From a virus (lineage: Duplodnaviria; Heunggongvirae; Uroviricota; Caudoviricetes), in IMG/VR virus record IMGVR_UViG_3300010368_000011, positions 1-64,000 of that record: a stretch of DNA of 64,000 nt; one strand, written 5' to 3'. The notes under the pieces are model-generated. The model ran no database searches. It saw only the letters and a program-made list of their open reading frames with translations, and was not told the DNA's origin. This document shows, one piece after another, positions 1 through 64,000 of the stretch (within the stretch, counting starts at the first letter, position 1; the number at the start of each line of letters is the position of its first letter). Made by a program: the position numbers and the translations under genes.

Positions 1-3000
1 CCATGGAATCAGTGCAACCGTTGGGTCATATAATTGATTAGATATTTGATAAGCCGATAGCAACTTACCACTAATGGTGCTTCTTTTGTTTTTAACCCAA
101 AAATAATATCGACGTGACCCGTCGCTTTGGGTGACTTCTGTATATGAGGGGCTAGCCGCATTGAAAATGATCACATCATCTTCATCACCACTGTATTCAG
201 TCGGTGGTACGCGAGATTCAATCCATTCATATATATCAATGCTTCTGTTGGTTATTGTGATTATATTAGACAGTAACAATGCATTCGATAATATAGAAAC
301 AGTCTCAGGACCATTCAACAGAGTATAGGTAACGTCATTACCAGAAACCACATCAACCATACCACTGATACGTTGACCATCTCTGGTTTCTACCGTTATG
401 GATTGATTGACTACTATATTATGACCAGCCTCAACTACAGATTTGATACTGATAGTATTTGCAACTGCACTTGAACTGATTGCGTAACTCTTCAGCTTGC
501 CCCAGTTCTCGGATGATTCTTTTAAAGTGAGAGACTGATTTAAATAATCTTGGTATTCTCTGTTTGATGTGTTCCACCAAATGGTTCCAACTCTACTTGA
601 CGACCATTCATATCCTTCGTCCGTGGTTGCTACACCTTTGTTGTAATATGCTGGATCAAACGAGGTTTCGATATCGATCTGTGAATAGGCTATTGGCTCA
701 TGTAACCCGTTAATAGGATCGTAATGAAACATCTTCTTGTCTAATACTTCGCCTTCCAGTACAACTGCTCTGATATCATAATCGGGTGATGTCGCATTTC
801 CTTTGATTGGGAATTTGAAATTACCTTGGCGTGGTGGAACAATCCATTTGGCATGAGTTTGGGAACGATCATAATCACTGATCGTTACAACACCCGGTTC
901 ATTGGTTGACCCGAATATCACTGATTGGATTCTATTATTGAAATCGGTTTCAAGGATATTAAATCGAACTGGATTATCAAATGAGGTTTTACCAAATTCG
1001 CCCTCTTTCCATGCCCAACATTCGAGAATTTCCAACGGGATATTATTATTCTTAGAGATTGAAAAACCAGATACAGCACGACGAGTGCCTTTCTCTCTAA
1101 TAGAATTCTTGTGAAATTCTAAAGACATAACCTCATTGATATTCATTTCTCTGGCATAATCGCGATAGTACCAACCATAAAGATTGAAGGCTTGATCACG
1201 GAATTTTGGATCAGAAACAGGGTCCAACATATCGTAATAACGAATGAAGTCCTTGGTGCTCTTCTCAAAGTTCGGAACAAGCTTATCACCAGACGCAATA
1301 TATCCGGGTGTATCCAAACGGCCTGCCCACTCTTTTGTTCTTAGTGATTTGATTTCAAGTCTTTTCTGACGCAAACCAGTAAATGGATCATAAACAAGAT
1401 CATTGAATCTAGTTCTATTAGAAATGAACACAGCGTGTTGTATATCTACAATAGTCGCTCTAAGACCGAAAATCAAATGAGGAGATTTAACCGATATGTC
1501 ACCATCAAAACGATACGTGTCAAAATCAGTTATAGGCATTCCAGCAATATCAAGTAGACTGTATCCACCATATACTAACTTCTGAATATTATTCATATGA
1601 CCAAAAGTCGATTGCAGATTCAACGAATTACCAGACGCAACATCCACAAAGATTTGCCCAGTAGTAGCCGTCTGTGACCACACCGCAAATCGTTTGGCAA
1701 CATCTATCCAATCATCATTCTCATAAACCCAACCATTGTCAGTATAATTTCTTCCGTAATCTACAATGAATTCAACAACTTCTTGTGGAGAATTGAATTG
1801 ATGACCATACTGATAGTCGATAATGTTATTCGTTCCAGTCTCATAGTAGAAGTAATCGGTTTCCCCAATTGAGAATTTGCGAGAACGTGTACTAGGATTA
1901 GTATATGTTGTAGTCAATTGAGCAGTTAGTTGTTGACCGGTTGTTATATTTGGATCAATGATCTGGAAACTAGTTGGGCTTAATATATTAATATATTGAT
2001 CTTTGACTTTGAATCCATCAACAAGAACTGAGAATTTTGCTAAATCGTTCGTTCCGCCTAATTTGAATTTGGTCAAGGTGTATGTATCTATACCAGTCTG
2101 AACAGTATAGGTTTCGTTAAACGTAGTTCTTCCAGCAAGAGATGGACGAGCACCATAATTGATTCTAAAGAACGAGTTCGTATAATCATAACCATACACT
2201 TGGTATTTTGAACCACGTTTGAGAATTTGAATACCACTATGGAATTTATTCTCAATCGGTAATCCTTTGTGTAATGTTAACTGCACATCTTCAAAAGGGA
2301 TTTCCACACCGGATGAAGTTTTGATTACTGTTGCAGCTTTATCAATAAAACCATTGGTTTTCCAACCGAGTGATACATTGGATTGTCGAATCGTGTCAGC
2401 AAACTCTTTCGAATTTATTCTCGACATATTTAAATTCTCGGCAACCCATGCGTTAATGCCCGGATTGGAATAATTAATGTCTTCCGAATGAATCTTTAAA
2501 TCATCGATCTTCGGACGGCGAAGAGTTCCATCATCAATCTTAATAGGTCCACCAAACAAATTGGTATCCATACCAATAGTGAATGAATAATCAGACCATA
2601 GGAATTCCACATATCTACCCGGCTTCATCAGATAACCAGCTAGTGCATATGCAAATGGCCCAAGATGTGAATTATGGAATGAGTTCTCAATCGGACTACA
2701 ATCACCATACTTCCAATTTTGTTCAGGGGAAATTAATTGATCAAGACTTACTACACCGGCTGTCACTGGATCAATTAGATCACCATTAACATCAACAGGG
2801 ATGGGTGCTGTGGCGCTCAATAGGAATTTAGTAGGAATGGTGACCCCTTCGGCAGCTATCAACGTGCCGGTCTTCAGATCAGCCCACATGGCATTAGCAG
2901 AACCATATCTCCCGTTGCCATCAGCATCCGTGCTGGTCACCGTATAAGCATCATCCCACCAAGCGGGCTTTATCGTGAAACCTAATATTTCCCATGGGGC

Positions 3001-5742
3001 AACATGTGGACGATCAGTACCATATACGCGTTTGTATATTCCGGTCCAATGACCCTCAAAACCAGCCGAAGTATAATTCCATGTCCACTTGTTAGCCTCG
3101 GAATAACCATCATTGGTTACAGGGTCTAACCCCTGATCGACATACCATCTTTCAAACTCACGACGAATCACTGTGGTATAATCTGAAGACTGGTAATCAA
3201 ATACTCCTGATCTATCAAAAGCCTTTAATTCAAAAATGTCGAAACCATTGAAGGTATGCTTTGTGTCATCGGTAAGATTTTTGACAATATCACTGGCCAC
3301 AGCTTTTTTAGTAACCCATGCGGAATTACTATAAGTCGCATACATCCCATGAGTTTTAGAATACACTCTATCACCTTCAGTTGGTGACAAGGCAGTATAA
3401 TCATTTACAATATTATCAACATCAGGCACATTGGTAATAATGGTTTTATTACCAATGTGATTCTTCAATGAGAATTGATGACCATCCAAAAATGCACTCT
3501 CGGCCACTGATTCTAATTTACGTTTCGCTGGTACAGAAGCAAAGAACCTATTTTCAAGATTAATGATGACATCATCGCGCTCATCATTATATGCTAACAT
3601 CACACTTCCATCATGTTTCAATATATAAGTTATTGAATTTGTTGTGAATTTCCGTGGAGTATAAGCGGGTGCGGCACCAGTTCTGGCGGCTGAAGGGGGA
3701 ATGAGTATTGGTGATACGGCTGCTGTCGTTTCGTTGACATACGTTCCCATCCCGGCATTCCAAAATGGACTCTCTTCAGTAGAGAAGAGAATGTTTTGAG
3801 TTAATACCTTGTCCACCATCTCTGTGGCAGTCAGTCCGTTCAATGTCCCTTGTGGAGTTGAATAACTACCCGCATCCCAAATGGTGCTCAATCGACGAAC
3901 AAACCGTTTCATGAATCGGTTATATTCAAATGACATATTACGAATGGCTTCTGCCAGATCATAATCATCGTTCTGAATTAATGATAAAGGAATCAATAAT
4001 GATCCTTCAGTATCGATAATCGTTGCACCAGAAACCGGATCACGACTGGTCCAACGATAATTATTATTCCCCAATGGAATACCATCAGCATTTGTGTCTA
4101 AAATATTTCTATAATGGTTGATTATATTACTTCTGCTGATACTAGTGATAATATCATGGTTCGGGTTATTACTCAGATTTAGAGGAACACCTTTCTGGGT
4201 TTGATCATACACGAGCGGTGTGGTTGATCGGTTCCATACTGAATGAAGCTGACCGGTCCATGTGTCCTTGAAAAACCTATAACCCAGAACAGATATATTA
4301 TTTTTAGTATAAACAGTACTTTCAAGAGTAAGGTCAAATATAATTTCACCAGTACTATCATATGTCAACGGAAATCCAAGAACAGTATCATCGGAATTAG
4401 TTCTTGTTTGTTTGTATTCAAATAACGAGTTACCGTTATAAGTGTCAACAAATGTTGATGCCTTGCTAATACCACCGTTATCAACCATGTATATTTCATA
4501 TTTCGGTTGAACATTATTCAATCCAAAAATCTTATAAGATGCAAGTGCATCAGAAATATCAGTTGTTTCGATTGAACTCCAATATTCAAGTAATGGTCTT
4601 TTTGATTGCTTACCATTGTATTCTGTTTTATCGATTGCACTTAAATCTTCAAAGTGAACCCACCAGTTTTCTTTCTGCCATGGATCATCATTAACGGTGA
4701 AATCAATTGCAGCATAACGATATACAGGATCATTACCGGTTGGAACACCAATCGCGGTCATGCTAGCTATATCATTATCAGAATCCAGAGTATCAAAATA
4801 TGGAATGGTTGAATAAACCAATGGTGCCCAACCCTCATTTGTATAAAGAAGGAATTTACGGGATGCTGGTGATCGAGAATCTTCCCAGATCATGCCTTCG
4901 ACCGGATTATCAGGTTCACGATTAGAAATAACCGGAACTTTTGATAACCACCGGCCTGCTTCACCACTATAATGATATATCACTGGTCGTTGATAGTTCT
5001 TACCGGTGCGAGCGATGTAAAGATATGTACCAGCCGCAATATCAGATGGAACAGCGTCTTCTGATGCGTATGGCGCGATATTAACCACCTGCCATGCAGT
5101 TCCATCCCATTGGTAAATTGTACGCTGTGCGTCTGTACAATCCTCGCGAAGATCGCCTGTGAGAGTACCGGTCGGTTCATAGCTAGCCAACGGTGCTAAT
5201 CGATCACTGGAATCCAGAATTACTGCTTTCTTGGTGAATGTTCCATTTGCTTCAACATAATGAAGAACCGTCTGCGATGCTGTTGGTTCTTTTACAATGT
5301 ATTCGCCAGTATCGTCCGCTGTTCCATCTCCGGTCCAGAAGTATTTGGAAAAATTAACCCATTTGTCAATATTAATTGGTGGAGTGAAAGAAAAGTAATC
5401 ACATTCAAATAATCTATTTTCATCACTGGTCAATCCACCATTGGCCAAGATGTGACCAATCAAGTCAGCATAAAAAGCACCATTGGCGACTGAACCATCT
5501 TTATTATATGAAACGACACATGGAGATAATTGAAATCGATCATCCAACGGGTTACTATTGGTGATAAATGGTGATCTATCTTTAGTGGATTGGGAGATAT
5601 CGGTGTCGTCACCGATTTGTCCTTCAATGCGTTCAAACGCTTCTGGTTCAAACGCTAAATCATCTGTAGCTCCTAGGAGACGCTTGTTTACATCTGTCTG
5701 GAATACTTTTGGTAGCGACGAAAATACTCTACGATCTTTCAT
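1..5742 (-). CDS. giant virion structural protein (tail-fibre/adhesin-like), >1900 aa, C-terminus runs off window start
   Basis: single uninterrupted minus-strand frame from ATG at 5742-5740 (first ATG after in-frame TAA, AAGG RBS) to position 1; no competing complete ORF >70 aa in 5.7 kb; aromatic YW/WW repeat motifs like those in the sheath gene at 50321. Confidence 0.7.
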   Translation of the reverse strand, partial: MKDRRVFSSLPKVFQTDVNKRLLGATDDLAFEPEAFERIEGQIGDDTDISQSTKDRSPFITNSNPLDDRFQLSPCVVSYNKDGSVANGAFYADLIGHILANGGLTSDENRLFECDYFSFTPPINIDKWVNFSKYFWTGDGTADDTGEYIVKEPTASQTVLHYVEANGTFTKKAVILDSSDRLAPLASYEPTGTLTGDLREDCTDAQRTIYQWDGTAWQVVNIAPYASEDAVPSDIAAGTYLYIARTGKNYQRPVIYHYSGEAGRWLSKVPVISNREPDNPVEGMIWEDSRSPASRKFLLYTNEGWAPLVYSTIPYFDTLDSDNDIASMTAIGVPTGNDPVYRYAAIDFTVNDDPWQKENWWVHFEDLSAIDKTEYNGKQSKRPLLEYWSSIETTDISDALASYKIFGLNNVQPKYEIYMVDNGGISKASTFVDTYNGNSLFEYKQTRTNSDDTVLGFPLTYDSTGEIIFDLTLESTVYTKNNISVLGYRFFKDTWTGQLHSVWNRSTTPLVYDQTQKGVPLNLSNNPNHDIITSISRSNIINHYRNILDTNADGIPLGNNNYRWTSRDPVSGATIIDTEGSLLIPLSLIQNDDYDLAEAIRNMSFEYNRFMKRFVRRLSTIWDAGSYSTPQGTLNGLTATEMVDKVLTQNILFSTEESPFWNAGMGTYVNETTAAVSPILIPPSAARTGAAPAYTPRKFTTNSITYILKHDGSVMLAYNDERDDVIINLENRFFASVPAKRKLESVAESAFLDGHQFSLKNHIGNKTIITNVPDVDNIVNDYTALSPTEGDRVYSKTHGMYATYSNSAWVTKKAVASDIVKNLTDDTKHTFNGFDIFELKAFDRSGVFDYQSSDYTTVIRREFERWYVDQGLDPVTNDGYSEANKWTWNYTSAGFEGHWTGIYKRVYGTDRPHVAPWEILGFTIKPAWWDDAYTVTSTDADGNGRYGSANAMWADLKTGTLIAAEGVTIPTKFLLSATAPIPVDVNGDLIDPVTAGVVSLDQLISPEQNWKYGDCSPIENSFHNSHLGPFAYALAGYLMKPGRYVEFLWSDYSFTIGMDTNLFGGPIKIDDGTLRRPKIDDLKIHSEDINYSNPGINAWVAENLNMSRINSKEFADTIRQSNVSLGWKTNGFIDKAATVIKTSSGVEIPFEDVQLTLHKGLPIENKFHSGIQILKRGSKYQVYGYDYTNSFFRINYGARPSLAGRTTFNETYTVQTGIDTYTLTKFKLGGTNDLAKFSVLVDGFKVKDQYINILSPTSFQIIDPNITTGQQLTAQLTTTYTNPSTRSRKFSIGETDYFYYETGTNNIIDYQYGHQFNSPQEVVEFIVDYGRNYTDNGWVYENDDWIDVAKRFAVWSQTATTGQIFVDVASGNSLNLQSTFGHMNNIQKLVYGGYSLLDIAGMPITDFDTYRFDGDISVKSPHLIFGLRATIVDIQHAVFISNRTRFNDLVYDPFTGLRQKRLEIKSLRTKEWAGRLDTPGYIASGDKLVPNFEKSTKDFIRYYDMLDPVSDPKFRDQAFNLYGWYYRDYAREMNINEVMSLEFHKNSIREKGTRRAVSGFSISKNNNIPLEILECWAWKEGEFGKTSFDNPVRFNILETDFNNRIQSVIFGSTNEPGVVTISDYDRSQTHAKWIVPPRQGNFKFPIKGNATSPDYDIRAVVLEGEVLDKKMFHYDPINGLHEPIAYSQIDIETSFDPAYYNKGVATTDEGYEWSSSRVGTIWWNTSNREYQDYLNQSLTLKESSENWGKLKSYAISSSAVANTISIKSVVEAGHNIVVNQSITVETRDGQRISGMVDVVSGNDVTYTLLNGPETVSILSNALLLSNIITITNRSIDIYEWIESRVPPTEYSGDEDDVIIFNAASPSYTEVTQSDGSRRYYFWVKNKRSTISGKLLSAYQISNQLYDPTVALIPW

Positions 5743-5777
5743 TGGATATGATACAGCCTTTTGATTTATTTATTAGG

Positions 5778-6047
5778 CTAATCGTCTTCAATTAATGAAA
5801 TTCGCTGCCTTATTCTAATCTTAGACGATTTGTCTTCAATATGACCAATATCAAAGAAATATAATCTTTGTTCCACCTGTTGAACAAAGGCTTCTAATTG
5901 AGTCATCATAGTTGAATGTGGCAGAGAAGCCGCCATCGACATCTTTTCGTAAAGAGTGTCCAGCAGCTTCTCTGTTTCTTGTTTGTTGCACTGAGATAAT
6001 GTCTTATACTCAGTGTCAGATATTTTTAAAGATGGTTCCATAGTCAT
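5778..6047 (-). CDS. hypothetical protein (89 aa), upstream of giant fibre gene
   Basis: ORF track; same strand as structural operon. Confidence 0.4.
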   Translation of the reverse strand: MTMEPSLKISDTEYKTLSQCNKQETEKLLDTLYEKMSMAASLPHSTMMTQLEAFVQQVEQRLYFFDIGHIEDKSSKIRIRQRISLIEDD

Positions 6048-6537
6048 AAGTCCTGACTATATTTACATACTCTCTACGGAAATTCTTCCAAATACCTTTA
6101 TAACCAATCATTGGTCTGAAATCCAAAACGTCAACATCTCTGACATCATTGGTGTATTTCTTATCCATGTTCTGCTTTTTTCTGAATTCCACAATGGAAT
6201 CAAAGAAGTCTGGGGCAGATCGAGCATTGTTGGCATATGAGTCAACAAAATCTCTAAATTGAGTATCCTGTTGTCTCACCGAAGCCACCCATGCGCCTGA
6301 AACTCTAATATGGGTTTCAGCAGCTTCTAATGATCGGTGCACTTCATGAGCAAAGGCACGACCCATCAGTGGTTCAAAACCCTTGCTGCTATCTGAAATC
6401 AACGCCTCTTTCATGATTTCAGTCACATCAAACCCAACAACGGTTTGTGCATCTTCTTTCCATGGCTGACATTGAAGAACGAAACGTTCAACCGGCTTGC
6501 GACGATTATACGTGATTAGGTGTAATTTTGAATTCAT
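6016..6537 (-). CDS. hypothetical virion-module protein (173 aa)
   Basis: ORF track; operon context. Confidence 0.5.
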   Translation of the reverse strand: MNSKLHLITYNRRKPVERFVLQCQPWKEDAQTVVGFDVTEIMKEALISDSSKGFEPLMGRAFAHEVHRSLEAAETHIRVSGAWVASVRQQDTQFRDFVDSYANNARSAPDFFDSIVEFRKKQNMDKKYTNDVRDVDVLDFRPMIGYKGIWKNFRREYVNIVRTYDYGTIFKNI

Positions 6538-6559
6538 AATATCCCATTACGGTTATTGG

Positions 6560-7327
6560 TTAAAGTGGAGTACGTGTTGCCGCAGGGAAAACGCTACACG
6601 TTTGCACTCTATGGGTGTCCATATCAACCTGAACCACATAACCGGGATAAGTGACTGTATCATCGCCGTCTACATAACTCGTGTCTTCGGTCCCATATAC
6701 ACTCGTGGTATATTTCCCTACAAACACTATAATAGGATAATTTGCGTTCCTGTTGTAAACTGTTTTTGCGACCCATGTGTTATCTAATGAATATGTTGTT
6801 CTGACATAAGCAGTAGCAATCGTGGCCGGGTCAATCAATACAACATCATTGACGATTGAATTCTGAATTTCTTGTCTTACGGATTGAGATAATGTTCCAC
6901 CGAACCTAGTAGTCGATACTGCGTTATCCCAATCGGCATCAAGGAAATCAACACCACCGGTCAATGCGAATTCAGCTTCAATTCTAGCTTCCATGGCATC
7001 TTTCAGTGCAGCGAGGATTGTAGCTGTCGAAGTACCAGTAGGAAAAGAACCAGTGTGGGTTAATTTAACCGAAACATCTACTGTAGACGTAATAGTTTTA
7101 GTATCTGAAATCTGAGTGGTGTATATTGCAGTGGCAGCAGCGCTTGGTGTATCGCTATTGGTTGGTTCACCTTCGCCGTTTGGTTCACCACCATCGTCTG
7201 GGTTCCATCCACCAGCGGTATTGACCAAATACGTTTCAATTTCTGACAATGCCGAATCATAATCATAATTCGGTGCTTTGGTCATCAACGAAATAGTTGC
7301 GTTGTTTAACCATTCGTTTTTAATCAT
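6560..7327 (-). CDS. hypothetical structural protein (255 aa), Thr/Ser-rich
   Basis: ORF track; ATGA-type overlap with next gene. Confidence 0.55.
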   Translation of the reverse strand: MIKNEWLNNATISLMTKAPNYDYDSALSEIETYLVNTAGGWNPDDGGEPNGEGEPTNSDTPSAAATAIYTTQISDTKTITSTVDVSVKLTHTGSFPTGTSTATILAALKDAMEARIEAEFALTGGVDFLDADWDNAVSTTRFGGTLSQSVRQEIQNSIVNDVVLIDPATIATAYVRTTYSLDNTWVAKTVYNRNANYPIIVFVGKYTTSVYGTEDTSYVDGDDTVTYPGYVVQVDMDTHRVQTCSVFPAATRTPL

Positions 7328-7743
7328 CTCTTATCTCGTTTCAATAAAGTTTTAATAACCGTTTCGAAATTAAGACCAGCTCGGCGACTTCTTTCTTGAT
7401 TAGGTTTTGCTGAAGATTTTGGTTTAGGCTTTTCGTCAATGGTTTCGGGCTTAGCCGAATCATCGCGCTTCCAACCATCGTCCGTATCGAAGGATGCCCG
7501 TTTGGGACTACCAGTACGACTTCTTTTATTGATAACAAAATTTTGTTTTGTATTATTGCGTTTAATAAAAACACGAATAAGAGTTTGTTCGCCTGCAACA
7601 TCTTCATACGAGATTACAAACGGTTCACCATTCGAATCAAGATCGACTTGGCCAGCAGAATTTAGTTCATCAACGTATCGTGTGGCACCTGATGAATGCT
7701 GCTGTAATGAGATATACCGGTTTTCCATGAATGTATTTATCAC
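7324..7743 (-). CDS. hypothetical protein (139 aa) with basic C-terminal tail
   Basis: ORF track; start/stop overlap with 6560..7327. Confidence 0.5.
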   Translation of the reverse strand: MINTFMENRYISLQQHSSGATRYVDELNSAGQVDLDSNGEPFVISYEDVAGEQTLIRVFIKRNNTKQNFVINKRSRTGSPKRASFDTDDGWKRDDSAKPETIDEKPKPKSSAKPNQERSRRAGLNFETVIKTLLKRDKR

Positions 7744-7776
7744 AGAGCACCGGTATATCGCATTCGGTATTGGAAA

Positions 7777-8019
7777 TTATGAAGTCGTCATATCATTCAT
7801 GGCTTCTTCAAGGGCTTGAGCCGCTTGTGTGCACATGGTTTGTGCAGTCGTCAGTTTACTCGACAACGCTTTACCAGTGTCATTATTTTCGAGATAATTT
7901 ACAGGTTCACCATCGGTGCTATCCACACCAAGGCCGATGAAACCCATGTCTTCATGTAATCCACGTAAGTCATCGATGATAACGGTAAGGCTATTGGCGT
8001 CTGCATTGCTAAGCGACAT
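7777..8019 (-). CDS. hypothetical small protein (80 aa)
   Basis: ORF track; sigma70-like promoter just upstream. Confidence 0.4.
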   Translation of the reverse strand: MSLSNADANSLTVIIDDLRGLHEDMGFIGLGVDSTDGEPVNYLENNDTGKALSSKLTTAQTMCTQAAQALEEAMNDMTTS

Positions 8020-8056
8020 GATTAATTAATCTCCATCATGATTTTCGGAAGTGTCC

Positions 8057-8085
8057 ATAATAGCTCTTGAAATCATAATGGTCAA
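8057..8085 (-). promoter_or_regulatory. sigma70-like promoter (TTGACC-17-TATTAT) for minus-strand operon starting at 8019
   Basis: hexamers read on minus strand with 17-nt spacer. Confidence 0.4.
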
Positions 8086-8117
8086 TTCTTTTTTTTTGTA
8101 TACGTGCTGAAAAACTT

Positions 8118-8312
8118 CTATCGAAAGTAAATTCCCGGTATCAATCGATTAGCACCATGTATAACCAATTTATTTCTACGGAGTTCCGCCCGTAATGTCG
8201 TTTTGTCAATATGATTGATGGCCGCGTAACTACTAACCGACATATATGAAGTCAATTGATCGTTAACGTATACCATAATTGTATCGTTGTGCTCTAATGT
8301 ATTATCGGTCAT
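8118..8312 (-). CDS. hypothetical small protein (64 aa)
   Basis: ATG at 8312 overlaps TGA of upstream gene (ATGA). Confidence 0.4.
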   Translation of the reverse strand: MTDNTLEHNDTIMVYVNDQLTSYMSVSSYAAINHIDKTTLRAELRRNKLVIHGANRLIPGIYFR

Positions 8313-8545
8313 TGGCGTCTGATAAGTTTAAAATGATCACCGGGCATAGTGATTCGACGTTCACGAATCAGAACCTTGACCCATTGATGGTGCCCAACTT
8401 TAGGACGCGATTTACGAGGCACAGTAATAACTTCCAATACGAAACCGTATGCACCGGTAAAATCAATCCCATTTTTGCGAACCCTGTGACCGGTCGAGGA
8501 AGGAATAAGCTCAACCGTGTCATCTTCTTCAAATGTTTGTTTCAT
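8309..8545 (-). CDS. hypothetical small protein (78 aa)
   Basis: track ORF starts on TTG at 8569; in-frame ATG at 8545 overlaps upstream stop (ATGA) and is preferred. Confidence 0.45.
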   Translation of the reverse strand: MKQTFEEDDTVELIPSSTGHRVRKNGIDFTGAYGFVLEVITVPRKSRPKVGHHQWVKVLIRERRITMPGDHFKLIRRQ

Positions 8546-8814
8546 TTCGCTTTTTCGAGTTCGAACCAAGAGCCTGAATACATACGAATACCAAATTCAA
8601 ATGGGAAATCAACTACTTCCATGAATTTGTCTTCATTTACCAAGCTAACTTCAAGCCATTGTGGATGTGCGCCAGATGCTGTTAGGCGAGAGTTTCTGGT
8701 AGATTCGACCCTCATCAAAGCGCCATTCATATTAGTACCTTCAACGTACATGTCGCCATGCATATTGTTTGGCACGAATTTAACTAAGTCACCAACATTA
8801 TACAACTGTGTCAT
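8542..8814 (-). CDS. hypothetical protein (90 aa)
   Basis: track ORF 8542..9024 trimmed to internal ATG at 8814 preceded by GGGAGA RBS; upstream part overlaps the HNH gene and is low-complexity. Confidence 0.5.
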   Translation of the reverse strand: MTQLYNVGDLVKFVPNNMHGDMYVEGTNMNGALMRVESTRNSRLTASGAHPQWLEVSLVNEDKFMEVVDFPFEFGIRMYSGSWFELEKAK

Positions 8815-8866
8815 GTTCAATTTCTCCCAATAATAATAATAACAATACAGGGTATACTTCAATATG

Positions 8867-9367
8867 TCAAGTTGAATATTTTCCTTTGTTTCTTCCACAG
8901 TATGATAATGTTTGAGAATGACAATTAGGGCATAATATTTCAAGATTTTCAATACGGTGATCAGAATTATCACCATTCTTATGTTCAAGATGTAATGATA
9001 AAGAAGAACCGTTCCACTTATCACCTATACCACACTTATTACAAACTGGTTTTAATAAGTTCACATCATATAAGCGCTGTTTTAATCTGGATGAAGAACT
9101 GTAAGATGAATTCTCTACTAATATTTCATCTAAAGGTATTTTTGGTGTCCAATCGTGGTTACCACCTAATAGATACCCTTGACCACGAAAATGACTTATA
9201 TCTAATCCAAGTTCGTTTACTGCCCTGTCAAATACTTTATAATTCCCACCAGACGGAACCAAACCAAGCTGTATCAAAGCATTTCGTTTACTGATGGATG
9301 ATTCCACCGCTGAAATAAATTGTTCTTTATTATATCCACGTTTTTCAAATAATTTAGATAATTCCAT
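8867..9367 (-). CDS. HNH homing endonuclease
   Basis: C-terminal LEHKNGDNSDHRIENLEILCPNCHS motif; paralogue of 23063..23671; AAGAAGGTG RBS; immediately downstream of the intron-containing tRNA-Leu. Confidence 0.8.
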   Translation of the reverse strand: MELSKLFEKRGYNKEQFISAVESSISKRNALIQLGLVPSGGNYKVFDRAVNELGLDISHFRGQGYLLGGNHDWTPKIPLDEILVENSSYSSSSRLKQRLYDVNLLKPVCNKCGIGDKWNGSSLSLHLEHKNGDNSDHRIENLEILCPNCHSQTLSYCGRNKGKYST

Positions 9368-9478
9368 AGCACACCTTCTTTAAGTGTACTTATGGGTAAC
9401 CATATACTTATGCGTGCACCAAAATAATTGGTGCGGACGGCGGGAATTGAACCCGCACTCCCGAAGGAACCAGATTTT

Positions 9479-10339
9479 CATACCACTACAGCTTTAACTG
9501 CCCTCGACTGAGGTTTGTGGTCTGGACTATACCTTCATCATATCAGTTCTCACTGACTTAGATGCTGCCCGTACAGTAAGTTACATACATACCTTATATT
9601 GCATGCATGGAATAACAAATGGTTTGACAATATCAATAAATTTTCTCGCCTGTGTAGTACCACACCGGATCGAAAATCTTCCTTTGTTCCGCTTAATAGT
9701 GAATTTCACATCATGTACTTCTTTAAAATAATCAACAATGACGTTGACTTCTTTTTCCGTAGATACACAACACGAAATTACAAGTTCATATGCATGAACC
9801 TTACCATTTCGCTTCTTGGGATATAGCGATCCATCATCCATATACCATATGGCTATAGCATGATGCGTAAACTTATTCAGTAGTTTACGTGTAAATTGCT
9901 TATATCCATCCTTATAACACCATTTCCGCAGTACACGAAAATAACGATGGGTCATAAAGAATCTGTTAAAGGTATTTGTATCATTACGAGACTTAACCCG
10001 ACTGATTGAAACACTTTTATTAAACAGATCACAAAGAATGTTCAGCTTATGGTTTAGATACTCAACTTGGGCATCACAATGACTAATCGCCAATTCAGGT
10101 TTTGCTGGCCGAATATGACCATCACCCATCACCATAGCACAAACAACCGATTTGTCTTTCTTCTCCATTTCTAATTCCCTTCCTCACACTAGGTGAGATA
10201 TATTTTGTAACTTACTCAGTCTCTACACCTTCAACTTTCTTTCGAAAGAAGCTTGGCTCGGGATTGCCATTTAAAAGGTTTCCCCGAATTTGAGCAGTTC
10301 TACTCCGATGGTTTCCCAAAGGGCACTCAATTTTACTAT
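9479..10339 (-). mobile_element. group I intron (tRNA-Leu UAA anticodon-loop type) carrying a LAGLIDADG homing endonuclease ORF
   Basis: 5' splice after U, 3' terminal G; core strings AAUUGAG..CUCAAAUUCGGGGAAACC..GGCAAUCCCGAGCCAAGC..GGUGUAGAGACUG and 3' GGGCAGUUAAAGCUGUAGUGGUAUG closely resemble the Anabaena pre-tRNA-Leu intron. Confidence 0.75.
9581..10168 (-). CDS. LAGLIDADG homing endonuclease (intron-encoded)
   Basis: two LAGLIDADG-type motifs (VMGDGHI and WYMDDGSL); ORF entirely inside the intron, GGAAGGGAAT RBS. Confidence 0.8.
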   Translation of the reverse strand: MEKKDKSVVCAMVMGDGHIRPAKPELAISHCDAQVEYLNHKLNILCDLFNKSVSISRVKSRNDTNTFNRFFMTHRYFRVLRKWCYKDGYKQFTRKLLNKFTHHAIAIWYMDDGSLYPKKRNGKVHAYELVISCCVSTEKEVNVIVDYFKEVHDVKFTIKRNKGRFSIRCGTTQARKFIDIVKPFVIPCMQYKVCM

Positions 10340-10392
10340 AAGTCTGGCGCGTCTACCATTTCCACCACGTCCGCATACTCATACTTATAGAC

Positions 10393-10425
10393 GTGTGATT
10401 CATTCTGTCAATGATTTGAATCACA
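10393..10425 (-). other. 9-bp perfect hairpin (TGTGATTCA/TGAATCACA) directly upstream of tRNA-Leu
   Basis: inverted repeat with 13-nt loop. Confidence 0.4.
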
Positions 10426-10906
10426 TAATTATTGTCATAGAATCTAAGTAGGTCGGCTTGGTTCCTGTCCCTTAATGAGAAACCAACGTGGTCTTCATGC
10501 CACCCTCATGGAAACATGAACATGAAGTTGTAAGATAGGCGATTTGGATAGGTGACTAAAGGATCACTGAACCTCGGTCGGAACTAGTAAGAGATGGTCA
10601 TAGACTAGTTCAGAACTCAGAACTTTAATGAACGGCGAGTATTGTTACAGTTTATACTGTTTCAGTACACAAGGTCTTTGTGCCTATAATCACAAAGGGT
10701 CGGGACGGCTGGCATCCGAAACTGCATTCTGAGGGATATCTAATTTACGTGAAACTGACACCCGGTTGAGTCGCTAAGAGATTCTATTATTATTTCCAAT
10801 TTGTTTTGGTTATTCTAGTGGAGGCCGGGATTTAGCGAGGTATAGCTATGTCCAAATATAGGAATGACCACAGTATATGATCACTCCTATACCCAGATCA
10901 AATTGA

Positions 10907-11449
10907 CTAGCGGGTGAACTGACCGCGCAAACCCTCAACATCAATAAATTCATTACATCCACGACGCAGTGAATCTGCTACCGCTTCTTTCGATGAAACG
11001 ACTGTAACACGAACATTGCGATTACGGAGTTCGGTGAGTAGTGGGGAAAGTTCGCCATCACCGGAAAACAGAACGATATGATCCACAGCCTTGTTACAGA
11101 CCATGGACATGACGTGAACTGAGATATCGGTAGAGACGTTGGATCGCAGACGCTTGGTCATGCCATCTTCATTATCACGGGTCGGTACGAGTTTGGTTTT
11201 AATGCGATACCCATTGTACGACAATAGATCGGTCAATGGCTTCACCGCAGAGAAACCCGAATCTTCAGCGGCTACTGGTGTGAAATAATCCAATTGGACA
11301 TTTTCACAAAGCTCATCAACGTGGTCCCGAAGTTTGAGGAAATCCAGTTGAACATCTTTGTTTTTCAACGTGGCAAACATATTTGCGCCGTCGAATACTA
11401 CCAGTGTCTTCCGATCTTGTACCAAATCGAAAATGTTATCTTGTTTCAT
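10907..11449 (-). CDS. NYN/LabA-like (PIN-fold) ribonuclease domain protein
   Basis: VVFDGANMF and IVLFSGDGELSP motifs typical of NYN/DUF88; ATG with AAGGAA RBS. Confidence 0.7.
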   Translation of the reverse strand: MKQDNIFDLVQDRKTLVVFDGANMFATLKNKDVQLDFLKLRDHVDELCENVQLDYFTPVAAEDSGFSAVKPLTDLLSYNGYRIKTKLVPTRDNEDGMTKRLRSNVSTDISVHVMSMVCNKAVDHIVLFSGDGELSPLLTELRNRNVRVTVVSSKEAVADSLRRGCNEFIDVEGLRGQFTR

Positions 11450-11505
11450 GGCTGTTCCTTAAACATGAATTAAAACTAATCACTAAACAATCAAGTGACA
11501 GCGGA

Positions 11506-11534
11506 ACTATAACGCGCACCAAACAGAATGTCAA
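11506..11534 (-). promoter_or_regulatory. sigma70-like promoter (TTGACA-17-TATAGT) for NYN gene
   Basis: minus-strand hexamers, 17-nt spacer. Confidence 0.5.
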
Positions 11535-11540
11535 CAAGGC

Positions 11541-11569
11541 TTGACAAACTTGTTAACTCCTGTTATACA
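11541..11569 (+). promoter_or_regulatory. sigma70-like promoter (TTGACA-17-TATACA) for 11591 gene; divergent with previous
   Basis: hexamers, 17-nt spacer, 20 nt upstream of GGAG RBS. Confidence 0.5.
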
Positions 11570-11590
11570 TTAAGAAAATCGGAGTAGGTT

Positions 11591-12091
11591 ATGAAATTAG
11601 TGTTTTTAGATATTGACGGTGTTGTTAATACGGCCCGAAACTTATTGTTTCTTCCGAATGAACTTCATCATGGGTCTGGTGCGTTCTTGGAACATATCGA
11701 TCAAGTGTCAGCACACGCTATTCGGTTCCTGTGTGAATACACTGGATGCAAGATCGTGATCAACTCGACGCACGGTGCAAATGGTGAAGATTATATCCGC
11801 GATTTGTTCATGAAGGTTGGATATGATATTTCCGAAGACCTTTATATCCGATGGTGTTCTGGTTTTCCCAACGAGAATATGAATCGTGGGGATGCTATTA
11901 AGCAATTCATGAACACTATGAGAGAATCAGGCGAAGAAGTGACGCATTGGTGTGTTATCGATGATGCATCTTTGCCTGATCTACAAGAACATCATGTTAA
12001 ACCAGATAGTCAAAATGGAATCATGATGCAAGACTTTGAACAAGCTTGTAAAATCTTGGGAAAACCGTTTACCGGATTGATTATCATCTAA
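11591..12091 (+). CDS. HAD-superfamily phosphatase-like protein
   Basis: N-terminal LDIDGVVNTARN (DxDGV motif I). Confidence 0.5.
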   Translation: MKLVFLDIDGVVNTARNLLFLPNELHHGSGAFLEHIDQVSAHAIRFLCEYTGCKIVINSTHGANGEDYIRDLFMKVGYDISEDLYIRWCSGFPNENMNRGDAIKQFMNTMRESGEEVTHWCVIDDASLPDLQEHHVKPDSQNGIMMQDFEQACKILGKPFTGLIII

Positions 12092-12160
12092 CTCTATTGC
12101 CAAGTTGATGATTGACCAGTATACATGAAATTCATTTACAACCCATTTTAGGAGAAATTA

Positions 12161-14143
12161 ATGGGAACGATTATTATCGCATTGCTCGGGGTCGCCAGTC
12201 TTGGTGTAGCGTGGGTAGCAGCAGGTCTTTTCAAGCCTCATGATTGGGCCGTTCGAATCGGCGGCACGATCTTGGGAATTTTGTTTATCGTTGGTTCCGG
12301 GTGGAACAGTTCTATTATCGTTGTTCCTGACGATGCCACTGGTCACTATACCCGAACCTATTTTGGTGAATCGATGCGCGATGGACAAATCATCGCAGTC
12401 GGTGGACAACAAGGCCCGAACGCTCGTATTTGGGGTCCGGGTTTCCATATCGAACCACTGATGGGTTTGTGGGGAACTTTTGAAAATCTGCCAGTCGTTG
12501 AAATTCCGGCAGACCATTATGGTGCTATTGTCGCCATTGACGGTTCACCACTGAGTGAAGATGCTATCGCAGCACGCCCACTTCCCGGTACTGCAATTTC
12601 GGCATCCATCCCTCGGCATTCTGCAACCGAACCAGTTCCGCCATCATCTAATGTGCGCAACGTGTTTGATTCGCAGCAATTCCTGACTTCGGTGGCAGAC
12701 GGTGGTATTGGTGGTCAAAAAGGTCTTCAATCATCAGTGCTTCTTCCCGGTACACATCGTATCAATCTGTATCTGTTCAATGTTCGGATCACGGACTCTC
12801 GTGGTAACCTGATTGGTTATTATGATCGAAACGGCATGCATAATGTCGCAACACAAGTTCGCGGTCTTGATAGCACTCCAACTGTAACCACGGTAATTCC
12901 TACGGGTTATGTTGGTGTCGTTCGTTCGAACATCGATGAAGGCTGGCGCAATGACTGTGATCAAGTCCGTGAAGTCGAACAAGGTGACTTGATTGCAACT
13001 CTTGTTCCTGTCGGCTGTAAAGGTGTTTGGGAACGTCCACTCACGCCGGGTTCATACTTCATCAATCCACTGATCTATGATATCACTCTGATCGATACTC
13101 GTGCACAGCGCTTCGAATATTCCGGTGGATATGAGCGTTGCTCGATTTCACTGGATGTCACTCCTACTGGTGGCATCGAACAAGGTCAGCGTCGGTGCGA
13201 AACAGTTGCTACGTCCTCTTCGTCTGCTGATAATGCGATCACTGTGATTTCTGAAGGCTGGAATATTCCAGTAGAACTTCGGGTGATGGGTCAGGTTACA
13301 GCCGCACAAGCACCAGCCATTGTGGCAGCAGTCGGTGACTTGGGTGCTGTTGAAGATCGAATCATTACACCGATGATTCGTTCACGGGTTCGTAATATTG
13401 GTGGTGGTCGAGTTTATGCCCCTGTTGATGAAGTATGTTCATTCAACGAGAATGGTGGTGAAAACTGTGTGTCCATCGATTTCGAAGTTGATACGCCTCA
13501 TCCATATATGTTCAATCCTGATGGTTCGCCGGTTATTCAATCGGCTGGTACACAAGCGTATCATTATCGTGCCACTCGGGCTTTGGACTTCTCCAATCGT
13601 CGTGCATCACTTGAAGCCGAAATCTCTCATGCAGTTATGAGCGGATCGACTACTTCGGGTATCAACATTCTGGAAGTGACCATGGGTGAACCAGCTGTTC
13701 CACCTGAACTCCTGATCGCACCACAGCGTGATCAGATTGCTTCGCAGCTGGAAGTTACCTTCGTACAGGAAGAACGTGCCCAGCAGGCTCGTATTGCGAC
13801 TGAACAACAACGTGCAACGGCTGATCAACAGGCTGAACTCGTTGCGGCTCAAATCTACGCCCAGACGCAACAGCAACGTGGTAATGCTGACCGTGAATAT
13901 CTTGAAGCCCTTTCGGCTGGTCAGCGTGCACAGGTTCTGGTTCTCGGTGAAGAACGGGTTCAGGAACTGCGCGAACTGGAACTTCAACTGGCATTCCAAA
14001 CTGGTGTAGTCCAGATGCTGGTTGATAATCCTGAAATTCTTGGAAGCATCAATCTACCGGATACGGTTCTGTTCGGTGGTGGTGGTATTGAAAATGCTGC
14101 GGCCATCCTTCAGGGTAGCCTTGGTGGTCGAACACCACAGTAA
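12161..14143 (+). CDS. SPFH/band-7 (flotillin-like) membrane protein, 660 aa
   Basis: N-terminal TM helix, then IIVVPDDATGHYTRTYFG...GPGFHIEPL band-7 pattern; C-terminal Gln/Ala/Glu-rich coiled coil; GC-richer than neighbours; GGAG RBS. Confidence 0.65.
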   Translation: MGTIIIALLGVASLGVAWVAAGLFKPHDWAVRIGGTILGILFIVGSGWNSSIIVVPDDATGHYTRTYFGESMRDGQIIAVGGQQGPNARIWGPGFHIEPLMGLWGTFENLPVVEIPADHYGAIVAIDGSPLSEDAIAARPLPGTAISASIPRHSATEPVPPSSNVRNVFDSQQFLTSVADGGIGGQKGLQSSVLLPGTHRINLYLFNVRITDSRGNLIGYYDRNGMHNVATQVRGLDSTPTVTTVIPTGYVGVVRSNIDEGWRNDCDQVREVEQGDLIATLVPVGCKGVWERPLTPGSYFINPLIYDITLIDTRAQRFEYSGGYERCSISLDVTPTGGIEQGQRRCETVATSSSSADNAITVISEGWNIPVELRVMGQVTAAQAPAIVAAVGDLGAVEDRIITPMIRSRVRNIGGGRVYAPVDEVCSFNENGGENCVSIDFEVDTPHPYMFNPDGSPVIQSAGTQAYHYRATRALDFSNRRASLEAEISHAVMSGSTTSGINILEVTMGEPAVPPELLIAPQRDQIASQLEVTFVQEERAQQARIATEQQRATADQQAELVAAQIYAQTQQQRGNADREYLEALSAGQRAQVLVLGEERVQELRELELQLAFQTGVVQMLVDNPEILGSINLPDTVLFGGGGIENAAAILQGSLGGRTPQ

Positions 14144-14166
14144 CAGTTGATCTGATCTAAACAATG

Positions 14167-14201
14167 AAGGCGGCTCTGGTTAATTCCGGGGCCGCTTTTT
14201 G
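14167..14201. terminator. bidirectional rho-independent terminator between convergent genes
   Basis: GGCGGCTCTGG-TTAATT-CCGGGGCCGC stem-loop followed by TTTTTG. Confidence 0.65.
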
Positions 14202-14618
14202 TTAGTCTTCATCAAAAGTGGTTCGTCTCGATTTCATCAAAATGCGGAATACAGAAAATTCTCGCAATTTAGCTAAACATGATGGTTCAGAACCACCCAT
14301 CATATCGACAACGATTTCACCAGTGCGATTTGGATTATTGAAATGATAAACAGAAAACACGGTTTTGTTTACGTATAATTTCAACACATCTTCATATTCA
14401 TAAAACAGTGGATCATTGCCAATAACTTCTTCATGAAGTGAATTCGCATCCCAGAACGCAATCATGTCATCACCGGGTGAATAGAACCCACGAAGTTCTT
14501 CATGTGCATTTATTCCTACAGCAACACTCTTATATGAAGGATGCATCATGACTTCTGTTGGACCACGTAGACCTTGAACCGTTTCATATTCTGTTTCAAA
14601 TAGATTTTCTATTTTCAT
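14202..14618 (-). CDS. hypothetical protein (138 aa)
   Basis: track ORF trimmed to ATG overlapping TAA of upstream gene with AAGGGAG RBS. Confidence 0.5.
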   Translation of the reverse strand: MKIENLFETEYETVQGLRGPTEVMMHPSYKSVAVGINAHEELRGFYSPGDDMIAFWDANSLHEEVIGNDPLFYEYEDVLKLYVNKTVFSVYHFNNPNRTGEIVVDMMGGSEPSCLAKLREFSVFRILMKSRRTTFDED

Positions 14619-17347
14619 TACCATGCTCCCTTAACGAAGAATTTCATCACGGCAGCAGAACCAGCTGTCATGGTATATTTGAGTTTTCTGAACCCGCCCT
14701 CATAGACAGTTGAGAAAACAACACCAACATCACCAATGTCGTTGTGTTCATGATCCATAGAAATTGCGGTTCCATTATCATTGATGATTATTTCACCCGC
14801 TTCCTGATTAGCACCACGAGTAATAACATAATACAAGACGAAGAAATCATATTCACCAACACCGGTATTCAGGAAGTCTGAAATACTAGTGGCCGCATTA
14901 GTTGGAACCAGTGTGGCACTTCTTTCAACTTCAGCAGCTTCAGCAATCACGTCACTAGGGATTTCGACTTCAATCTTTCGATCCCAGTTGAATATATTGG
15001 CATGAATGATGTCTCTACCCTTTGGAGATGGGTTTGATCGACCCTGAGTAGGTGACAGGACATCGTGAATTGATTTTAGTTCCCATGGTCGCATGTCATC
15101 CTCCAATGATCTGTCAGACGAAAATTCTCTAAGTTTACGCGTCCAGTTATAAGGTTGCCATTCCCGTTTGTTGTCTTTTTCTTTGAGCAACCATTTACCA
15201 GCTTGATAACGATACAATTTATTAGGGTACATATCGATGCGAACAACATAATCGCCTTCTGTTGGACTCGCCGGGAAACTACTCACTTGTGTGACAGGTC
15301 GTCCGTTCGGTGGTTTCCCATCATCAGACCACATATGAGAAATAATAACTCCCTCATCGCTGATATATAATGGGGTTGTATCATAATTGGTTGTATAAGC
15401 TTGCTCATCGGCGGCATCTTGGATTTTTGCCGTTGATGCTTCAATGTGTTTGCGATTAGATGTTTGTTCTCTAAGGGTTTTACCGTATTCATCCTTGCGT
15501 TCCATCAGATCGATGAACTCTTGGCTATCTCTGATTGGTTTCAGAGTTGCAGCAAGAATATGATATTGGTATGATGGATCATAACCAGTAGGTGATCTGG
15601 AAAGTGTATCGACTTCATAATAACGATTTGCGATTGATCCATCTTCACCAATTTCGCGAAGATGAGGCATTTCCAATACATCACCGGGTTTAAGTCTACG
15701 TCCAACTTTATCCACCATGTCTACTTTGTGAAATTCAATTTGAATAATATCACCAAGCAAAGACATTCCGAAGCGAGCATAATCAAGTTCGTTTTCAGAA
15801 ACCGCGTAAGCACCCTTTAATCGAATAGCATTATCGGAATATTTTCTATCTCGGTTCTCACCAAGCACAACATCCTGAATACCATCTAGAACACCATCAT
15901 CCAAAACCCCGAAAGCTTCATCGAGTTGTGTTCCGGGTGTGCCGTCCACGTTGGATTGGTCATGAGTTCCAAGTAATTTCCAAATGTAACAAGTGACACC
16001 ACCAATATCAATAATTTGTTTATTTATTCCTGACAGGAATTGAGAGTCTTTATTATTGGGGTCACCTTCTTTATACAATTCAAATTGGCGTGAAGGTTTA
16101 AATTTCGATGCACCACCGAATATTTGACCAAATTCGACATTGATGTTTGAACTGATAAAGATATTTGCTTCAACACCCAGTAGTGGCGAGGTTATTGTTA
16201 GTGTTGCCGTTGGTGTATCAATAAGAACACCGGTTCCAATTGATGGTGCGAATGTTGTGATTGCTGCACCATACATCGGTGGTTTAATATTGACACCGAC
16301 TGATACGATAGCGACGAAGGTGGTGATTGTGATGTCGCTAGCTGGTGGTGAAACATAGCTACCTGATACTTCTTGTTGGTTTGATACATCATAGAATGTT
16401 ACGGGTGAATACTGGTTTGTATATTGGGCAGCAATGTGATCCGCTGATAATACACCAGTGAAGAAGTGAATTTCATCAACGATGATACCACCGGCTGAAT
16501 TGATTGTATCACCCTTGTCGTTGATTTTTAATGTATCGCCGGAATCAATAGTACCGGTTGCTCCACCAGATGAGATATTTCCGATTGGTGCACCGTTGTG
16601 ATATGATCTATTGAATAGATTATCGATAGTGACTGACAAGAAGTTCCAAGAACTCTGATTGACTGTACCGAATCCATGAGCACCACCACCGTTTTCAGCG
16701 GTTAGAACCCATTGGGATGCTTGTGTATATAAAGTGAAGTCTTCGGCACTGGTCGCGAAGTTACCCATTACATATGGACCCGTAAATGATTCGGGCTTAA
16801 CCCATGCTTGAAATGTTAGTGGATAATCAATAACCTGAAGACCGGTATCATGAATATCGCCAGCATCAGGGAATCTATATGCCTTACCGGTGATACCATC
16901 AACTTCGACTGGTGTTCCGTAGGTAGTAGAGCTTACTGTACCGGTTGAATCGGTTTGACCACCATCGTGTGATACATATTGATATGATGTCCAGACAGAA
17001 GCATCATATGGCTCGGTATGGACTGCATTTCCATAATATACAAAAAGTGTGGTGTCATTTGTGGATGATACGGTTGGGATTCGAACCCATATTTCTAATT
17101 TCTTTGATCCAATATCAAAATTAACAATTTCATGACTTAGTTTGGTGACACCATCGCTTGCAGTAATGATGATATCGGTGCCATCGGCTTTTGCTCTATC
17201 AAACACATCGTTGTTGATTCCGGGCTTAACGAAACCAGTCTCGTCCATATACAGAACGAAATTATTAAGTGTTGATGTTACGTTTTCGCTATGAACTGTA
17301 ACTAATTGTCGGTGCTGCCATAGAGCATTATACCATTGCTGTGCCAT
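14618..17347 (-). CDS. large structural protein (909 aa) with concanavalin/LamG-like domain; baseplate or fibre component
   Basis: ORF track; LamG-like segment (…FQAWVKPESFTG…FLSVTIDN…); C-terminal ~90 aa homologous to small ORF 35978..36304. Confidence 0.6.
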   Translation of the reverse strand: MAQQWYNALWQHRQLVTVHSENVTSTLNNFVLYMDETGFVKPGINNDVFDRAKADGTDIIITASDGVTKLSHEIVNFDIGSKKLEIWVRIPTVSSTNDTTLFVYYGNAVHTEPYDASVWTSYQYVSHDGGQTDSTGTVSSTTYGTPVEVDGITGKAYRFPDAGDIHDTGLQVIDYPLTFQAWVKPESFTGPYVMGNFATSAEDFTLYTQASQWVLTAENGGGAHGFGTVNQSSWNFLSVTIDNLFNRSYHNGAPIGNISSGGATGTIDSGDTLKINDKGDTINSAGGIIVDEIHFFTGVLSADHIAAQYTNQYSPVTFYDVSNQQEVSGSYVSPPASDITITTFVAIVSVGVNIKPPMYGAAITTFAPSIGTGVLIDTPTATLTITSPLLGVEANIFISSNINVEFGQIFGGASKFKPSRQFELYKEGDPNNKDSQFLSGINKQIIDIGGVTCYIWKLLGTHDQSNVDGTPGTQLDEAFGVLDDGVLDGIQDVVLGENRDRKYSDNAIRLKGAYAVSENELDYARFGMSLLGDIIQIEFHKVDMVDKVGRRLKPGDVLEMPHLREIGEDGSIANRYYEVDTLSRSPTGYDPSYQYHILAATLKPIRDSQEFIDLMERKDEYGKTLREQTSNRKHIEASTAKIQDAADEQAYTTNYDTTPLYISDEGVIISHMWSDDGKPPNGRPVTQVSSFPASPTEGDYVVRIDMYPNKLYRYQAGKWLLKEKDNKREWQPYNWTRKLREFSSDRSLEDDMRPWELKSIHDVLSPTQGRSNPSPKGRDIIHANIFNWDRKIEVEIPSDVIAEAAEVERSATLVPTNAATSISDFLNTGVGEYDFFVLYYVITRGANQEAGEIIINDNGTAISMDHEHNDIGDVGVVFSTVYEGGFRKLKYTMTAGSAAVMKFFVKGAW

Positions 17348-17350
17348 ATA

Positions 17351-17602
17351 TTAGCTACTAACAAGTGCGAACACTTCTTGAATACGAGTGATTAACTCGC
17401 CCTCAATATCATCGAGGTCAGCGATATCAGATGCTGAAAAGTTGTCAGTATCATTTCGCATTTGTTCACGAAGTTCACTAAATCTAACTTTTCGTATAAT
17501 GACATCATTGATAATGTTTGAAGCACTTCTAGTAATTTCTTGCTTATGCTTCAACAGTTCTGCACCAACTTGTGATCTAACGCCGTCTCTTATAATGCTC
17601 AT
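17351..17602 (-). CDS. hypothetical protein (83 aa)
   Basis: ORF track, operon context. Confidence 0.45.
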   Translation of the reverse strand: MSIIRDGVRSQVGAELLKHKQEITRSASNIINDVIIRKVRFSELREQMRNDTDNFSASDIADLDDIEGELITRIQEVFALVSS

Positions 17603-18051
17603 GATATTCTAAAAATTCCATTTGCGTTAAAGGTGATGCGGAACTCGGTTCCTTCACCAGCTGATTGTGATCCTTCGAAATCGATAGAACACACCAGTTT
17701 ATCATCAGTTGCCGTATCATCATAAATGACGGCAAAAGCTGCTGGACCAAGAGCACCACCAGTTGCTGTCCATGTGACACTATCTGCATCAAACGTAACA
17801 ACACCACCGGACTCTAACCACGATGTATTGGCGAGAACTACTCCACCACCTGTATAACCATTACCGGCAGAAATCTCATTGGTACTGACTTGTGACCAAT
17901 CTGTATGAGTTGAGACGTATGAATGGTTGCTATCCATGAGAGCAATTTTGAACTGATCGGTATCTAAATCGATGCTGCCATCTCCCATATATAGTTTGAA
18001 TTTATTGTAAACGCTGATTGTTGCCATGACATTTCCTATCGGATGTTTCAC
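17599..18051 (-). CDS. hypothetical virion protein (150 aa)
   Basis: ORF track; first gene of minus-strand structural operon. Confidence 0.5.
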   Translation of the reverse strand: MKHPIGNVMATISVYNKFKLYMGDGSIDLDTDQFKIALMDSNHSYVSTHTDWSQVSTNEISAGNGYTGGGVVLANTSWLESGGVVTFDADSVTWTATGGALGPAAFAVIYDDTATDDKLVCSIDFEGSQSAGEGTEFRITFNANGIFRIS

Positions 18052-18098
18052 ATCTATTTACTGTTAGGATAAATATCCATAAGCAAATAGGTGTGACA

Positions 18099-18845
18099 AT
18101 GGAAAAACGTAACGATCTTGAGAAACTATTCTATTCAATTTACGTAAAATTGGGTGGTACGAGTATTGAGGTAGAAATAGAACAGGATGATTACAATGTT
18201 GCATTCGATGAAGCATTGAGAATATACAGAACCTATTCTCGTAATGCTATTCATGAAGGTTTCTTCTTCATGGAATTAAAAGCAGGACAACAATCTTACT
18301 CACTTCCAGAAGAAGTGGACAATGTAAAAGAAATCAGACGAATGCGAACAGCTCTACTCGCTGGTGGCCAAGGCTTTGAACCATTTTCTGCGGCATTTGT
18401 ACAACACACCCTTCGATATAGAGATACAACTTTCCCCGGACTTGTTAATTTCGAAGCCTTATCACAGTTCCAAGAACAGATTGGTAAAATGTTTGGTGAA
18501 CATATCATGTTTGAATTTGATGAAGGTGAAAGCAAAATTAATCTATGGCGCACAATTCGTGCAGATGAAAAGATTATGTTAGAAGTTTCTGCCGTCAAGA
18601 GTATCAAACGCCTATTAGCTAGTTCGGCAGCTTATAGATGGTTGTCACAATATACTGAAGGTGGCGTTCGTATGATACTTGGTGAAAAATATTCCAAGTT
18701 CGCAACTATTCCGGGTCCACAAGGTGGAACAGTGATGAAGGGTAGCGATCTTATCCAGAGCGGTCATGATATGAAGGAAGCCTTAATTCAAGAATTGGTG
18801 GATTATGCAGATGGGGGTGGCGGTCCAATGCCTTTCTTTGGTTGA
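18099..18845 (+). CDS. hypothetical baseplate-module protein (248 aa)
   Basis: track ORF (GTG 18093) trimmed to ATG 18099 with AGGTG RBS. Confidence 0.5.
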   Translation: MEKRNDLEKLFYSIYVKLGGTSIEVEIEQDDYNVAFDEALRIYRTYSRNAIHEGFFFMELKAGQQSYSLPEEVDNVKEIRRMRTALLAGGQGFEPFSAAFVQHTLRYRDTTFPGLVNFEALSQFQEQIGKMFGEHIMFEFDEGESKINLWRTIRADEKIMLEVSAVKSIKRLLASSAAYRWLSQYTEGGVRMILGEKYSKFATIPGPQGGTVMKGSDLIQSGHDMKEALIQELVDYADGGGGPMPFFG

Positions 18846-19990
18846 TGTTTGTATACGAAGCACACGAACGGGTATCGAGTCCTCATGATTATAGTCATGA
18901 ATATATTTTATATATAAATCCCTCGAAATCAAAATTGAAACACCTTGTTAAGAACAGGATTGCGGTTCGCGGTCTTGTTCTTGATGATTCTAGAACATTC
19001 ATTGTTGCAGATGCTGCTGAGTGTGATCATGATATGATGAGACACAATTTAGTATTTGACTTGGGATACAAAGAAACTATAGTTGATGAATCAACTGAAT
19101 TATTTGTCACGGACATAAATTCTAAAGAAGGATCATATTATACTGATAGTATTAGTATTTCTGATATGAATGTATACTATCGCGGTATTGATATGGGTGG
19201 GAAACCACTATCTGATCTTATTAGAAGTAATACGGGCTTACATGCTGGCCTTGGTCAAATGAACGAAAGCGAAAAGAAAGCTTTTGTTCACCTGATTATG
19301 GAGGAAGAGTTAATGGAAGCATCTTTAGGAAATCGCATTACAGCAATAGCGGCATCGCTAGGACTGTTAATGTCGTCAATGGTGGCACCGTTACGTGTTG
19401 TGACCAGATCGCCATCAGTGGCGGCTGTAGAAGCCGTTGATGCCCCTATTGTGATTGACCCGGCAACCTTCGAACGATGGATGACCACCCAATCACATGA
19501 TGAAAAGGAATATGAATCAATGAATCCAGATGCATATGATGTTGAAGCACTAATACAAACCGATGATTTTATATATTTGTCCCTAACGATTTGGGGTGAG
19601 GCTCGTTCTACTGGTGAAATCGGTATGCGTGCAGTTGGCCATGTTATTGTAAACCGGGCAAATATTGGCGTTCAAATGTATGGTGGTGAAACCATTCGTG
19701 GTGTTGCAACCAAAGATCGACAATTTTCATGCTGGAATGACGATGATCCAAATAGAGACAAGATGCTGAACATTGATTCAATCATTCCAGAATCACCAGA
19801 CGGTGTTGCATGGAAGGTTGCACAAGCAGTTGCCGTACAAATTCTGACTGGCCGTAGTGAAGACCCTACTAATGGAGCGACAATGTATCATACTGCTAGG
19901 ATCAATCCATATTGGGCAGATGATGAGCGAACTGAAGAAGTGTCAAGAATAGCTGGACACGTATTTTATATAGATACCAAGTGGACTTAA
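18845..19990 (+). CDS. virion-associated cell-wall hydrolase, SleB-like C-terminal domain
   Basis: C-terminal TIWGEARSTGEIGMRAVGHVIVNR...QFSCWND pattern of Hydrolase_2/SleB; ATG 18845 overlaps upstream TGA. Confidence 0.65.
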   Translation: MFVYEAHERVSSPHDYSHEYILYINPSKSKLKHLVKNRIAVRGLVLDDSRTFIVADAAECDHDMMRHNLVFDLGYKETIVDESTELFVTDINSKEGSYYTDSISISDMNVYYRGIDMGGKPLSDLIRSNTGLHAGLGQMNESEKKAFVHLIMEEELMEASLGNRITAIAASLGLLMSSMVAPLRVVTRSPSVAAVEAVDAPIVIDPATFERWMTTQSHDEKEYESMNPDAYDVEALIQTDDFIYLSLTIWGEARSTGEIGMRAVGHVIVNRANIGVQMYGGETIRGVATKDRQFSCWNDDDPNRDKMLNIDSIIPESPDGVAWKVAQAVAVQILTGRSEDPTNGATMYHTARINPYWADDERTEEVSRIAGHVFYIDTKWT

Positions 19991-20151
19991 TGGCTAGTTA
20001 AAATACGAATAGCCATTTCATTATATAGACGGATCATAAATTTTTCTATATTGATATCGTCTTCGGCATTATCTTGTAATGCTTTAATATAATGATATAA
20101 GTTCTTATTGGTTACTTGTGATATTAATGCCTCTTGTTCTATAACACTCAT
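19987..20151 (-). CDS. possible small protein (54 aa), not in ORF track
   Basis: ATG..TAA on minus strand in otherwise empty 230-bp gap; weak RBS. Confidence 0.25.
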   Translation of the reverse strand: MSVIEQEALISQVTNKNLYHYIKALQDNAEDDINIEKFMIRLYNEMAIRILTSH

Positions 20152-20217
20152 TGACTTTGCTCTATATATGTGTTATAGTATTTTATAGGCGAGCAACATT
20201 CTGGTGAAAGATATACT

Positions 20218-20799
20218 ATGGAAACCAATATTGCAATAATCTGTAGAATGGCTGATTTGAATAATATGTCGGCTCCATTCCGCGTAGTGATTGAACCAAA
20301 TCCCACCGTAAAAAATCCACCAGTGATGTCACTGTGGCTTAATCGTGGTGATCTTACTGGTAGTTTTCACCATAAAGGTGATGTGTCTACATATTGGACT
20401 GCTCGGGTATCCAGAACCTATCTGTTGAATCAGGGGATTAAGTTGCACCATATTGCCAAACTCAAGACCCGTGCCGAAACCAGTATGGTGAACGAATGGT
20501 TGCATGTTCTGCGTGAAATTTCTTGCAGAGACGCATATCGCAAGTTTATACCAAACACTTGGCATAAAGGGCCACTTCAAAAATTGCTCTATGAAGTTGA
20601 AGATGAAGCCCTGTTGCGTTTCACCAAATCAAATCTGCGTGATATGAAGCGTCGGTTTGAAACTATTGGTAAACAGTTTGCGGCTTATCAAAAGGCGGCG
20701 ACTGATGAGGCCAAGGTGAAACAGCGCGAGGCTGCTCATGCGCAAATGGAAAAACGAAACCAAATCAGAGAGGAATTGAAACAAGGTCGATATTCTTGA
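20218..20799 (+). CDS. hypothetical protein (193 aa)
   Basis: ORF track. Confidence 0.5.
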   Translation: METNIAIICRMADLNNMSAPFRVVIEPNPTVKNPPVMSLWLNRGDLTGSFHHKGDVSTYWTARVSRTYLLNQGIKLHHIAKLKTRAETSMVNEWLHVLREISCRDAYRKFIPNTWHKGPLQKLLYEVEDEALLRFTKSNLRDMKRRFETIGKQFAAYQKAATDEAKVKQREAAHAQMEKRNQIREELKQGRYS

Positions 20800-21436
20800 T
20801 CGGAAAGTCCTTGTCTATCAATTCTTTCAAATCTGTGATCGTCATCGTGTAATCATCATCCGTTTTAAAGCGGAACAATGATGCATTGATATAAGTTTCG
20901 GTAAAACTTCCAGCTTCAACATCGATCAGATCAAACTTCACGGTTATGATCTGATCGTTGTCGTGTTTCATCATGGCATCCAGTAGTGCTTCACTGCATC
21001 CAGATCGAACACTCATCATGATACCTTGAAGATGATCATACTCGTGTTGAAAGATGCGAGCATCCATGTCTCTAAGAGTTTTCTCGACCGGTGACCCGTC
21101 AACGGTTTGATATTTCACATCGATTCGGTTAGGTCGCATGATATCATAAAGCACATTGTCTACGGATAGGCATCCTTCAATGAGTGATACCTTCTTTTTA
21201 CCACATGAAATGATTTCTGGATTACATACAGTATGAAATTCATATTTTGAATCACGATAGATGAAGACTTGTCGCAGTGATCCAATTTGAACAGCTGAAA
21301 TTCCAACCCCGTTTAACTCTGACATGGTTCGTAACAGTTGAGGAATCAAAAATTGTTCAAGCGTCGAGAAGTCAGTAACAGGTGACGACTTCTCGATTAA
21401 AACAGGATTCGGTGCTTTTTTAATTAACTGTTCCAT
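20765..21436 (-). CDS. def: peptide deformylase with ~85-aa C-terminal extension
   Basis: three PDF motifs GVGISAVQIG, EGCLS and QHEYDHLQG; start moved to ATG 21436 because the longer track ORF overlaps the divergent promoter/gene at 21455-21510. Confidence 0.8.
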   Translation of the reverse strand: MEQLIKKAPNPVLIEKSSPVTDFSTLEQFLIPQLLRTMSELNGVGISAVQIGSLRQVFIYRDSKYEFHTVCNPEIISCGKKKVSLIEGCLSVDNVLYDIMRPNRIDVKYQTVDGSPVEKTLRDMDARIFQHEYDHLQGIMMSVRSGCSEALLDAMMKHDNDQIITVKFDLIDVEAGSFTETYINASLFRFKTDDDYTMTITDLKELIDKDFPIKNIDLVSIPL

Positions 21437-21454
21437 GATCACTATATTTAACGG

Positions 21455-21483
21455 TTGACTTATTCTTATAACACGTTTATACA
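21455..21483 (+). promoter_or_regulatory. sigma70-like promoter (TTGACT-17-TATACA) followed by CAACGGGAGAG UTR box
   Basis: hexamers and spacing; member of repeated promoter-UTR cassette. Confidence 0.5.
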
Positions 21484-21509
21484 TAAAGTCAACAACGGGA
21501 GAGAAGATC

Positions 21510-21863
21510 ATGGCTAAGATTAATGCAACCATTTATTTCCTGACACGCGATTCTGATGAAATCAATCAGAACGGTTGGGAATGTGAAGCCGGTAAGAACT
21601 ATTGTGCGGCCCGGTTCGAGGGCGATATCACTCGTGGCGTCTATGAACCTGCGGCACGGATTGTTGCTGATGATCTTGATCCTGAAACCATTTGGGCGAT
21701 GACCCAAAATCTGGATACCCCTTGGTCTGATTTGGACCAGATCACGTGCATCACCGAATGCCCACGGTCCATGGATGTGTCCGATTATATCGTGTTCGAC
21801 CATGAGCCGAACGTTGCTTATGTTGTTGCCCCTGCTGGGTTCACCACCGTTACCTTGTACTAG
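21510..21863 (+). CDS. hypothetical protein (117 aa)
   Basis: ORF track; GGGAGAG RBS. Confidence 0.55.
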   Translation: MAKINATIYFLTRDSDEINQNGWECEAGKNYCAARFEGDITRGVYEPAARIVADDLDPETIWAMTQNLDTPWSDLDQITCITECPRSMDVSDYIVFDHEPNVAYVVAPAGFTTVTLY

Positions 21864-21871
21864 GAATTAAA

Positions 21872-22462
21872 ATGTTCACGCCTGTTTATATTGAAAACTT
21901 CCTGTCGCCGCCTGTGGCTGATGAAGTGTATCAAACTCTGATGACCGATCTGGATTGGGTCCACCGTGAGAATGTTCCTCGTAAGGAATATTGGGCAACC
22001 CTTAATAACCGTTCGTACACCTATGGCCGTGGCGTTGGAGTCAGAACCTATGATTCACAACCATCCCATGTGTACATTGAAGCGGTTCGTGACATGCTGG
22101 TGTCCATGAATGAAAAACATTCGTGGTCCGGTCGTTATGAAGGATGTTTCCTGAATCGTTATGATCATGGTCGCGACCAGCTTGGTTGGCATGCTGATGA
22201 TGATCCGGGTATTGATCATGATAATCCTATTGCTGTTGTTACCCTTGGTAATGCAAGAATGCTGCAATGGAAATTGATCAAGGACGCAGACGGTAATCCG
22301 GTCAAAGGGATGGATGCCATTAATGGTATCTTGCTGAAGCCGGGATCAGTCCTGTTTATGCCACCCGGTATGCAGGACGAATATTATCACAGGATTCCAA
22401 AGGCTGTTAGCCCGGAACCCGATGGTCCGAGAATTTCAATGACGTATCGGAGTTTGAAATGA
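21872..22462 (+). CDS. AlkB-like 2OG-Fe(II) oxygenase
   Basis: GWHADDD (HxD), later His in YYHRIP, C-terminal RISMTYR resembling AlkB RxxxTFR. Confidence 0.7.
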   Translation: MFTPVYIENFLSPPVADEVYQTLMTDLDWVHRENVPRKEYWATLNNRSYTYGRGVGVRTYDSQPSHVYIEAVRDMLVSMNEKHSWSGRYEGCFLNRYDHGRDQLGWHADDDPGIDHDNPIAVVTLGNARMLQWKLIKDADGNPVKGMDAINGILLKPGSVLFMPPGMQDEYYHRIPKAVSPEPDGPRISMTYRSLK

Positions 22463-22719
22463 AATATATATTGATGATTGTAGCTGTTATCGGTCTGATT
22501 GGTTGTTCGGCTGATAGTAATCATGATTACTATTTTCAAGATAGTGGTTTCCGTGTGTTCATTGATAGTGATACAGGGTGTGAATATGTATCGCGCACTC
22601 GATTCATTGGTTCATCTCGTAATATGTCACCGCGTTATGAAGCCGATGGCGTTCATGTTATGGGTTGCCGTGAATCAGATTATGCTCCTATGCCTGTTTA
22701 TGAAGGTGCATCAGAATAA
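22459..22719 (+). CDS. small lipoprotein (86 aa)
   Basis: signal peptide with lipobox LIGC. Confidence 0.5.
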   Translation: MKYILMIVAVIGLIGCSADSNHDYYFQDSGFRVFIDSDTGCEYVSRTRFIGSSRNMSPRYEADGVHVMGCRESDYAPMPVYEGASE

Positions 22720-22728
22720 TTTTTATTG

Positions 22729-22757
22729 TTGACACGGTTCTAGAAATTGGGTATAAG
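22729..22757 (+). promoter_or_regulatory. sigma70-like promoter (TTGACA-17-TATAAG) upstream of tRNA pair
   Basis: hexamers and spacing; followed by 21-codon mini-ORF and hairpin CACGTTTTC/GAAAACGTG. Confidence 0.5.
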
Positions 22758-22868
22758 TAAAACATGATAATGATTCGTGCCCTTCCGTTTGCAATCGCAC
22801 CCAAACACGTTTTCCGAAAACGTGCGTAAGCACAACTTTATCTAATTTCCAAATTTTGAAAAGTTTAT

Positions 22869-22942
22869 AAACCGGTAGCTCAGTCTGGCAGAGCAGTGGA
22901 TTCTTACTCCATGTGCCGTGGGTTCAAATCCCACCCGGTTTA
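22869..22942 (+). tRNA. tRNA-Lys(CUU)
   Basis: cloverleaf: acceptor AAACCGG/CCGGTTT, anticodon stem GTGGA/TCCAT, loop TTCTTAC, T-arm GTGGGTTCAAATCCCAC, A73 + encoded CCA. Confidence 0.75.
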
Positions 22943-22978
22943 CCAACTTTATGAAATAGGAGATGACTTTATAATAAT

Positions 22979-23059
22979 GGACACGTTCCCGAGCGGTCAA
23001 AGGGAATTGGCTTTTAACCAATTGCGCAAGCTTCGTGGGTTCGAATCCCACCGTGTTCA
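22979..23059 (+). tRNA. class-II-shaped (Tyr-like scaffold) tRNA with apparent UUU anticodon
   Basis: acceptor GGACACG/CGTGTTC, D-arm TTCCCGAGCGGTCAAAGGGA as in bacterial tRNA-Tyr, perfect anticodon stem AATTGG/CCAATT with loop CUUUUAA, 12-nt variable region, canonical T-arm, A73-CCA. Confidence 0.5.
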
Positions 23060-23062
23060 CCA

Positions 23063-23671
23063 TTATCTTTCAAAGCGTTCAATTAATATTTGTAATCTAG
23101 CATAATTAGCGCCCTTAGCCGCCATATCTAAAGATTTGAGTGTTTGAAATATATTATCGTTTTTTAAATAAGCTGTATACATTTCTTTGTCGGTGTATCT
23201 ATTTTTATTACTTTGTTTGTTCCGTCCTCGCCACGTTGGGGTTATACTATGACAATTGGGACATATCATTTTAAGATTCGATCTATCGTTGTTATCTCTA
23301 TTACCATCAATGTGTTCTAATTCTAACGAAATAAAATGACCTTTCCATTCATCAATATAACAATCGTGGCATTTGTAATCTTGTTCATATAATAATCTTT
23401 CTCTAAGCATCTCATACTTCAGAGAGTTAAAGTCAAGGGACAATATATATTCTTTTCTTGGTGGCCTGATGCCTTTGGCGGTTTGTAGTCGAGTGATATC
23501 TTCATCTGATAACGTTCTACCTGTTGGTTTACCTTTTAATTTATCGCTAACCTTTTTGTTGATTTCTTCTCGTTTGTCCTTTGTAGAAGAACTTCTAGCG
23601 CAATGGCTGGAACAAAAACGGCCAGAGCCATATGTTCCGTCATGATCATTATTACATTTTTCGCAAGTCAA
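23063..23671 (-). CDS. HNH homing endonuclease (paralogue of 8867..9367)
   Basis: LEHIDGNRDNNDRSNLKMICPNCHS motif; TTG start with AGAGGA RBS. Confidence 0.75.
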   Translation of the reverse strand: MTCEKCNNDHDGTYGSGRFCSSHCARSSSTKDKREEINKKVSDKLKGKPTGRTLSDEDITRLQTAKGIRPPRKEYILSLDFNSLKYEMLRERLLYEQDYKCHDCYIDEWKGHFISLELEHIDGNRDNNDRSNLKMICPNCHSITPTWRGRNKQSNKNRYTDKEMYTAYLKNDNIFQTLKSLDMAAKGANYARLQILIERFER

Positions 23672-23724
23672 TGGGTTTGAATCCTCTATTGACTTTATTT
23701 AGTCGAACACGTATGATCCTTGTA

Positions 23725-23732
23725 TATAAATA
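23725..23732 (+). promoter_or_regulatory. T4-late-like TATAAATA box
   Basis: exact TATAAATA 17 nt upstream of ATG 23749. Confidence 0.4.
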
Positions 23733-23748
23733 TTTTGGAGATAAAAGA

Positions 23749-24189
23749 ATGATTGATATTAATGTAGGCGATCAAGTAAAAACCACGAAGGCACCGAAGT
23801 GTACTGGTATCTTTGGTGGACTAGTTGATCAAGATCAAACCATTGGTGTTATTATTCTTGATAAACCAAAGCGCAATCGTCTTGTGGCGTGTGTGCCCGT
23901 CGAAAATATAAAGAAATCAAAACCCGTTGAGAAAGGCCCAGTGCTGACACCAATCGAAGTGGCGGTCGTGGGTGATTATGTCGAGTCTTGGTGGCTCACG
24001 GGTAAAAAAATTGACGGGAAGAATGCTGCTAAGGTTTTAGGCCGGGAAGAATACACCGGGAAATACCAAAAACTGATGTCACATATTTTGATTCTGACTG
24101 GTCGTGAGGGCGAGGGTCGTGTACGCGTCACGGTTGAACGAACCAAGATAGATACAACGATGCCAAATCTTAGACAATCAACCGGATAG
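23749..24189 (+). CDS. hypothetical protein (146 aa)
   Basis: track ORF trimmed to ATG after GGAGA RBS. Confidence 0.5.
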   Translation: MIDINVGDQVKTTKAPKCTGIFGGLVDQDQTIGVIILDKPKRNRLVACVPVENIKKSKPVEKGPVLTPIEVAVVGDYVESWWLTGKKIDGKNAAKVLGREEYTGKYQKLMSHILILTGREGEGRVRVTVERTKIDTTMPNLRQSTG

Positions 24190-24307
24190 TGGTTCAAGGG
24201 TCAGTAGCTTAACATCAACGCAGAGCACGGTATATCCGTAGGTGCCCCTGCAAGCGGGGTCTGATCCACCAATTATTTCTTCAATACGATCCAAGTATCT
24301 GAAAAAC

Positions 24308-24472
24308 TCAATTCGTGTCCCATTTCGGTAGCAGCAGCTTTAACGCTTTTCGCTTCACCCTGTTGCAACCAGAGAAATCCGGTTCGATTATATTGTTTTG
24401 CAAAAGAATATTCTTTCCAATTACCACTAGGTTCAGTGTTTCTCGTAGCGAAGTGATATCACGGTTTGTCAT
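24308..24472 (-). CDS. possible small protein (54 aa), not in track
   Basis: AGGAA RBS, ATG; preferred over opposite-strand track ORF 24315..24497 which has a junk-like composition. Confidence 0.3.
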   Translation of the reverse strand: MTNRDITSLRETLNLVVIGKNILLQNNIIEPDFSGCNRVKRKALKLLLPKWDTN

Positions 24473-24522
24473 ATTGTGTTCCTGTTATTCTATTTAATCT
24501 AACAGACAAACTAATAGTTTCT

Positions 24523-24530
24523 TATAAATA
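24523..24530 (+). promoter_or_regulatory. T4-late-like TATAAATA box
   Basis: exact TATAAATA 23 nt upstream of ATG 24554. Confidence 0.4.
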
Positions 24531-24553
24531 AAGTATACCATGGGAAATATAAT

Positions 24554-24916
24554 ATGACTAGTCCGTTCCGAAAAAAACTAGAAACGATTCTCAGTGAAGT
24601 CACACCAGATGATTTTGGTGCCGGTGATCACGCCACGAATATGCAAAATCGTGAAGAAGAAGAGATTACTACAGCTGGTGGATCAGGAAGCCGAACCCGT
24701 GCTTCAGCCCGTAGATGGATCAAAGGTAAATTGGCAACTCTTGCCAGCTTTGTTGATGACCCAGAACGTGATGGTGCTTTTGATGTGGAATTTATCAATC
24801 TGTTGAATTGGGTTGATGCCGTTTATCAAGACACCGATGGTTATAAAAGTGTTGTACACACTTATAAATATATTTTAGCGAAAAATGAACCAACTCCAAA
24901 TAAAGGTCCAAGATAA
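24554..24916 (+). CDS. hypothetical protein (120 aa)
   Basis: ORF track. Confidence 0.55.
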   Translation: MTSPFRKKLETILSEVTPDDFGAGDHATNMQNREEEEITTAGGSGSRTRASARRWIKGKLATLASFVDDPERDGAFDVEFINLLNWVDAVYQDTDGYKSVVHTYKYILAKNEPTPNKGPR

Positions 24917-25372
24917 ATGCCCGATATACTTAAAGAAAATCTAAATCGTATTTTCGAATTCAAAGATGATAGCGAATTCGATGCAGTTGGTGCTGCTAGT
25001 GCCGATGTGAAACAATTAGATACGGCAGCTGCTAACGCCTTGATTCAGGGTTTCATCAAACTTCTTGGAAAATATTCGCCTCGTGCTGATGAAACAAGCG
25101 TCAATAAGGATTCCGGTATTGCGAGCGTCCACATTCATTGCGAACTCGATGATACCCGCCAATCAATTGGCAAGATAATTGCCACTATCACTGATCATCT
25201 GTTAAATCAATTATCCGGTAAACCAGCTCCGCAAAAATATCGTCGCAGTGTTTATGGTAAATCCCATTATATAGTTGAGTGTTCATCTGGATCACTAGGA
25301 TTCAATGTTGATATTGCGCCGGTTGGTGGTCCAGACTTCGTTATTCGTGTCTGGAATATTCATTCTCTATAA
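24917..25372 (+). CDS. hypothetical protein (151 aa)
   Basis: ORF track, adjacent start. Confidence 0.55.
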   Translation: MPDILKENLNRIFEFKDDSEFDAVGAASADVKQLDTAAANALIQGFIKLLGKYSPRADETSVNKDSGIASVHIHCELDDTRQSIGKIIATITDHLLNQLSGKPAPQKYRRSVYGKSHYIVECSSGSLGFNVDIAPVGGPDFVIRVWNIHSL

Positions 25373-25677
25373 TGACCGAAGCACCGCCACCAACTGAATA
25401 TCTCGATGGCTGCACCCTGTTTCCTGATACGGTTGCAGATAATGTGATTGTTCAATGTTGTGACGCTCATGACGTTGCATATTGGTATGCACAAACAGCC
25501 GCAGAGAAGTTCAGTGCCGATGCTGAATTATTTGCATGTGTAGCGGCAACGGGTGATTGGTTCATGGTGGTGGTGGCTGCTGCAATGTTTGTCGGTGTTG
25601 CTACTGGTGGAACATATTTCTGGATGACCCGTGACAAAAGATGGAAGAAAAATGAAACTGGCACAACTGATATATGA
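25372..25677 (+). CDS. hypothetical membrane protein (101 aa)
   Basis: hydrophobic segment WFMVVVAAAMFVGVATGG. Confidence 0.5.
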   Translation: MTEAPPPTEYLDGCTLFPDTVADNVIVQCCDAHDVAYWYAQTAAEKFSADAELFACVAATGDWFMVVVAAAMFVGVATGGTYFWMTRDKRWKKNETGTTDI

Positions 25678-26119
25678 ATCTGTTGCTCGTATGCAGGTTG
25701 GCAAACAAATCCATGAGTTTTTGGGTGCTCCTATCTATTGGGCCGATTTTGATGAAGATCAAATCCTTGTTGCGATCAACCGTGGTGATGGAAAAATAAC
25801 TTCCGTGAAAAACACAGAATATAGAATGGAAGGTAATATTGTAGTCGGCGAAGAGCATTACGGGACCGTCACTATAGGCGTTGGTGAAGATCAACTGACT
25901 GTAACCCGTTTGATAAATATTGAATTACTTCGCGGTAAGAAGAAAAATGGAATTGGTACGAAGGTCGTAACATTATTAACCAACTGTACAAGTGATGGTG
26001 AATTAATAATAAACGATATCAAGAAATCGGCTAGACCGTTTTGGAATAAACTTGGTGCTGAATACTTTAAAGACGAAGGTCGTAATGATATGGTCAGTGC
26101 AAAAATTAAATTAGGATAA
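25652..26119 (+). CDS. GNAT-like acetyltransferase (155 aa), tentative
   Basis: trimmed to ATG with GGAAGAAAA RBS; RGKKKNGIGTKVV resembles GNAT motif A. Confidence 0.45.
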   Translation: MKLAQLIYESVARMQVGKQIHEFLGAPIYWADFDEDQILVAINRGDGKITSVKNTEYRMEGNIVVGEEHYGTVTIGVGEDQLTVTRLINIELLRGKKKNGIGTKVVTLLTNCTSDGELIINDIKKSARPFWNKLGAEYFKDEGRNDMVSAKIKLG

Positions 26120-26123
26120 CAAC

Positions 26124-26735
26124 ATGACCCATACATTAAAAGACAAATTAAAGACCATCATGGAAGTCAACGATGTTATGCTTCCTGAAATGAATGAGAC
26201 ATTGGTGCGGAGAATTACCAAAATCATTTCATCATTAGCTGATAGCATAAATGAAAAAAGCAAGATGAATGGTCATAAAACAAAATTTATTACCGCCGTT
26301 CCATTACAATATACAATCGATGGTGATATGGTTGGTGATGATGATGGTGAAAGACACAGAGTCCAGTGGGAAGAAGCTAGCCTTATTCTTAAGGTCGATT
26401 TCAAAAAATATTTCATGAAACGTAAGAATCGTGTTCAAGCGGATCATATCAGAGATGCAACTAAGGATTTTTTGAAGAAATTTGAACAAATAATTATTGC
26501 TAATTTACCAAATAGCACTAAGGTTGATTATTCTCATGCCGTTATTGAGCTGGATGCCGCCACTGATATGATAATTAATTATTCAGATTCAGACATTCCA
26601 CAAAAACTGGATAGGAATCATACCAATCATATAGGAAGCTCAATCATTACAATGACGTTTTCGTTCGTACCAAAGGGCGTAATGCGTGAACGTGAGAATG
26701 GCCTGAAGGCTAAAGAAGAAATCAGGGATTACTAA
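26124..26735 (+). CDS. hypothetical protein (203 aa)
   Basis: ORF track. Confidence 0.55.
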   Translation: MTHTLKDKLKTIMEVNDVMLPEMNETLVRRITKIISSLADSINEKSKMNGHKTKFITAVPLQYTIDGDMVGDDDGERHRVQWEEASLILKVDFKKYFMKRKNRVQADHIRDATKDFLKKFEQIIIANLPNSTKVDYSHAVIELDAATDMIINYSDSDIPQKLDRNHTNHIGSSIITMTFSFVPKGVMRERENGLKAKEEIRDY

Positions 26736-26752
26736 TCAATAGGGAAACAGAA

Positions 26753-27001
26753 ATGGTTGAACTAACAATTTGTTTAATTTCGGGTAAAGAAATTACGTTT
26801 TCGTTTGATGAAGACGGCATGGCACGCGATGCACTCGGTAGTATCGCTATGGTTGGCTTCTGTGCGAAGCACGAAAACGGTGAAAATCAGTTCGTTGCAG
26901 CGAATATGATTAAAAATATTCGCATGGGAAACCTAACGTTTCCAAAGACTTTGCTACCAACGACCGAAGAAATTATCACTCAAGCTGAATTAATTTCATA
27001 A
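26753..27001 (+). CDS. hypothetical protein (82 aa)
   Basis: ORF track. Confidence 0.5.
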   Translation: MVELTICLISGKEITFSFDEDGMARDALGSIAMVGFCAKHENGENQFVAANMIKNIRMGNLTFPKTLLPTTEEIITQAELIS

Positions 27002-27143
27002 TAGGGGTTGCAAACATTATCTGGAACCCCTAAGTATCTGTGTATGGGAGCTGCCAAGCTGTTCTGCCTCATGCGGGAGTTGTCCGAATAGGATAGTTCC
27101 CGCACCAATGCTCCGGTGATCTTAATAGGATTATCGGGGCACC

Positions 27144-27177
27144 AATGAAAGCCCTCGGTTAATAGCCGGGGGCTTTC
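27144..27177. repeat. 34-nt hairpin element AATGAAAGCCCTCGGTTAATAGCCGGGGGCTTTC (copy 1 of 2; copy 2 at 44703..44736)
   Basis: exact 34-nt identity between the two loci; 12-bp stem with 7-nt loop. Confidence 0.6.
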
Positions 27178-27192
27178 TCCATTTATGCTGTA

Positions 27193-27221
27193 TTGACAAC
27201 TGTTTTCGAATACAGTATACA
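27193..27221 (+). promoter_or_regulatory. sigma70-like promoter (TTGACA-17-TATACA) for Thg1-like gene
   Basis: hexamers and spacing. Confidence 0.5.
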
Positions 27222-27249
27222 TTGGTTTGGTTTTGAATGAGGGAATGAT

Positions 27250-28044
27250 ATGTCACCGGACCTTGGCAATCGTATGAAGAATTACGAAGCGTTTGAAACG
27301 TGTCGTAGAGTTGATGGTTCTCGTCCGGTGTATGTTCGGCTTGATGGTCGCTCCTTCTCCACCTTCACCAGTGGCATGACGAAGCCGTTCGATCAACGGA
27401 TGACCGAAGCCATGAATGAAACCACCAAGTACATGGTGCAAAAAACCAATTCCGTTATCGGTTATGTTCAATCAGATGAAATCAGTTTGATGATCACACC
27501 GACAACCGATACATCTCAATTGATGTTTGGTGGCAAAGTTCATAAAATGGTTAGCGTTTTTGCATCCATGGCCACGGCGAAACTCAACGCGTGTATTCGT
27601 GGGTGGGATGGGTATGAAGATCGCCTGCCCTGCTTTGACGCCCGTGTGATGAACCTGCCTGACCGTATGGAAGCGGTGAACATGCTTCGTTGGCGTTATA
27701 TGGATTGCACTCGTAATGCTATTCAATCAATCGCCCAGTCTATGTTCGATCATGGTGAACTACAGGGCATACAAACGGTTGATCTTATTGAGAAAATCCG
27801 AATGGCGGGTGTTGATCCATATTCATTCCCAAGTCGCAGCATGTATGGATCGTTCGTGCGTAGTGAAAAAGAATATAAATCATTAACGCCAGCTGAGTTG
27901 GCCCATATTCCAGAACACAAGCGCCCAACTGGTCCGTTTTTGCGTAGCGTGCTTAAGGTATACTCGACTGATATGTTTATACAACTGGTCAATCCGGTTG
28001 AAGTGATTTTTGATAATGCGGTTCCTATAATCAATAAAAGTTGA
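27250..28044 (+). CDS. Thg1-like protein (tRNA-His guanylyltransferase / 3'-5' nucleotidyltransferase family)
   Basis: N-terminal NYEAFE...VYVRLDGRSFSTF, GYVQSDEIS, FGGKVHKMVSVFASMATAKLN, CFDARV...LRWRYMDCTRNA track the conserved Thg1/TLP blocks; GAGGGA RBS. Confidence 0.7.
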   Translation: MSPDLGNRMKNYEAFETCRRVDGSRPVYVRLDGRSFSTFTSGMTKPFDQRMTEAMNETTKYMVQKTNSVIGYVQSDEISLMITPTTDTSQLMFGGKVHKMVSVFASMATAKLNACIRGWDGYEDRLPCFDARVMNLPDRMEAVNMLRWRYMDCTRNAIQSIAQSMFDHGELQGIQTVDLIEKIRMAGVDPYSFPSRSMYGSFVRSEKEYKSLTPAELAHIPEHKRPTGPFLRSVLKVYSTDMFIQLVNPVEVIFDNAVPIINKS

Positions 28045-28095
28045 CAAGTACTTTGTAACCTGATAGTCTGTACAAGAATTGAAAAGGGTGATGTT

Positions 28096-28419
28096 ATGAC
28101 TGATACGTTTTGGACTGGTCGTCGTGCAGAAGACGTTGCTGTTGCTAATAGCTTCGTTCCGATTACTGGTGCGACCCCTGTTACCGTGGTTGAAGAGTTT
28201 CGGACTTTCCAAAATGCGTATTACCGTTTCTATAATGATGGTGATCTTCCCAACTATCGCGCGATGACCCGTTTGGGCAAGGTTGTTTCTGTGGAATATG
28301 ACACCAGCCGCCGCGAACAATCTCTTGAGAATATTGGTGATGCCCTTCTTACGCGTGTCCTGACCGCCAAGAAGAACGGCACCATTGATCAAATTCCAAC
28401 CACACCGTTGGCACAATGA
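28096..28419 (+). CDS. hypothetical protein (107 aa)
   Basis: ORF track; promoter-like TTGACA at 28041. Confidence 0.5.
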   Translation: MTDTFWTGRRAEDVAVANSFVPITGATPVTVVEEFRTFQNAYYRFYNDGDLPNYRAMTRLGKVVSVEYDTSRREQSLENIGDALLTRVLTAKKNGTIDQIPTTPLAQ

Positions 28420-28934
28420 AACCTGTTCCACAACTTTCGGCAGAAGATCAAGTACGGGTAATGCCGGAACCGTTTTATGTTGGTTCGCCTCATAGCACGA
28501 TGGTGATGTTCGTTCTTTCGACAGAAGGTGAATTCGCACCAATTTTGCGTGATGGTTGTCGTCGCTTGGGTCGGTTCATCTTGCCACCGTTTCAACGGCC
28601 ACCAGTATGGACACAGGCACAACAAATCGCGTTGCTTGAAAGTATTTGGTTGGAGTTGCCTATTGGTTCGTTTGTTTATAACGCAAGCAACGATATGGAT
28701 GACGAATGTGATCAGTGGCTTATCGATGGCCAGCAACGAATCACAGCACTTCTTGCTTATGTCGCTGATGCGTTTCCGGTGTTTGGTTATCGGTATTCTG
28801 AACTCAGTGTTGTTGAGAAGCGTGGATTTTCTATGAAATCATTTCCATGCATCGAAACAAAAGACCAAAATCGTTGCGATCTGGAAAACATCTATAACCG
28901 GTTGGCATATGGCGGAACCCCGCATTCTCAATGA
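28416..28934 (+). CDS. DUF262 / ParB-like nuclease-domain protein
   Basis: LPPFQRPPVW...IDGQQRITAL pattern; GC-richer block. Confidence 0.55.
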   Translation: MKPVPQLSAEDQVRVMPEPFYVGSPHSTMVMFVLSTEGEFAPILRDGCRRLGRFILPPFQRPPVWTQAQQIALLESIWLELPIGSFVYNASNDMDDECDQWLIDGQQRITALLAYVADAFPVFGYRYSELSVVEKRGFSMKSFPCIETKDQNRCDLENIYNRLAYGGTPHSQ

Positions 28935-28942
28935 GGTTTAAT

Positions 28943-29155
28943 ATGAGTCGAATTACAATGATCATCGGAGCCGTCGCGGCTGTTCTGATCGTGGCCTTGG
29001 CTGCTTTTGTAGGCACATGGCTTTCGTTAGCTATGGGTGAATGGATTTCATCTATCGCAGACAAGACGACCATAGCGCTTTGGGTTGCACTCTTTATGGG
29101 TGTTATAACTGCTATCGCGGCGGTGTTCCATTTGACTGTTTGGCGTCGATACTGA
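28943..29155 (+). CDS. small membrane protein (70 aa, two TM helices)
   Basis: trimmed to ATG after GAGGT RBS. Confidence 0.45.
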   Translation: MSRITMIIGAVAAVLIVALAAFVGTWLSLAMGEWISSIADKTTIALWVALFMGVITAIAAVFHLTVWRRY

Positions 29156-29164
29156 ATTATAAGA

Positions 29165-29353
29165 ATGGCGGAACCGATCAGACCAAATATTTCGATAGTA
29201 TTTCGGGGCGATATACGGCACATTCCTCAATGGCGGCAATTCATTCGTACCAAAGACGCCATATATGAACTTGAAAGTGTTGCCCGAGAGGGTAAGCGTC
29301 AGGATAAAATGGTTCGGGCAATATATGTATTCAACACGGAGATTGTGTTATGA
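29165..29353 (+). CDS. hypothetical small protein (62 aa)
   Basis: ORF track. Confidence 0.35.
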   Translation: MAEPIRPNISIVFRGDIRHIPQWRQFIRTKDAIYELESVAREGKRQDKMVRAIYVFNTEIVL

Positions 29354-29835
29354 AAAATGTGATTATACAGGAACAAGAATGTAATTGGCAGGATGATGGT
29401 GGTATGCACGATGCATATTGCCGAGTTATTTCGGATGACGAGTTCGATAAGCTTGTTGCGATTGAACAAGCTTATCAAGGTAAACACTGGTCAGATGATC
29501 ATGAAGTGACTGCTGATGAATATCGCTTTATCAATAGTCTGTCTAATCATCCAGAATTTAAATTTCCGGCGCAAGTCGATGGTCTTTTTCTGTTCTATTG
29601 GAATGAAGATACCGTTGGTGATGATGAAGAAGATGAAGAAGATGAAGATGCTTCTCCTAAAACCGTAGTATCTGTTTCTCAAGCACTTGGTGGTCATGAA
29701 ACACCAGAGGATTGGCTTCGGTCGCTTCCTCGGGTGGCAAAACTCCCACCGTATCTTCAGGAGAAAATGGATCGAGATGCTGAAATCGTCGCCAAACTCA
29801 ATGCAAACAGAAGTAAGAATTTCGGTTTTGAATAA
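29350..29835 (+). CDS. hypothetical acidic protein (161 aa)
   Basis: ORF track; DDEEDEEDED tract. Confidence 0.5.
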   Translation: MKNVIIQEQECNWQDDGGMHDAYCRVISDDEFDKLVAIEQAYQGKHWSDDHEVTADEYRFINSLSNHPEFKFPAQVDGLFLFYWNEDTVGDDEEDEEDEDASPKTVVSVSQALGGHETPEDWLRSLPRVAKLPPYLQEKMDRDAEIVAKLNANRSKNFGFE

Positions 29836-29881
29836 TTAATCGTATGGCTTTGTCATATTGTGTATTAAAAGGATTCATTGT

Positions 29882-30229
29882 ATGACAAAACCACCCTATG
29901 TTCATAAAACTCCGACAAGACCAGTTACACGAGCCATGGCGGCTGATTACATTATTGATTTAGAACCCAAATCGTTTTGGTATCGTCTACGTGATCGTTT
30001 TGGTAAATGGTCTGACAATACATCACATATGGTTGATGAGGGATGTGTCAGTTATCCCGAATATAAGTCATGGTTTCATAAGACTCTTAATAAATTAATT
30101 CTTTCGCCTATTCTCAAATTTGCTGAAAGACGATCTGCAACAAGATTTGAAACACAGATTTTAGAAGTATTAGCAACAGAAATAGCAAAAGAGATGGATG
30201 CAGAGATGATGCGCATCCTCGAAAAATGA
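29882..30229 (+). CDS. hypothetical protein (115 aa)
   Basis: trimmed to ATG after AAGGA RBS. Confidence 0.45.
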   Translation: MTKPPYVHKTPTRPVTRAMAADYIIDLEPKSFWYRLRDRFGKWSDNTSHMVDEGCVSYPEYKSWFHKTLNKLILSPILKFAERRSATRFETQILEVLATEIAKEMDAEMMRILEK

Positions 30230-30256
30230 TATTTCGCTTCGGTTTGGTTCGTTTTG

Positions 30257-30264
30257 TATAAATA
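30257..30264 (+). promoter_or_regulatory. T4-late-like TATAAATA box
   Basis: exact TATAAATA 27 nt upstream of ATG 30292. Confidence 0.4.
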
Positions 30265-30291
30265 AGAACGAATATAAATTCGGAGCGAACC

Positions 30292-30963
30292 ATGTCATCT
30301 TATATTACCCCTCAGATATTAAACTCAATCCTTCGTGAAGGTGCTGATGAGCCGGAAGTTGACATCGCCAAATGGGCTGAAAATTGGTGCAGAGATTTTG
30401 AGAGCGCTGTTCCCGATGTTGTTCGTGCAGCGCCAAGAAATAAAGGTATAGTTCGTAGAGCTATGGATTGGTGCAAAAAACATTTGGGCCTCTTAAATGA
30501 AGGATTGTTAACTGAAGAATCCTTCATGGATAAAGCAAGATCATTCTTGGTTGGTGTATTAAAGTTCCCAGAGATGGTATTAAAACTGTTTGATATTGCT
30601 TTTAACCTTGCTACCTTCTTATTCCGTCACATGGCTGGTTATAAAGAAGGTAAGAAGGCGCAAGAGCTTAAAACTGTTCTCACATTCTTCACCGGCCTTG
30701 GCGGCGCGCGTGGCACCCTTACGCAAGGGTTGGGCACCGCCACCTTGACCGTGTTTGCAAAAACATTAGGAGTACTTATGTTGCTTGGTGCGTGCCAAGC
30801 TATTCTTGGTGGTAAACTAGATACAGCTGGTCCGGTTAGAAAACTTCGCCAATGGTTAAACGCGGGGCGTGAAAACCCGAATGATATTGAAGTTACTAGC
30901 GCTGGTGCTAAAGTTGATGAATCTGCTGCGGCTCGTAAAACCCCTATTAATAGAAAAATCTAG
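30292..30963 (+). CDS. hypothetical protein (223 aa)
   Basis: ORF track. Confidence 0.55.
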   Translation: MSSYITPQILNSILREGADEPEVDIAKWAENWCRDFESAVPDVVRAAPRNKGIVRRAMDWCKKHLGLLNEGLLTEESFMDKARSFLVGVLKFPEMVLKLFDIAFNLATFLFRHMAGYKEGKKAQELKTVLTFFTGLGGARGTLTQGLGTATLTVFAKTLGVLMLLGACQAILGGKLDTAGPVRKLRQWLNAGRENPNDIEVTSAGAKVDESAAARKTPINRKI

Positions 30964-31035
30964 AATAAAACCAGTTGACCGCTTCATATAATTGATTTAT
31001 GATCTTGTTGAATTAGTTTTCAGGAAGATCATATA

Positions 31036-31467
31036 ATGTCATTGCAACATCTTAAAGACGAAGCTCTAAAGGCTCGTAAAGAAAAGAACAAAGCCCGTGC
31101 TGATGTGCTGGTAACCATGTTGTCTGATGTCAATATGGCTGGCAAGAATGAGCAACGTGAAGCAACTGATGCCGATGTAGCTATTATTGCTAAACGCTTC
31201 ATGAAGAACCTTGAGAAGACCAAGGCGCTACGTTCGTCACCAGAACTTCTTGAAGAAATCAGTGTTGTTCAGGAATTCATGCCAAAGGTGGCGTCGGCAC
31301 TAAGTCTTGATGATGCTATCGTTAAGGTCTTGACAGAACATTCTGACAAGATTAAAAAAGAAAATATCGGTTTCCTTGTTGGCCAAGTTATGAGAGCCTG
31401 TCAGGGAAAAGCCAACCCGAAAACCGCGAATGAAATGATTACTGCAAAAATTTCAGAAGCCGGTTGA
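31036..31467 (+). CDS. GatB/YqeY-domain protein (YqeY-like, 143 aa)
   Basis: architecture and C-terminal IGFLVGQVMRACQGKANPKTANEMI match the YqeY signature G.vMk...GkAd...v..lv; N-terminal MSLQHLKDEALKARK resembles B. subtilis YqeY start. Confidence 0.65.
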   Translation: MSLQHLKDEALKARKEKNKARADVLVTMLSDVNMAGKNEQREATDADVAIIAKRFMKNLEKTKALRSSPELLEEISVVQEFMPKVASALSLDDAIVKVLTEHSDKIKKENIGFLVGQVMRACQGKANPKTANEMITAKISEAG

Positions 31468-31492
31468 CAACAAGTTGGTTTTATCCTATAAG
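31464..31492 (+). promoter_or_regulatory. strong sigma70-like promoter (TTGACA-17-TATAAG) ahead of tRNA cluster
   Basis: hexamers and spacing. Confidence 0.55.
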
Positions 31493-31536
31493 TAATAATG
31501 TTGGGTGAATGATTCGCCCTCAAAGGAATTAGAATT

Positions 31537-31602
31537 ATGACTATGCGTTTTGAACATCGCGAATTTGATATTATCGAAAAGCCCGGAGGCTTGCGCGACT
31601 AG
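31537..31602 (+). CDS. 21-codon mini-ORF (MTMRFEHREFDIIEKPGGLRD) between promoter and terminator; may instead be a small RNA
   Basis: AAAGGAATT RBS, ATG, TAG; followed by terminator. Confidence 0.25.
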   Translation: MTMRFEHREFDIIEKPGGLRD

Positions 31603-31629
31603 ATACGTATGTGTCATATGTCAAACAAA

Positions 31630-31660
31630 CCCTCCCGGTGAAAATCGTGGAGGGTTTTTT
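31630..31660 (+). terminator. rho-independent terminator
   Basis: CCCTCC-loop-GGAGGG followed by TTTTTTG. Confidence 0.65.
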
Positions 31661-31690
31661 GTATTTGGAAGAAGGAAATAAAACAGAATT

Positions 31691-31762
31691 TGGACGTGTA
31701 ACTCAGTGGTAGAGTGGTTGTTTGAAGCACAGCAGGTCGGGAGTTCGATTCTCTCTGCGTCC
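31691..31762 (+). tRNA. tRNA-Phe(GAA)
   Basis: acceptor GGACGTG/TGCGTCC, anticodon stem GTTGT/ACAGC loop TTGAAGC, T-arm GGGAGTTCGATTCTCTC, A73, encoded CCA. Confidence 0.8.
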
Positions 31763-31901
31763 ACCAAATTTAGACGGCCCAAGAGGTAGCGACAAACCAT
31801 GCTATCGGAAGTTCTGGGTGTACATCAGGTTCGGATTGTCCGATTAAGTCCGAAATAATGGTCTGAACATCAAAGGTGTCGTGGCCGTCTAAAACATTAT
31901 T

Positions 31902-31975
31902 GGTTCCGTAGCTCAATTGGCTAGAGCAATGCGTTGTCTGCGCGAAGGTTGAGGGTTCGAGTCCCTTCGGAATCG
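31902..31975 (+). tRNA. tRNA-Asp(GUC) (anticodon-arm pairing imperfect)
   Basis: acceptor GGTTCCG/CGGAATC, D-arm GCTCAATTGGCTAGAGC, loop TTGTCTG, T-arm GAGGGTTCGAGTCCCTT, G73-CCA. Confidence 0.6.
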
Positions 31976-31983
31976 CCAATAAT

Positions 31984-32055
31984 AGTAGCATAACTCAGTG
32001 GAAGAGTTCTGACCTGATAAGTCAGCGGTCGTTGGTTCGAATCCAACTGCTACTA
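31984..32055 (+). tRNA. tRNA-Ile(GAU)
   Basis: acceptor AGTAGCA/TGCTACT, anticodon stem CTGAC/GTCAG loop CTGATAA, T-arm GTTGGTTCGAATCCAAC, A73-CCA. Confidence 0.8.
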
Positions 32056-32088
32056 CCAAAATAATCTCTAACGAGATTTACATAGCAT

Positions 32089-32161
32089 GATCCAGTCGTC
32101 TAATGGCTTAGGACGTTACCTTTTCACGGTGAAAATGCCAGTTCGATTCTGGTCTGGATTG
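32089..32161 (+). tRNA. tRNA-Glu(UUC)
   Basis: acceptor GATCCAG/CTGGATT, D-arm GTCTAATGGCTTAGGAC (Glu-like), anticodon stem TTACC/GGTGA loop TTTTCAC, T-arm GCCAGTTCGATTCTGGT, G73-CCA. Confidence 0.75.
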
Positions 32162-32188
32162 CCAAAAATAAAAAGAAGAGATAAGAAA

Positions 32189-32416
32189 ATGAAAACTTTT
32201 AATCAATGTAGACTAAGAAAAGAAAATAGTATTGTAGTTTCGTGGATTCCTTCGACGTTCGCCAAGGTCGGTAAGATCGTTGGACTGAAAGAAGGTGATA
32301 CATGGAATGAAGGATGGAAAGTTCTATCTGTTGGTGGTGCTATGACTGAACAACGTCTAAAGGAACAAGAACATCGTATTAGAAGTGGTGCACATCGCGC
32401 CGGGTCTGATATCTAA
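32189..32416 (+). CDS. hypothetical small protein (75 aa) inside tRNA array
   Basis: track ORF trimmed to ATG after AAGAAGAGATAAG; upstream part overlapped tRNA-Glu. Confidence 0.45.
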   Translation: MKTFNQCRLRKENSIVVSWIPSTFAKVGKIVGLKEGDTWNEGWKVLSVGGAMTEQRLKEQEHRIRSGAHRAGSDI

Positions 32417-32423
32417 ACGGTTT

Positions 32424-32496
32424 GCTCCGTTAGCTCAGCGGAAGAGCACCGGTTTACGAAACCGGGTTGTCGGGAGTTCGATTCTCTCACGGAGTA
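32424..32496 (+). tRNA. tRNA-Arg(ACG)
   Basis: acceptor GCTCCGT/ACGGAGT, anticodon stem CCGGT/ACCGG loop TTACGAA, T-arm GGGAGTTCGATTCTCTC, A73-CCA. Confidence 0.75.
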
Positions 32497-32651
32497 CCAA
32501 GTTTGAGGCGGAAGTGTAAAAGAATCTTAATCGTGTCGATTGTACAAAGCACACGAGGTCCGGTTCCCAAGACATGATCATGTTGTTGGTATGATTGACC
32601 GTAACGAAGTCGGGTGAAAATCCCACCGTCTCAGCCAAAACGGAGTACCAT

Positions 32652-32722
32652 TCTAGCGAAGTGTTGTGGCTGCACGCTTGATTGTGGATCAAGAAGATCG
32701 GGTTCGAGTCCCGGCGTTAGGA
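32652..32722 (+). tRNA. tRNA-His(GUG), no genomically encoded G-1 (position -1 is T), A73
   Basis: acceptor TCTAGCG/CGTTAGG, D-arm GTGTTGTGGCTGCAC, anticodon stem CTTGA/TCAAG loop TTGTGGA, T-arm TCGGGTTCGAGTCCCGG, A then CCA. Confidence 0.65.
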
Positions 32723-32731
32723 CCAAATAAA

Positions 32732-32804
32732 GTCTTCGTAGCTTAATGGATAGAGCGGTTGAATTCGAATCAATCAGGTGGGAGTTCGAGTCTCTCCGAG
32801 GACA
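32732..32804 (+). tRNA. tRNA-Arg(UCG)
   Basis: acceptor GTCTTCG/CGAGGAC, D-arm GCTTAATGGATAGAGC, anticodon stem GTTGA/TCAAT loop ATTCGAA, T-arm GGGAGTTCGAGTCTCTC, A73-CCA. Confidence 0.7.
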
Positions 32805-32807
32805 CCA

Positions 32808-33344
32808 TTACGGCGCGATTGTTTCTAATCTAGAATATTCAAGATTATAACAGTCGCACCCGACTTTCCAATTATTTGAAGGATCAATGCTACCCTTTTT
32901 TAAAAAGGTGGCATCCCTCATATAATCTTCCTTCATATACAAACCCATTATATATGCTTTCTCAAATAAATTGTTTTTTGATTTATTACGCAATACTGAT
33001 ACAAACATATAAACATCACATTTTTGTGTAATGTTGTAGTTTGATATGGAAGCTTCATAATTCAAACGCGGTGGAACAGTTCTATCTTTCGTTTTGATAT
33101 CAATTTTGATGCCATCATATTCAAAATCATAATCAAACGTATTACTATGGTTCCAGTATGGATACACTTGTTTTATTGCAAGTTCGCCTATTGAACCTAT
33201 CAGTGTTCCCTCGCCTTTTCTTAAAGAATGCCTGTCATTGCTCTTGATGCTGGCCACTTCTTCTGAATGTACATTAGCTTGGGTAATCATTTCGGGCGTT
33301 ATATCAACCTCAATGATTCCATTATCGTGTAACTTATGTGCCAT
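32808..33344 (-). CDS. hypothetical protein (178 aa), possible PD-(D/E)XK-type nuclease
   Basis: ORF track; E...D...IDIKTK arrangement is only suggestive. Confidence 0.45.
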   Translation of the reverse strand: MAHKLHDNGIIEVDITPEMITQANVHSEEVASIKSNDRHSLRKGEGTLIGSIGELAIKQVYPYWNHSNTFDYDFEYDGIKIDIKTKDRTVPPRLNYEASISNYNITQKCDVYMFVSVLRNKSKNNLFEKAYIMGLYMKEDYMRDATFLKKGSIDPSNNWKVGCDCYNLEYSRLETIAP

Positions 33345-33360
33345 GTATTAATAATATGAC

Positions 33361-33497
33361 ATCTATTGACAAATCATAACATCCGTATATGATAAATATC
33401 AACAATGGGAGAGAATACTATGCGTTTATCTATTGACAAATCATAACATCCGTATATGATAAATATCAACAATGGGAGAGAATACTATGCGTTTATC
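33361..33497 (+). repeat. tandem direct duplication (2 x ~67 bp) of promoter-UTR-start-codon cassette
   Basis: CTATTGACAAATCATAACATCCGTATATGATAAATATCAACAATGGGAGAGAATACTATGCGTTTAT occurs twice back to back; copy 1 gives an 8-codon ORF, copy 2 starts gene 33487. Confidence 0.7.
33433..33461 (+). promoter_or_regulatory. sigma70-like promoter in second repeat copy (TTGACA...ATGATA) with GGGAGAG UTR box
   Basis: hexamers; identical copy at 33366. Confidence 0.4.
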
Positions 33498-33699
33498 AAT
33501 TGGCAATGTTTATAATCATCCAACCGATGGCCCAGTTTATATTAATGGCGGATCATTCTTTGGTGATCATGGTATTTCAAATTGGTGGTATTGGAACAAG
33601 ATCAACTCCGATGGCACTCTTGGTGAAAGCGGTAGTGGTTATGGTGGCCAGTGGCAAAAACTGGATGCCAAGGTAACGGTCACGGTGAAGTTGGCGTGA
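33487..33699 (+). CDS. hypothetical Gly/Trp-rich small protein (70 aa)
   Basis: trimmed to ATG after GGGAGAG RBS. Confidence 0.5.
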   Translation: MRLSIGNVYNHPTDGPVYINGGSFFGDHGISNWWYWNKINSDGTLGESGSGYGGQWQKLDAKVTVTVKLA

Positions 33700-33712
33700 T
33701 CATTCCACATTA

Positions 33713-34459
33713 TTGATAAATATCTATATGAAAATTCAACATCTATTCGAACGGATTGGTAAAGAACCAAAAAACATCGCAAAGCGGTTGAAGAAGCTGC
33801 CTGATTATTCCGGGCTTTCTGATTATCGCAGGATGTCGAAACTGGATGAATGGATTCAATCAGCATTATCAGATGCCGTTTTGATTTCAGATGAAAGCAA
33901 GTTTGCGATGGTGTACCGGTCAAACGGTTATATCATCCGTGTTACACATCGAATTGATCCGGGTTATGAACAATGGGTGAAATATTCGAACACCATTAAA
34001 TCCCCACATGTCCCAGAATATTATTTGTCATTTCGATATGCTAAGACCAAGAACACTGTGACCATCATGGAAGAACTAACTCCACTGGACAAGAAAACAT
34101 ATAAAACCGTTGAGAACTTATGGGAACAAAACTTTACTCCCGCTGTTAATAAGTTCATTCAAAGCAATGCTTCATTCATGGCTGTTTATGAAATGGTTGA
34201 AGAATGGTCAAAGAGTGTTAGACTAGGCAGACACGTTAATGTGTTCGGTGTGAAGGCCGGTGGAGTAAGAGTGGGTTTTGATGCCCATGGAGATAATATA
34301 ATGAAGCGTGGCAACACACTGGTCATCACTGATCCTATATCATATGATTTGAATGACCTTCATAAACTGAACGAAGGTATTGATGATGATCTATCAGATA
34401 TCGAAATCATTTATATGAACCCTGAATTAGAACAAGGGTTAGACGATGAAAGTCAATGA
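33713..34459 (+). CDS. hypothetical protein (248 aa)
   Basis: ORF track. Confidence 0.55.
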   Translation: MINIYMKIQHLFERIGKEPKNIAKRLKKLPDYSGLSDYRRMSKLDEWIQSALSDAVLISDESKFAMVYRSNGYIIRVTHRIDPGYEQWVKYSNTIKSPHVPEYYLSFRYAKTKNTVTIMEELTPLDKKTYKTVENLWEQNFTPAVNKFIQSNASFMAVYEMVEEWSKSVRLGRHVNVFGVKAGGVRVGFDAHGDNIMKRGNTLVITDPISYDLNDLHKLNEGIDDDLSDIEIIYMNPELEQGLDDESQ

Positions 34460-34760
34460 TCTATACGAAGGCGAACAATATCGCCTTAAGGATTTGTGTC
34501 AGGTAGCCACAGAATTTCCTGAAGCGAATTTCTGGATCACTCGCCGTGGATCAGAACAATCTGTTGGTTCCGTCTCGAAAGAATATAATCCAGAATCATT
34601 CGGAATAGGTATCAATCGTCCTGATATCATCGTTGGTGACTATTTGTATTATGCGTTGATGAACCTACACGCACAAGGCTACTGGCGTGGAAAAGCCAAG
34701 GGCGTATTGAAGTTGGTTCACATCAAAAAGAGTGATATTGAAGATATTGTAATTGGTTAA
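34446..34760 (+). CDS. hypothetical protein (104 aa)
   Basis: ORF track. Confidence 0.5.
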   Translation: MKVNDLYEGEQYRLKDLCQVATEFPEANFWITRRGSEQSVGSVSKEYNPESFGIGINRPDIIVGDYLYYALMNLHAQGYWRGKAKGVLKLVHIKKSDIEDIVIG

Positions 34761-35299
34761 TTCAATATTTTGATATCAATATCGCCTTTGTTCATATTGT
34801 GCTGTAAAAACATTCTAGCATTCAAGCAATGAGCCGATGTTTCAAACATATAAGTCCATGTTTTCGAATCTTTGATACCGGTTATCAATGGTGCGTGTAA
34901 AATCATGAACGTGTTTTTACCAAACAGTTTCCTCAATTGAAACAATGTATCGTGTACCTGTTTGCTTCCTTGAGAGAAAAGCGACGGTATCGTTAACTCC
35001 AACATCCTTTCAACGGGTGGGTTCTTAACGAAGGACACGTTTGAATTTTCACCCAGTGGGTTATGTGTATGCGAGATGCCAACACCAAACATGGGAATCA
35101 GATTGTTGAAATTAACAATATTCGATTGACTGTCGTTTGCTATAGTAACTGAACCGTTTTCCAATATCTTAGTGATGAAGAATAGTTCAGGCTTTCTAAT
35201 ACCAGATGGAGTATAAGAATAAAATTCAACTCGCCGGTCACTTTTTTTATAAGCGGTAAGTAACTCAATGGCGTTTATAACGAGGGGTTCATTCGACAT
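34757..35299 (-). CDS. hypothetical protein (180 aa)
   Basis: ORF track. Confidence 0.5.
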   Translation of the reverse strand: MSNEPLVINAIELLTAYKKSDRRVEFYSYTPSGIRKPELFFITKILENGSVTIANDSQSNIVNFNNLIPMFGVGISHTHNPLGENSNVSFVKNPPVERMLELTIPSLFSQGSKQVHDTLFQLRKLFGKNTFMILHAPLITGIKDSKTWTYMFETSAHCLNARMFLQHNMNKGDIDIKILN

Positions 35300-35604
35300 G
35301 TTCTAGCTCTCACGTGTATTGATCCACCTTCTGTAACATCGGTTACCGATTGAAGGTTCGAACGTTCAATACATTCTCTCAAACTCATATTCTCGCTTGA
35401 AATTGTGTACATCCCATTACGATTGGTTTCGAAATAATTGAACGTAACCATTACAACTGGTTGTTCCATATATTCTTCATGTGCATTTATGGTCGCCATT
35501 GGAAACCATAGCGTTGCCATGATACCGATAAAAAGCCACACCACCGATGTAACTATCATTGAATATATGATATTGCCGGGGCGAATACGATAAAAAGTTT
35601 TCAT
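35275..35604 (-). CDS. hypothetical membrane protein (109 aa)
   Basis: track ORF trimmed to internal ATG (MKTFYRI...); TM helix. Confidence 0.45.
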   Translation of the reverse strand: MKTFYRIRPGNIIYSMIVTSVVWLFIGIMATLWFPMATINAHEEYMEQPVVMVTFNYFETNRNGMYTISSENMSLRECIERSNLQSVTDVTEGGSIHVRARTCRMNPSL

Positions 35605-35626
35605 ATTGCATCGTATCAATATTATT

Positions 35627-35944
35627 CTAACTGGTCAATATCTTTAATACACCGGTTGATACATTTTCGTGTGTGATTCTAGTATGTTCGATGAAGTCTA
35701 TGGCTTCCTCTGGTGTTATATTGAACCATTCCCCTTTTTTCTTTTTGTATGACAGGGATTGATGGATTGATTTTTCAACCAGTCTTATTTTGTCTGTCTC
35801 GAACGCCACCATCTTATGAATAACAAGCGGGGATGGGTGAGCCGTCTGTAGTGTTTTGATTCGTTGGATAGGATTTTTTGAAAACCCTATTTTTATAGGA
35901 CCATTGTCATTCGGTCCAATTGCATAAAGATAACTAAAGCTCAT
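35627..35944 (-). CDS. T5orf172 / GIY-YIG-superfamily domain protein
   Basis: YLYAIGP...IKIGFSKNPIQRIKTLQT...EWF pattern of T5orf172 domain. Confidence 0.6.
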   Translation of the reverse strand: MSFSYLYAIGPNDNGPIKIGFSKNPIQRIKTLQTAHPSPLVIHKMVAFETDKIRLVEKSIHQSLSYKKKKGEWFNITPEEAIDFIEHTRITHENVSTGVLKILTS

Positions 35945-35977
35945 AAATACTATTAATCCAGTTCAGGTATTTATAAT

Positions 35978-36304
35978 ATGACAACATCCGTGACACTTAC
36001 ACCCTCAACTGAATGGGCAACAGTTCATCCTCTTCTCGATAGTGATCTTGGTGGGTATAAGAAATTTATGTTCTATTATACTGCTACTCGCGGAACCGTT
36101 CAGCAGATTGGTGAAATAGACATCAATGATAATGGCGTTGCTGTTCAGAACGATCATGAGTGGACCATTGTTCCAAGCGGTAGCTCTTTGAATGTGTCTT
36201 TCGATATTTCACACTTCAACGGTAAGCGCGTATTCAGATATAAAACGACTGCTGGTGTTGAGAATATACTTTTCAAATTCAATATCGATCACAGAATTTC
36301 ATAG
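35978..36304 (+). CDS. small protein (108 aa) homologous to C-terminal domain of the 909-aa structural protein
   Basis: KFMFYYTATRGTVQQIGEIDINDNGVAVQNDHEW aligns with DFFVLYYVITRGANQEAGEIIINDNGTAISMDHEH at end of 14618..17347. Confidence 0.5.
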   Translation: MTTSVTLTPSTEWATVHPLLDSDLGGYKKFMFYYTATRGTVQQIGEIDINDNGVAVQNDHEWTIVPSGSSLNVSFDISHFNGKRVFRYKTTAGVENILFKFNIDHRIS

Positions 36305-36312
36305 GATAGATC

Positions 36313-37125
36313 ATGAAAGAATTCATCATCAAGAGAAAACCATTCTTTTACGATGCTCAACTAAAACGATACCTTGTGCAAATCGGTGCTTGCTTTGCCG
36401 GTTACCAAGTTATGTCCGGTAAACAGAAAGATGGTTTGCCTAGATTTAGAGATATCCCGTTGGTGATGGCTTCACAGGATCGAGTTGTCAGCCATTATCT
36501 ATCCGGTGGTCAGATGAATACAGTTTTATCCGTGCCGGTTTTCTCATTGGAAGTAACAGGTTTGAAACAAAAGCCTGAATCCAGACGAGCACCAAGCCAT
36601 AGTGAAGTTGTTACATATAGAGAAAGATTACCACAGGGCGTCTCTGAGGGCGATATGAGTACAAATACATCAGGGGCCGGTGGAACTCATGATATCAAGC
36701 AGGTGGAACGCTACATGCCTGTACCATACGATCTTAACATTAGATTATCATTATGGGCATCTAATATGGATGAAGTGTTTCAAGTCACCGAACAGTTAGG
36801 ACAACAGTTCAATGATGAGTTGGATATTCAATTATCCAATTCGCCCCTTGATTGGACCTATTTGACCACCCTGAAATTCGCTGGTTCGTTTGATTTCACC
36901 AAGAGTGTCAAAGACATTGGTGGTGGTGGTGGCAATGATGACTATCATATTGTTAATATGGAATTCTCTACAGTGGTGAACATCAGTCCACCAGCCAAAG
37001 TTTACAATGCTCAAATAATTGAGGAAATCCATTTCAATATTCGTGAACAAGACAAAGCTTTAGAAACATCAGATTGGTCTTCACAAGATTTGATTGATGG
37101 TTTTATTATTAGGACTGCTGATTAA
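36313..37125 (+). CDS. hypothetical protein (270 aa)
   Basis: ORF track. Confidence 0.55.
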   Translation: MKEFIIKRKPFFYDAQLKRYLVQIGACFAGYQVMSGKQKDGLPRFRDIPLVMASQDRVVSHYLSGGQMNTVLSVPVFSLEVTGLKQKPESRRAPSHSEVVTYRERLPQGVSEGDMSTNTSGAGGTHDIKQVERYMPVPYDLNIRLSLWASNMDEVFQVTEQLGQQFNDELDIQLSNSPLDWTYLTTLKFAGSFDFTKSVKDIGGGGGNDDYHIVNMEFSTVVNISPPAKVYNAQIIEEIHFNIREQDKALETSDWSSQDLIDGFIIRTAD

Positions 37126-39134
37126 TGTCATTTTTAAATCAACTCTTTGAAAAAGCAGATGTGAAGCAGATGTCACAGGGGATGGATGTTCAATCCATTC
37201 GTGCATCTACTCAGAGAATAATTGAAGCATCTGGTGCTATGAAAAGAGTACCGGAACAAGATGTTCAACGGCTTCTAGCTGAAGTTGACACTGTTATTCA
37301 GAAATCCTGTACGGAGTATGCCGCTACTGTGCCGTTATTTAGAAAAGTTTTAAATGATAAAGAAGACAGAGTTACGTGGGCTGTTCGAATTTGTAAACTT
37401 ACAAATGTTATAATGCCACTTAAAGTCATTCACGGTAGTATATCTCATTCCGTACCCGATGGTGCACAGCTTCCGTCTGGTGTTGATGAAACAATTGATT
37501 GGTATTCGCTTATTATCAAAGAATACAAATTCGTAAGCAAGCTGAATGGTCGAAGCCGTGTCGATTTGGTAGATACTCTTGGTGAATTATGGGTTGCAGG
37601 TTGGTCACGTACTAAAAGGTTAGTGACTGAATTTGAACACTATTTCAGTCAAGGTATTCACTCTATTGACCGTATGGTGTTTCATAATCAATCGTTGTAT
37701 ACGATAATACAAGAGCTTGATACATTAGAGAAAGAATATCGGGATAGATTCAGTAGATATATTGAACACGATGAAGATGATACGGAAGTCATTGCGTGGT
37801 ATGATAAGAAAACCAAAGCGTGGGTTCGCCTAGATAGAGCATCGTGTAGTGATGAGGCTGATGCCATGGGCCATTGTGGTAATTCCCCTAGATCACACAC
37901 CGATGATAATATTCTAAGCTTTAGAACGCTTCATGTTGCTGGTGGTCAAAAATATTGGGAACCACATTTGACCTTTATTTTAAAAAGTGACGGCTACATT
38001 ACGGAGATGAAGGGTCGTGGTAATGAAAAACCAGCTGAACGATATCATCCATACATTATTGATTTATTAAAGAAAGATATAATCCACGGTATTCAGGGTG
38101 GTGGATATATGCCCGAAAATAATTTCAGTCTAAATGATCTTGATTATAATGATAAGAAAAAATTACTTGATGCTAAACCCACCTTAATGAGTCCACTTGA
38201 AGCGTGGATGGAGAATGTTCCGGGTAGTCCTCAAGCTCTATTAAATCACATCCATAGTATGGGTATCTATAATGTCCATGAAATCAATGAACACTTCATG
38301 CTTATTGATACTGGTAACACAGTACGTGATATACAATATTTGATGACTGATATGGACAACTTTGTAAAAAATGGTATTAACAAAGGTTTTAAAAAACCTC
38401 ATCTTGAATGGTTATACGAATTTATCAAACGTATCTTCAATGAGAACTATGATATAGATGAAGTTATTGAAGAACTAGAAGAAATCCAGCTTTTTTCCAA
38501 GAAAGAATACTTGACCACTGTTCTTAGTGAAATTTTTAAGAGTAATGATGTAAGAATTAAAAAAGCAATTTTTGATAAGATTAGAACTAGTGATATAAAT
38601 CCAGATCAAATGGAATTCGATTTCATTAATAAATCAAAGACATTCTTAAATAATATTGCAACCATTGCTGATATACTTGTTGTAGAGGGATTTGATCTAT
38701 CAAAAGATTCATTCGATAAATTTACTGTTAACATGTTGGAAGAAGTCATTAATAGTATTTTATACAACTATTATTACGGTGATTCTATGCCCTTTGTTAC
38801 CTTAACACGCCGCACCTTGCCTATTGGTGATGAACTCGTTCTGGGGGAAAATTCCGGTGATAGTGAATTGCCCGAAGAGTGGAGTGAAGATGATTGGTTA
38901 CGTCATGCGCTTGATTCTTCCTTAGAACACTCTGGTGAAGCTCCAAATCACTTTGGTGTCGAAGATTGGCCCGAAGCTGATACTCATTATCTTACGGCAT
39001 ATACCAAATACATATTCTCTGGTGAATTTGATTTATCAAAGATGGGCAAAGACTGGTTGGAACACACGATATATGATTTGCACCAAACGCTGGAAGGTAA
39101 ACCACACCCGAAAGACAAGCGTGATAAGAAATAA
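37125..39134 (+). CDS. hypothetical large protein (669 aa)
   Basis: ORF track. Confidence 0.55.
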   Translation: MSFLNQLFEKADVKQMSQGMDVQSIRASTQRIIEASGAMKRVPEQDVQRLLAEVDTVIQKSCTEYAATVPLFRKVLNDKEDRVTWAVRICKLTNVIMPLKVIHGSISHSVPDGAQLPSGVDETIDWYSLIIKEYKFVSKLNGRSRVDLVDTLGELWVAGWSRTKRLVTEFEHYFSQGIHSIDRMVFHNQSLYTIIQELDTLEKEYRDRFSRYIEHDEDDTEVIAWYDKKTKAWVRLDRASCSDEADAMGHCGNSPRSHTDDNILSFRTLHVAGGQKYWEPHLTFILKSDGYITEMKGRGNEKPAERYHPYIIDLLKKDIIHGIQGGGYMPENNFSLNDLDYNDKKKLLDAKPTLMSPLEAWMENVPGSPQALLNHIHSMGIYNVHEINEHFMLIDTGNTVRDIQYLMTDMDNFVKNGINKGFKKPHLEWLYEFIKRIFNENYDIDEVIEELEEIQLFSKKEYLTTVLSEIFKSNDVRIKKAIFDKIRTSDINPDQMEFDFINKSKTFLNNIATIADILVVEGFDLSKDSFDKFTVNMLEEVINSILYNYYYGDSMPFVTLTRRTLPIGDELVLGENSGDSELPEEWSEDDWLRHALDSSLEHSGEAPNHFGVEDWPEADTHYLTAYTKYIFSGEFDLSKMGKDWLEHTIYDLHQTLEGKPHPKDKRDKK

Positions 39135-40019
39135 TTACATCACGAGAATTTTACCAATTGCAGAACTTAATAATCCCTCAATCGCGTAATCACTAATATC
39201 ACGTGCATACATTTCCGATAATTGTCTGAAATCATCAAGGTCGCTATCTGATATATTCATTTTCGGATTGTATATAGTGTTACCAACTTTGAATGGTTCT
39301 GGAACCGTTTTGATCGGTGTGCTATCAGTAATCATCTTTTGGGCAATGAGTTCATTGAATATTTCAAAATAATCTCTGACCTTTCTGTCACGTGCTGACT
39401 TAAATGTCATGTGCTGCTGACAGAATCCTTTGAATATAAGTTGATGTCGTCTTTTTGATCTATCAAATGATTTTATTGATGATGGATCAAAATCAATATC
39501 GTAACCAGCATCAAGAAGGTCAACAGCCATTCTTCCTATCATTTCTACCAATTCTGTATATTCTAGAAATTGATATTGTAAACCAGCACCATTTCGATAT
39601 CTGGATAAAGCATGTCCAACTCGGTGTGCCATGATCCATGGTGTCATTGGTCGCCATTCGGAACCCTTGTTATTAGTGAACACAATGAATAACCCGTTTG
39701 AGTCGGCCCATTCCTTATTCATGTCTGCTGATAATTTATCATACAGTTCTTCGTCTAGGTTTTTCTGAACCCATTCAAGCGACACTTCGCCCACTTCTGT
39801 ATGTTGATTAGCCTTGGGTGAATTCACAAAATAGAAATATACGTCTTGGTTCACAGCCTTGAACGCATTAGCAACTCGTTTGACCATCGCTGGATCAGAA
39901 ACAAGTTTGCGATCTATGGGCTTTCTGAAACTGGATGACTTATCGAAATCGCCGATGTTTTCGTGTCCAGCAACTGGTGCTTCTAGAATGGTTTGAATGG
40001 TGATCTTGGTCTTATCCAT
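39135..40019 (-). CDS. hypothetical protein (294 aa)
   Basis: ORF track. Confidence 0.55.
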   Translation of the reverse strand: MDKTKITIQTILEAPVAGHENIGDFDKSSSFRKPIDRKLVSDPAMVKRVANAFKAVNQDVYFYFVNSPKANQHTEVGEVSLEWVQKNLDEELYDKLSADMNKEWADSNGLFIVFTNNKGSEWRPMTPWIMAHRVGHALSRYRNGAGLQYQFLEYTELVEMIGRMAVDLLDAGYDIDFDPSSIKSFDRSKRRHQLIFKGFCQQHMTFKSARDRKVRDYFEIFNELIAQKMITDSTPIKTVPEPFKVGNTIYNPKMNISDSDLDDFRQLSEMYARDISDYAIEGLLSSAIGKILVM

Positions 40020-40060
40020 GTGATGGTTTCCAGTTGTTGAAATTATTTATCAGTTAACGG

Positions 40061-40089
40061 TTGACAAGGGTGATTTTCCCGTGTAAATA
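40061..40089 (+). promoter_or_regulatory. sigma70-like promoter (TTGACA-17-TAAATA)
   Basis: hexamers and spacing. Confidence 0.35.
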
Positions 40090-40140
40090 TGTTCGTACAG
40101 TCACAAAGCCGGTTAGCGGTCTTGTATAAGGAACGTAGAG

Positions 40141-40302
40141 ATGTTCATTTTTGGTTTTATCGATGAAGCAGCAATGATGGCTGTAGCCTTCGCTGCCGGT
40201 ATGAATCCGACTTCTCGCGCTGTTGTGACCGGTACTGCCAAGAACGTATGGGCTGGTATCAAATCAGCCGCAGCATATGTCACCGGGCGATATAACCCGT
40301 AA
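40141..40302 (+). CDS. possible small hydrophobic protein (53 aa), not in track
   Basis: AAGGAA RBS + ATG downstream of promoter; preferred over antisense track ORF 40113..40331. Confidence 0.35.
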   Translation: MFIFGFIDEAAMMAVAFAAGMNPTSRAVVTGTAKNVWAGIKSAAAYVTGRYNP

Positions 40303-40350
40303 GGGTTTATATAGAATTTCTCACATAACATTTTAATATATCAATCCTAT

Positions 40351-40432
40351 CCGTGGGTAAAGCCGGTGGTTCTGGCAAGAGGTCTGTAAAACCTCGCTCT
40401 TCGGGGGAGTAGTTCAATTCTACACCCACGGA
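40351..40432 (+). tRNA. tRNA-Tyr(GUA), class II
   Basis: acceptor CCGTGGG/CCCACGG, anticodon stem GAGGT/ACCTC loop CTGTAAA, long variable arm, T-arm GTAGTTCAATTCTAC, A73-CCA; D-arm fit imperfect. Confidence 0.65.
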
Positions 40433-40444
40433 CCATTGATTTAT

Positions 40445-40518
40445 TCCTCGCGGTCCAGAAAGGCACTGGAGTCAGGCTGTTAACCTGAATGCTGTAGGTT
40501 CGAATCCTACGCGGGGAG
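40445..40518 (+). tRNA. tRNA-Asn(GUU)
   Basis: acceptor TCCTCGC/GCGGGGA, D-arm TCCAGAAAGGCACTGGA, anticodon stem TCAGG/CCTGA loop CTGTTAA, T-arm GTAGGTTCGAATCCTAC, G73-CCA. Confidence 0.75.
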
Positions 40519-40529
40519 CCAATCATTGT

Positions 40530-40602
40530 TTGGGTGTAGCTCAGTTGGTAGAGCGCTTCGCTGTTAACGAAGATGTCGGGGGATCGTGACCCTCCACCCA
40601 AG
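40530..40602 (+). tRNA. second tRNA with GUU anticodon (Asn-like) carrying a swapped T-loop (A54/U58: ATCGTGA)
   Basis: acceptor TTGGGTG/CACCCAA, D-arm GCTCAGTTGGTAGAGC, anticodon stem CTTCG/CGAAG loop CTGTTAA, T-arm GGGGGATCGTGACCCTC, G73-CCA. Confidence 0.6.
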
Positions 40603-40629
40603 CCACTTCTTTCATTTGAGGAAAACATC

Positions 40630-40851
40630 ATGAAAAATATAGTTATAACCATTGATGATAGCCTTGGTGAACATCCAGCAGTAGCCATCACCGTTGATGA
40701 TTCGGATTATAATTTCTTGCATACCTTGCACCAAATCAACACGGTATTAACCGAATCCGAATATGATAGATTGAATTCCATTGTGGCTACAGCAAGCACT
40801 CCTATGATACCAATGGAACTCCATGGTTTATTCAATTTCTACTACGAATAA
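40630..40851 (+). CDS. hypothetical small protein (73 aa)
   Basis: track ORF trimmed to ATG after GAGGAAAA RBS; upstream part overlapped tRNA. Confidence 0.45.
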   Translation: MKNIVITIDDSLGEHPAVAITVDDSDYNFLHTLHQINTVLTESEYDRLNSIVATASTPMIPMELHGLFNFYYE

Positions 40852-41092
40852 CCAATTTACTCCGTATACGGACGATCAAATAAATTTCGATTATCCCTAA
40901 ATACCTATATAGGTAAGGTAAAAAGGTATGGAATTATTTTTTGTAACAGTGTTTTTGATTGGGCTTCTAGCATTCCCATCCACGCTTCTTGTAGACAATA
41001 CAAAGCGTGTTATTCCGCATATTAATAAGTATATGATAATAGATATGACGGTTATGATACTGTCATTATATGCAATGAGTCTCATTTAATAG

Positions 41093-41121
41093 TTGACTTC
41101 TATTGATCACCCGTTTATACA
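41093..41121 (+). promoter_or_regulatory. sigma70-like promoter (TTGACT-17-TATACA) with CAACGGGAGAG UTR box
   Basis: hexamers and spacing. Confidence 0.5.
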
Positions 41122-41145
41122 AAGTATCAACAACGGGAGAGCACA

Positions 41146-41877
41146 ATGACCAACACGATCAACATTAAACAGCGTGCCAAGATCGCCACCCAAATTAGTG
41201 GCTTGATGGCTAAGACTGAAAGTCGTGGTGCCACCGAAGCTGAAGCCCTTGCTGCCATGCGCAAGATTGGCGAATTGCTTGCCAAATATAATCTGACCAT
41301 GGACGAAGTTTCGCTTCGTGGAACTGTGTGTGAAACTCTTGTTATTCATACTGGTCGCGGCGCATCAGACTCAATGCAGTGGGTTATTTCGGCTCTTTCT
41401 CTCTATACTGATACAAAGTATTGGAAGGGTCGTGCCCGGTCGAACGGTAAAAAGGTTTTGACTTACTGTTTTTATGGTCACAAGTCCGATTTGGAAATCG
41501 TTGAATACTTTTATCACCTGATCAATAATACGATGGAAACGGAAACCAATATTTTCAAAAACACCCGTGCATACCATATGGCCGATCAATTTCAGGGTGG
41601 GCGTCGTCGGGCTTCGACCAGCTTTCAGCGCGGCTTTATTGATCGCATCATTGAACGGTTGGAAGAAATGAAACCAGTGGCACCACAAGAAACAACTGGT
41701 ACTTCTCTGGTTGTTTTGAAAAAGCAGATCGTTAATGCGGAATTTTCCAAAACGGCGGTGGCTTCAAGACTTAAACATACGACCGTTAACTTGACTGGGA
41801 ATAATAATAACTCTTATGTAGCCGGTCATAATGCTGGTGGCCGTGCCAATCTTAACACGTCAATTTCTGGGAGCTAA
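41146..41877 (+). CDS. hypothetical protein (243 aa), DUF2786-like N-terminus
   Basis: ORF track; TEAEALAAMRKIGELLAKYNL helix motif. Confidence 0.5.
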   Translation: MTNTINIKQRAKIATQISGLMAKTESRGATEAEALAAMRKIGELLAKYNLTMDEVSLRGTVCETLVIHTGRGASDSMQWVISALSLYTDTKYWKGRARSNGKKVLTYCFYGHKSDLEIVEYFYHLINNTMETETNIFKNTRAYHMADQFQGGRRRASTSFQRGFIDRIIERLEEMKPVAPQETTGTSLVVLKKQIVNAEFSKTAVASRLKHTTVNLTGNNNNSYVAGHNAGGRANLNTSISGS

Positions 41878-41881
41878 GATT

Positions 41882-42250
41882 GTGACTTATTTTTACAATC
41901 CACGAATTTATGCTTGTCGCGGTAACAAGTGGTGCACGATTGAAGAACTATTGAGTCGTGATGACTATAAAGATTATATTATCAAAAAGTCAAAAACCAC
42001 GGGCGAATTGGTTCTGGAATATTTTCGTTCTGCCGAATTCGTCAATGATGCTGATACTTGTGGTTATAGGAAGTATTTCATGGTGACCACCGAGAATTTT
42101 GAAACTTTCGAATATCATAAAGTTTCACACGGGTGGGAAATTGATTATGATCCTGAATGGGAAATTCATAACAACTTCGAATATGAAGTAACAGATTCAG
42201 TTCCATTCGAATATCCATCAGCTATTCGTGACTGGATTATTATTCGATAA
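41882..42250 (+). CDS. hypothetical protein (122 aa)
   Basis: track ORF trimmed to GTG after GGGAG RBS. Confidence 0.4.
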   Translation: MTYFYNPRIYACRGNKWCTIEELLSRDDYKDYIIKKSKTTGELVLEYFRSAEFVNDADTCGYRKYFMVTTENFETFEYHKVSHGWEIDYDPEWEIHNNFEYEVTDSVPFEYPSAIRDWIIIR

Positions 42251-42264
42251 TATAAAATTGATAG

Positions 42265-42293
42265 TTGACATAATGATATCTTCCGTCTATATT
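42265..42293 (+). promoter_or_regulatory. sigma70-like promoter (TTGACA-17-TATATT) with GCGGGAGAG UTR box
   Basis: hexamers and spacing. Confidence 0.5.
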
Positions 42294-42321
42294 CAATAAT
42301 AGAGAAGCGGGAGAGAACATT

Positions 42322-43248
42322 ATGATCACTGTTGAACAACGTATCGAAAAAGCGGCTGCTGCGTCTGTTGATAACCAATTTTCTACGGCTGTGGCCAAGA
42401 AGGATGCGCTTGATCATTTGAATCGCGCATATGAAATTGTCCGTCGCGCCGCACGTGATGAACAAACTGACCGCCTTCGTGCTGCTTCTGCTGGCGATGA
42501 TGAACTTTATTTTGCCGGTCTTCGCAAGTTGATCGAACTGCCATTCAATCTGAACCAGTACCGTGATGCCAAACATGCTGGTTGTTTCATGGGTAATGTT
42601 GAACCACGTTCGCAGGTTCTTGCCCTTTCTGCTCTTCGTGATAAGATCAAGGCGATGCCGGTTGTCAAGGTCGAAACCAAGGCACAACGCGAACAAGCTA
42701 TTTTGGCTCGCAGCGAAATTCCAAACATCGCCGCTGAATTCAATCTTCTGAAGCCCGGTATCATCGAAGATTATAAGAAGCAGGTTGAAGCTAGTTTCGC
42801 TTTGTTTTTGGGCAAATATGAAAACGATTGGGTGGTCATTGCTAATCGTCGCGGCTTCTCGACCTATGATTATCAACTCTGGGATTTCCTGCGCCAGCAT
42901 CTGGTCAATGAGGATGTTGACAACACGAACCGTTATGCACCAAAGAAGATTGATGAAGATCGTCTGAACAAGCTCGCAATTCAGTATGCCGATGATCAGG
43001 TCGCCGGTTTCGTTCACAAGCTTTCTCTGAAGCTGGTTGATCTGAAGAATGTGAAACTTTCCAAGGTTCAAGGATACAGCTTCGTCATTCGCGGCAACCT
43101 GCCAAATGGTGATACGGTTGGTGTTGTTCAAAACTTGAAATATAATACTTCCAAATATGGTGTTCCGTTTATTCAATGGCCAGCTCTGATTTCGGTCAAT
43201 GGTGCCAGTATCTCGGAACTTGATTTTCAGAATCTGGTTGGCAACTAG
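42322..43248 (+). CDS. hypothetical protein (308 aa), GC-richer
   Basis: ORF track; promoter+RBS; antisense track ORF 42166..43263 judged shadow. Confidence 0.55.
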   Translation: MITVEQRIEKAAAASVDNQFSTAVAKKDALDHLNRAYEIVRRAARDEQTDRLRAASAGDDELYFAGLRKLIELPFNLNQYRDAKHAGCFMGNVEPRSQVLALSALRDKIKAMPVVKVETKAQREQAILARSEIPNIAAEFNLLKPGIIEDYKKQVEASFALFLGKYENDWVVIANRRGFSTYDYQLWDFLRQHLVNEDVDNTNRYAPKKIDEDRLNKLAIQYADDQVAGFVHKLSLKLVDLKNVKLSKVQGYSFVIRGNLPNGDTVGVVQNLKYNTSKYGVPFIQWPALISVNGASISELDFQNLVGN

Positions 43249-43256
43249 ATAACAGC

Positions 43257-43292
43257 CTCTCAAGACTGTTTTCGCACAAACAGTCTTGAGAG
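43257..43292. other. 15-bp perfect hairpin (CTCTCAAGACTGTTT/AAACAGTCTTGAGAG), terminator-like without U tract
   Basis: inverted repeat with 6-nt loop between genes. Confidence 0.45.
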
Positions 43293-43310
43293 AATGTAAG
43301 GATTGTACAG

Positions 43311-43673
43311 ATGCTGTTGTACCACATCACTCATCAAAACAGTTTGGACTCCATTCTTAAGCGCGGTATTGTACCTAAGTATGAATGTCTGCGCCGTGGT
43401 CTTACGTGTTATAGAAGCCGTGATCGTTTTGTGTGGTTGACTGATAATCCTCAATATATAATTGAAACACAAGCTGCATCCGGTTGGCCTACCTGTATTC
43501 TTCAGATCGCATTAACAGAAAATAGCCATTGCGTGGTCCCGGCACTATCACCATCGCCATATGATAAAGGGTCAGCTTGGATCACCCGAACGCATGAATT
43601 CATAACGGAACGAGTGCACCCCGATCAGATCACCGATATGTGGAAAATGAAAAATATTAAAAAACGCAGTTAG
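43311..43673 (+). CDS. hypothetical protein (120 aa)
   Basis: ORF track. Confidence 0.5.
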   Translation: MLLYHITHQNSLDSILKRGIVPKYECLRRGLTCYRSRDRFVWLTDNPQYIIETQAASGWPTCILQIALTENSHCVVPALSPSPYDKGSAWITRTHEFITERVHPDQITDMWKMKNIKKRS

Positions 43674-43679
43674 GGGGTT

Positions 43680-44700
43680 TACATATCCGCGAAGCCTGCT
43701 AAATATGTTCTCAACGAATGAGTGCTCTCGGTTTTACCGCCGCTGAGAAAAATAAAAAAAAGTGCAGTGACAGGGTTTACAGATCGAAAAAACCTGTTAT
43801 ATATACATCTTCATGACGCGGGGCCGCAAGCCGCCACGTTGTTACTAGAGGCCACGATGCTTCTAGATATATGTTATAATGAATGGGCGGTATAGCGTCC
43901 ATTAAGAATAAGTCGAGTAATCGACCCAAAGCAGGGGTTACATCTCTGCACCACCGTAAGGATGGCTCATCTATACAAGTCCAAGTCTGCCGGTAACGGT
44001 GTGTCTTCACAAAGGCACGAAGCAGTAAAAACAGGTTAATGAGATTCGAGGCCAACTGGTTAGAATCGTTCAAGGGTAGCTCCTTTGAGTAATTAACACA
44101 GCAACTGTTTGAATGTGAAGACTAATGGATAGTGATCTAGTATCTTCTTCGGGAGATATTATAGTCCGAACCTTAGCGGGACAGGGCGGGTCGCAATGTT
44201 AAAGGCATGGAGTTGGTGATGTAATAGTCATCAAATACGTGTTCTTGAAACATGGTTTAGTAGTCTTAGCGGGCGAAAAACAGGAGGCGTGTTGTATTTT
44301 GACTCTAACAAGGGTCGAAGCAACTGGATTAGCACGTCTTAGTAATTGCAAAGAAACCACTCCAAGGTAACAAAAAGCAAAGTCTAATCCATCGTTGTAT
44401 GAAAGGTGCTTAAAGCCTTACCCCTCGGGGAATAAGGTGCGCCGGAGGTCGCAAGCCGAAGGTGTTTGTTGGAGAAAGTTTCATAGCCATTTAGCGATGG
44501 TTAACTGTTGTAAAAGGCAGATGGGACAGAAACCAATGAGTAGTACAGCGTGATAGATGAAACGCCACATCTTAAAAAAGGCAGCACTGGTGGATACAGG
44601 AAGACCTTAACCGGCTCCTGTGGATGTGAAATTAACAAGCGGGTGCAACTGCTTGGTACGATTTGAAGGCCACTATTTTTGCCGCTAGTCTCACGGCGAA
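43680..44700. ncRNA. candidate large structured RNA (about 1 kb, ORF-free, GC-enriched, many GNRA/UUCG-type hairpins); strand undetermined
   Basis: no plausible ORF on either strand over ~1 kb in an otherwise gene-dense phage; local GC visibly higher than flanks; ends at repeated 34-nt hairpin 44703..44736. Confidence 0.4.
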
Positions 44701-44702
44701 CT

Positions 44703-44736
44703 AATGAAAGCCCTCGGTTAATAGCCGGGGGCTTTC
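44703..44736. repeat. 34-nt hairpin element, copy 2 (identical to 27144..27177); abuts the stop codon of 44735..45634
   Basis: exact repeat; 12-bp stem. Confidence 0.6.
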
Positions 44737-45634
44737 ACTGTTTGGGTTCATCATATTTCTTTCTGATGTATTCAATTATGTCAGCGGATTTTCGCAACCC
44801 TAATTTCTTACACAACACCGTGAACTCGTTGGACTTCATGTTCTTCTTGCGAGAATTATGAATGGTGGAATCAAGTGATCTAACATGATCACCAACGTGC
44901 CACGGATGATCTAGTATATTATTCTTAATTCGGCGCGCATCTTTCGATAGGGTGACATGTAATGGCGCTGATAATAATTCCACATATGGCTTCAGATAAT
45001 TCACAGTGATGCCATGATACCTATCACTCGTGTCTACCGATGAATCACTCTTAAGCCGTGATAGATCAGTCAGCGCTTTAGCTTTATTGCGACTATTATA
45101 TGCATCAGCATTATCATAAACCGACACGGGTATATTATTCTTCTTCGCGGCGATGATGATCTTACGTATTTTGGATTTCTGTTTTTCGGAACCGGTGTCC
45201 TGATTCTTGTCCATCTTGTCCAAGTTTGCGTACAGGTGAATTTCGGTTATATATTTTACGGCGTTAGGAATAGCAGGCTTGTCTGAGAAGATACGATCTT
45301 CTGATTCGAACTTATCAGGCCGCGTTGTGCGAAATGATGGACCCCAATAATCAATAGGCTTTCCGGTAAAACCGTCTGCCATCAGTTTTTGTCCATCCAG
45401 CACAACATATCCAGCACTACTGGCATGGCGAATATCACGCTCATAAAAGCCGGATAGGGTTCTGGTAGTTGATAGATAAAAGGGTTCACCGCCAGAAAAA
45501 TCATTTTCCGAACTGGTTCCCATATCACTGGTGAGAATGAATTGATTATCATCAAGGATCGATAGCATACTGAACACATCGGTTCGGTGGAACAATATAG
45601 AACTGATGCCTTCTAATAGTTGGTTAATTTTCAT
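44735..45634 (-). CDS. hypothetical protein (299 aa), member of MKI(N/Q)QL(L/F)E tandem paralogue family
   Basis: ORF track; N-terminus shared with 45631..46017 and 46022..46501. Confidence 0.55.
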   Translation of the reverse strand: MKINQLLEGISSILFHRTDVFSMLSILDDNQFILTSDMGTSSENDFSGGEPFYLSTTRTLSGFYERDIRHASSAGYVVLDGQKLMADGFTGKPIDYWGPSFRTTRPDKFESEDRIFSDKPAIPNAVKYITEIHLYANLDKMDKNQDTGSEKQKSKIRKIIIAAKKNNIPVSVYDNADAYNSRNKAKALTDLSRLKSDSSVDTSDRYHGITVNYLKPYVELLSAPLHVTLSKDARRIKNNILDHPWHVGDHVRSLDSTIHNSRKKNMKSNEFTVLCKKLGLRKSADIIEYIRKKYDEPKQ

Positions 45635-46017
45635 GGATCACCATGAATATCAATACAGGTGACGCCCGGACCATAAGCACGAACAATGGTTGGTGTATGT
45701 CGGGCAAGATCGGTCATTGTTTCGTGAACTTCACCATCATCAACATCCTGTTGTCTACAGGCTAAGCAATCTGTATATGCATACAGTGAATATCCACATA
45801 ATGGTATGCTACGAGAATATGTGATGCCTTGTTCTTGTTTGAATTCATCGTGAATATAGATGTATGGATTGAAAACGTAGAAATTACCTTCTTGATCAAC
45901 CACGGCTCTGGCAAAGTGTTCAACTCGTTTACTGAGAAATGATTGAAGCCGCCTTGAAGAAGGGTTCTTCATGAATGCGTCATTTTCAAATAATTCGAAG
46001 AGTTGTTGGATTTTCAT
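45631..46017 (-). CDS. hypothetical protein (128 aa), MKIQQLFE family
   Basis: ORF track. Confidence 0.5.
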   Translation of the reverse strand: MKIQQLFELFENDAFMKNPSSRRLQSFLSKRVEHFARAVVDQEGNFYVFNPYIYIHDEFKQEQGITYSRSIPLCGYSLYAYTDCLACRQQDVDDGEVHETMTDLARHTPTIVRAYGPGVTCIDIHGDP

Positions 46018-46021
46018 AATT

Positions 46022-46501
46022 CTAATCTTTGATATTTAGTTTAGAGTAAGATAATATTTTATCCATCTGATCAATGATATCAAATGATTCATCTTCTTCT
46101 AATGCAATGATGCCTTCTGAAATCCGTTTCCGTTCCAAATCGATCCTTATTATGTATTGGTCTATATTTTCTATTACTTCCGTTGCGATAACTTCTTCAG
46201 CTTCATCGTAACTCGCGTGGCCGTTAATTCTATCATTGTATTGAATTATCTTATATCTATTTCTTAATTTATTGGTGTCAAATACAAAGATACCACCCAA
46301 CCCGTATTCTTCATGATTATGAGTGAACCTTTCTGCTACCTTATAGTCTCTGGTTGTCCTAATACCGTGTGGCTCGCCCGGAAGGCCGAAATATTCCCCT
46401 TCGCTCATCGTGTTTGTTAATATAATATTGCAGGTAGAATAAAAATCAGTACCATGGAACAATGGTTGTCTGTTATTTTCGAAGAGTTGCTGGATTTTCA
46501 T
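46022..46501 (-). CDS. hypothetical protein (159 aa), MKIQQLFE family
   Basis: ORF track. Confidence 0.5.
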   Translation of the reverse strand: MKIQQLFENNRQPLFHGTDFYSTCNIILTNTMSEGEYFGLPGEPHGIRTTRDYKVAERFTHNHEEYGLGGIFVFDTNKLRNRYKIIQYNDRINGHASYDEAEEVIATEVIENIDQYIIRIDLERKRISEGIIALEEDESFDIIDQMDKILSYSKLNIKD

Positions 46502-46878
46502 ACAGTGAATTGACTTTTATCAAATGGTATAACAAAAACAAAGCTGCCTATATACTCTCCATCTTCTTGTGCCATGCTAGTCATTCTAACATATATACCG
46601 GTTTTGTTTTTGTTGACGAAGTATACATTACCGATTGGAATATCTTTGTCTTCCAGTTCCGACACAGCATCATAGAACCGGACATCTTTCTTAGCTACAA
46701 ACGTTTTATTATCTTTATGAAGGATAACTATCCCTAATTCCATTTTGATCTTTTGTACAATATTCAGCGGGACTGCTTTGTTGTTTTCAATAAAAACAAA
46801 AGGCCGCTCTGTGCTTTCCTTGATCAAATCTAAGAGTTTCATGATAATATCCTGTTGTACCGTTTTATTTATCTCCAA
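46498..46878 (-). CDS. hypothetical protein (126 aa)
   Basis: ORF track. Confidence 0.5.
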   Translation of the reverse strand: MEINKTVQQDIIMKLLDLIKESTERPFVFIENNKAVPLNIVQKIKMELGIVILHKDNKTFVAKKDVRFYDAVSELEDKDIPIGNVYFVNKNKTGIYVRMTSMAQEDGEYIGSFVFVIPFDKSQFTV

Positions 46879-47537
46879 AGCTCATCAAACATACCACGCA
46901 TGATTCGTTTACAACTGGTGGACTTGTTAGACTGATGATCGTTAACCTGATCGTCTTGAAAACGATACGTGCGAATCTTATCGGCTCTCATACCAGAACC
47001 AATCTTTTCGCGCCGATCCTGATTCGTACCGTCCATTGAATCGCTATGAGACAACTGATCCAATTTTTCACACAATTCTTTCATGGCGGTGGTTTCGTTG
47101 GATGTTCGACTCTTACCTTGAATGGTTTGAACGATGCCGGTTGGAAGATGATAAAGCCGTAAGCAATTTTGATGCTTGTTGCGATTCTGTCCACCATTCC
47201 CTGTACCGCTGAACCATTCCTTATAGAAGTGCTCTGTATCGCGTAAGGCGTACCGTGGGTCAGCTTCGGCCTTATCAATGACGGCAACGGTCACGGTAGA
47301 CGTATGAACGCGTCCACGCTTCTCTGTGGGAGGAACACGTTGAATACGATGGCCACCTGATTCTTGATTTAATTTTTTGTGTTTGTCGGGTAGTACGAAA
47401 CTGATCTGATTATCAGACACATGTTTCTCGAAACTTCAACCGAACCGATTGAAAAGCTTAACGTATGCGGATGCCATGTCTGTCATGAATAGGCGGGCAT
47501 CTTCGCCACCTTCACCGGGTCTAATTTCTAGTTTCAT
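46869..47537 (-). CDS. class I peptide-chain release-factor homologue lacking domain 1 (PrfH/RF1-like: PxT-type PPT motif, GGQ motif), interrupted by in-frame TGA at 47438..47436
   Basis: AAGGAGG RBS + ATG 47537; N-part MKLEIRPGEGGEDARLFMTDMASAYVKLFNRFG, TGA, then same frame SFEKHV..SGGHRIQRVPPTEKRGRVHTSTVTVAV...FSGTGNGGQNRNKHQNCLRLYHLPTGIV...DKIRTYRF; colinear with RF1 domains 2-4; the TGA aligns with the conserved Trp of RF1 (YSRYAEARRW). Confidence 0.7.
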
Positions 47538-47565
47538 TGAAACCTCCTTGATAGTATTTAGGGTA

Positions 47566-47594
47566 TTGACATACATATTATAGGTGTTTATATT
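47566..47594 (+). promoter_or_regulatory. sigma70-like promoter (TTGACA-17-TATATT)
   Basis: hexamers and spacing; divergent from RF-like gene. Confidence 0.45.
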
Positions 47595-47635
47595 CATCAA
47601 GTCACACCAATCTATCTATCTATCGGAGATACCTC

Positions 47636-48139
47636 ATGTCAGCCGTAGTAATTCGTACCAATAATCAAGCCCTGCTTAACCGCCTTGCCAAAGAATATGA
47701 CGGGCGCATTGTTAAAGATGATGTATCACTTGGATACCAAGTGCCGGGTAAAGGTGGCAGTCGAATGCACATCTCTTTGTTCGCGGAATCCTATGAAGCC
47801 AACGTTTTGGCCAACGAGCCAACACTTGAACAATCGCGCACCTTGTTGAATTCTCTAACCCCCACGATGAAAAATATTCTGAAAACGCTTATTTCTTATC
47901 CGAAGCCGGTATCAATTAATAAATTTGATCGTGAAATCGTTACACGCGATATCGAAAATGTTATCCGTACTTTTAACGGACGTGCCAGTAAATTTGGCTT
48001 CGTGAATGAAAAGGGTGCTCCCGTTGAAGTCATTTCCGCTAACGAATCAAACGTTCGTGGTGGCGGAACTGGTGTTCGTTATCGGGTAGCTCAGACTGCA
48101 CGGCTTGCGATTCGGGTATTTGATAAATCGCTTGATTAA
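47636..48139 (+). CDS. hypothetical protein (167 aa)
   Basis: ORF track. Confidence 0.55.
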   Translation: MSAVVIRTNNQALLNRLAKEYDGRIVKDDVSLGYQVPGKGGSRMHISLFAESYEANVLANEPTLEQSRTLLNSLTPTMKNILKTLISYPKPVSINKFDREIVTRDIENVIRTFNGRASKFGFVNEKGAPVEVISANESNVRGGGTGVRYRVAQTARLAIRVFDKSLD

Positions 48140-48182
48140 TAACAATCATTAACCCCTATTAACCGATACGGGAGTAACTTCC

Positions 48183-48458
48183 ATGCATTCAGTCATACTA
48201 ACGTATGATGGACCTTCTGAACGGGCGGCGGTTGATCATATCATCGCTGGTCTACAGGAAGGTAATGCGGATTTCGTAGTTCTATCAGATTCAGCTCAAC
48301 CCATTAAACCTAAACGCACAAAACGTGCTAAGCCGATTGTTGACCCCGTTCAATCACCGGTCGAATCAGTGGTTGAACTTCCGGTAGAAGAAATCGTGCA
48401 ATCAACCAAGATCAAGAAGACCGGATGGTTTTCGACTCTCACTAACCTTTTCAACTAA
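48183..48458 (+). CDS. hypothetical protein (91 aa)
   Basis: ORF track. Confidence 0.5.
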   Translation: MHSVILTYDGPSERAAVDHIIAGLQEGNADFVVLSDSAQPIKPKRTKRAKPIVDPVQSPVESVVELPVEEIVQSTKIKKTGWFSTLTNLFN

Positions 48459-48469
48459 CGGAAAAACCA

Positions 48470-49105
48470 ATGACTGATAATATGAAAGCGATCATTCTTG
48501 AAAGCGATCAATCCGATGATATCGTTCGCGCAATCCTCGGATATATCAATGCCTCACACGCAAATGTGTCGTTACCAGTGGTGAAAGCTGAACCAGTTGC
48601 TGTCGCACCTGTTGCAGTTGAACCGAAAAAGGTTATTCGAAACGAAAACCTTCCAGCATATTCCGTTCCCCTGACCGTTGCCGATTATAAAGACACCAAA
48701 CTTGGTCATGGTTTCAAAATGGTGACACGCCTGACTAATGAGCGTCCAGCCACAATTGATGAGATTAAACATTTCATCACGGGTTCCCATCCACAAAACC
48801 ACATCACTCGTAACGATGCCATCATGCGTGTTATTCGCTCGCTGATTCAACACAAGGGTCGTCTTCCCGTACTTTCATGTATTGCTGCGATGGATGATAT
48901 TTCCGCATCCCATGTGGACTATAAGGCTGAAGCAGTATTCAGCCGGTTGATGCGTGATATGAAATGTCGTCGTGGGCAAAAGCTTGTAGGCACGAAGCCG
49001 TCTACTATTGCTTTTTACAAGAACATGAATGACGGTGCTCCATATGTTGTGTTGCATCCAGAATTCATGACGGCGCTATCAGAACTTGGCATCGAAACTT
49101 TCTAA
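48470..49105 (+). CDS. hypothetical protein (211 aa); N-terminus paralogous to next gene
   Basis: KAIILESDQSDDIVRAI vs RAIILDGGTNDVITAI. Confidence 0.55.
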   Translation: MTDNMKAIILESDQSDDIVRAILGYINASHANVSLPVVKAEPVAVAPVAVEPKKVIRNENLPAYSVPLTVADYKDTKLGHGFKMVTRLTNERPATIDEIKHFITGSHPQNHITRNDAIMRVIRSLIQHKGRLPVLSCIAAMDDISASHVDYKAEAVFSRLMRDMKCRRGQKLVGTKPSTIAFYKNMNDGAPYVVLHPEFMTALSELGIETF

Positions 49106-49115
49106 GGGGAAGATA

Positions 49116-49643
49116 ATGCGAGCGATTATTCTCGATGGTGGAACGAATGACGTTATCACCGCAATCAATCGGATTACCAGTAATGGTGATTCTAAAACGA
49201 CGCGACCAAAACCTACTTCCGTTGCGGCAAAACCACCTGTGCCAGAATTACCGTTCGAACCTGCATTGCTTCGAACGGTAAAGGTCAAGAAATCCAAATC
49301 CAAACCCGGTCCTCGCGATCATCACTGGTTGGGTATGGATTATGAATGGTGCACCCAAGTGGAAGCCACTCGTTTTCGGACCTTTACTAAATCCCGAAAC
49401 ACGATTGATATTCTGAATACATTAGGAAATTCAACCAAGGGTATGTCGTCGATTGAATTGGGTCAACGTCTCAATCTACCAACAGCGACAGCCAATTCGC
49501 GTTGTAAATCGATGATCAACGCGTTTACAATGTGTCAGAAGAAGTATTCGGCTGATACTCGTAAACCACATCGCATCATTTCTTATAATAAAGACGTGCA
49601 GCGATGGTTCGTATCACCGGGTGTCAGTCTCAAAGTCCGGTGA
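49116..49643 (+). CDS. hypothetical protein (175 aa), possible wHTH C-terminus
   Basis: trimmed to ATG after AAGGGGAAG RBS. Confidence 0.5.
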   Translation: MRAIILDGGTNDVITAINRITSNGDSKTTRPKPTSVAAKPPVPELPFEPALLRTVKVKKSKSKPGPRDHHWLGMDYEWCTQVEATRFRTFTKSRNTIDILNTLGNSTKGMSSIELGQRLNLPTATANSRCKSMINAFTMCQKKYSADTRKPHRIISYNKDVQRWFVSPGVSLKVR

Positions 49644-50244
49644 TATCAACGCTTATCTCTTCGACTTTGGTCACCTTGATACGGTCAAAGTCGAAGAGGC
49701 GAGCGTAATAAAACTTTTCTTTATCAGTATGGAAACTGGCAGGCGGATGAAATTTCCCGTAATAGCCATCATATCCAATATTGACCATCTCAGAACAAAA
49801 CTCAATATTATGTGATTCGTAAAAGGTGGTTCGAATAAGATCGACAATTGCACCAGTACGACTTTTTGATAACATAATCTTTGCGGCAATCTTTTCGCTG
49901 CCACTGAAACCTGATTTCAAAACCTGTTGGTAATTTGGACTTGCTCTCATCAATTCGAGCATCTTCATTTCGTTAGGTTCACCATCTTCTTTCAATCTTC
50001 GTGCTCGTGGTATCATGTCAATCTGACAATGATAGATGTATCCGCTTGGCCAAACATAAGATTGAACGGCTTCTTTCAATGATGTGAAAAATAAACTTCC
50101 ATTATTAAATTTCAGAGTATCGGGATTATTGAAATCAACTTCACGACCCTTCGAACCATAATAGAATATGACATTAGTCATCGGATAATCCTTCTGTTCG
50201 GGCCAAGTAACCCGTTCCTGAGTATATTTAATAAATACATGCAT
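49630..50244 (-). CDS. hypothetical protein (204 aa)
   Basis: ORF track. Confidence 0.5.
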   Translation of the reverse strand: MHVFIKYTQERVTWPEQKDYPMTNVIFYYGSKGREVDFNNPDTLKFNNGSLFFTSLKEAVQSYVWPSGYIYHCQIDMIPRARRLKEDGEPNEMKMLELMRASPNYQQVLKSGFSGSEKIAAKIMLSKSRTGAIVDLIRTTFYESHNIEFCSEMVNIGYDGYYGKFHPPASFHTDKEKFYYARLFDFDRIKVTKVEEISVDITGL

Positions 50245-50320
50245 AACAGATACATTATGTAATTCACACGGAAACGAGGGATGGCCATAAATATATCGAA
50301 GGTTTTAGGAGCAATATATA

Positions 50321-52678
50321 ATGGCTACACTAAGTTCGCCTAACGTTCAAGTTAGCATCAATAACCAATCGCAATATTCGGAAACGTATCCAACTACGGT
50401 TCCGCTCATTGTTTTAGCATCACGGGCTGGTAAAACCAACCCTTCTGGAACAGGTATTGCGGCTGGAACGACTGAAAGTAATGTGGTCCGTTCGGTCACA
50501 TCGCAAAGAGAAGTGTTACAGCTTCTTGGAAATCCCACGTTTGTCACATCGGGTGGAAATCCCGTTCATGGACATGAATGTAATGAGTATGGTGTCTTTG
50601 CCCTCTGGAATTTGATGGCAACCTCATCGTTGGCTTATTATGTTCGTGCGGATATCGATCTAGATCAACTGCTCCCATCAACTACGGAACCAGTAAATCC
50701 ACCCGTGGATGGAACTTATTGGATTGATAGTGATGCAGTAGTCGGTGGTTTCTATCGTCGAAATGCTGCTAACTCTGCGTGGGAAGCTCTTACGTCAGCA
50801 GTATACACAACCACACCGGGTTCTGGTGACGGAGTTGAAGGTAATATTGCTCTCGATTATTCGACTGCTAACGGAACCGTCAAAGTTAAAACAACTGCAA
50901 CAGTTTGGGCTGATATCGGTGCAACTGATCTATCTTCAACTGCAATCGACTCTCGTACTGGTACGACTGCTGATATTTGGTTGTCCGAAACAGCTCCATT
51001 AGGTGCTGGTGCGAATGATTACTGGTGGAAAACAAATGCTGCATCTGGTGGTTATAACCTGAAGCTTTCGAAATATCGTGCAAGCGATGCTACATGGGTT
51101 GAAGTTATTCCTACTCGTTCAACAATTGAACCAACCGATAAAAGCACAACTTCAATTTGGGAAGACCTGTCTTCTCTAACTGATGATGGTTATCATCCGT
51201 TGAAGGTTGGTAACGGTAGTGCCTTTGTTGCACTAACAACTGTTATCCAAGCAGCTGCACCAACAACTGCGGCGACTGATGGTGATTATTGGTACTCTGA
51301 TGACATCACGGATTTCGGATTGTACAAAGAAGTATCTGATGAGTGGATTCCTATCACTACTGTAGGAACAGAAACCCCAACAGCAGTTCAAAAGGTTATT
51401 AGTGCTTCTGCACCGACAACTCCATCAACTGGTGCATTCTGGGTTGATGTTTCTGGTGATAATCTTGATAATTTCCCAGTAATCAAGCGTTATTCTGGCG
51501 CTGTATGGGAAGACATCACGTCTTCGGTTGATATGTCGGGTTCTTATACAGCACCAACATTGGTTGCTAATGGATCGTTGTGGTTAAACCTTGATGATGT
51601 AAGCACCAAGTGTACGGTCAAAGTCTATGACTCAACCTATCTTCCGGTAACTATTGCTTCCGGTGTTAAAGATACATGGGTTTCGGCTGATGGTCACTGG
51701 AAACCAATTGCAGGTTCACGCTTCTTGCGTAAGGCTCAACGTTATATGGTTTCTTCGAAGCTTCAGGCTGCATTAGCTAATGTTGATGAACTGAAATCAG
51801 AAGCTATCTTGTATCAGCTTATGGCTGCACCGGGATATCCTGAACTATATGACGAGATGGTGAATGTTTCAACTGCGATCAATGAGCGTGCTCATGTTAT
51901 TGCTGATGTTCCATTCAATATGATCCCGTCTGGTGTCGCTGCTGGCAAAGAAGTTACTGTAGCAGATTGGAAATCAAATACTGTTGGTGCTTCTGCAACT
52001 GGTGAAGAAGGTTTTGCTTCCTCGTCTAATGCAATCGCTTCGATGTATTATCCACATGCCTTGATGTCAAATGTCGATGGGGTCGATATCCTTGCACCTG
52101 CTTCTGCATATGTCATTCCGATGCTTGTTAGAACAGATAATAATTCTGGTCCATGGCAAGCGGCTATCGGTTATTCAAACGGTGTTATCAATAAGGTTTC
52201 ATCTGTTGGATACTTGACTGATGCCGGTGCTTACAAATTATTGAACATCACTGATGGTCATGCTGATATTCTATATAATAACCAAGTCAATATGGTTAAG
52301 AATATCTATCGTGTTGGTCTTCGTAATATGGGTAACAAAACAGTTTACGGTGGTTCTGAATTGACCAATCGTGTTAACGTTTCTCGCCTTGTTTCGAAAA
52401 TCCGTTACGAAATCCGTCAACTACTGATGCCTTATCTCGGTCAACCCAATCTGTCCGGTACATGGTCATCTGTTCGTAATACGGCCAATCGTTACCTAGC
52501 GGGTCTTTCTGCTGCAAATGCCTTAGAAGATTATGGTGTTCGCTGTGATGAAGAGATAAATACCGCAGAAAGAAGAGCAAGAAATGAACTATGGGTTGAG
52601 GTCGCTATTATTCCGGTAACAGCAACTGAATTCGTTTATGTTGAACTTCGTATTGATGAACCGGGTACAACTATTTAA
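50321..52678 (+). CDS. tail sheath protein (785 aa) with inserted YW-repeat domains
   Basis: C-terminal region (…YNNQVNMVKNIYRVGLRNMGNKTVYGGSELTNRVNVSRLV…RNELWVEVAIIPVTATEFVYVELRI) matches conserved sheath C-terminal domain; strong terminator follows. Confidence 0.75.
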   Translation: MATLSSPNVQVSINNQSQYSETYPTTVPLIVLASRAGKTNPSGTGIAAGTTESNVVRSVTSQREVLQLLGNPTFVTSGGNPVHGHECNEYGVFALWNLMATSSLAYYVRADIDLDQLLPSTTEPVNPPVDGTYWIDSDAVVGGFYRRNAANSAWEALTSAVYTTTPGSGDGVEGNIALDYSTANGTVKVKTTATVWADIGATDLSSTAIDSRTGTTADIWLSETAPLGAGANDYWWKTNAASGGYNLKLSKYRASDATWVEVIPTRSTIEPTDKSTTSIWEDLSSLTDDGYHPLKVGNGSAFVALTTVIQAAAPTTAATDGDYWYSDDITDFGLYKEVSDEWIPITTVGTETPTAVQKVISASAPTTPSTGAFWVDVSGDNLDNFPVIKRYSGAVWEDITSSVDMSGSYTAPTLVANGSLWLNLDDVSTKCTVKVYDSTYLPVTIASGVKDTWVSADGHWKPIAGSRFLRKAQRYMVSSKLQAALANVDELKSEAILYQLMAAPGYPELYDEMVNVSTAINERAHVIADVPFNMIPSGVAAGKEVTVADWKSNTVGASATGEEGFASSSNAIASMYYPHALMSNVDGVDILAPASAYVIPMLVRTDNNSGPWQAAIGYSNGVINKVSSVGYLTDAGAYKLLNITDGHADILYNNQVNMVKNIYRVGLRNMGNKTVYGGSELTNRVNVSRLVSKIRYEIRQLLMPYLGQPNLSGTWSSVRNTANRYLAGLSAANALEDYGVRCDEEINTAERRARNELWVEVAIIPVTATEFVYVELRIDEPGTTI

Positions 52679-52688
52679 CTGTACTCAT

Positions 52689-52740
52689 ATCGGGTGCTAG
52701 ATTAAATCTAGCACCCGATCATTGACTGCCTTTCTTTTTT
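52689..52740 (+). terminator. rho-independent terminator after sheath gene
   Basis: 13-15-bp perfect stem ATCGGGTGCTAGA/TCTAGCACCCGAT then CTTTCTTTTTTAT. Confidence 0.7.
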
Positions 52741-52756
52741 ATGTCAAAGGTGGGTC

Positions 52757-54499
52757 ATGAACGAACTTAAAGAAAAAATCGAAAAAACCTTTAAGGTCAA
52801 TGGTCGTATCGTTTCTCGACGCCTGAATGATACATATATACAGACCAATAATCTTGAAGATTTGGTTAATACAATACACTCGACAACTTCATTTGTAAGT
52901 GAATGTACATTAGGCACACGTGTCAATATTATACTTAATGATATCAAACAAATTCCCGCCTGCAAGTTATCGGGTTGTGACAACTGTGTTCCTATAGCAG
53001 AAGCGGGTAACAATCTATTTCAAACATATTGTAGTAAAGAATGTTCTATGAAGAGTGCTTCTGAAGCTGCTCGTCTTGCCCTTAAAACTAAATATGGGGT
53101 TGATAATCCAATATATATTCCCGGTGTTAGGGAAAAAATCATGGAAACGAATAAAGCCAACAACGGTGGGGTGCATTTGTTTCAAACGGACGAGTATAAG
53201 AAACATATAAAAGCCCATTATCAACACGTCTACGGGGTGGATTTTCATACACAGGCCGAACAAATCAAAGATAAAATAAAGGTAACTGTTAGACAAAGCT
53301 ATGGTGTGGATAATCCATCACAGTCAGAAGCGGTAAAGGCATTAAAAATACAAACATCTATTGGTAATTACGGAATACCGAATCCGTCCTCCGATGAAGG
53401 TGTTAAAGCAAAACGCCAAGAAACCATGTTGTCCCGGTACAGTGTCCCATATTATTCACAATCGGATGATTACAAAAAACGTAATATAAAACCCGGAACC
53501 TATCTAGGATGGCATGATAAAGAGGACGAGATTAGACAACTGATAGATGAAGGTATTACTGGTGAACAGCTTAGTGCATACTTGGGTTTCGCTAATACCA
53601 GTAATTTATACAATACTGTTCTGAAGGAATTCAACATAAGTCCAGAAATGCTAAACCGAAACACAACAGGTCGATCTGTTCTGGAAGACAAAATAACTAC
53701 CATGATTTCCGAAATGTATGATGGTGAAATTATTCAATCATATAAATTACCTAATAACAAAGAGATAGATATATTTCTTCCCGCGTTACAAATAGGTATT
53801 GAAATAAATGGTTCCTATTGGCATTCCCATTTATTCGCTCCTAAGTCACAACATTTAGATAAAACGGAATATTGCGAGAGCATTGGTATTCAACTTATAC
53901 AGATATATGAACATGAAATTAATAATAAATCATCAAAGGTGATTCAATTAATAACTGGTTTGGTTAATGATAGAAAAACTATAGGTGCCAGACAAACAAC
54001 TTTTATGCGAATTGATAACTCAATGGCTGCAACCTTCTTTGATACCTATCATTTCGACGGGAAGCGTGGCGCATCGGAATGTTATGGGTTATTTCATAAC
54101 GATGAGTTGGTTATGTGTGCATCGTTTACAAAACATAAACAAGGAATGGAACTTATTAGATTAGCATCTAGTATAAGAGTGGTTGGTGGATTGTCCAAAA
54201 TATTAAAAAGAACTGGTTATACTAGTGTAGTATCATTTGCTAATCGATCTAGAACAAATAGAAATAATAATATATACTTAAAGTCCGGGTTTGTAGAAAC
54301 AAGAACTACTGCGCCTAATTATGTCTATATCTATGGAAAATATGTTAAATCTAGATACCAAGCCATGAAACATAAGTTGCCTGAATTGTTGGGTGATATG
54401 TTTGATAGTATGAAAAGCGAGAAACAGAATATGCTAGATAACAAATGGTTACAAGTATATGATTCTGGACAGATTTTCTATTCATGGAATAATGCTTGA
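52757..54499 (+). CDS. homing-endonuclease-like protein (580 aa): Zn-ribbon, tandem YGVDNP repeats, C-terminal Vsr/PD-(D/E)XK-like nuclease motif
   Basis: repeats KYGVDNP / SYGVDNP / NYGIPNP / RYSVPYY; C-terminal DIFLPALQIGIEINGSYWHS resembles Vsr/DUF559-type nucleases; inserted between sheath and downstream genes. Confidence 0.5.
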   Translation: MNELKEKIEKTFKVNGRIVSRRLNDTYIQTNNLEDLVNTIHSTTSFVSECTLGTRVNIILNDIKQIPACKLSGCDNCVPIAEAGNNLFQTYCSKECSMKSASEAARLALKTKYGVDNPIYIPGVREKIMETNKANNGGVHLFQTDEYKKHIKAHYQHVYGVDFHTQAEQIKDKIKVTVRQSYGVDNPSQSEAVKALKIQTSIGNYGIPNPSSDEGVKAKRQETMLSRYSVPYYSQSDDYKKRNIKPGTYLGWHDKEDEIRQLIDEGITGEQLSAYLGFANTSNLYNTVLKEFNISPEMLNRNTTGRSVLEDKITTMISEMYDGEIIQSYKLPNNKEIDIFLPALQIGIEINGSYWHSHLFAPKSQHLDKTEYCESIGIQLIQIYEHEINNKSSKVIQLITGLVNDRKTIGARQTTFMRIDNSMAATFFDTYHFDGKRGASECYGLFHNDELVMCASFTKHKQGMELIRLASSIRVVGGLSKILKRTGYTSVVSFANRSRTNRNNNIYLKSGFVETRTTAPNYVYIYGKYVKSRYQAMKHKLPELLGDMFDSMKSEKQNMLDNKWLQVYDSGQIFYSWNNA

Positions 54500-54524
54500 C
54501 AATAGTGTACAAATCATGTACAGT
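54496..54524 (+). promoter_or_regulatory. sigma70-like promoter (TTGACA-17-TACAGT)
   Basis: hexamers and spacing. Confidence 0.4.
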
Positions 54525-54545
54525 GTATATCCGAGGGAGATTGCT

Positions 54546-54953
54546 ATGAACCAAACCTGTGAAACTTATATCGATGTGCCTAATGGTCTTTGGGTTACCG
54601 CCCAAGGTATCGTCAAGGATATGATTACTCGTGCCCGTGATTCTGGCGAAGCGGTATGTGATGTCCGGGTTATTTCCGAACGACCATACCGGGAAGCGAT
54701 TGTCGTTGCATGGCCGGATGGTCGAGCCGTTTTGATGTGTTCCGCTATCATGATGATCCGTGATTGCAATCTTTCGCCAGATTATAAGATTGCCAAGTAT
54801 TACAAGAACCCTGTGTTCTGTACATCATGGATGAACAATACGGTCATTGATGCAAGTGGAAGTCGCAATGCCTTCATCTCGGAAGCGGAAACGTTGGTTT
54901 TTGATTATCCGGTTGTAACGTCACGCCGGTTCATGAATTCAGAATCCGCTTAA
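54546..54953 (+). CDS. hypothetical protein (135 aa)
   Basis: track ORF trimmed to ATG after GAGGGAGA RBS. Confidence 0.5.
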   Translation: MNQTCETYIDVPNGLWVTAQGIVKDMITRARDSGEAVCDVRVISERPYREAIVVAWPDGRAVLMCSAIMMIRDCNLSPDYKIAKYYKNPVFCTSWMNNTVIDASGSRNAFISEAETLVFDYPVVTSRRFMNSESA

Positions 54954-54964
54954 TAGGGAATGCC

Positions 54965-54994
54965 GGTTGGTCAGGCGATTAAAGCCTGACCAAC
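54965..54994. other. 11-bp perfect hairpin (GGTTGGTCAGGC/GCCTGACCAAC)
   Basis: inverted repeat between convergent small genes. Confidence 0.45.
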
Positions 54995-55075
54995 TGCAAA
55001 CACTGTGCCAGCTACCATTGAGCCGTATAATAGAACCATAATCAGTCCGTTGATATTCTGTTTTAAGAAACTCAT
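54971..55075 (-). CDS. possible 34-aa single-TM peptide, not in track
   Basis: GGAGAAAAGAAA RBS + ATG; hydrophobic MSFLKQNINGLIMVLLYGSMVAGTVFAVGQALIA. Confidence 0.3.
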   Translation of the reverse strand: MSFLKQNINGLIMVLLYGSMVAGTVFAVGQALIA

Positions 55076-55199
55076 TTTCTTTTCTCCGTTTTCCATACAT
55101 ACTTACTTAGTCTATCTTTATCGATAATCAATAAGCAAATCCGCAATTCCCCTATGCGTTTATGCGGGAACCTTCATGTGATAATCCCCTCTTAATGGG

Positions 55200-55228
55200 T
55201 TGACCCGGTTTATCCATACTGGTACAAT
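55200..55228 (+). promoter_or_regulatory. sigma70-like promoter (TTGACC-17-TACAAT)
   Basis: hexamers and spacing. Confidence 0.45.
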
Positions 55229-55249
55229 TATTAGGAAGTGGGATATATC

Positions 55250-55576
55250 ATGAGTGATAAAGATTATTTTTACTGGGTTCGAAACCCTTACGAATACGTT
55301 ACAGACAAGATGTGTCTTCCCGTTTCACAAGATAAATTCAGTAATTTGTTCAGCATGGGATCAAACTTTAATGGGTTTGATGCATGGGATCATTTGAGTT
55401 TTATCATGTGTCTTCCACAATGGGCGGATGAATATGTTAATTTCTCATTAGGACCGCTTGCTGTGGCTCTTAAAGAGAAAGACCTTATTCTCGTGTCTTA
55501 CACATGGAGTCGTTGGTCACGTTGTATGAACGAATTGATGCAGGTATCATTGATAGATCACTTCATCGTAAAATAG
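55250..55576 (+). CDS. hypothetical protein (108 aa), overlaps next gene by 73 nt in another frame
   Basis: trimmed to ATG after AGGAAGTGGG. Confidence 0.45.
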   Translation: MSDKDYFYWVRNPYEYVTDKMCLPVSQDKFSNLFSMGSNFNGFDAWDHLSFIMCLPQWADEYVNFSLGPLAVALKEKDLILVSYTWSRWSRCMNELMQVSLIDHFIVK

Positions 55577-55929
55577 AGTTTGATCTTCTTGAAAATTTTA
55601 ATGAACGTTGGGCAGCTTTAATACAAGCCGAAGAAATTCAATTAATAGAAGATGGGAATTTCCATAGTCCTACTCCATCATTCGAAATGGCATTTTGGGA
55701 ATCAGTCACCACGGTATGTCGTGAAGAGATGTCCGCATCAAGTGGTGATGAAATGGATGATATGATTGCTTCTCTTATCGAGAATAACATTGACCAGTGG
55801 AATGCCGCCAAACAAAAACCCAAATTGGCTAACTGGTTTGTTGGACAGGTAATGAAGGAATCTCAGGGCAAGGCTGATGCTGCCACGGTTCGCGAAAAAA
55901 TATCCACACTATTAAATCAAGATGGTTGA
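55504..55929 (+). CDS. GatB/YqeY-domain protein (second YqeY-like paralogue)
   Basis: C-terminal LANWFVGQVMKESQGKADAATVREKISTLL matches YqeY signature and the C-terminus of 31036..31467. Confidence 0.55.
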   Translation: MESLVTLYERIDAGIIDRSLHRKIEFDLLENFNERWAALIQAEEIQLIEDGNFHSPTPSFEMAFWESVTTVCREEMSASSGDEMDDMIASLIENNIDQWNAAKQKPKLANWFVGQVMKESQGKADAATVREKISTLLNQDG

Positions 55930-55965
55930 CAAGACTATCAGTGATAGGTATAAGTAAATCACTGC

Positions 55966-56040
55966 ATGGGTGTAGCTCAGTCTGGCTAGAGCATCGGCCT
56001 CCAAACCCGAGTGTCGGGGGTTCGAATCCCTCCACCCATG
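55966..56040 (+). tRNA. tRNA-Trp(CCA) (one C:C mismatch closing the anticodon stem)
   Basis: acceptor ATGGGTG/CACCCAT, D-arm GCTCAGTCTGGCTAGAGC, loop CTCCAAA, T-arm GGGGGTTCGAATCCCTC, G73-CCA. Confidence 0.7.
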
Positions 56041-56063
56041 CCAATTCCTTCAAGGAAAACATT

Positions 56064-56360
56064 ATGTTAAGCTTTTCGTTATTTGTATCCAATCCGTTTG
56101 TTGAAATGAAGAATAATATTCTTTTCGTTAAAGACTGGAAGGTTACAAAAAATTCTTCAATTGAAATTCAAGTAGATAGCTTCAGTTGGAATTTATCTAC
56201 CGGTGCATCATTACGTATTACTGGTCGAAAAACCATGCATCGTGGTGTTGATTTTGGAATATCTTTTCTTGGTGGCTCTATTTCATTTTGTCATTATGAT
56301 AACCGTCATCGCTATGATGGTGTCGAAGATGATTATGATGATTATGATAAAGTCGATTGA
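56064..56360 (+). CDS. hypothetical protein (98 aa)
   Basis: track ORF trimmed past the embedded tRNA to ATG after AAGGAAAA. Confidence 0.45.
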   Translation: MLSFSLFVSNPFVEMKNNILFVKDWKVTKNSSIEIQVDSFSWNLSTGASLRITGRKTMHRGVDFGISFLGGSISFCHYDNRHRYDGVEDDYDDYDKVD

Positions 56361-56533
56361 TGTTCAAACCAACCAATAGAGAAAAATCACGAGAACCTAG
56401 AGGCCAGAAATATTGGTGCTCGTGTTGTGATCATGATAAAATATCTGCTGGTTCTAAGTGTGACCATTGTGGTATTAGGAACGGTGGTAAGATACGCGGT
56501 AAAGCTGGCAAGCCAACCCCGATGGGAGATTAA
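56360..56533 (+). CDS. possible small zinc-ribbon protein (57 aa, CxxC...CxxC), not in track
   Basis: ATG overlapping upstream TGA. Confidence 0.3.
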   Translation: MFKPTNREKSREPRGQKYWCSCCDHDKISAGSKCDHCGIRNGGKIRGKAGKPTPMGD

Positions 56534-56535
56534 GA

Positions 56536-56802
56536 ATGCCTAGTTTAATGAAAGTTGGCAGTCCACACGTTGGTGACTCTGGCGCTTCTTCAGATCAGGT
56601 ATGGGTTGAAGACGGTAAAATGAAAATTGAACCCGGTCGTCCTGTTGTCGGTCGTGCTATTAGAGTCGGTTCACTATCGGCTCGTTCATACTCCGCACAA
56701 GATTGGTGGCAGACAAGTCTGGTAACAGAAATTCTAGAAGAAACAGACGAGTATGTGAAGTTCAAAACTCTTTCCGGTTCCACCTACGAATGGAGAGCAT
56801 GA
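56536..56802 (+). CDS. hypothetical protein (88 aa)
   Basis: ORF track; GGGAGA RBS. Confidence 0.5.
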   Translation: MPSLMKVGSPHVGDSGASSDQVWVEDGKMKIEPGRPVVGRAIRVGSLSARSYSAQDWWQTSLVTEILEETDEYVKFKTLSGSTYEWRA

Positions 56803-56829
56803 AGTCCTAAATAGTATTAGGAGCAAATC

Positions 56830-57135
56830 ATGTTATCTTCATTTATATTATCTGTTACATTATTAATACAACCATCTCTTATAACCAATAGTTTCGGTGC
56901 TGATGAAGGCTATCTTCATATTTGTTCTGCGAGCGCGACACCACTTGTTATGGTGGTCACCAGTGTAAATGATATAGAACACGACGAAGATTATAATATA
57001 ATTATTAGAGATGCATACACCACCGAAGGGAATAGAGTTGAAATTATTACTCTCCGTGGTGAAAATTGGAACTGTAGTTCTACTAAAGCTACCCTTGATT
57101 CTTTTTTAGATAATACTATTCGCCCGTTCGAATAG
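56830..57135 (+). CDS. hypothetical secreted protein (101 aa)
   Basis: N-terminal signal-peptide-like hydrophobic segment. Confidence 0.45.
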   Translation: MLSSFILSVTLLIQPSLITNSFGADEGYLHICSASATPLVMVVTSVNDIEHDEDYNIIIRDAYTTEGNRVEIITLRGENWNCSSTKATLDSFLDNTIRPFE

Positions 57136-57395
57136 GCGAGAATGCTCTATGAAGTCTAATGTTAGATTTTATTGTATCCTTTAGCACCGAGAATACCGAA
57201 TCTGTTTTAGGCACAGGTTTCACGGGTGCATACTCATTGGTTCCATCATCGTATATCCAAATGATGCCGGATAGTTGTTTGGTTGAATCAGCCACAGTGT
57301 TCTCCGTTTTGTATGGATATAATAGCTGAATTAAAATTCATGTCAACGGTTGACGTGGATGATTTATTGCTGTAAGTAATGTGTACAGTTTATTT

Positions 57396-57468
57396 GGGGG
57401 CGTAGCTCAGTTGGGAGAGCGCAACACTTGCAATGTTGAGGTCGTCGGTTCGATCCCGTCCGCTTCCA
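57396..57468 (+). tRNA. tRNA-Ala(UGC)
   Basis: acceptor GGGGGCG/CGCTTCC with G3:U70, anticodon stem CAACA/TGTTG loop CTTGCAA, T-loop TTCGATC, A73-CCA. Confidence 0.75.
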
Positions 57469-57493
57469 CCAAACTTTATGATGGAATATAAAA

Positions 57494-57691
57494 ATGCTTA
57501 TCGTCGGTTTGCTTTTGGAGGATGGAACAGTTCAACCGCTTGCTCGTTCTTCGGAACCAGTATCGAACCGTGAATTGCGTTCCATTTATAATAAGTTCCG
57601 TACTGATAGTAATGTAGTTGAAGCAATTGCTTGGTCGTGGCAAAGACTTTATAGTGATAAACGTGAAGCTACCCAACTTCCGGTTTTTTAA
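57494..57691 (+). CDS. hypothetical small protein (65 aa)
   Basis: ORF track. Confidence 0.35.
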   Translation: MLIVGLLLEDGTVQPLARSSEPVSNRELRSIYNKFRTDSNVVEAIAWSWQRLYSDKREATQLPVF

Positions 57692-57704
57692 TATAATATA
57701 GATG

Positions 57705-57733
57705 TTGACATATAGTGTTTATCCGTTTATAAC
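57705..57733 (+). promoter_or_regulatory. sigma70-like promoter (TTGACA-17-TATAAC) with CCGGGAGAACA UTR box
   Basis: hexamers and spacing. Confidence 0.5.
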
Positions 57734-57756
57734 ATTATGAACACCGGGAGAACACA

Positions 57757-58161
57757 ATGACCAACACTGTCACACAGCATCCAATCGGCACTCCACTCTG
57801 GTTCAGCCCGATTCGTTATTGGGAAGACACTACACCCGAAACTGGTATTGTTGCACTGCACACAAATTTCTCTGGTGATAAGGTTTTGGATAGCTTCAGC
57901 GAGGGCAGCGTGTACGCCTTCCATGATGATTATGGTCATACCGTATACATGCCAGCAGACCGTACCTTTCTCTCAGAGGCTGATGCAATCGCTGATGCAG
58001 AAGCCAGATCGGTTGTATATTTCGCCGAAGAGAAGGTACAGATGGATGCACTCATGGAAAAGATTTATGCCCGCATCGAAGCTGAAAAGGTTGACGACCC
58101 GGATCAGGCCATGGGTATCATCCTCGCCGAGATTCTGAAGGATGCAGAGGCAGAGGACTGA
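57757..58161 (+). CDS. hypothetical acidic protein (134 aa)
   Basis: ORF track. Confidence 0.55.
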   Translation: MTNTVTQHPIGTPLWFSPIRYWEDTTPETGIVALHTNFSGDKVLDSFSEGSVYAFHDDYGHTVYMPADRTFLSEADAIADAEARSVVYFAEEKVQMDALMEKIYARIEAEKVDDPDQAMGIILAEILKDAEAED

Positions 58162-58163
58162 TT

Positions 58164-58328
58164 ATGAAAAACGGTTATCAGAGTATTTCTCATTATGGTC
58201 CGGGTGGTCGCAATTGTACGTGTTGTGGCCCTGCTCCGGCAAAGCGCCGTGTGTTTGATCGCCATATCCGTAAGCGTGATCGCCAAGTCGCTAGTCGTGA
58301 AATCATTGCTTCTCTTTCAAACCAATGA
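58164..58328 (+). CDS. possible small Cys-containing protein (54 aa), not in track
   Basis: GAGGA RBS; fills gap between 58161 and 58325. Confidence 0.35.
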   Translation: MKNGYQSISHYGPGGRNCTCCGPAPAKRRVFDRHIRKRDRQVASREIIASLSNQ

Positions 58329-58666
58329 GTTCTCATACATATTTGTTTGATCTTGACTCTATGGAGTGTTTTGATCTTGGTAACTACGCCAGTTTTGCAC
58401 TCGGTCGCGCCGGAATAGATTTAGGTAACACTTATCAATTCGATACTGTGTTTGATAAAGCACTGCTTGAAAGCATCTATTATGAATTCACGGTTTCTTG
58501 GGCGGGCGATGAACAAGAGCGCCTTGATTGGATTGATGAACTGACAGACAAAATCATGAAATGGGGCACAGGTCGCCAAGTAGAAATTCATAGTGAATAC
58601 TACGAAACCGACAAGTTGACGCTGGCATCATTCCATGAAGTTGGCACAATCTACCGCGATAATTAA
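58325..58666 (+). CDS. hypothetical protein (113 aa)
   Basis: ORF track. Confidence 0.5.
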   Translation: MSSHTYLFDLDSMECFDLGNYASFALGRAGIDLGNTYQFDTVFDKALLESIYYEFTVSWAGDEQERLDWIDELTDKIMKWGTGRQVEIHSEYYETDKLTLASFHEVGTIYRDN

Positions 58667-58678
58667 CGGATAAACAAA

Positions 58679-58951
58679 TTAACCCCGTTTGTACGGGGTT
58701 AATTTTAATCGGTCCATTCCTTCTACAAGCACTTCGATTTCGGTTGAGAATTTAATTGTCTCTTCCTCTTTGATCTTTTGTTGAATAGGTTTCATCCGTT
58801 CATTAACAAGCTGATCAATCTCGTTGCGGATAGATTTTAATCTCGCATCCATGCGGAAGTATTCGGGCGGTGTGCACTCATTGCAACTACCAAAACCAAT
58901 ACCCATGGATGCGCCGCAGTTATTGCATTCATAATGTGCCATTGTATTCAT
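58679..58951 (-). CDS. small zinc-ribbon protein (about 90 aa)
   Basis: CNNC...CNEC motifs; start trimmed to avoid overlap with 58929..59402. Confidence 0.4.
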   Translation of the reverse strand: MNTMAHYECNNCGASMGIGFGSCNECTPPEYFRMDARLKSIRNEIDQLVNERMKPIQQKIKEEETIKFSTEIEVLVEGMDRLKLTPYKRG

Positions 58952-59402
58952 ACCAATCGTTAGCAAACATATCGACTTGAGATGGTGACCATACCATGAT
59001 CGATCCATTGGATAAAGTCATATCGATATGAGCATTATAATCAACACTGACGCCATCACCAAGGATGGACAGAAGCGGTTCACGGTTCACCGTAAAGGTT
59101 GATCCATCCACCTTGAAAATGAATGGTGATCGTTCTTCATCTAACCAAGCGCGACGAGAAACCCGCTTGCCTTCTTTAACAGCAGCGAGTGCCCATTCCA
59201 TCGTGTTGCTATAGCGCTTTGCAGTTTCAATCGTCACACCATGTAATTCCTTGCGATCAATCACGAAAAGATCGAAACTATCAGGACACGCGAACTGAAC
59301 ATAGTTCACATTCTTTTCATCATATCGATCCAGCATATAGAAAATTTCATATTCATCCGTTAGGATGGTTATGTTATCTGATGATATATATTCATTTAAC
59401 AT
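58929..59402 (-). CDS. hypothetical protein (157 aa)
   Basis: ORF track. Confidence 0.5.
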   Translation of the reverse strand: MLNEYISSDNITILTDEYEIFYMLDRYDEKNVNYVQFACPDSFDLFVIDRKELHGVTIETAKRYSNTMEWALAAVKEGKRVSRRAWLDEERSPFIFKVDGSTFTVNREPLLSILGDGVSVDYNAHIDMTLSNGSIMVWSPSQVDMFANDWYEYNGTL

Positions 59403-59809
59403 TTTTTGCCACCATCTTTCATTCTGTTTTCAACTTTATGATCGGCGCGGTTCTGATTGTACCGCAACTTGTCTACCATGGCTTGACCAACCGGTAATCC
59501 AAATCCACCGGCATAATCAAAAAGACGAATCAACACATCCGCCAGTTCAACAGTTTCCATTGAATACTGTGGTAAATGATCGTCCGGTAATCCTTTACGA
59601 ACACCTTCCATAGCTTCAGCCACTTCAGTGACCATCAGCATAAGCATTTCGCCTTTGTTGCGTTCCAATGGTTCACCCGTCTCTAGGTTCGTCCACCAGC
59701 CACCACGGGCCGATAATCCATAACACAATTCACTTAATGAATTAATCCATTCACCCTGCCCGTCTGTAATTTCAAGATCGGTGGATGCTGGTTTAGCTGC
59801 TATTGTCAT
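59396..59809 (-). CDS. mazG: MazG-like nucleoside triphosphate pyrophosphohydrolase
   Basis: EVAEAMEGVRK...ELADVLIRLFDYAGGFG...KLRYNQNR pattern of MazG/NTP-PPase fold. Confidence 0.7.
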   Translation of the reverse strand: MTIAAKPASTDLEITDGQGEWINSLSELCYGLSARGGWWTNLETGEPLERNKGEMLMLMVTEVAEAMEGVRKGLPDDHLPQYSMETVELADVLIRLFDYAGGFGLPVGQAMVDKLRYNQNRADHKVENRMKDGGKKC

Positions 59810-59862
59810 ATTAATCTCCTTCGACCAGTATCATAGGATAAATAGGTCAAAGGGTTCATGTG

Positions 59863-60516
59863 ATGCATCTAATTAATTTGTTTGAAGATAGCGGTTTGAA
59901 ATTATACCGTGGAGATTCAGAACATTATACAAAGTTTGATACATCACATAGTTGGGGAAGCTTATACGGAAAACTGATATATCTAACCAGTGATCAAACA
60001 ATAGCGATGGATTATGGTAATTGGATCACAACCATTACACTTGATAGAACATATATATCAAAAACCATTAATACCGAAGTCCCAATGAATGAACATCTTC
60101 TTGGGGTCATTAATGAATATCTTGGTGATAGACATTGTGATCTTCGTTACTGGGTGAACGGTTCGGACCAACGGGCTAGGAATTTTGCCGATTGGGTTGA
60201 AGGTTTCAAAACCCGTGGATCGAGATATGCATGGATGGGCCATGATATTGGTGGCAAAGGTCTTGCACCAACTCTTGATGAATTATTAGTAGGTAGCCAT
60301 TTTGGATATTATTTGAGAGATGGCGGTATAGATGGACTCCCGCCGCTTTATGAAGTGCTTGCTTCAGCCGGGTATACCGGTTTGAATTATGTTGGCGGTG
60401 TCAATCAATCAGGTGGTGAGGCCAAGCGTGGTGGTGGCAATCATAGACATTTTGTATATGCAATGTTTGATTTCGATTATTGTAACAAGCATATAACATC
60501 ACAAGATCAAATTTAA
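59863..60516 (+). CDS. hypothetical protein (217 aa); weak ADP-ribosyltransferase-like motifs (LYRG, YLTSD)
   Basis: ORF track trimmed to ATG; motif resemblance only. Confidence 0.45.
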   Translation: MHLINLFEDSGLKLYRGDSEHYTKFDTSHSWGSLYGKLIYLTSDQTIAMDYGNWITTITLDRTYISKTINTEVPMNEHLLGVINEYLGDRHCDLRYWVNGSDQRARNFADWVEGFKTRGSRYAWMGHDIGGKGLAPTLDELLVGSHFGYYLRDGGIDGLPPLYEVLASAGYTGLNYVGGVNQSGGEAKRGGGNHRHFVYAMFDFDYCNKHITSQDQI

Positions 60517-60517
60517 G

Positions 60518-60853
60518 TTAATCGTTAACTGGATCGTTAATCACATCAACCGTGTGTGGTCTACAGGAAACGCCGTCCATCTCTCTGAACGTCACTTGCT
60601 TGACTATTACGTCATTATAAAACCACCGATATCCAGATATGGCTCTAGTATTATCCAATGGATGTATGGTATCTGATCTATCTGCAATCCAACCACGTTG
60701 GGCGGCTTGATGACACTCTATCAAATCGGTTAGTTCTTGTGGATGCTGCGGTTTATTAGCGAGTATGTGAACGATTACCACAATACATGTAGTGATCCAA
60801 ATGAATCCCACTAGTTTACCAAATGCGGTAATTCGATTATTTTCGGTTAGCAT
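60518..60853 (-). CDS. hypothetical membrane protein (111 aa)
   Basis: ORF track; TM segment. Confidence 0.45.
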   Translation of the reverse strand: MLTENNRITAFGKLVGFIWITTCIVVIVHILANKPQHPQELTDLIECHQAAQRGWIADRSDTIHPLDNTRAISGYRWFYNDVIVKQVTFREMDGVSCRPHTVDVINDPVND

Positions 60854-60875
60854 TTGGTTATCTTTCTGAAAGTGG

Positions 60876-60947
60876 TTGGCGATACTGGGTTCGAACCAGT
60901 GACCTCTTCGATGTCAACGAAGCATTCTCCCACTGAACTAATCGCCA
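60876..60947 (-). tRNA. tRNA-Val(GAC)
   Basis: acceptor TGGCGAT/ATCGCCA, anticodon stem CTTCG/CGAAG loop TTGACAT, T-arm ACTGGTTCGAACCCAGT, A73, CCA encoded. Confidence 0.75.
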
Positions 60948-60957
60948 TTAAGATTGG

Positions 60958-61029
60958 TAGTCGGTGAGAGATTCGAACTCCCGACATCCTCGGTGTAAAC
61001 GAGGCGCTCTCCCGCTGAGCTAACCGACC
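60958..61029 (-). tRNA. tRNA-Val(UAC)
   Basis: acceptor GGTCGGT/ACCGACT, anticodon stem CCTCG/CGAGG loop TTTACAC, T-arm GGGAGTTCGAATCTCTC, A73, CCA encoded. Confidence 0.75.
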
Positions 61030-61142
61030 ATATTAATCAATACGAATTACTTATACCATAAAATCAAACGAACACAACCCTCTTTTTACACCCTCGTTGT
61101 ATTTCATCCCTAAATATATGATGAAAGCAGAGGTATTCTGAA

Positions 61143-61808
61143 ATGAGCGTAAATTCACTACAAAATTTTGGCGTACCGGGAATGAATGGCGAGCGTAGTC
61201 CTGTCCTTCAACCGGTACTATCACACAAGTTCCGGGCATTGTTTTATAACTTTGGTGATCCGGGCGACACAGCACCATATGATATGACCCGTGCTGTCAA
61301 AGCAATTACTCGCCCAACGGCCAGTTTTGATACAGCACCTATGTACAGCTATAATTCAATTGTATATGTACAGAAGCGTCCAGAGTGGAATGATATTTCA
61401 GTCCGTTTCTATGAAGACATTGATAATACGGCTCTTCGTCGTATTCAAAAGCAGCGTTCGAAGCAATTCAACTTCTTCGATCAAACATCATCCCGTGCTG
61501 GTGAGAACTATAAGTTCGAACTTGATGTTGATGTTCTTGCTGGTGGTGCTGGTGCAACTCAGTCTGCACAAGACCCTAACATTATTCAGAAATGGTGCCT
61601 TGTTGGTTGTCAGATCACCAATGAAGAAGTAGGCGAACTCGCTTATGAAAACAGTGATCCAACTGAATTGTCTTTGACGATTCGTTTCGATAACTGCACC
61701 ATCTTCGATGAAAACGGTAACATGCTTGGTGATTACGATCATGCACCAGAAATTGAAGGCATGTTCGGTAACAGTTCTACTGGTATTGGCGGAAACGGGA
61801 ACCTCTAA
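61143..61808 (+). CDS. tail tube protein family (gp19/gp54-like), 221 aa
   Basis: C-terminal LVGCQITNEEVGELAYENSDPTELSLTIRFDNC resembles T4 gp19 GLWPTNVGELQLDWDSNNEIQTFEVTLALDY. Confidence 0.45.
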   Translation: MSVNSLQNFGVPGMNGERSPVLQPVLSHKFRALFYNFGDPGDTAPYDMTRAVKAITRPTASFDTAPMYSYNSIVYVQKRPEWNDISVRFYEDIDNTALRRIQKQRSKQFNFFDQTSSRAGENYKFELDVDVLAGGAGATQSAQDPNIIQKWCLVGCQITNEEVGELAYENSDPTELSLTIRFDNCTIFDENGNMLGDYDHAPEIEGMFGNSSTGIGGNGNL

Positions 61809-61826
61809 ACCGTTTAGGGGTTATTT

Positions 61827-63035
61827 ATGCCTACTAGTAAACATCTGTTTCAAAATTACGCTTATGAATTGCGGGGATTTGATGGTAGTGGCCAAAAGCT
61901 ACCATCAGTTCCCCGTCCTAATTTTACGTTCTTTGTTGAATTCGGTTTCAATCCAGAAGGTTCAGAGTCAGCAAGCAATCTGAACAACCTATTAAACAAA
62001 GGTAATTCAATACTGGTGAAATCATTCACCAAACCCGGCTTCTCGTTTGATACTGAAAAGCTTCGATCATACAACAAACCATACATCCTGAAAAAGAAAA
62101 TAGAATACTCCGATGTCAGTCTTACTTTGTATGATGATAGTCGATCATCTGTACGATATATGATTGAAGAGTATAGACGCCATTATAATAATCATGGTGG
62201 ACCTTCTACCAATACCGGTAACGAAGTTGATTTTTCGCGTACTACAGGAACTTTTAATAATGAAACCCCATTGGTGCGATCACACGATGCTACCGATGAT
62301 GCCACCCAATCAATGGGTTTGAGACTTCACGATAATTCCAAATCTCGTTTCTTTGATTATATCAAACTATATGACATGGGTACTGATGCGAATGCAGTAC
62401 AGGTTCATACAATATATAACCCAATATTCAAGAGTATTGAAAATGTATCTCTTGATTATACTGATGATGGTGTTCAAGAAGTCGGTATAACAATTGAATA
62501 TACTTATTTCGATAGTTCTGTATTCAATGATTCTGGTGAATTACATAAGAATGATGGATTGTTCCAGAACCAATTAAACAAGTCGGTCATCGAAGATCAT
62601 CGATTAGTGAATTACAATCCCGATAAGATCAGCGGTCTAGATGATTTACTCCCTAGCAGTGTTAGTGATTTCCTAAATGGTATTGGTGTTACTCCGGGTG
62701 AATTGATCCAAGCTGTTCAAAATTCTATTCAGGGTGGAGAATTAAATCTATCTGATCTACGTAGAAACCTGTTTGAAACTGTTGCAGCAGGTACACCTAT
62801 TCAGAACATCAGACTGGTCATTCAAAATATTAGATTGGTTGAGCAAGCATTATCTCAAGGTAGGTTCACTGATATATTACCATTGATTGGTGAAGCCGGT
62901 GCACAATTCAAAAACTTGAAGAACTTTGATCCGTTTGGTTCGGGTGAAGTCATCAAGGATGTACAAAAAACAATCACATCAGATGTAGGCAATGTTGGAA
63001 CGTGGTTATCCCGTCATTCTAACCCGACTGTGTGA
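61827..63035 (+). CDS. tube-associated/baseplate tube protein (gp48/gp54-like?), 402 aa
   Basis: N-terminus LRGFDGSGQKLPSVPRPNFTFFVEFGFN has tube-family flavour; adjacent to gp19-like gene. Confidence 0.3.
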   Translation: MPTSKHLFQNYAYELRGFDGSGQKLPSVPRPNFTFFVEFGFNPEGSESASNLNNLLNKGNSILVKSFTKPGFSFDTEKLRSYNKPYILKKKIEYSDVSLTLYDDSRSSVRYMIEEYRRHYNNHGGPSTNTGNEVDFSRTTGTFNNETPLVRSHDATDDATQSMGLRLHDNSKSRFFDYIKLYDMGTDANAVQVHTIYNPIFKSIENVSLDYTDDGVQEVGITIEYTYFDSSVFNDSGELHKNDGLFQNQLNKSVIEDHRLVNYNPDKISGLDDLLPSSVSDFLNGIGVTPGELIQAVQNSIQGGELNLSDLRRNLFETVAAGTPIQNIRLVIQNIRLVEQALSQGRFTDILPLIGEAGAQFKNLKNFDPFGSGEVIKDVQKTITSDVGNVGTWLSRHSNPTV

Positions 63036-63634
63036 CCATGGCCGGTCGTCCAAAAAGAACAAACTATACACCACGAAACCCTAGCAAATATAGAGGGACA
63101 TATCCCATCACGCTTAGATCAAGTTGGGAAGTCTCTTTTGCGCAAAAGTGTGACCTTACTCCTACTATTCTGGAATGGGCATCAGAACCAATCGAAATAC
63201 CATATAGAAATCCGCTGAAACAAAAGCAGTCGATTTATATACCGGACTTCATGATCAAGGCGGTGAACACTCAGGGTATTGTTGAAACAAAGCTAATTGA
63301 AATTAAACCAGCAAAAGAAGCATTAGCCGAAAAGGCTGTTAGTGAATATGACAAAATGAGCCTAATGGTTAATCAAGCCAAATGGTTAGCTGCTTCTGCA
63401 TGGTGTGCCAGACGCGGTATCAAATTTGTTGTGCTTACTAATGAGGGTATGTTCGTTAATACTGCGCCGTCTAAGATGAGTAAACCGAAGAAGCCGGGCA
63501 AAATTGGTACTATCAAAAAGAAGAAACCGATCAAAGCCAAAAAGGGCGGTGCCGGTCACAAACATGTGGCAAACGGCATGCGTGTTAGAAAATCACCCAA
63601 AACACGAGCAATAGCTAAAGCGAAAAAAGCTTAA
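63032..63634 (+). CDS. hypothetical protein (200 aa), possible PD-(D/E)XK nuclease core with Lys-rich DNA-binding tail
   Basis: IPDF...ETKLIEIKP arrangement; KKPGKIGTIKKKKPIKAKK tail. Confidence 0.4.
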   Translation: MTMAGRPKRTNYTPRNPSKYRGTYPITLRSSWEVSFAQKCDLTPTILEWASEPIEIPYRNPLKQKQSIYIPDFMIKAVNTQGIVETKLIEIKPAKEALAEKAVSEYDKMSLMVNQAKWLAASAWCARRGIKFVVLTNEGMFVNTAPSKMSKPKKPGKIGTIKKKKPIKAKKGGAGHKHVANGMRVRKSPKTRAIAKAKKA

Positions 63635-64000
63635 TCGTCTATCTGGAACCAATGACCTAAATTGTCATACTTCATATAACGAAGCCAATTGTATGGAATA
63701 CGTTTCCAATCACGAATGCGTTCTTCGTTGTTATCAAATACCCAAGTCTTGTCAGCTTCAACATCATCAACTGTACATACCAAATGATATCCAAGGTCTG
63801 GTATCTCACAAAAAACCAAACGAATTGAAGAAGTACTGATGCCATAATGAACACATAGTTCAGCAGCGGTTAGTGCGAACCCATCGCAATCATCGAGGGT
63901 TTTATAATTCTCATCAGCTAATATTTGTGGAGCGTGGGATTGCCAGTGTTCAATTAATCCAACAGTATCTTTATCATCTTCCCATGTAATGGCTCTATCA
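63631..64000 (-). CDS. hypothetical protein, N-terminus beyond window end (partial)
   Basis: open minus-strand frame from position 64000 to stop at 63631. Confidence 0.45.
   Translation of the reverse strand, partial: DRAITWEDDKDTVGLIEHWQSHAPQILADENYKTLDDCDGFALTAAELCVHYGISTSSIRLVFCEIPDLGYHLVCTVDDVEADKTWVFDNNEERIRDWKRIPYNWLRYMKYDNLGHWFQIDD

What the first reader, a model, noticed from the sequence alone, without database searches (positions are those of the whole stretch)
9429..10374. tRNA-Leu(UAA) gene interrupted by a cyanobacterial-type group I intron that carries a LAGLIDADG endonuclease, inside a phage
The exons reconstitute a class II tRNA with anticodon loop CUU|AAAA, so the insertion lies between U34 and A35, the same site as the ancient cyanobacterial/plastid tRNA-Leu intron. 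Intron core strings match the Anabaena intron closely. The intron additionally carries a 195-aa double-motif LAGLIDADG ORF, and a free-standing HNH gene lies immediately downstream. tRNA-Leu introns with an inserted HEG are rare and in phages essentially unreported; this may be an active mobile intron.
Basis: partly seen in the sequence, partly recalled or inferred. Interest (0 to 1): 0.7.

Follow-up and report, generated by a model that had tools for sequence, protein, structure and literature searches.

The report
Mobile self-splicing intron in phage tRNA-Leu
A large tailed phage carries a leucine tRNA gene split in its anticodon loop by a self-splicing group I intron that also encodes an intact homing endonuclease; every part is a known type, but the literature I searched does not describe this combination or such introns in phage tRNA genes.

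Summary
On the minus strand, 10374..9429 is a class II tRNA-Leu(UAA) gene. An 861-nt intron (10339..9479) splits it exactly between U34 and A35.

The intron is a real group I (IC3, tRNA-type) ribozyme:
- It aligns collinearly with 36 other tRNA-Leu(UAA) introns. My P1-P9 model is 91% paired there, against 32-45% in slid controls, with compensatory changes in P2, P3, P4, P6, P8 and P9.
- Rfam hits its 5' half (33 bits, below the cut-off of 50).
- A covariance model built without the window hits its 3' half (83 bits, E 2.5e-17).
- ORF-less relatives pass Rfam's cut-off.

The 195-aa ORF is an intact I-SceI-like double-motif LAGLIDADG enzyme. It sits in a stem-closed insertion between P7 and P3' (J7/3), not in a peripheral loop. 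Its nearest relatives occupy the same position in other tRNA-Leu(UAA) introns.

The intron resembles ORF-less viral tRNA-Leu introns (about 80% identity) more than cyanobacterial ones (59-63%). Such introns are common in viral metagenome contigs and occur unannotated in Agrobacterium phage Atu_ph07.

Splicing and homing are inferred, not shown. There is no sign of recent mobility. Verdict: a new member of a known kind, of moderate interest.

The parts
10340..10374 (-). tRNA-Leu(UAA) 5' exon (35 nt): acceptor arm, D arm, 5' strand of the anticodon stem, then C32 U33 U34
   Evidence: ARAGORN with intron detection. The last bases CUU pair with the intron guide sequence to form P1.
9479..10339 (-). 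Group I intron, 861 nt, IC3 tRNA type, inserted between U34 and A35
   Evidence: It is collinear with 36 other tRNA-Leu(UAA) introns, and its helices are supported by covariation.
9429..9478 (-). tRNA-Leu(UAA) 3' exon (50 nt): A35 A36 A37 A38, 3' strand of the anticodon stem, long variable arm, T arm, A73, encoded CCA
   Evidence: ARAGORN and the sequence itself.
10217..10339 (-). Ribozyme 5' half. P1 guide GAG 10328..10326; P2 10322..10305 with a GAAA loop; P3 5' strand 10297..10292; P4 10288..10282 with 10263..10257; P5 10278..10267; P6 10251..10232; P7 5' strand GACU 10221..10218.
   Evidence: Rfam Intron_gpI partial match at 10291..10214, 33 bits, E 4.2e-6. Pair counts on alignment A2.
9575..10216 (-). 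642-nt insertion in J7/3 that carries the endonuclease gene. It is closed by a 10-bp stem, AGUAAGUUAC (10216..10207) with GUAACUUACU (9584..9575). The ORF's stop codon lies inside the 3' strand of the stem.
   Evidence: The stem keeps pairing through compensatory changes in L328 (AGUAAAUCA/UGAUUUACU) and L246 (ACUAAAUC/GAUUUAGU). All relatives examined have the ORF at the same position.
10177..10197 (-). Small hairpin CUCACCUAGUGUGAG (10197..10183) that overlaps a purine-rich ribosome-binding site, GAGGAAGGG (10185..10177), which ends 8 nt before the ATG
   Evidence: Seen directly in the sequence. It is conserved in L328 and L246 with G-U and U-G wobble changes. A regulatory role is inferred.
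9581..10168 (-). LAGLIDADG homing endonuclease gene, 195 aa, monomeric double-motif type, I-SceI-like
   Evidence: Pfam PF03161, E 2.3e-26. PHROG 11023. PDB I-SceI, E 2.7e-7 for the single sequence and 6e-16 for the profile. Both motifs keep their acidic residues (G15 D16 G17; D111 D112 G113).
9479..9574 (-). Ribozyme 3' half. P3 3' strand GGGCAG 9570..9565; P8 9564..9536 with a UCUAAG/UAUGA receptor-like motif; P7 3' strand AGUC 9528..9525; P9 9521..9517 with 9486..9482; P9a 9513..9502; P9b 9501..9488 with a UAAA loop; terminal G at 9479.
   Evidence: Custom covariance model R1, built without the window, matches 9580..9474 at 83 bits, E 2.5e-17. This is the only match in the 64 kb, and no pair in it is non-canonical. 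Pair counts.
8867..9367 (-). Free-standing HNH endonuclease gene, 166 aa, 61 nt downstream of the tRNA on the same strand
   Evidence: PHROG 10822, E 5.4e-44. Pfam HNH 18.7 bits, below the 21.4 cut-off. The motif HLEHKNGDNSDHRIENLEILCPNCH is visible. Whether it is functionally linked to the intron is unknown.

Best explanation
This is a phage tRNA-Leu(UAA) gene interrupted in its anticodon loop, between U34 and A35, by a self-splicing group I intron of the tRNA type (IC3). The intron has acquired, or kept, an I-SceI-like LAGLIDADG homing endonuclease gene.

Proposed mechanism:
- The gene is transcribed as a 946-nt precursor.
- The intron folds into the P1-P9 core. P1 forms between exon bases C32-U33-U34 and the guide sequence GAG, with a U-G wobble at the splice site.
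- A free guanosine attacks after U34. The released 3'-OH then attacks after the terminal G (9479).
- This joins the exons into a chargeable 85-nt class II tRNA-Leu that reads UUA and UUG, which make up 41% of Leu codons in this phage's large ORFs.
- The endonuclease is translated from its own ribosome-binding site inside a stem-closed insertion between P7 and P3'.
- During mixed infection it would cut intron-less tRNA-Leu(UAA) genes across the anticodon-arm sequence. Repair from the intron-bearing copy would then copy the intron in (homing).

Shown here: the gene structure, the fold supported by covariation, the intact endonuclease domain, the conserved position of the insertion, and the existence of a matching uninterrupted target elsewhere. 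Inferred: splicing activity, endonuclease activity and specificity, and present-day mobility.
For: - Exon and intron boundaries, and a canonical spliced tRNA.
- My P1-P9 model on 37 homologous introns is 91.4% paired, against 32-45% when partners are slid. The covariation score is 0.494 against at most 0.119, and 0 of 500 shuffles reach any observed measure. The long-range P3 is 100% paired, with compensatory changes in 4 of its 6 pairs. P1 and P7 are invariant.
- In the window itself, 61 of the 66 modelled pairs are standard.
- Rfam Intron_gpI matches the 5' half at E 4e-6. ORF-less relatives exceed the cut-off of 50 bits: 86, 80, 63 and 63 bits.
- An independent covariance model matches the 3' half at 83 bits, E 2.5e-17.
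- The endonuclease matches Pfam at 93 bits and I-SceI over its full length. The catalytic acidic residues are invariant or nearly so across 29 homologues.
- Three of the four closest homologues examined (52-55% identity) lie in tRNA-Leu(UAA) introns (L246, L247, L328). In every relative checked, the ORF sits in a stem-closed insertion directly after the P7 5' strand.
- An uninterrupted tRNA-Leu(UAA) gene that is identical over 37 nt around the insertion site exists in another tRNA array, L330.
Against: - No experiment shows splicing or cleavage.
- The window alone does not reach Rfam's gathering score, because the ORF insertion splits the core.
- P2 has two central mismatches and P6 has a U-U/U-U internal loop.
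- The L9 tetraloop is UAAA, where 34 of 37 relatives have GAAA. This may weaken a tertiary contact.
- The nearest endonuclease relative is only 55% identical, and no near-identical copy occurs in another gene, so nothing indicates recent movement.
- No intron-less allele of this same phage was found.
Confidence: 0.85

Rival explanations
1. The intron splices, but the LAGLIDADG protein no longer acts as a homing endonuclease. It would instead be a maturase that helps the ribozyme fold, or a resident that has lost all cuttable targets. The element would then be fixed and inherited vertically in this phage lineage.
For: - The L9 loop is UAAA rather than the near-universal GAAA, and P2 is imperfect, so protein help with folding is plausible.
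- Some LAGLIDADG proteins act as maturases, as stated for Thermotoga in PMC3984707.
- There is no sign of recent spread, since the closest homologue is 55% identical.
Against: - Both motif acidic residues needed for cleavage are kept here and across 29 homologues.
- The protein aligns over its full length with the active endonuclease I-SceI.
- ORF-less relatives with the same core reach Rfam's cut-off and evidently manage without a protein.
Confidence: 0.12
2. The split gene is a decaying remnant. The ribozyme no longer splices, the tRNA is a pseudogene, and the ORF is on its way to being lost.
For: The window's own Rfam score is below the cut-off. There are a few mismatches in P2, P5 and P6, and the L9 loop is unusual.
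Against: - 61 of 66 modelled pairs are standard.
- All invariant core positions of the family are kept (P1, P7, J6/7, J8/7, terminal G).
- The 3' half scores 83 bits with no non-canonical pair.
- The exons give a flawless tRNA.
- The ORF is full length with intact motifs.
Confidence: 0.03

Closest known systems
[quoted passage not shown] Represented here by L184 (Nostocaceae), L191 (Nodularia), L147, L148 and L201.
   Same: It has the same host gene and the same insertion site (34/35). The P1-P9 architecture is the same and collinear, with shared core strings: UUGAG guide region, CUCAAAYUCRGGGAAACC, AAUCCYGAGCCAAGC, GAAGGUGYAGAGACU and AGUCCA.
   Different: - Only 59-63% identical.
- The cyanobacterial introns have no ORF.
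- The sequences of P9 and part of P3 differ.
- They are chromosomal or plastid, not phage-borne.
- The window intron clusters with viral sequences, not with cyanobacteria.
ORF-less tRNA-Leu(UAA) introns in phage genomes and viral contigs: Agrobacterium phage Atu_ph07 (L001), huge phage LR756501 (L002), and IMG/VR contigs L040, L107, L098, L091 and others.
   Same: They share the site and the IC3 core, at 70-80% identity, and they sit in phage tRNA arrays. They form one cluster with the window in a quick tree.
   Different: They are 196-278 nt long and have no endonuclease gene. J7/3 is just 'AG' where the window has its 642-nt insertion. In the deposited records they are not annotated as tRNA or as intron.
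LAGLIDADG-bearing tRNA-Leu(UAA) introns on short metagenome contigs (L328, L246, L247) and on viral contig L250.
   Same: They carry the same endonuclease family (40-55% identity). The ORF is placed in the same stem-closed J7/3 insertion, preceded in L328 and L246 by the same small hairpin and purine-rich ribosome-binding site.
   Different: The tRNA exons differ outside the anticodon loop. In L247 the intron appears to sit one base upstream, at 33/34. The genome context is unknown because the contigs are only 2.6-5.9 kb.
Endonuclease-bearing tRNA introns of bacteria reported in mSystems 2026 (PMC13011429): LAGLIDADG in cyanobacterial tRNA-Arg(CCU) (L229 here), HNH in Bacteroidota tRNA-Leu(UAA), and PD-(D/E)XK (the I-Ssp6803I type) in tRNA-fMet.
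   Same: These are the same kind of composite element. L229 also has its LAGLIDADG ORF directly after the P7 5' strand.
   Different: The pairing of host gene and endonuclease family is different. That survey reports no LAGLIDADG in a tRNA-Leu(UAA) intron and did not survey phages. The L229 enzyme is only 34% identical over 120 residues.
Classical phage group I introns (T4 td, nrdB and nrdD; the capsid-gene intron of Pelagibacter phage HTVC120P seen here) and the free-standing SegB endonuclease of the T4 tRNA cluster.
   Same: These are phage-borne self-splicing introns with homing endonucleases, and homing endonucleases that act on tRNA gene regions.
   Different: These introns interrupt protein-coding genes. 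A 2014 review states that all phage introns known at that time did so. T4 introns are subgroup IA and carry GIY-YIG or HNH enzymes (my own knowledge).
Lak megaphage tRNA introns (Devoto et al., bioRxiv 10.1101/356790).
   Same: These are introns in phage tRNA genes, noted there as previously unreported.
   Different: They were described as 'enigmatic' and not classified. They lie in other tRNAs (Phe, Gly, Thr, Tyr), and no endonuclease was reported.

Membership tests
Group I intron (Rfam RF00028; IC3 tRNA type) | P1 helix that pairs the end of the 5' exon with an internal guide sequence, with a U-G wobble at the splice site | tested here: met
   Exon C-U-U pairs with G-A-G (10328..10326), so U34 pairs with G. 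All three pairs are invariant in 37 sequences.
Group I intron (Rfam RF00028; IC3 tRNA type) | Terminal guanosine at the 3' end of the intron | tested here: met
   The intron ends ...GGUAUG, with the final G at 9479, followed by AAAAU. This G is invariant in alignment A2.
Group I intron (Rfam RF00028; IC3 tRNA type) | Conserved core P3-P9 including the P3/P7 pseudoknot, supported by covariation | tested here: met
   91.4% of cells are paired against 32-45% in slid controls. 45 of 66 pairs show a change on both sides. P3 is 100% paired. P7 is invariant, so it says nothing either way about covariation.
Group I intron (Rfam RF00028; IC3 tRNA type) | Covariance-model score at or above Rfam's gathering cut-off (50 bits) | tested here: inconclusive
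   The window scores 33 bits, E 4.2e-6, for the 5' half only, because the 642-nt insertion splits the core. ORF-less homologues score 63-86 bits. A custom model of the 3' half scores 83 bits, E 2.5e-17.
Group I intron (Rfam RF00028; IC3 tRNA type) | Guanosine-dependent self-splicing | not testable with these tools
   This needs in vitro transcription with GTP and Mg2+, or RT-PCR from infected cells.
Bacterial/plastid tRNA-Leu(UAA) intron lineage | Insertion between anticodon positions 34 and 35 of tRNA-Leu(UAA) | tested here: met
Bacterial/plastid tRNA-Leu(UAA) intron lineage | Collinear sequence homology with cyanobacterial tRNA-Leu introns | tested here: met
   Alignment A2. Identity is 59-63% to L184 and L191.
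Bacterial/plastid tRNA-Leu(UAA) intron lineage | Membership of the cyanobacterial clade in particular, which is the 'cyanobacterial-type' claim | tested here: not met
   The closest relatives are viral (77-80%) and non-cyanobacterial bacterial introns. Cyanobacteria are the most distant sequences in the identity ranking and in the neighbour-joining tree, which has no support values.
LAGLIDADG homing endonuclease (Pfam PF03161, monomeric I-SceI-like) | Domain match above the curated cut-off | tested here: met
   93.2 bits against a cut-off of 25, covering profile positions 2-168 of 168.
LAGLIDADG homing endonuclease (Pfam PF03161, monomeric I-SceI-like) | Two LAGLIDADG motifs, each with its catalytic acidic residue | tested here: met
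   VCAMVMGDGH (D16) and AIAIWYMDDGS (D111, D112). G15, D111 and G113 are invariant, and D16, G17 and D112 are conserved in at least 90% of 29 homologues.
LAGLIDADG homing endonuclease (Pfam PF03161, monomeric I-SceI-like) | Site-specific cleavage of the intron-less allele, followed by homing | not testable with these tools
   Only indirect evidence is available. A 37-nt identical uninterrupted site exists in L330, and the nearest homologues sit in the same gene.
Class II tRNA-Leu | Cloverleaf with a long variable arm, discriminator A73 and anticodon UAA after exon joining | tested here: met
   ARAGORN structure. A73 and the encoded CCA can be read from the sequence.
HNH endonuclease (the downstream gene) | HNH motif and family match | tested here: met
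   PHROG 10822, E 5.4e-44. The H-N-H/CxxC string is visible. Pfam HNH is below its cut-off, 18.7 against 21.4 bits.

The most novel reading that the evidence does not exclude
Phages may hold a long-resident lineage of tRNA-Leu(UAA) group I introns. Some of these carry homing endonucleases specific for the tRNA-Leu anticodon arm. Phages could then be both the reservoir and the vehicle that spreads the supposedly 'ancient, immobile' tRNA-Leu intron sideways among bacteria. That would explain its patchy presence in Acidobacteriota, Proteobacteria, Planctomycetota and others, as seen.
Probability: 0.2. Interest if true: 0.7.

Novelty: new member of a known kind. Interest (0 to 1): 0.45.

Why it matters
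The tRNA-Leu(UAA) intron is the textbook example of an ancient intron inherited vertically. It usually lacks an endonuclease, and that absence has been used to argue that it rarely moves. A 2026 survey of bacterial tRNA introns draws this conclusion from how few of them carry endonuclease genes.

This locus shows three things. The same intron lineage lives in phage tRNA arrays. It can carry an intact endonuclease. And that endonuclease subfamily is tied to this site. Together these offer a concrete, testable route for lateral spread.

It also corrects the view in a 2014 review that phage introns occur only in protein-coding genes.

There is a practical consequence too. Standard tRNA finders miss these genes, in this window and in Atu_ph07, so phage tRNA inventories are undercounted.

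Tried and rejected
- Default ARAGORN and Rfam at gathering threshold do not see the gene or the intron. Intron-aware ARAGORN and a permissive Rfam scan were needed.
- My first reading put the ORF in the P8 loop. I rejected it because the P3 3' strand (GGGCAG) lies after the ORF, so the insertion is in J7/3.
- No close relative of the window was found. Megablast of 25 kb against 50,697 phage records gave nothing, and the neighbouring NYN protein has no relative in IMG/VR.
- The search for an intron-less allele gave only unrelated contigs. L124 shares just the anticodon stem. L330 shares 37 nt but has different acceptor and T arms. Neither is an empty site of this phage.
I built a model of the 3' half instead.
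- Among the 80 best viral-contig relatives of the endonuclease, only 2 lie in a tRNA intron that ARAGORN can detect: L248 in tRNA-Asn and L250 in tRNA-Leu. The wider protein family is therefore not tRNA-specific. Only the closest subclade is.
- The Pelagibacter phage HTVC120P match turned out to be an intron in the capsid gene, not in a tRNA.
- A literature lead to a LAGLIDADG ORF in a Chlorella organelle intron concerned mitochondrial cox1, not trnL.
- The rival ideas of an assembly chimera or a bacterial contaminant were rejected. An independent assembly is identical, and phage structural genes share the contig.
Full report
**What is there.** The default tRNA and Rfam scans list 15 tRNAs and a GOLLD RNA in the window, and nothing at 9429..10374. 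ARAGORN run with intron detection on the minus strand finds one gene, tRNA-Leu(UAA) at 10374..9429, with an 861-nt intron inserted as gactt-intron-aaaat.

The coordinates are 5' exon 10374..10340, intron 10339..9479 and 3' exon 9478..9429. The joined exons fold into an 85-nt class II tRNA. It has anticodon stem CCAGA/UCUGG, loop CUUAAAA, a long variable arm, discriminator A73 and an encoded CCA. The 5' exon ends in U and the intron ends in G, as group I chemistry requires.

**Is the intron a group I ribozyme?** At gathering threshold Rfam reports nothing here. A permissive scan gives a partial Intron_gpI match covering P3-P7 at 10291..10214 (33 bits, E 4.2e-6, cut-off 50). The score is low because a 642-nt insertion splits the core. 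I therefore tested the fold in three independent ways.

- *Homologues.* A 15-nt core pattern (GAAGGTGYAGAGACT) finds more than 120 viral contigs and more than 120 bacterial genomes. Intron-aware ARAGORN places most of these inside tRNA anticodon loops, with tRNA-Leu(UAA) at 34/35 the commonest site.
- *Covariation.* I aligned 37 such tRNA-Leu introns, with the ORF insertion removed from the three that have one. The window aligns collinearly with all of them, including Nostocaceae and Nodularia. I wrote a P1-P9 model on the window row and counted it across the alignment. 91.4% of cells are paired, against 32-45% when partners are slid. The covariation score is 0.494, against at most 0.119. No shuffle out of 500 reaches the observed values. 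The long-range P3 is 100% paired, with compensatory changes in 4 of 6 pairs. P2, P4, P6, P8, P9, P9a and P9b also covary. P1 and P7 are invariant. In the window itself 61 of 66 pairs are standard.
- *Covariance models.* Rfam scores ORF-less relatives above its cut-off: L191 86, L184 80, L244 63 and viral L040 63 bits. Endonuclease-bearing relatives fall just below it: L328 45.7 and L246 41.7 bits. A model of the 3' half (P3' to the 3' splice site), built only from other sequences, matches the window at 9580..9474. It scores 83 bits, E 2.5e-17, over the full model with no non-canonical pair, and it is the only match in the 64 kb.

**Anatomy.**
- P1: exon C-U-U with GAG at 10328..10326, giving a U-G wobble at the splice site.
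- P2: 10322..10305, with a GAAA loop.
- P3: 10297..10292 with 9570..9565.
- P4: 10288..10282 with 10263..10257.
- P5: 10278..10267.
- P6: 10251..10232.
- P7: 10221..10218 with 9528..9525.
- P8: 9564..9536, with a UCUAAG/UAUGA motif. It resembles the tetraloop receptor known from the Azoarcus tRNA-Ile intron; that comparison rests on my own knowledge and was not tested here.
- P9, P9a, P9b: 9521..9482.
- Terminal G: 9479.

There are some imperfections. P2 has two central mismatches, and P6 has a U-U/U-U internal loop. L9 is UAAA where 34 of 37 relatives have GAAA.

**The endonuclease and where it sits.** The ORF at 10168..9581 (195 aa) matches Pfam LAGLIDADG_2 at 93 bits over the whole profile and PHROG 11023. 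It aligns over its full length with the solved structure of I-SceI (E 2.7e-7; profile of 29 homologues, 6e-16). Both motifs, VCAMVMGDGH and AIAIWYMDDGS, keep their acidic residues, which are invariant or nearly so in the family.

The ORF is not in a peripheral loop such as P8. The P3 3' strand lies after it. The gene therefore sits in an insertion between the P7 5' strand and P3' (J7/3), where ORF-less relatives have just 'AG'. The insertion (10216..9575) is closed by a 10-bp stem, AGUAAGUUAC/GUAACUUACU, and the stop codon lies inside its 3' strand. The stem keeps pairing through compensatory changes in L328 and L246.

Upstream of the ATG is a small conserved hairpin (10197..10183). It overlaps a GAGGAAGGG ribosome-binding site. 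This could control translation, but that is an inference.

**Relatives of the endonuclease.** The exact protein occurs on contigs up to 317 kb. An independent Logan assembly is 100% identical over 4482 nt. The next relatives are only 52-55% identical.

I looked up four of them. Three lie in tRNA-Leu(UAA) introns:
- P0002 / L246, an 850-nt intron.
- P0004 / L328, an 865-nt intron.
- P0009 / L247, which by the terminal-G rule is inserted at 33/34.

The fourth, L329, lies in a group I intron whose host gene I did not identify.

Among the 80 best viral-contig relatives (27-46% identity), only L248 (tRNA-Asn) and L250 (tRNA-Leu) are in detectable tRNA introns. In every case examined, the ORF follows the P7 5' strand directly, inside a stem-closed insertion. 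This includes L229, a cyanobacterial tRNA-Arg(CCU) intron. The partnership between this endonuclease family and the IC3 tRNA intron is therefore old, and the closest subclade is tied to the tRNA-Leu site.

**Relation to cyanobacterial introns, and occurrence in phages.** Over aligned positions the window core is 80%, 79% and 78% identical to ORF-less viral introns L107, L040 and L098. It is 74-75% identical to the endonuclease-bearing L328 and L246, and 66-77% identical to most non-cyanobacterial bacterial introns. It is only 59-63% identical to Nostocaceae and Nodularia.

A quick identity-based neighbour-joining tree puts all but one of the viral sequences (L116 is the exception), Atu_ph07, LR756501 and the three endonuclease-bearing introns in one cluster. 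Bacteria form a second cluster, and cyanobacteria lie far outside. The tree has no support values, and base composition may bias it. 'Cyanobacterial-type' is therefore right about homology and insertion site, but wrong about the nearest affinity.

The same split gene is present and unannotated in three deposited phage genomes:
- Agrobacterium phage Atu_ph07, with a 278-nt intron overlapped by a 'hypothetical protein' CDS.
- Huge phage LR756501, with a 205-nt intron.
- Huge phage LR756511, with a 700-nt intron that carries a different ORF.

The window itself is a tailed phage. It encodes tail sheath, tail tube, a virion protein and endolysin.

**Evidence on mobility.** An uninterrupted tRNA-Leu(UAA) gene that is identical to the window's exons over 37 nt around the insertion site exists in another tRNA array, L330. 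Its acceptor and T arms differ, so it is a potential target rather than an empty allele of this phage. No close relative of the phage was found, and no near-identical copy of the intron was found elsewhere. Homing is therefore plausible but not demonstrated.

tRNA-Leu(UAA) would be useful to the phage. TTA and TTG together make up 41% of Leu codons in its large ORFs.

**Literature.**
- A 2014 review states that all phage introns known then lie in protein-coding genes, despite the many phage tRNA genes (PMC3984707).
- The Lak megaphage preprint reports 'enigmatic', unclassified introns in other phage tRNAs as a first (10.1101/356790).
- The huge-phage paper never mentions introns.
- A 2026 survey of complete bacterial genomes found 333 tRNA group I introns, of which 12 carry endonuclease genes. 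These include HNH in Bacteroidota tRNA-Leu(UAA) and LAGLIDADG in cyanobacterial tRNA-Arg(CCU). It did not survey phages, and it reports no LAGLIDADG in a tRNA-Leu intron (PMC13011429).
- My other searches found no description of this combination.

The library is incomplete, so an earlier report in a subscription journal cannot be excluded.

**Verdict.** Every component and the proposed mechanism are of known kinds, so this is a new member of a known kind rather than a new system. Three things are not documented in the literature searched:
- group I introns in phage tRNA-Leu genes;
- a LAGLIDADG enzyme in a tRNA-Leu(UAA) intron;
- the conserved J7/3 placement of that enzyme's gene.

Interest is moderate. 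The locus offers a testable route for lateral spread of a classic 'ancient' intron, and it shows that phage tRNA inventories are undercounted.

Noticed in passing
window 44284..44697 (+): A full-length GOLLD RNA (Rfam RF02032, 168.6 bits against a cut-off of 150, E 1.4e-45) lies in this phage, in the same 64 kb that holds 15 further tRNA genes.
   Followed up: no
window 10375..10906: A 532-nt stretch without a convincing ORF lies between the NYN gene and the tRNA-Leu gene. On the minus strand it folds better than shuffled controls (z = -2.89; none of 100 shuffles does as well). It has no Rfam match at E up to 10 and no match in 50,697 phage records. It could be a long leader or an undescribed structured RNA.
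   Followed up: partly
window 10907..11449 (-) and 11591..12091 (+): Just upstream of the split tRNA lie a NYN-domain (RNase-like) gene (Pfam E 1e-20) and a HAD_SAK_2 gene, the 'Swiss Army Knife RNA repair' HAD domain (E 3.4e-16). This suggests a neighbourhood devoted to RNA processing or repair.
   Followed up: no
window 52757..54499 (+): A 580-aa homing-endonuclease-like ORF (PHROG 3339, E 1.8e-101; also PHROG 559, HNH) lies directly after the tail sheath gene at 50321..52678. It is a second selfish-endonuclease locus in the window.
   Followed up: no
L001 1496..1857 (MF403008.1, about 112,890-113,251): Agrobacterium phage Atu_ph07, a cultured jumbo phage, has an unannotated tRNA-Leu(UAA) gene with a 278-nt ORF-less group I intron at 34/35. 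The record places a 'hypothetical protein' CDS (AUZ94936.1) over its 3' part.
   Followed up: partly
L002 1503..1793 and L003 826..1612 (LR756501, LR756511): Two published huge-phage genomes (735 kb and 595 kb) also carry intron-split tRNA-Leu(UAA) genes. The 700-nt intron in LR756511 contains a 189-aa ORF that begins after P2 and is not obviously LAGLIDADG.
   Followed up: partly
L070 7357..8093 (IMGVR_UViG_3300015214_000028): This viral contig has a tRNA-Leu(UAA) intron of 652 nt with a 158-aa ORF that starts in P6. That is a different ORF in a different position from the LAGLIDADG case.
   Followed up: no
L021, L055, L103, L122, L248 and others (IMG/VR loci): Viral contigs also carry group I introns with the same core in the anticodon loops of tRNA-Arg(CCU), tRNA-Met(CAU), tRNA-Lys(CUU) and tRNA-Asn(GUU). 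L248 (tRNA-Asn) has a related LAGLIDADG ORF (46% identity) in the same J7/3 position.
   Followed up: partly
L247 72..1040; also L123 and L203: In some tRNA-Leu(UAA) genes the intron seems to sit between U33 and U34 rather than between U34 and A35: the exons read ...GGACU | UAAAAUCC with the intron ending in G. The insertion site is shifted by one base within the same loop.
   Followed up: no
L331 981..2155 (Pelagibacter phage HTVC120P, MH598807.1): The capsid gene is annotated as two CDSs (gp29 and gp30). They are separated by a stretch that matches the P4-P7 core of the window intron at 79%, so this is probably an unannotated group I intron in a capsid gene.
   Followed up: partly
window 22979..23062 (+): The tRNA-Lys(UUU) called here is 84 nt long, which is unusual for a class I tRNA.
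   Followed up: no
L125-L244 (GTDB genomes): tRNA-Leu(UAA) introns at 34/35 are present in many non-cyanobacterial genomes, including Acidobacteriota, Alphaproteobacteria, Burkholderia/Paraburkholderia, Planctomycetota and Opitutus. In this sample of 120 hits, the same core also occurs in tRNA-Gln(CUG), tRNA-Met(CAU), tRNA-Arg(CCU), tRNA-Asn and tRNA-Thr.
   Followed up: partly

Follow-up and report, generated by a model that had tools for sequence, protein, structure and literature searches.

Leaky reading of UGA by tRNA-Trp is exemplified by the A1 protein of Qβ, and UGA-bypass control of a release factor has been described so far for bacterial RF2 only, through the +1 frameshift of prfB. 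A 2025 survey reports no programmed site in prfA, and overexpression of RF1 lowers fitness (PMC12421855). The Jade phages, which are TGA-recoded and carry a suppressor tRNA, TrpRS and RF1, provide a precedent for a phage-driven change of code (10.1101/2021.08.26.457843). Moreover, it is a published idea that large phages bring their own means of supplying and repairing tRNAs and of termination or rescue, and huge or jumbo phages and tRNA-array units carry tRNAs, peptide deformylase (PDF), RF1/RF2, tmRNA, Thg1, PTH2, CCA-adding enzyme and HNH endonucleases (PMC7162821, PMC7824862, PMC5966550). The DNA analysed here (the window) is 64 kb from a jumbo myovirus with a genome of about 317-335 kb. 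Tail sheaths of Rak2/PA5oct/Atu_ph07-type phages share at most 35% identity with its own, and its signatures suggest an alphaproteobacterial host group. Its translation cargo belongs to this already-known picture and is mostly well known; the new result is its release-factor (RF) gene:

46869-47537, minus strand, gene for an RF1-type release factor that lacks domain 1 and has the PPT and GGQ motifs (Pfam RF-1 1.3e-16, PCRF 2.3e-16)

The gene has an AAGGAGG Shine-Dalgarno sequence upstream of the ATG at 47537 and, at codon 34 (47438-47436), an in-frame TGA in place of a conserved Trp, aligned to a Trp of T. maritima RF1 and unchanged in three assemblies with a 100% match to the window. A preliminary description had announced an RF1/PrfH-like factor; the RF1 half of that label is borne out by comparison with PDB (RF1 4e-40, RF2 about 1e-13), and the PrfH half is not (3.5e-6, GGQ domain only). 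The structural model resembles ribosome-bound RF1 (TM 0.84-0.89), and the residues before the TGA are predicted to form a strand (2-11) and a helix (14-33) with pLDDT of at least 90.

The family to which this factor belongs is apparently undescribed until now, and an early in-frame TGA occurs in every one of the 11 lineages, from phages or metagenomes, that were examined at the DNA level, at the same codon in L001, L003/L005, L009/L010, L011/L012, L013, L014/L015, L018 and L019, and a few codons away from it in L016 and L017. The site is kept across lineages that are merely 41-70% identical and is absent from two short-form lineages, L132/L142/L143 and L145. Over the 33 codons that precede the TGA, synonymous changes exceed non-synonymous ones (8:5, 7:6 and 11:4), and sequence comparison indicates purifying selection on both sides of it. 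The base 3' of the UGA is A in nine lineages and C in the other two, and no RNA structure downstream of it is consistent across lineages (z +0.5 to -2.5). The RF gene is found in unrelated neighbourhoods, being the only gene that L009 and L011 have in common within 10 kb on either side of it; in L009, its immediate upstream neighbour is a tmRNA.

In bacterial genomes, the family shows an in-frame TGA at 15 loci. At nine loci the site reads GGGG(G)-N3-CTT-TGA-C (G in one) and the rest of the protein lies in the +1 frame, so that all elements of the prfB cassette, as given in PMC12421855, are present. The Thiobacillus product, joined at +1, is RF1-like (4e-42 versus 4e-26 for RF2), and in T. denitrificans the gene lies within a 31-tRNA array, beside tRNA-Trp. 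Over more than 30 loci, three forms of the recoding site have been retained or have arisen anew, and one form is a complete prfB-type sensor cassette.

The genomes of these lineages otherwise use the standard code. In the window, 26 of the 68 ORFs of at least 100 aa (38%) end in TGA. The tail sheath and tube genes follow the standard code, and coding density is 0.76-0.85 under code 11, to which code 4 adds merely 0.04-0.05. Cross-lineage comparisons found no conserved in-frame TGA in other genes of the window (64 kb of about 317 kb), L001, L005, L009, L011 or L017, and TrpRS was not found. Two RNA features bear on the decoding of UGA:

55966-56043, plus strand, tRNA-Trp(CCA) (ARAGORN and Rfam; kept in L001)
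44284-44697, plus strand, GOLLD RNA, conserved 3' domain (Rfam RF02032, 168.6 bits, gathering score 150, model positions 1-416 of 416)

The tRNA-Trp(CCA) is a reader of UGA through near-cognate pairing. The 5' domain of GOLLD probably starts near 43.7 kb. In L001 and L003-L005, the RF gene has a GOLLD at a distance of about 2 kb, and a tRNA(UCA) is embedded in that RNA; the window copy has no such tRNA, and tRNA(UCA) was found neither in the 64 kb nor in about 10 kb past the right edge. The acceptor stem of the embedded tRNA is imperfect and CCA is not encoded, so that this may not be a working tRNA.

It is proposed, with rather better than even confidence, that RF2 activity gates the production of this RF1-type factor. 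To judge from its PPT motif and from the third-base pocket of RF1, whose Gln and Thr it retains, the factor would read UAA and UAG. Full product would be obtained only if the ribosome decodes the early UGA, presumably as Trp, rather than terminating, and this codon is recognised by host RF2 only; therefore, output should rise when RF2 is limiting relative to the UGA-decoding tRNA. The decoder would be the near-cognate, phage-supplied tRNA-Trp, or alternatively, in relatives, the tRNA(UCA) inside the adjoining GOLLD RNA. The rationale for such a gate is speculative, because an RF1-type output under an RF2-specific codon is not classical autoregulation. Host RF2 would correct itself via the prfB frameshift and RF1 would be without such feedback, so that a translation-boosting mobile element might bring RF1 activity wired to the same insufficient-termination signal.

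The remaining translation cargo of the window comprises the following features:

9429-10374, minus strand, intron-split tRNA-Leu(UAA) (ARAGORN with introns allowed)
9581-10168, LAGLIDADG homing-endonuclease ORF in the tRNA-Leu intron (Pfam LAGLIDADG_2 4.5e-25)
10907-11449, minus strand, NYN-domain protein, predicted ribonuclease (Pfam PF01936 1.7e-19)
11591-12091, plus strand, HAD phosphatase of the 'Swiss Army Knife' RNA-repair type (Pfam HAD_SAK_2 8.6e-15)
20765-21532, minus strand, PDF (Pfam 2.1e-36; phrog_2890 1.7e-32)
21872-22462, plus strand, AlkB-like 2OG-Fe(II) oxygenase (Pfam 2OG-FeII_Oxy_2 7.4e-17; phrog_21963 'alkylated DNA repair' 4.4e-59)
22869-22945, plus strand, tRNA-Lys(CUU) (ARAGORN; Rfam 66.7 bits)
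22979-23062, plus strand, class-II-shaped tRNA of 84 nt with anticodon UUU (ARAGORN; Rfam 55.7 bits)
23063-23671, minus strand, HNH homing endonuclease abutting the tRNA-Lys pair (phrog_14736 4.8e-25)
27250-28044, plus strand, Thg1-like protein of the bacterial TLP type, a 3'-5' nucleotidyl transferase (Pfam Thg1 3.8e-28; phrog_4717 1.7e-70)
31036-31467, plus strand, first YqeY/GatB-domain protein (Pfam 3.5e-8; phrog_1460 1.5e-18)
31692-32807, plus strand, seven tRNAs: Phe, Asp, Ile, Glu, Arg(ACG), His and Arg(UCG) (ARAGORN and Rfam)
40445-40605, plus strand, two tRNA-Asn(GUU) genes (ARAGORN and Rfam; position kept in L001)
55504-55929, plus strand, second YqeY/GatB-domain protein (Pfam GatB_Yqey 1.1e-12, C-terminal part only)
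57396-57471, plus strand, tRNA-Ala(UGC) (ARAGORN and Rfam)
60873-61029, minus strand, tRNA-Val(GAC) and tRNA-Val(UAC) (ARAGORN and Rfam; kept in L001)

Profile searches uphold the domain assignments of the preliminary description, with the exception of PrfH. PDF, which has 480 relatives in IMG/VR, shows all three catalytic motifs (GVGISAVQ, EGCLS and HEYDH); the Thg1-like protein is closer in PDB to the B. thuringiensis TLP (4kgk, 1.3e-33) than to eukaryotic Thg1 (about 1e-9), and both YqeY/GatB-domain proteins stand. The tRNA cargo is real, but amounts to 16 genes, covering 12 amino acids, instead of the 18 first counted: ARAGORN and Rfam agree on 15, and ARAGORN with introns allowed adds the tRNA-Leu(UAA), whose anticodon loop is interrupted by an 861-nt intron with a partial Rfam group I match (10214-10291; 33 bits, under the gathering score of 50). 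The NYN gene does neighbour a tRNA, as had been said, since it ends 533 nt upstream of this tRNA-Leu, but about 10 kb outside the range first given for the cargo; the HAD_SAK_2 gene is divergent from it. The class-II-shaped tRNA with a Lys-type anticodon is likewise confirmed, with a long variable arm in its fold (UGCGCAAGC) that matches tRNA-Tyr(GUA) of relative L001; it combines a tRNA-Tyr-like body with a tRNA-Lys-like anticodon arm, as judged by comparison with E. coli tRNA-Tyr and tRNA-Lys. The tRNA-His has discriminator A73, and G-1 is not encoded. The AlkB-like oxygenase, the HAD_SAK_2 protein, the full-length GOLLD, the in-frame TGA of the RF gene and a permuted tmRNA about 3 kb past the right window edge are additions to that description.

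The cargo is spread over about 10 islands across 52 kb, on both strands, interrupted by tail sheath, tail tube and gp15-like genes, anti-defence genes and five homing endonucleases, which abut the tRNA islands. Three protein genes have a tRNA cluster of their own strand immediately downstream, among them the first YqeY/GatB gene, 225 nt before the seven-tRNA cluster, and the second, 37 nt before tRNA-Trp. To that extent the claimed adjacency to tRNA clusters is correct. Early sigma70-type promoters, claimed with it, are not supported statistically, as promoter-like sites are at chance level (45 versus 37.7±7.0 expected; 50 versus 54.7±6.4). A few good promoter matches lie just upstream of the two YqeY/GatB genes and the RF gene. 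The order of the right-hand half (tRNA-Asn, GOLLD, RF, sheath, tRNA-Trp, tRNA-Ala, tRNA-Val) is kept in a 335-kb relative, the nearest in the viral collection, but no close counterpart of PDF or the Thg1-like gene was found there and the second YqeY/GatB gene is missing at its tRNA-Trp locus. The cargo consists of independent accessory units of the tRNA-array kind among structural genes, and not of one operon or module. These islands are tRNA genes flanked by homing endonucleases, together with PDF, TLP, YqeY, NYN with the HAD protein, the AlkB-like protein, GOLLD and the tmRNA just outside the window, factors that may act in the supply, maturation or repair of the translation apparatus.

The coordinated module that the preliminary description had envisaged, a take-over or repair system for the host tRNA pool and termination that would counter anticodon nucleases or tRNA depletion, for instance, is a concept published for jumbo phages (PMC7824862). 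The TLP, NYN with HAD_SAK_2, the AlkB-like protein and the two tRNA-Lys genes could plausibly serve tRNA repair or replacement; tRNA-Lys is a known host-nuclease target, and a Tyr-bodied tRNA(UUU) would differ in look from host tRNA-Lys. However, the scattered layout, the chance-level promoters and the unmatched PDF and TLP argue against it, the tRNAs serve 12 amino acids rather than a few nuclease targets, and neither RNA ligase, Pnk nor RtcB was detected in the window, nor was any countermeasure of the T4 kind (Pnk with RNA ligase, or RtcB) found there; the module is thus unlikely. Passive accretion, in which arrays and passengers (RF-1, Pth, tmRNA, GOLLD) spread by homing-endonuclease mobility, persist by codon-usage match or near-neutrality, and the UGA merely throttles a potentially toxic RF, agrees with the abutting homing endonucleases, the unrelated RF neighbourhoods, the RF-1, Pth and tmRNA noted in tRNA arrays (PMC5966550) and the fitness cost of RF1 overexpression (PMC12421855). 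Nevertheless, a weak ribosome-binding site would suffice as a throttle, whereas the RF gene has a strong one, and the three recoding forms, one of them a full sensor cassette, make this reading decidedly unlikely.

A Jade-like module, in which a late switch of the infected cell to TGA=Trp, brought about by RF1 and a UGA-suppressor tRNA, serves late or lysis genes with in-frame TGA, the RF gene being simply one such recoded gene, would account for the TGA at a Trp codon and for the RF1-type factor adjoining tRNA(UCA) in L001 and L003-L005, and has its precedent in 10.1101/2021.08.26.457843. It is considered very unlikely, as the RF gene is the only one with a conserved in-frame TGA in the genomes compared, sheath and tube genes and the frequent TGA stops follow the standard code, TrpRS was not found, Jade phages keep the module genes themselves in standard code, and in bacteria the same RF family passes UGA by a +1 frameshift, which is unrelated to code change. 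Finally, gene callers annotate a 33-35-aa and a 166-186-aa ORF, and in-frame start codons exist a few codons past the TGA, as if the gene were a pseudogene or a 33-residue peptide and a re-initiated C-terminal protein were the real products. This is hardly credible, given that those starts are not conserved in position, selection acts on either side of the TGA, the strand and helix before it are predicted to be integral to the RF1 fold, and the site persists across divergent lineages.

With the gate as the preferred reading, the window is a further example of the huge phages and tRNA arrays described in PMC7162821, PMC7824862 and PMC5966550, papers that report no RF-gene recoding, no domain-1-less PPT clade and no GOLLD-tRNA(UCA)-RF link. 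The GOLLD (RF02032; a 14-mer nanocage, PMC12286853) is a full-length match above the gathering score, phage-encoded and near tRNA islands. Relatives carry a linker tRNA, a feature reported for some other GOLLDs, but theirs has anticodon UCA and adjoins a gene that needs UGA decoding, and the window copy has lost it. Like PrfH of the PrfH/RtcB ribosome-repair pair, the factor is a class-I RF homologue without domain 1; unlike PrfH, it retains a PxT-type decoding motif, with no RtcB detected in the window. A UGA followed by A, presumably read at low level by normal tRNA-Trp to yield a longer phage product, recalls Qβ A1, but here read-through would be needed for the sole functional product and would restore a conserved Trp rather than add a C-terminal extension. 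As in Jade phages, L001 and L003-L005 have a phage RF1 beside a UGA-decoding tRNA; unlike them, the window genome keeps TGA as stop, the RF1 gene itself carries the UGA, and the tRNA is embedded in GOLLD in relatives and missing from the window phage. With prfB, the family shares an in-frame UGA near the start of the gene of a class-I release factor; in bacteria it has the prfB cassette as well (SD-like GGGG(G), 3-nt spacer, CTTT, TGA, then C), and expression must hinge on RF2 failing to terminate at UGA. However, the product is RF1-type and without domain 1, the UGA lies at about codon 34-46 in domain 2 rather than at codon 26 in domain 1, and phage members continue in the same frame, by read-through instead of frameshift. 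The product probably does not recognise UGA, and the circuit would thus be one of cross-regulation, whereas that of prfB is autoregulation.

The notable result of the analysis is a recoded family of RF1-type release factors and its link to the GOLLD RNA, which are represented in the window by two features:

47537 to 46869, minus strand: RF gene, with AAGGAGG ahead of its ATG at 47537, an in-frame TGA after 33 codons and a terminal TAA at 46869
44284-44697, plus strand: GOLLD RNA (Rfam RF02032), 168.6 bits against a gathering threshold of 150, covering model positions 1-416 of 416

The frame of the RF gene runs on beyond the TGA through the PPT and GGQ motifs, both of which are invariant across the family alignment, and the protein matches the Pfam domains RF-1 (1.3e-16) and PCRF (2.3e-16) and, among PDB structures, RF1 (4e-40) far better than RF2 (~1e-13). 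RF1 domain 1, of about 100 residues, is absent: the protein starts at RF1 position 90 in Thermotoga maritima numbering and 112-113 in that of Escherichia coli, so that its N-terminus is the start of domain 2, and a stop codon precedes the ATG by only 63 nt. The factor had been described beforehand as RF1/PrfH-like, and the first half of that label holds, whereas the PrfH match (E 3.5e-6) is confined to the GGQ domain. PrfH itself is ruled out, since it lacks the PxT/SPF motif and is partnered by RtcB; here PPT is kept, and Pfam and PHROG scans of the window gave no match to RtcB.

The segment ahead of the TGA carries more synonymous than non-synonymous changes and, in the model of a family member (P0007, pLDDT 89.8), contributes one strand and one helix to the core; moreover, the model superimposes on ribosome-bound RF1 with TM scores of 0.84-0.89 (Foldseek). 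The selection pattern, the model and the structural match together show that this segment belongs to the protein. In the alignment with T. maritima RF1, the TGA stands opposite a Trp, and it is found at the same codon in the 335-kb relative L001 and in the further phage and metagenome lineages L003/L005, L009/L010, L011/L012, L013, L014/L015, L018 and L019. In L016 the TGA comes four codons further on and the Trp position still reads TGG, and the 635-kb phage LR745206 has two TGAs slightly further downstream. Canonical RF1 and L016 are the basis for assigning Trp to the site. Seemingly intact, Trp-bearing database homologues were rejected as proof of a change from TGG to TGA, because they are code-4 calls of TGA-containing genes, as the DNA of L013, L014/L015, L016, L018, L019 and LR745206 shows.

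An early in-frame TGA, as in prfB-type sites, is present at codon 34 in the window and throughout the family, and the window site (cggttcGGT TGA A) continues in frame 0 and lacks the +1 cassette of prfB, which consists of an SD-like GGGGG, a 3-nt spacer, a slippery CTTT run and C behind the TGA, with the rest of the gene in +1. The base after UGA is A in 9 of 11 lineages, a context reported to favour read-through by normal tRNA-Trp, and no consistent read-through-stimulating hairpin was found after the UGA across the lineages. A genome-wide use of code 4, in which every TGA would be read as sense, is ruled out: TGA ends 26 of the 68 long ORFs in the window, coding density is 0.76-0.85 under the standard code, and no other gene with a conserved in-frame TGA was found in the window or in comparisons across L001, L005, L009, L011 and L017. 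Likewise, neither a tRNA(UCA) nor a TrpRS, as a phage module for the change to code 4 would include, was found in the window. Stop-codon recoding was also rejected as the reason for the ORF-poor first 5.7 kb, which are occupied by one minus-strand ORF longer than 1,913 aa. The gene of the Thg1-like protein ends in TGA as well, and its frame runs on through the following ORF at 28096-28419, the next stop being 124 codons away (27250-28419, plus strand); this is probably due to chance.

In L001 and in L003-L005, GOLLD and the RF gene are about 2 kb apart, and the GOLLD linker holds a tRNA-like element with the UGA-reading anticodon UCA. The D- and T-arms of this tRNA(UCA) are canonical, whereas its acceptor stem is imperfect and CCA is not encoded; its discriminator is A or U, and it is not notably similar to the tRNA-Trp genes used for comparison. 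It is absent from the GOLLD of the window, and a search of IMG/VR returned only the one known relative. The occurrence of tRNAs in GOLLD linkers has been reported (PMC12286853). Directly upstream of GOLLD, at 43311-43673 on the plus strand, is a 120-aa protein with a weakly DarT-like N-terminus (E 0.072), whose homologue in L001 lies on the opposite side of GOLLD.

The RF gene had been presented in the preliminary description as one part of a coordinated module of translation-related cargo. Most of the parts were found by profile searches. Peptide deformylase is present; it is very common among viruses (480 matches in IMG/VR), which is one of the points against a single module. The Thg1-like enzyme (Pfam 3.8e-28) is of the bacterial TLP subtype, matching the Bacillus thuringiensis TLP structure 4kgk at 1.3e-33 as against about 1e-9 for eukaryotic Thg1; among phages, its nearest homologues belong to giant phages that infect Alphaproteobacteria, and a Thg1 search of IMG/VR gave zero matches. 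Both YqeY/GatB-domain proteins exceed the curated cut-off of 27 bits (PF09424 or PF02637), one with 34 bits and the other with 48.5 bits over its C-terminal 59 residues only. The NYN-domain protein, a predicted ribonuclease (10907-11449; PF01936, 71.2 bits against a cut-off of 24.2, E 1.7e-19), does neighbour a tRNA, with the split tRNA-Leu 533 nt downstream of it, and is located outside the 20765-61029 stretch to which it had been assigned; no NYN domain was detected in tRNA-adjoining ORFs within that stretch at E values up to 10. Its divergently transcribed neighbour encodes an RNA-repair-type HAD protein. An AlkB-like oxygenase, the full-length GOLLD RNA and a nearby permuted tmRNA had not been listed before.

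Nevertheless, the arrangement of this cargo does not correspond to a single module: it forms about ten islands spread over 9.4-61 kb on both strands, between which lie tail genes, five homing endonucleases, a Tad2-like protein and a MazG-like pyrophosphatase. Gene order in the right-hand half is kept in the 335-kb relative, whereas no close counterpart of peptide deformylase or Thg1 was found there. The sigma70-type promoters that had been proposed beside the cargo could not be upheld, since promoter-like sites are no commoner than in shuffled sequence; two identical sites of this kind (TTGACA-16-TATGAT), 67 bp apart in an intergenic region at 33366-33460 on the plus strand, suggest a short tandem repeat. 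Huge phages are known to encode peptide deformylase, RF1/RF2 and tmRNA (PMC7162821), Thg1, PTH2 and CCA-adding enzyme occur sporadically in jumbo phages as tRNA repair functions (PMC7824862), and HNH endonucleases, RF-1, Pth and tmRNA are carried in tRNA arrays (PMC5966550). The translation cargo of the window is therefore real but dispersed, and is a further example of a published phenomenon.

Other features of the window, and one from the DNA of the same phage beyond its right edge (L181), are as follows:

3-5742, minus strand: ORF longer than 1,913 aa, open at the left window edge, no Pfam match
9429-10374, minus strand: intron-split tRNA-Leu(UAA), with an 861-nt intron after the first anticodon base and a LAGLIDADG ORF within it
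28416-28934, plus strand: short DUF262/GmrSD_N protein, N-terminal domain only (7.7e-16)
58929-59402 and 59396-59809, minus strand: adjoining genes of a Tad2-like (Thoeris anti-defence 2) protein (5.7e-14) and a MazG-like pyrophosphatase (phrog_5658, 3.5e-54)
L181 5975-6334, roughly 3 kb past the right window edge: permuted tmRNA, called by ARAGORN only, tag AASNDNAPSEVRIAA

Profile searches also identified structural genes, namely a gp15-like sheath stabiliser, sheath, tube, a head-closure protein and a cell-wall hydrolase. The 785-aa tail sheath shares at most 35% identity with its counterparts in jumbo phages, for example Phosso, PA5oct, RaK2 and Atu_ph07, and the RF protein reaches at most 41% in the isolated-phage collection, which holds no near-identical DNA match to the window. 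The window, with a GC content of about 41%, was found at 100% identity in three other assemblies; cluster records include contigs of up to 317 kb, and the nearest distinct relative is the 335.5-kb IMG/VR contig, in which the Tad2-like and MazG-like genes are both kept. Several ORFs without a profile match, among them 44735-46501 (minus), 33713-34760 (plus) and 59860-60516 (plus), start with MKIQQLFE, MKINQLLEG or alike and may form a paralogous family. Two ART-PolyVal proteins are encoded past the permuted tmRNA in L181. Among divergent phages with this RF family, an alpha-type permuted tmRNA lies directly upstream of the RF gene in L009 (9450-9855), and another is present in L011 (1562-1972), which also carries a tRNA with the UAG-reading anticodon CUA (17014-17092), PTH2, a CCA-adding enzyme and ClpP.

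Sixteen tRNA genes were counted in place of the 18 announced: 15 on which ARAGORN and Rfam agree, and the split tRNA-Leu(UAA), gained by ARAGORN with introns allowed; a lenient Rfam scan of the window added none. The exons of the latter rebuild a tRNA-Leu(UAA), and the match of its intron to Rfam Intron_gpI is partial (33 bits, gathering score 50). The classic trnL intron of cyanobacteria and plastids is inserted at this same position, and finding it used in a phage is unusual. The class-II-shaped tRNA with a Lys-type anticodon was recovered as described: the 84-nt tRNA(UUU) at 22979-23062 (plus strand) has a 3-bp D-stem, and its variable region (UGCGCAAGCUUC) exceeds 10 nt and forms a separate stem. 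This variable arm matches tRNA-Tyr(GUA) of L001, the D-arm matches E. coli tRNA-Tyr and the anticodon arm is tRNA-Lys-like; judged by sequence, the molecule is a tRNA-Tyr body with a tRNA-Lys-like anticodon arm, and its D-arm plus anticodon pattern found no other Tyr-bodied tRNA(UUU) in IMG/VR. The tRNA-His (32652-32725, plus strand), 4.6 kb downstream of the Thg1-like gene, has discriminator A73, U1·G72 as its first pair and T at -1, so that G-1 is not encoded. These features fit either the action of the TLP on this tRNA or a host among the Alphaproteobacteria that can do without G-1.

The RF family extends to bacteria, in which a scan of 185,579 species genomes yielded three groups, with a few loci left outside the grouping. 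Group 1 comprises canonical full-length RF1s with PPT, which keep domain 1 and have no TGA. Group 2 consists of 15 short loci with an in-frame TGA, found among others in Thalassospira xianhensis, Jiella, Pararhizobium, Rhodovibrio sodomensis, Sphingomonas MAGs and a Cupriavidus plasmid. In the nine short loci of group 3, a first stretch of about 35-50 codons closes with CTT-TGA-C (in one locus G replaces the C), the remainder is in the +1 frame, and GGGG(G) usually lies three nucleotides upstream of CTT-TGA; the complete +1 cassette occurs only in bacterial relatives (L118, L124, L130, L144, L149, L163, L166, L170 and L173). The +1-joined product of Thiobacillus denitrificans gives an unbroken RF1 alignment (4e-42 versus 4e-26 for RF2), and its gene adjoins tRNA-Trp within a 31-tRNA array. 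Two lineages are without a recoding site. Cultured carriers, namely T. denitrificans DSM 12475, Achromobacter anxifer LMG 26857, T. xianhensis and R. sodomensis, are available. Since gene callers split the RF gene (33-35 aa plus 166-186 aa) or resort to code 4, the family is systematically mis-annotated. In a survey published in 2025, none of 12,753 genomes showed programmed recoding in prfA. The short RF of a Hahella MAG (L104) has CTT-TAG-C, not CTT-TGA-C, at its +1 junction; UAG is the RF1-specific stop, and this variant appears in no prfB motif of that survey.

An RF1-type factor completed only by bypass of UGA would depend on a codon recognised by RF2 alone, so its output should rise when RF2 is limiting relative to a UGA-decoding tRNA. 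The phage-encoded tRNA-Trp is a candidate reader of UGA followed by A; checked for a Hirsh-type change in the D-arm, it has G at position 24, paired with C11. According to the literature, the level of RF2 is under its own control and that of RF1 is not; thus, an element that boosts translation may carry RF1 activity tied to the same signal. We infer both steps, the sensing of RF2 and the coupling of RF1 activity to it. A further proposal, improbable in our estimate, is a mobile feedback circuit that senses termination capacity and has the short PPT-type RF1 as its output; GOLLD would carry or release a UGA-decoding tRNA that sets the RF1-type level. If true, GOLLD would for the first time be tied to a function, namely stop-codon decoding, and prfB-like control would be imposed on RF1 activity by mobile elements. 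The GOLLD that holds a tRNA(UCA) and adjoins the RF gene is, in any case, a testable lead on this RNA.

To our knowledge, the textbook case of programmed recoding in release-factor genes is limited to prfB, and no description of such a recoded RF1-type gene was found in the open-access literature searched. The family described here is an RF1-type paralogue of phages, tRNA arrays and a plasmid, in which an early UGA, or UAG in one case, would be passed by read-through or by a prfB-like +1 frameshift. All elements of the prfB cassette (PMC12421855) are present in the group 3 bacterial loci; one difference from prfB is that the +1 site of the RF family falls in domain 2.

What the first reader, a model, noticed from the sequence alone, without database searches (positions are those of the whole stretch)
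22979..23059. Class-II (Tyr-like) tRNA scaffold carrying a UUU anticodon
Acceptor, D-arm (TTCCCGAGCGGTCAAAGGGA, nearly identical to bacterial tRNA-Tyr), 12-nt variable arm and T-arm are canonical class II, yet the unambiguous 6-bp anticodon stem encloses the loop C-U-U-U-U-A-A (anticodon UUU, Lys-type). It lies 36 nt downstream of a conventional tRNA-Lys(CUU). It could be a Lys isoacceptor of unusual shape, a mis-charging or recoding tRNA, or a decayed Tyr/ochre-suppressor relative (UUA would need one change).
Basis: seen in the sequence. Interest (0 to 1): 0.55.

Follow-up and report, generated by a model that had tools for sequence, protein, structure and literature searches.

The report
Long-armed lysine tRNA in a jumbo phage
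A giant phage carries a well-formed lysine tRNA built on the long-armed body plan normally reserved for Leu/Ser/Tyr tRNAs; it is one member of a large phage family, found mostly for the tRNAs that bacterial defence nucleases are known to cut.

Summary
Window 22979-23062(+) is an 84-nt tRNA gene (ARAGORN Lys/UUU; Rfam tRNA 55.7 bits). It has a 12-nt variable region, a 3-bp D stem, A73 and an encoded CCA.

It is not a decayed tRNA-Tyr or a one-off. A pattern scan of viral contigs returned more than 80 distinct, well-paired long-variable-arm tRNA-Lys genes. They also occur in cultured jumbo phages (XacN1, CcrColossus, CcrPW).

Within a phage, these tRNAs share acceptor stems and discriminators with the ordinary tRNA-Lys, not with tRNA-Tyr. 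AAA codons in the window sit at invariant Lys columns. I therefore read it as a Lys-accepting decoder of AAA/AAG.

Long-arm versions are common for Lys(UUU), Asn(GUU) and Thr(UGU) but rare for Asp and Phe. These three are the published targets of the PARIS AriB and P2 OLD anticodon-stem nucleases. My inferred, untested mechanism is that the remodelled body helps the tRNA escape such nucleases.

A dual Lys/Tyr identity cannot be excluded from sequence: A73, U35 and G1-C72 are all present. I found no paper describing the family. Novelty: new variant of a known kind. Interest 0.62.

The parts
22979..23062 (+). Class-II-shaped tRNA-Lys(UUU) gene, 84 nt including the encoded CCA
   Evidence: ARAGORN; Rfam tRNA 55.7 bits; five-arm cloverleaf as minimum-free-energy fold
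22979..22985 (+). Acceptor stem 5' strand GGACACG. It pairs with 23052-23058 (CGTGTTC) and includes G2.U71.
   Evidence: Sequence; fold
22986..23005 (+). Nucleotides 8-27 (canonical tRNA positions 8-26): U8-U9, the class II D arm (3-bp stem CCC/GGG, 11-nt loop GAGCGGTCAAA) and A26. 19/20 identical to E. coli tyrU.
   Evidence: Alignment A1; nearest D arms among phage tRNAs belong to other long-arm Lys, Trp, Thr and Cys tRNAs
23006..23022 (+). Anticodon arm: stem ATTGG/CCAAT and loop CTTTTAA. Positions 39-41 are C-C-A.
   Evidence: Sequence
23013..23015 (+). Anticodon TTT (UUU), which reads AAA/AAG
   Evidence: ARAGORN places the anticodon at position 35
23023..23034 (+). Variable region TGCGCAAGCTTC: 1-nt head, 2-bp stem GC/GC, GCAA tetraloop, TTC tail
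   Evidence: The family pattern is a hairpin with a GNRA loop and a 3-4-nt 3' tail.
23035..23051 (+). T arm GTGGG-TTCGAAT-CCCAC
23059..23062 (+). Discriminator A73 and encoded CCA
   Evidence: Sequence
22869..22945 (+). Conventional class I tRNA-Lys(CUU), the upstream partner
   Evidence: ARAGORN; Rfam 66.7 bits. 'Class II UUU + class I CUU' is the commonest pairing in related loci (23 of 89).
23063..23671 (-). HNH homing-endonuclease gene whose stop codon abuts the 3' end of the tRNA
   Evidence: PHROGs HNH endonuclease families, E = 4e-26. A homologue in L252/L253 lies next to a long-arm tRNA-Thr(UGU).
22729..22757 (+). Promoter-like TTGACA-17 nt-TATAAG upstream of the two Lys tRNA genes
   Evidence: Read directly from the sequence. 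The consensus scan did not report it, because the last base of the -10 hexamer is G. Weak evidence.

Best explanation
This is a functional elongator tRNA of a roughly 317-kb jumbo myovirus. I propose that the host lysyl-tRNA synthetase charges it with lysine and that it decodes AAA (and AAG). It would work alongside the neighbouring class I tRNA-Lys(CUU).

Its body is class II: a 3-bp D stem with a Tyr/Ser-type D loop, plus a hairpin variable arm. It belongs to a large family of phage tRNA-Lys genes built the same way.

The most likely reason for the remodelled body is escape from host anti-phage nucleases that disable tRNA-Lys(UUU). These act by cutting the anticodon arm while also reading the D loop and body. 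Examples are PARIS AriB and other OLD-family Toprim nucleases, and possibly PrrC, RloC or Schlafen-type enzymes. The phage would then keep a Lys decoder when the host copy is destroyed.

Shown:
- The gene and its fold.
- The existence, pairing conservation and isotype bias of the family.
- Lys-type acceptor features across the family.
- AAA read as Lys in the window's genes.

Inferred:
- Charging by LysRS.
- Expression.
- The anti-nuclease role (about 0.4 on its own).
For: Gene quality.

Family:
It gave 94 Lys(UUU) and 11 Lys(CUU) genes of at least 82 nt.
- 87 distinct sequences were parsed. Each acceptor pair is canonical in 84-85 of 87, with 5-7 pair types.
- Variable regions fold as hairpins with GNRA loops. 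Mean energy is -2.86 kcal/mol against -0.62 for shuffles.
- Cultured phages XacN1, CcrColossus and CcrPW carry 89-90-nt tRNA-Lys(CUU) genes.

Lys identity:
- The UUU anticodon plus A73 is the published bacterial Lys identity set (PMC9976931).
- Within a locus, class II Lys shares at least 6/7 of the acceptor 5' strand with class I Lys in 19/92 pairs. The figure is 2/37 for Tyr and 2.6% for random pairs.
- The U73 variant is concordant between the two classes (nominal Fisher p = 1e-5).
- In L006 the two classes differ only in the D arm, the variable region, two T-loop bases and the discriminator (A73 in class I, U73 in class II).

Code:
- AAA sits at sheath columns K38 (K in 143/144 homologues) and K673 (120/148), and at conserved Thg1 lysines.
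- The one AAA in a Tyr-dominated column (693) is AAG-encoded Lys in the three closest relatives.

Anti-nuclease role:
- The Asp control gave 35 hits in the whole collection, 16 of them real. Phe gave 8 real in 120 hits.
- In loci chosen for Lys, the long fractions are Thr(UGU) 9/29 and Asn 9/44, against 0 for Asp, Phe, Ala, Pro and Thr(GGU).
- AriB cuts Lys(UUU), Thr(UGU) and Asn(GUU) at 40|41. It needs U39, and its AlphaFold 3 model contacts D-loop U16-U17 (PMC12409363). P2 OLD prefers Thr(UGU) and also cuts Lys and Asn (PMC12445682).
- The window tRNA has C39 and no U16-U17.
- Long-arm forms keep U39-C40 more often than class I phage forms. For Lys the counts are 63/90 against 39/108. This fits two alternative escape routes.
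- 28 of 89 loci carry both a class I and a class II Lys(UUU).
- The window encodes a Tad2-like anti-defence protein and RNA-repair-type domains (HAD_SAK_2, Thg1-like, NYN).
Against: - There are no expression, charging or cleavage data, and the host is unknown.
- The tRNA also carries the main E. coli Tyr determinants: A73, U35, G1-C72 and a long arm (PMC9976931).
- G2.U71 is an antideterminant for E. coli class II LysRS.
- The window's variable arm is at the short end of the family, with only a 2-bp stem.
- Some contigs carry long arms on nearly all isotypes (L401, L404, L409). Trp, Met and Ile(UAU) are also affected. Neither fact is explained by the AriB target list.
- Long variable arms are themselves targets of other defences, for example Septu acting on tRNA-Tyr (PMC13096335, abstract only).
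- No syntenic orthologue was found.
Confidence: 0.6

Rival explanations
1. Dual-identity or mis-charging tRNA. TyrRS (or LeuRS) charges the class II body, so Tyr or Leu is inserted at AAA/AAG codons at some level. This would resemble the nematode nev-tRNAs.
For: - A73, U35 and G1-C72 are the critical E. coli Tyr determinants, and all are present (PMC9976931).
- The D arm is 19/20 identical to E. coli tyrU.
- G2.U71 weakens recognition by class II LysRS in the one system tested.
- nev-tRNAs show that class II tRNAs with foreign anticodons can be charged with Leu (PMC3333845, abstract).
Against: - AAA makes up 3.8% of codons and sits at invariant Lys columns.
- The one AAA found in a Tyr column is AAG-encoded Lys in relatives.
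- 19/84 family members have U73, which is incompatible with Tyr or Leu identity.
- Acceptor stems follow the class I Lys of the same phage, not Tyr.
- G15 and C48 are not the A15-U48 pair of E. coli tRNA-Leu (own knowledge of Asahara et al. 1993).
Confidence: 0.1
2. A functional Lys tRNA whose long arm has no defence-related role. The arm could be a neutral by-product of recombination among clustered tRNA genes next to homing endonucleases. It could also serve another purpose, such as recognition by a phage enzyme, stability, or avoidance of host modification or turnover.
For: - An HNH endonuclease gene abuts the tRNA, and a homologue abuts a long-arm Thr tRNA elsewhere.
- Some phages have long arms on most isotypes.
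- Trp, Met and Ile also show long forms.
Against: - The isotype bias is strong: Lys, Asn and Thr(UGU) against Asp, Phe and Thr(GGU).
- The arm recurs on many unrelated D-arm and acceptor backgrounds.
- It is associated with retained U39-C40.
Confidence: 0.22
3. A decoy. The tRNA is made mainly to bind and titrate a tRNA-directed immune effector, not to supply translation.
For: The AriB authors raise this possibility for phage tRNAs in general (PMC12409363 discussion).
Against: - The gene keeps the full set of translation-relevant features: 7/5 acceptor/T stems, a canonical anticodon loop with U33 and A37, an encoded CCA and a Lys-type acceptor.
- If the altered body prevents effector binding, it would make a poor decoy.
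Confidence: 0.04
4. A decayed tRNA-Tyr or former ochre suppressor, that is, a pseudogene.
For: The D arm and the CTTC end of the variable region resemble those of E. coli tRNA-Tyr.
Against: - All stems are intact and the Rfam score is 55.7 bits.
- Going from GUA to UUU needs two changes, and the result is an exact Lys loop, CUUUUAA.
- More than 80 independent relatives carry the same anticodon.
- The sequence is identical in independent assemblies.
Confidence: 0.03

Closest known systems
[quoted passage not shown]
   Same: - They are phage-encoded copies of the tRNAs that a defence nuclease destroys.
- They differ from the host tRNA at position 39/41 and in the D loop. The window tRNA likewise has C39 and lacks U16-U17.
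- They lie in a tRNA cluster interspersed with HNH endonuclease genes.
   Different: - The T5 tRNAs are class I in shape, at 75-78 nt. The window tRNA has a class II D arm and a hairpin variable arm.
- Resistance of the window tRNA to any nuclease has not been tested.
Long-arm 'tRNA-Lys' genes annotated in Xanthomonas phage XacN1 and Caulobacter phages CcrColossus and CcrPW
   Same: They are 89-90-nt tRNAs with a Lys anticodon, a class II D arm and a GAAA-capped variable hairpin. They occur in jumbo-phage tRNA clusters and are 74-78% identical to the window gene.
   Different: - Their anticodon is CUU, not UUU.
- In XacN1 the partner is a class I Lys(UUU), the reverse of the window's arrangement.
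- CcrColossus has U73.
- The XacN1 paper does not comment on the gene.
Bacterial tRNA-Tyr (class II)
   Same: The D arm is 19/20 identical to E. coli tyrU. Both have a short variable arm ending in CUUC, plus A73, G1-C72 and U35.
   Different: - The anticodon is UUU, not GUA.
- The anticodon loop and stem are of Lys type.
- Family acceptor stems follow tRNA-Lys, not tRNA-Tyr.
- A profile test places the scaffold nearer to long-arm Asn/Lys/Thr than to phage Tyr (weak).
Nematode nev-tRNAs (class II tRNAs with Gly/Ile anticodons, charged with Leu; PMC3333845)
   Same: A class II body is combined with an anticodon belonging to a class I isotype.
   Different: - nev-tRNAs are eukaryotic, Leu-type and mis-charged.
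- Here the family keeps Lys-type acceptor and discriminator features, and the genome uses AAA as Lys.
allo-tRNAs and other irregular cloverleaves (8/4, 9/3; PMC5389517)
   Same: They are non-standard tRNA architectures with long variable arms and varied anticodons. They were found by mining metagenomes and phages.
   Different: The window tRNA has the standard 7/5 acceptor/T configuration. allo-tRNAs have Ser/Sec-like bodies and carried a Lys anticodon only once in that survey.

Membership tests
tRNA (Rfam RF00005) | Cloverleaf sequence and structure scoring above the curated gathering score | tested here: met
   55.7 bits against 29, full-length match to model positions 1-71. ARAGORN also calls it.
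Class II (long-variable-arm) tRNA architecture | Variable region of at least 10 nt that forms its own stem-loop | tested here: met
   The region is 12 nt, T-GC-GCAA-GC-TTC, and forms a hairpin in the minimum-free-energy fold. The stem is only 2 bp, at the short end of the family range of 11-21 nt.
Class II (long-variable-arm) tRNA architecture | 3-bp D stem with a purine-purine 13:22 pair and an enlarged D loop | tested here: met
   CCC/GGG stem, G13/A22, 11-nt loop. 19/20 identical to E. coli tyrU.
Bacterial tRNA-Lys (substrate of class II LysRS) | Anticodon U34-U35-U36 and discriminator A73 | tested here: met
   Anticodon loop CUUUUAA and A73. Determinants are those listed in PMC9976931.
Bacterial tRNA-Lys (substrate of class II LysRS) | No antideterminant; actual lysylation | not testable with these tools
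   G2.U71 is present. It is an antideterminant for E. coli class II LysRS and a determinant for Borrelia LysRS-1. The host and its type of LysRS are unknown.
Phage long-arm tRNA-Lys family (defined here) | Lys anticodon loop, class II D arm, GNRA-capped variable hairpin with a 3-4-nt 3' tail, 7/5 acceptor/T stems, location in a phage tRNA cluster | tested here: met
   All features are present. The window holds 15 tRNA genes in a jumbo-myovirus context. The loop-masked sequence scores best on the family profile, 34 bits against 21 for Tyr. After the T arm is also removed the signal is weak: Asn-long 9.4 bits, Lys-long 5.9 bits, Tyr none.
Bacterial tRNA-Tyr | Anticodon GUA | tested here: not met
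   The anticodon is UUU. Only U35 is shared.
Bacterial tRNA-Tyr | A73, G1-C72 and a long variable arm | tested here: met
   All are present. For this reason tyrosylation cannot be excluded from sequence alone.
Ochre/amber suppressor tRNA | Anticodon complementary to a stop codon (UUA/CUA/UCA) | tested here: not met
   The anticodon is UUU.
Mis-charging class II tRNA of nev-tRNA type (Leu identity) | A73 plus Leu-type tertiary elements (A15-U48, placement of G18G19), by the E. coli rules | tested here: inconclusive
   A73 is present. The sequence has G15 and C48, which is the Tyr-type Levitt pair. The Leu rules are taken from memory (Asahara et al. 1993) and were not checked in a tool.
Phage anti-defence tRNA (T5 tRNA-Lys against PARIS type) | Sequence differs from the nuclease's determinants (U39, A41, U16-U17 for AriB) | tested here: met
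   The window tRNA has C39-C40-A41 and the D loop GAGCGGUCAAA, without U16-U17. Determinants are from PMC12409363.
Phage anti-defence tRNA (T5 tRNA-Lys against PARIS type) | Resists cleavage and rescues phage growth on a defended host | not testable with these tools
   This needs biochemistry and genetics.
allo-tRNA (8/4 or 9/3) | Acceptor stem of 8-9 bp with a T stem of 3-4 bp | tested here: not met
   The configuration is 7 bp / 5 bp.

The most novel reading that the evidence does not exclude
Rebuilding a class I tRNA on a class II body (new D arm plus a hairpin variable arm) is a general phage counter-defence. It would make the phage's own Lys(UUU), Asn(GUU) and Thr(UGU) decoders poor substrates for anticodon-stem nucleases of the PARIS-AriB/OLD type, and perhaps for PrrC, RloC or Schlafen enzymes. 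The cognate synthetases, which rely on the anticodon and discriminator, would still accept them. The window tRNA would be one instance.
Probability: 0.4. Interest if true: 0.8.

Novelty: new variant of a known kind. Interest (0 to 1): 0.62.

Why it matters
Textbook tRNA biology restricts the long variable arm in bacteria to Leu, Ser, Tyr and Sec. Here the same architecture recurs, on many sequence backgrounds, for Lys, Asn and Thr(UGU) in phages. It even occurs in cultured coliphages: an 83-nt tRNA-Asn is present in 232 T5-like genomes.

If the arm protects against tRNA-cutting immune nucleases, three things follow:
- It would be a second, structural route of escape, beside the point mutations known from T5.
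- It would help explain why large phages carry redundant Lys, Asn and Thr tRNAs.
- It would show which surfaces of a tRNA these nucleases read.

It would also provide natural examples of synthetases accepting a foreign body plan, which is useful for engineering orthogonal tRNAs.

If the tRNA instead has a dual Lys/Tyr identity, it would be a rare natural case of programmed ambiguity in a virus.

Tried and rejected
- **Near and distant DNA searches.** Megablast of window 20-26 kb against cultured phages found nothing. Blastn of the tRNA against E. coli genomes found nothing at E <= 1.
- **Exact 29-mer of the tRNA in viral contigs.** No match.
- **Synteny.** The flanking 2OG oxygenase and HNH proteins were used to fetch related loci. 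Relatives are at most 50% identical and none has an orthologous tRNA.
- **Peptide deformylase alignment for the codon test.** The Lys codons fall in variable columns, so it was uninformative.
- **tblastn of window proteins against the loci already fetched.** Too few hits.
- **Phe control scan.** It was confounded: 71 of 120 hits were tRNA-Ser(UGA).
- **Profile comparison of the scaffold.** It loses most of its signal once the T arm, which my scans had fixed, is removed. I use it only as weak evidence.
- **An AAA in a Tyr-dominated sheath column.** It looked like a hint of recoding. I rejected it because the three closest relatives encode Lys by AAG there.
- **Literature.** Ten full-text searches found no paper describing long-arm tRNA-Lys, Asn or Thr in phages. 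Absence from this library is not proof of absence.
- **aaRS genes.** No aminoacyl-tRNA synthetase gene was found in the window.
Full report
**1. The observation**

Window 22979-23062(+) is called by ARAGORN as tRNA-Lys(ttt), 84 nt. Rfam's tRNA model scores 55.7 bits against a gathering score of 29, with E = 8e-11.

Folded alone, it adopts a five-arm cloverleaf at -26.4 kcal/mol:
- A 7-bp acceptor stem, GGACACG/CGTGTTC, with G2.U71.
- A 3-bp D stem with an 11-nt loop.
- A 5-bp anticodon stem, ATTGG/CCAAT, plus a possible 26-44 pair.
- The loop CUUUUAA.
- A 12-nt variable region, T-GC-GCAA-GC-TTC.
- A standard T arm, then A73 and an encoded CCA.

Nucleotides 8-27 are 19/20 identical to E. coli tyrU. 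A conventional tRNA-Lys(CUU) lies 33 nt upstream, at 22869-22945. The region is identical in a second, independent assembly.

**2. Context**

The window is part of a jumbo myovirus:
- It holds 15 tRNA genes.
- It encodes a tail sheath, a T4 gp15-like protein and a head-tail adaptor.
- A structural protein is 26-31% identical to proteins of Atu_ph07, PA5oct and similar phages.
- The same peptide deformylase occurs on a 317-kb contig.

No close DNA relative exists among cultured phages.

Genes around the tRNA:
- Upstream: a peptide deformylase and a 2OG-Fe(II) oxygenase.
- Downstream: an HNH homing-endonuclease gene on the opposite strand, abutting the 3' end of the tRNA.

Elsewhere the window encodes the following:
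- A Thg1-like protein.
- Two GatB/YqeY-domain proteins.
- An NYN RNase.
- An RNA-repair-type HAD_SAK_2 domain.
- A Tad2-like anti-Thoeris protein.

No aminoacyl-tRNA synthetase was found. All the other tRNAs in the window are 74-78 nt, which is class I length.

**3. It is not a one-off**

Blastn of the 84-mer against cultured phages found 89-90-nt genes annotated 'tRNA-Lys' in Xanthomonas phage XacN1 and Caulobacter phages CcrColossus and CcrPW. These have a CUU anticodon, a class II D arm and a GAAA-capped variable hairpin.

I then scanned IMG/VR for CTTTTAA, 18-27 nt, GGTTCGAATCC. A class I tRNA has 12-13 nt in this interval.

ARAGORN on those loci found 94 Lys(UUU) and 11 Lys(CUU) genes of at least 82 nt. 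Of these, 87 distinct sequences could be parsed:
- All seven acceptor pairs are formed in 84 of them.
- Each acceptor position is canonical in 84-85 of 87, with 5-7 different pair types.
- Anticodon-stem pairs 2-5 are canonical in 84-87 of 87.
- Variable regions are 11-21 nt long. Typically they have a 1-nt head, a 3-5-bp stem, a GNRA loop (GAAA 32, GCAA 7, GTAA 4) and a 3-4-nt tail (CATC 20).
- Mean folding energy of the variable region is -2.86 kcal/mol, against -0.62 for shuffles.

This amount of compensatory change shows a functional and diverse family. Many members lie in contigs longer than 100 kb.

There, only 16 of 120 hits were long Lys tRNAs, half of them inside dense phage-like tRNA arrays.

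**4. Which amino acid?**

- **Identity elements.** The published bacterial Lys identity set is the three anticodon bases plus A73 (PMC9976931). All are present. The main E. coli Tyr determinants (A73, U35, G1-C72 and a long arm) are also present, so sequence rules alone do not settle the question.

- **Family evidence.** Within one locus, class II Lys tRNAs share at least 6/7 of the acceptor 5' strand with the class I tRNA-Lys in 19/92 pairs. The figure is 2/37 for tRNA-Tyr, about 0-3% for other isotypes, and 2.6% for random between-locus pairs.
   - A U73 discriminator occurs in 19/84 members and is incompatible with Tyr, Leu or Ser identity.
   - Class I Lys tRNAs with U73 occur only in phages whose class II Lys also has U73 (6 against 0 pairs; nominal Fisher p = 1e-5).
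   - In L006 the class I Lys(CUU) and the class II Lys(UUU) have identical acceptor stems, anticodon stems and T stems. They differ in the D arm, the variable region, two T-loop bases and the discriminator.
   - The window's own two Lys tRNAs do not share an acceptor stem (3/7 positions).

- **Codon evidence.** AAA makes up 3.78% of codons in the window and AAG 2.20%. Amino-acid composition is ordinary, with K 6.0% and Y 4.0%.
   - In the tail sheath aligned to 150 representatives, AAA occupies column 38 (K in 143/144), column 673 (K in 120/148) and column 492 (R in 115/149).
   - AAA also encodes two conserved Thg1-family lysines.
   - One AAA, at position 693, falls in a Tyr-dominated column (113/148). 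The three closest relatives have Lys there, encoded by AAG. It is therefore a real clade-specific Lys.

AAA means Lys in this genome. A tRNA that put Tyr at 3.8% of codons would be strongly deleterious. I conclude that it is most likely a Lys acceptor, at about 0.8. Direct charging was not tested.

**5. Is it 'Tyr-like'?**

Against E. coli, yes. Among phage tRNAs, the nearest D arms belong to other long-arm Lys tRNAs (L049, L034, CcrColossus) and to long-arm Trp, Thr and Cys tRNAs.

With the anticodon loop masked, the window tRNA scores as follows against profiles of phage tRNA groups:

| Profile | Bits |
|---|---|
| Long-arm Lys | 34 |
| Long-arm Thr | 29 |
| Long-arm Asn | 28 |
| Tyr | 21 |
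| Ser | 18 |

Part of that advantage comes from the T loop that my scans had fixed. With the T arm also removed, only weak scores remain: Asn-long 9.4, Lys-long 5.9, Thr-long 4.0, and none for Tyr, Ser or Leu. The scaffold is best described as the generic class II core used by this group of phage tRNAs.

**6. Why a class II body? (inference)**

The loci fetched for Lys also contained long-arm versions of other class I isotypes, but very unevenly:

| Isotype | Long-arm / total |
|---|---|
| Thr(UGU) | 9/29 |
| Asn(GUU) | 9/44 |
| Trp | 6/29 |
| Met | 7/50 |
| Lys(CUU) | 7/51 |
| Asp | 0/42 |
| Phe | 0/38 |
| Pro | 0/37 |
| Ala | 0/27 |
| Thr(GGU) | 0/22 |

Independent scans with the same spacing and T loop gave these results:

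| Anticodon loop | Hits | Loci with a real long-arm tRNA |
|---|---|---|
| Asp control, CTGTCAC | 35 in the whole collection | 16 |
| Phe control, CTGAAAA | 120 | 8 (71 were Ser(UGA), 41 not tRNAs) |

Lys(UUU), Thr(UGU) and Asn(GUU) are the tRNAs that the PARIS effector AriB cleaves:
- The cut falls between positions 40 and 41, in U36-A-A-U-C|A.
- U39->A abolishes cleavage, and U16->C impairs it.
- The AlphaFold 3 model places the second monomer on D-loop U16-U17.
- Restoring the cleavage site in the T5 tRNA does not restore cleavage, so the body matters (PMC12409363).

P2 OLD, another Toprim nuclease, prefers Thr(UGU) and also cuts Lys(UUU) and Asn(GUU) (PMC12445682). tRNA-Lys(UUU) is also the target of PrrC, RloC and a bacterial Schlafen.

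A class II core replaces the D loop. It also plants a hairpin directly 3' of the anticodon stem, next to the 40|41 bond. The window tRNA additionally has C39 in place of U39.

Long-arm phage tRNAs keep the canonical U39-C40 more often than class I phage tRNAs:

| Isotype | Long-arm | Class I | Nominal p |
|---|---|---|---|
| Lys | 63/90 | 39/108 | 2e-6 |
| Asn | 66/123 | 40/109 | 0.012 |
| Thr | 24/95 | 3/30 | not significant |

This is what two alternative escape routes would produce. Many phages are also redundant: 28 of 89 loci hold both a class I and a class II Lys(UUU).

All of this is correlative.

Points against the anti-nuclease reading:
- Some contigs carry long arms on almost every isotype.
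- Trp, Met and Ile(UAU) are not known AriB targets.
- Long variable arms are themselves cut by other systems, such as Septu acting on tRNA-Tyr (PMC13096335, abstract).
- The sequences are phylogenetically related, so the p-values are nominal.

I put the anti-nuclease role at about 0.4.

**7. Known or new?**

Phage tRNAs acting as counter-defence are known (T5 against PARIS, Retron-Eco7 and PrrC). Class II tRNAs with foreign anticodons are known in nematodes (nev-tRNAs, Leu-charged) and as allo-tRNAs.

Long-arm tRNA-Lys and tRNA-Asn genes sit unremarked in GenBank records:
- XacN1, CcrColossus and CcrPW carry the Lys form.
- 232 T5-like genomes carry an 83-nt tRNA-Asn, among them the BASEL phage Bas26 and Proteus phage PM135.
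- T5 itself has class I forms.

Ten full-text searches found no paper that describes or explains them. The library does not cover subscription journals. I rate the finding as a new variant of a known kind: a tRNA-Lys on a class II body, belonging to a broad and apparently undescribed phage family.

**8. Verdict**

- The 'unusual Lys isoacceptor' reading is supported.
- The 'decayed Tyr' and 'recoding' readings are not supported.
- Dual Lys/Tyr charging remains a minority possibility.
- The proposed anti-nuclease function is a testable hypothesis, and cultured phage-host systems are available for testing it.

Noticed in passing
IMG/VR loci L260-L377 and L415-L532; cultured phages such as MZ501072 (L654 6001-6083): [quoted passage not shown] An 83-nt tRNA-Asn is present in 232 cultured T5-like genomes (Epseptimavirus, Proteus phage PM135), whereas T5 itself has the class I form.
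   Followed up: partly
L401, L404, L409 (also L379, L380, L389, L398): Some phage contigs carry long-arm versions of many isotypes at once: Met, Glu, Asp, Cys, Arg, Val, Trp, Asn and Lys. In those lineages the class II body looks like a general property.
   Followed up: no
L004-L121; L128: The reverse oddity also occurs. Many phage tRNA-Leu genes are of class I length, about 77 nt, without a long variable arm: 12 of 27 Leu(UAG), 8 of 18 Leu(UAA) and 11 of 18 Leu(CAA).
   Followed up: no
L591, L595: tRNAs with a Ser-like class II body (GGAAGGGTGGCCGAGTGGTTTA...) but a GAA (Phe) anticodon.
   Followed up: no
window 23063-23671 (-); L252/L253 4001-4701: An HNH homing-endonuclease gene abuts the 3' end of the class II tRNA-Lys. 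A 44%-identical homologue in another jumbo-phage contig lies directly next to a long-arm tRNA-Thr(UGU). This suggests that homing endonucleases help move or maintain these tRNA genes, as in the T4 and T5 tRNA regions.
   Followed up: partly
window 46869-47420 (-): A 183-aa release-factor-1-like ORF holding only the end of the PCRF domain and the GGQ (RF-1) domain. Its E-value against T. maritima RF1 is 6e-32. The codon-recognition half is absent from this ORF.
   Followed up: no
window 10907-11449 (-), 11591-12091 (+), 27250-28044 (+), 31036-31467 (+), 55504-55929 (+): tRNA/RNA-handling genes scattered across the window, the last two beside its tRNA clusters: an NYN RNase, a HAD_SAK_2 ('Swiss army knife' RNA-repair) domain, a Thg1-like 3'-5' polymerase closest to a bacterial TLP structure (4kgk), and two GatB/YqeY-domain proteins.
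   Followed up: no
window 58929-59402 (-): A protein with a Tad2-like (Thoeris anti-defence 2) domain, so the phage carries at least one recognisable counter-defence gene.
   Followed up: no
window 22869-22945 (+): The 'conventional' tRNA-Lys(CUU) is itself slightly unusual. Its acceptor stem starts A1-U72, A2-U71, A3-U70, and its anticodon loop is UUCUUAC (U32, C38).
   Followed up: no
window 22979-23058 (acceptor pair 2-71): The class II tRNA-Lys has G2.U71. In Borrelia this pair is essential for class I LysRS and is an antideterminant for E. coli class II LysRS. 7 of 87 family members have G.U at this pair. It may hint at a host with a class I LysRS.
   Followed up: partly
window 22806-22824 and 22729-22757: A 19-nt perfect palindrome, CACGTTTTCCGAAAACGTG, lies between a promoter-like TTGACA-17-TATAAG and the first Lys tRNA gene. 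No T-run follows it, so it is not a terminator.
   Followed up: no
window 1-5769 (-): An open reading frame of more than 1923 aa runs off the left end of the window. It has no Pfam match.
   Followed up: no
L145 (Thalassovita litoralis DSM 29506), L165, L172, L173, L181, L211, L214, L223: A few long-arm tRNA-Lys(UUU) genes occur as singletons in cellular genome records, including one cultured Rhodobacterales isolate. Whether they sit in prophages was not checked.
   Followed up: no
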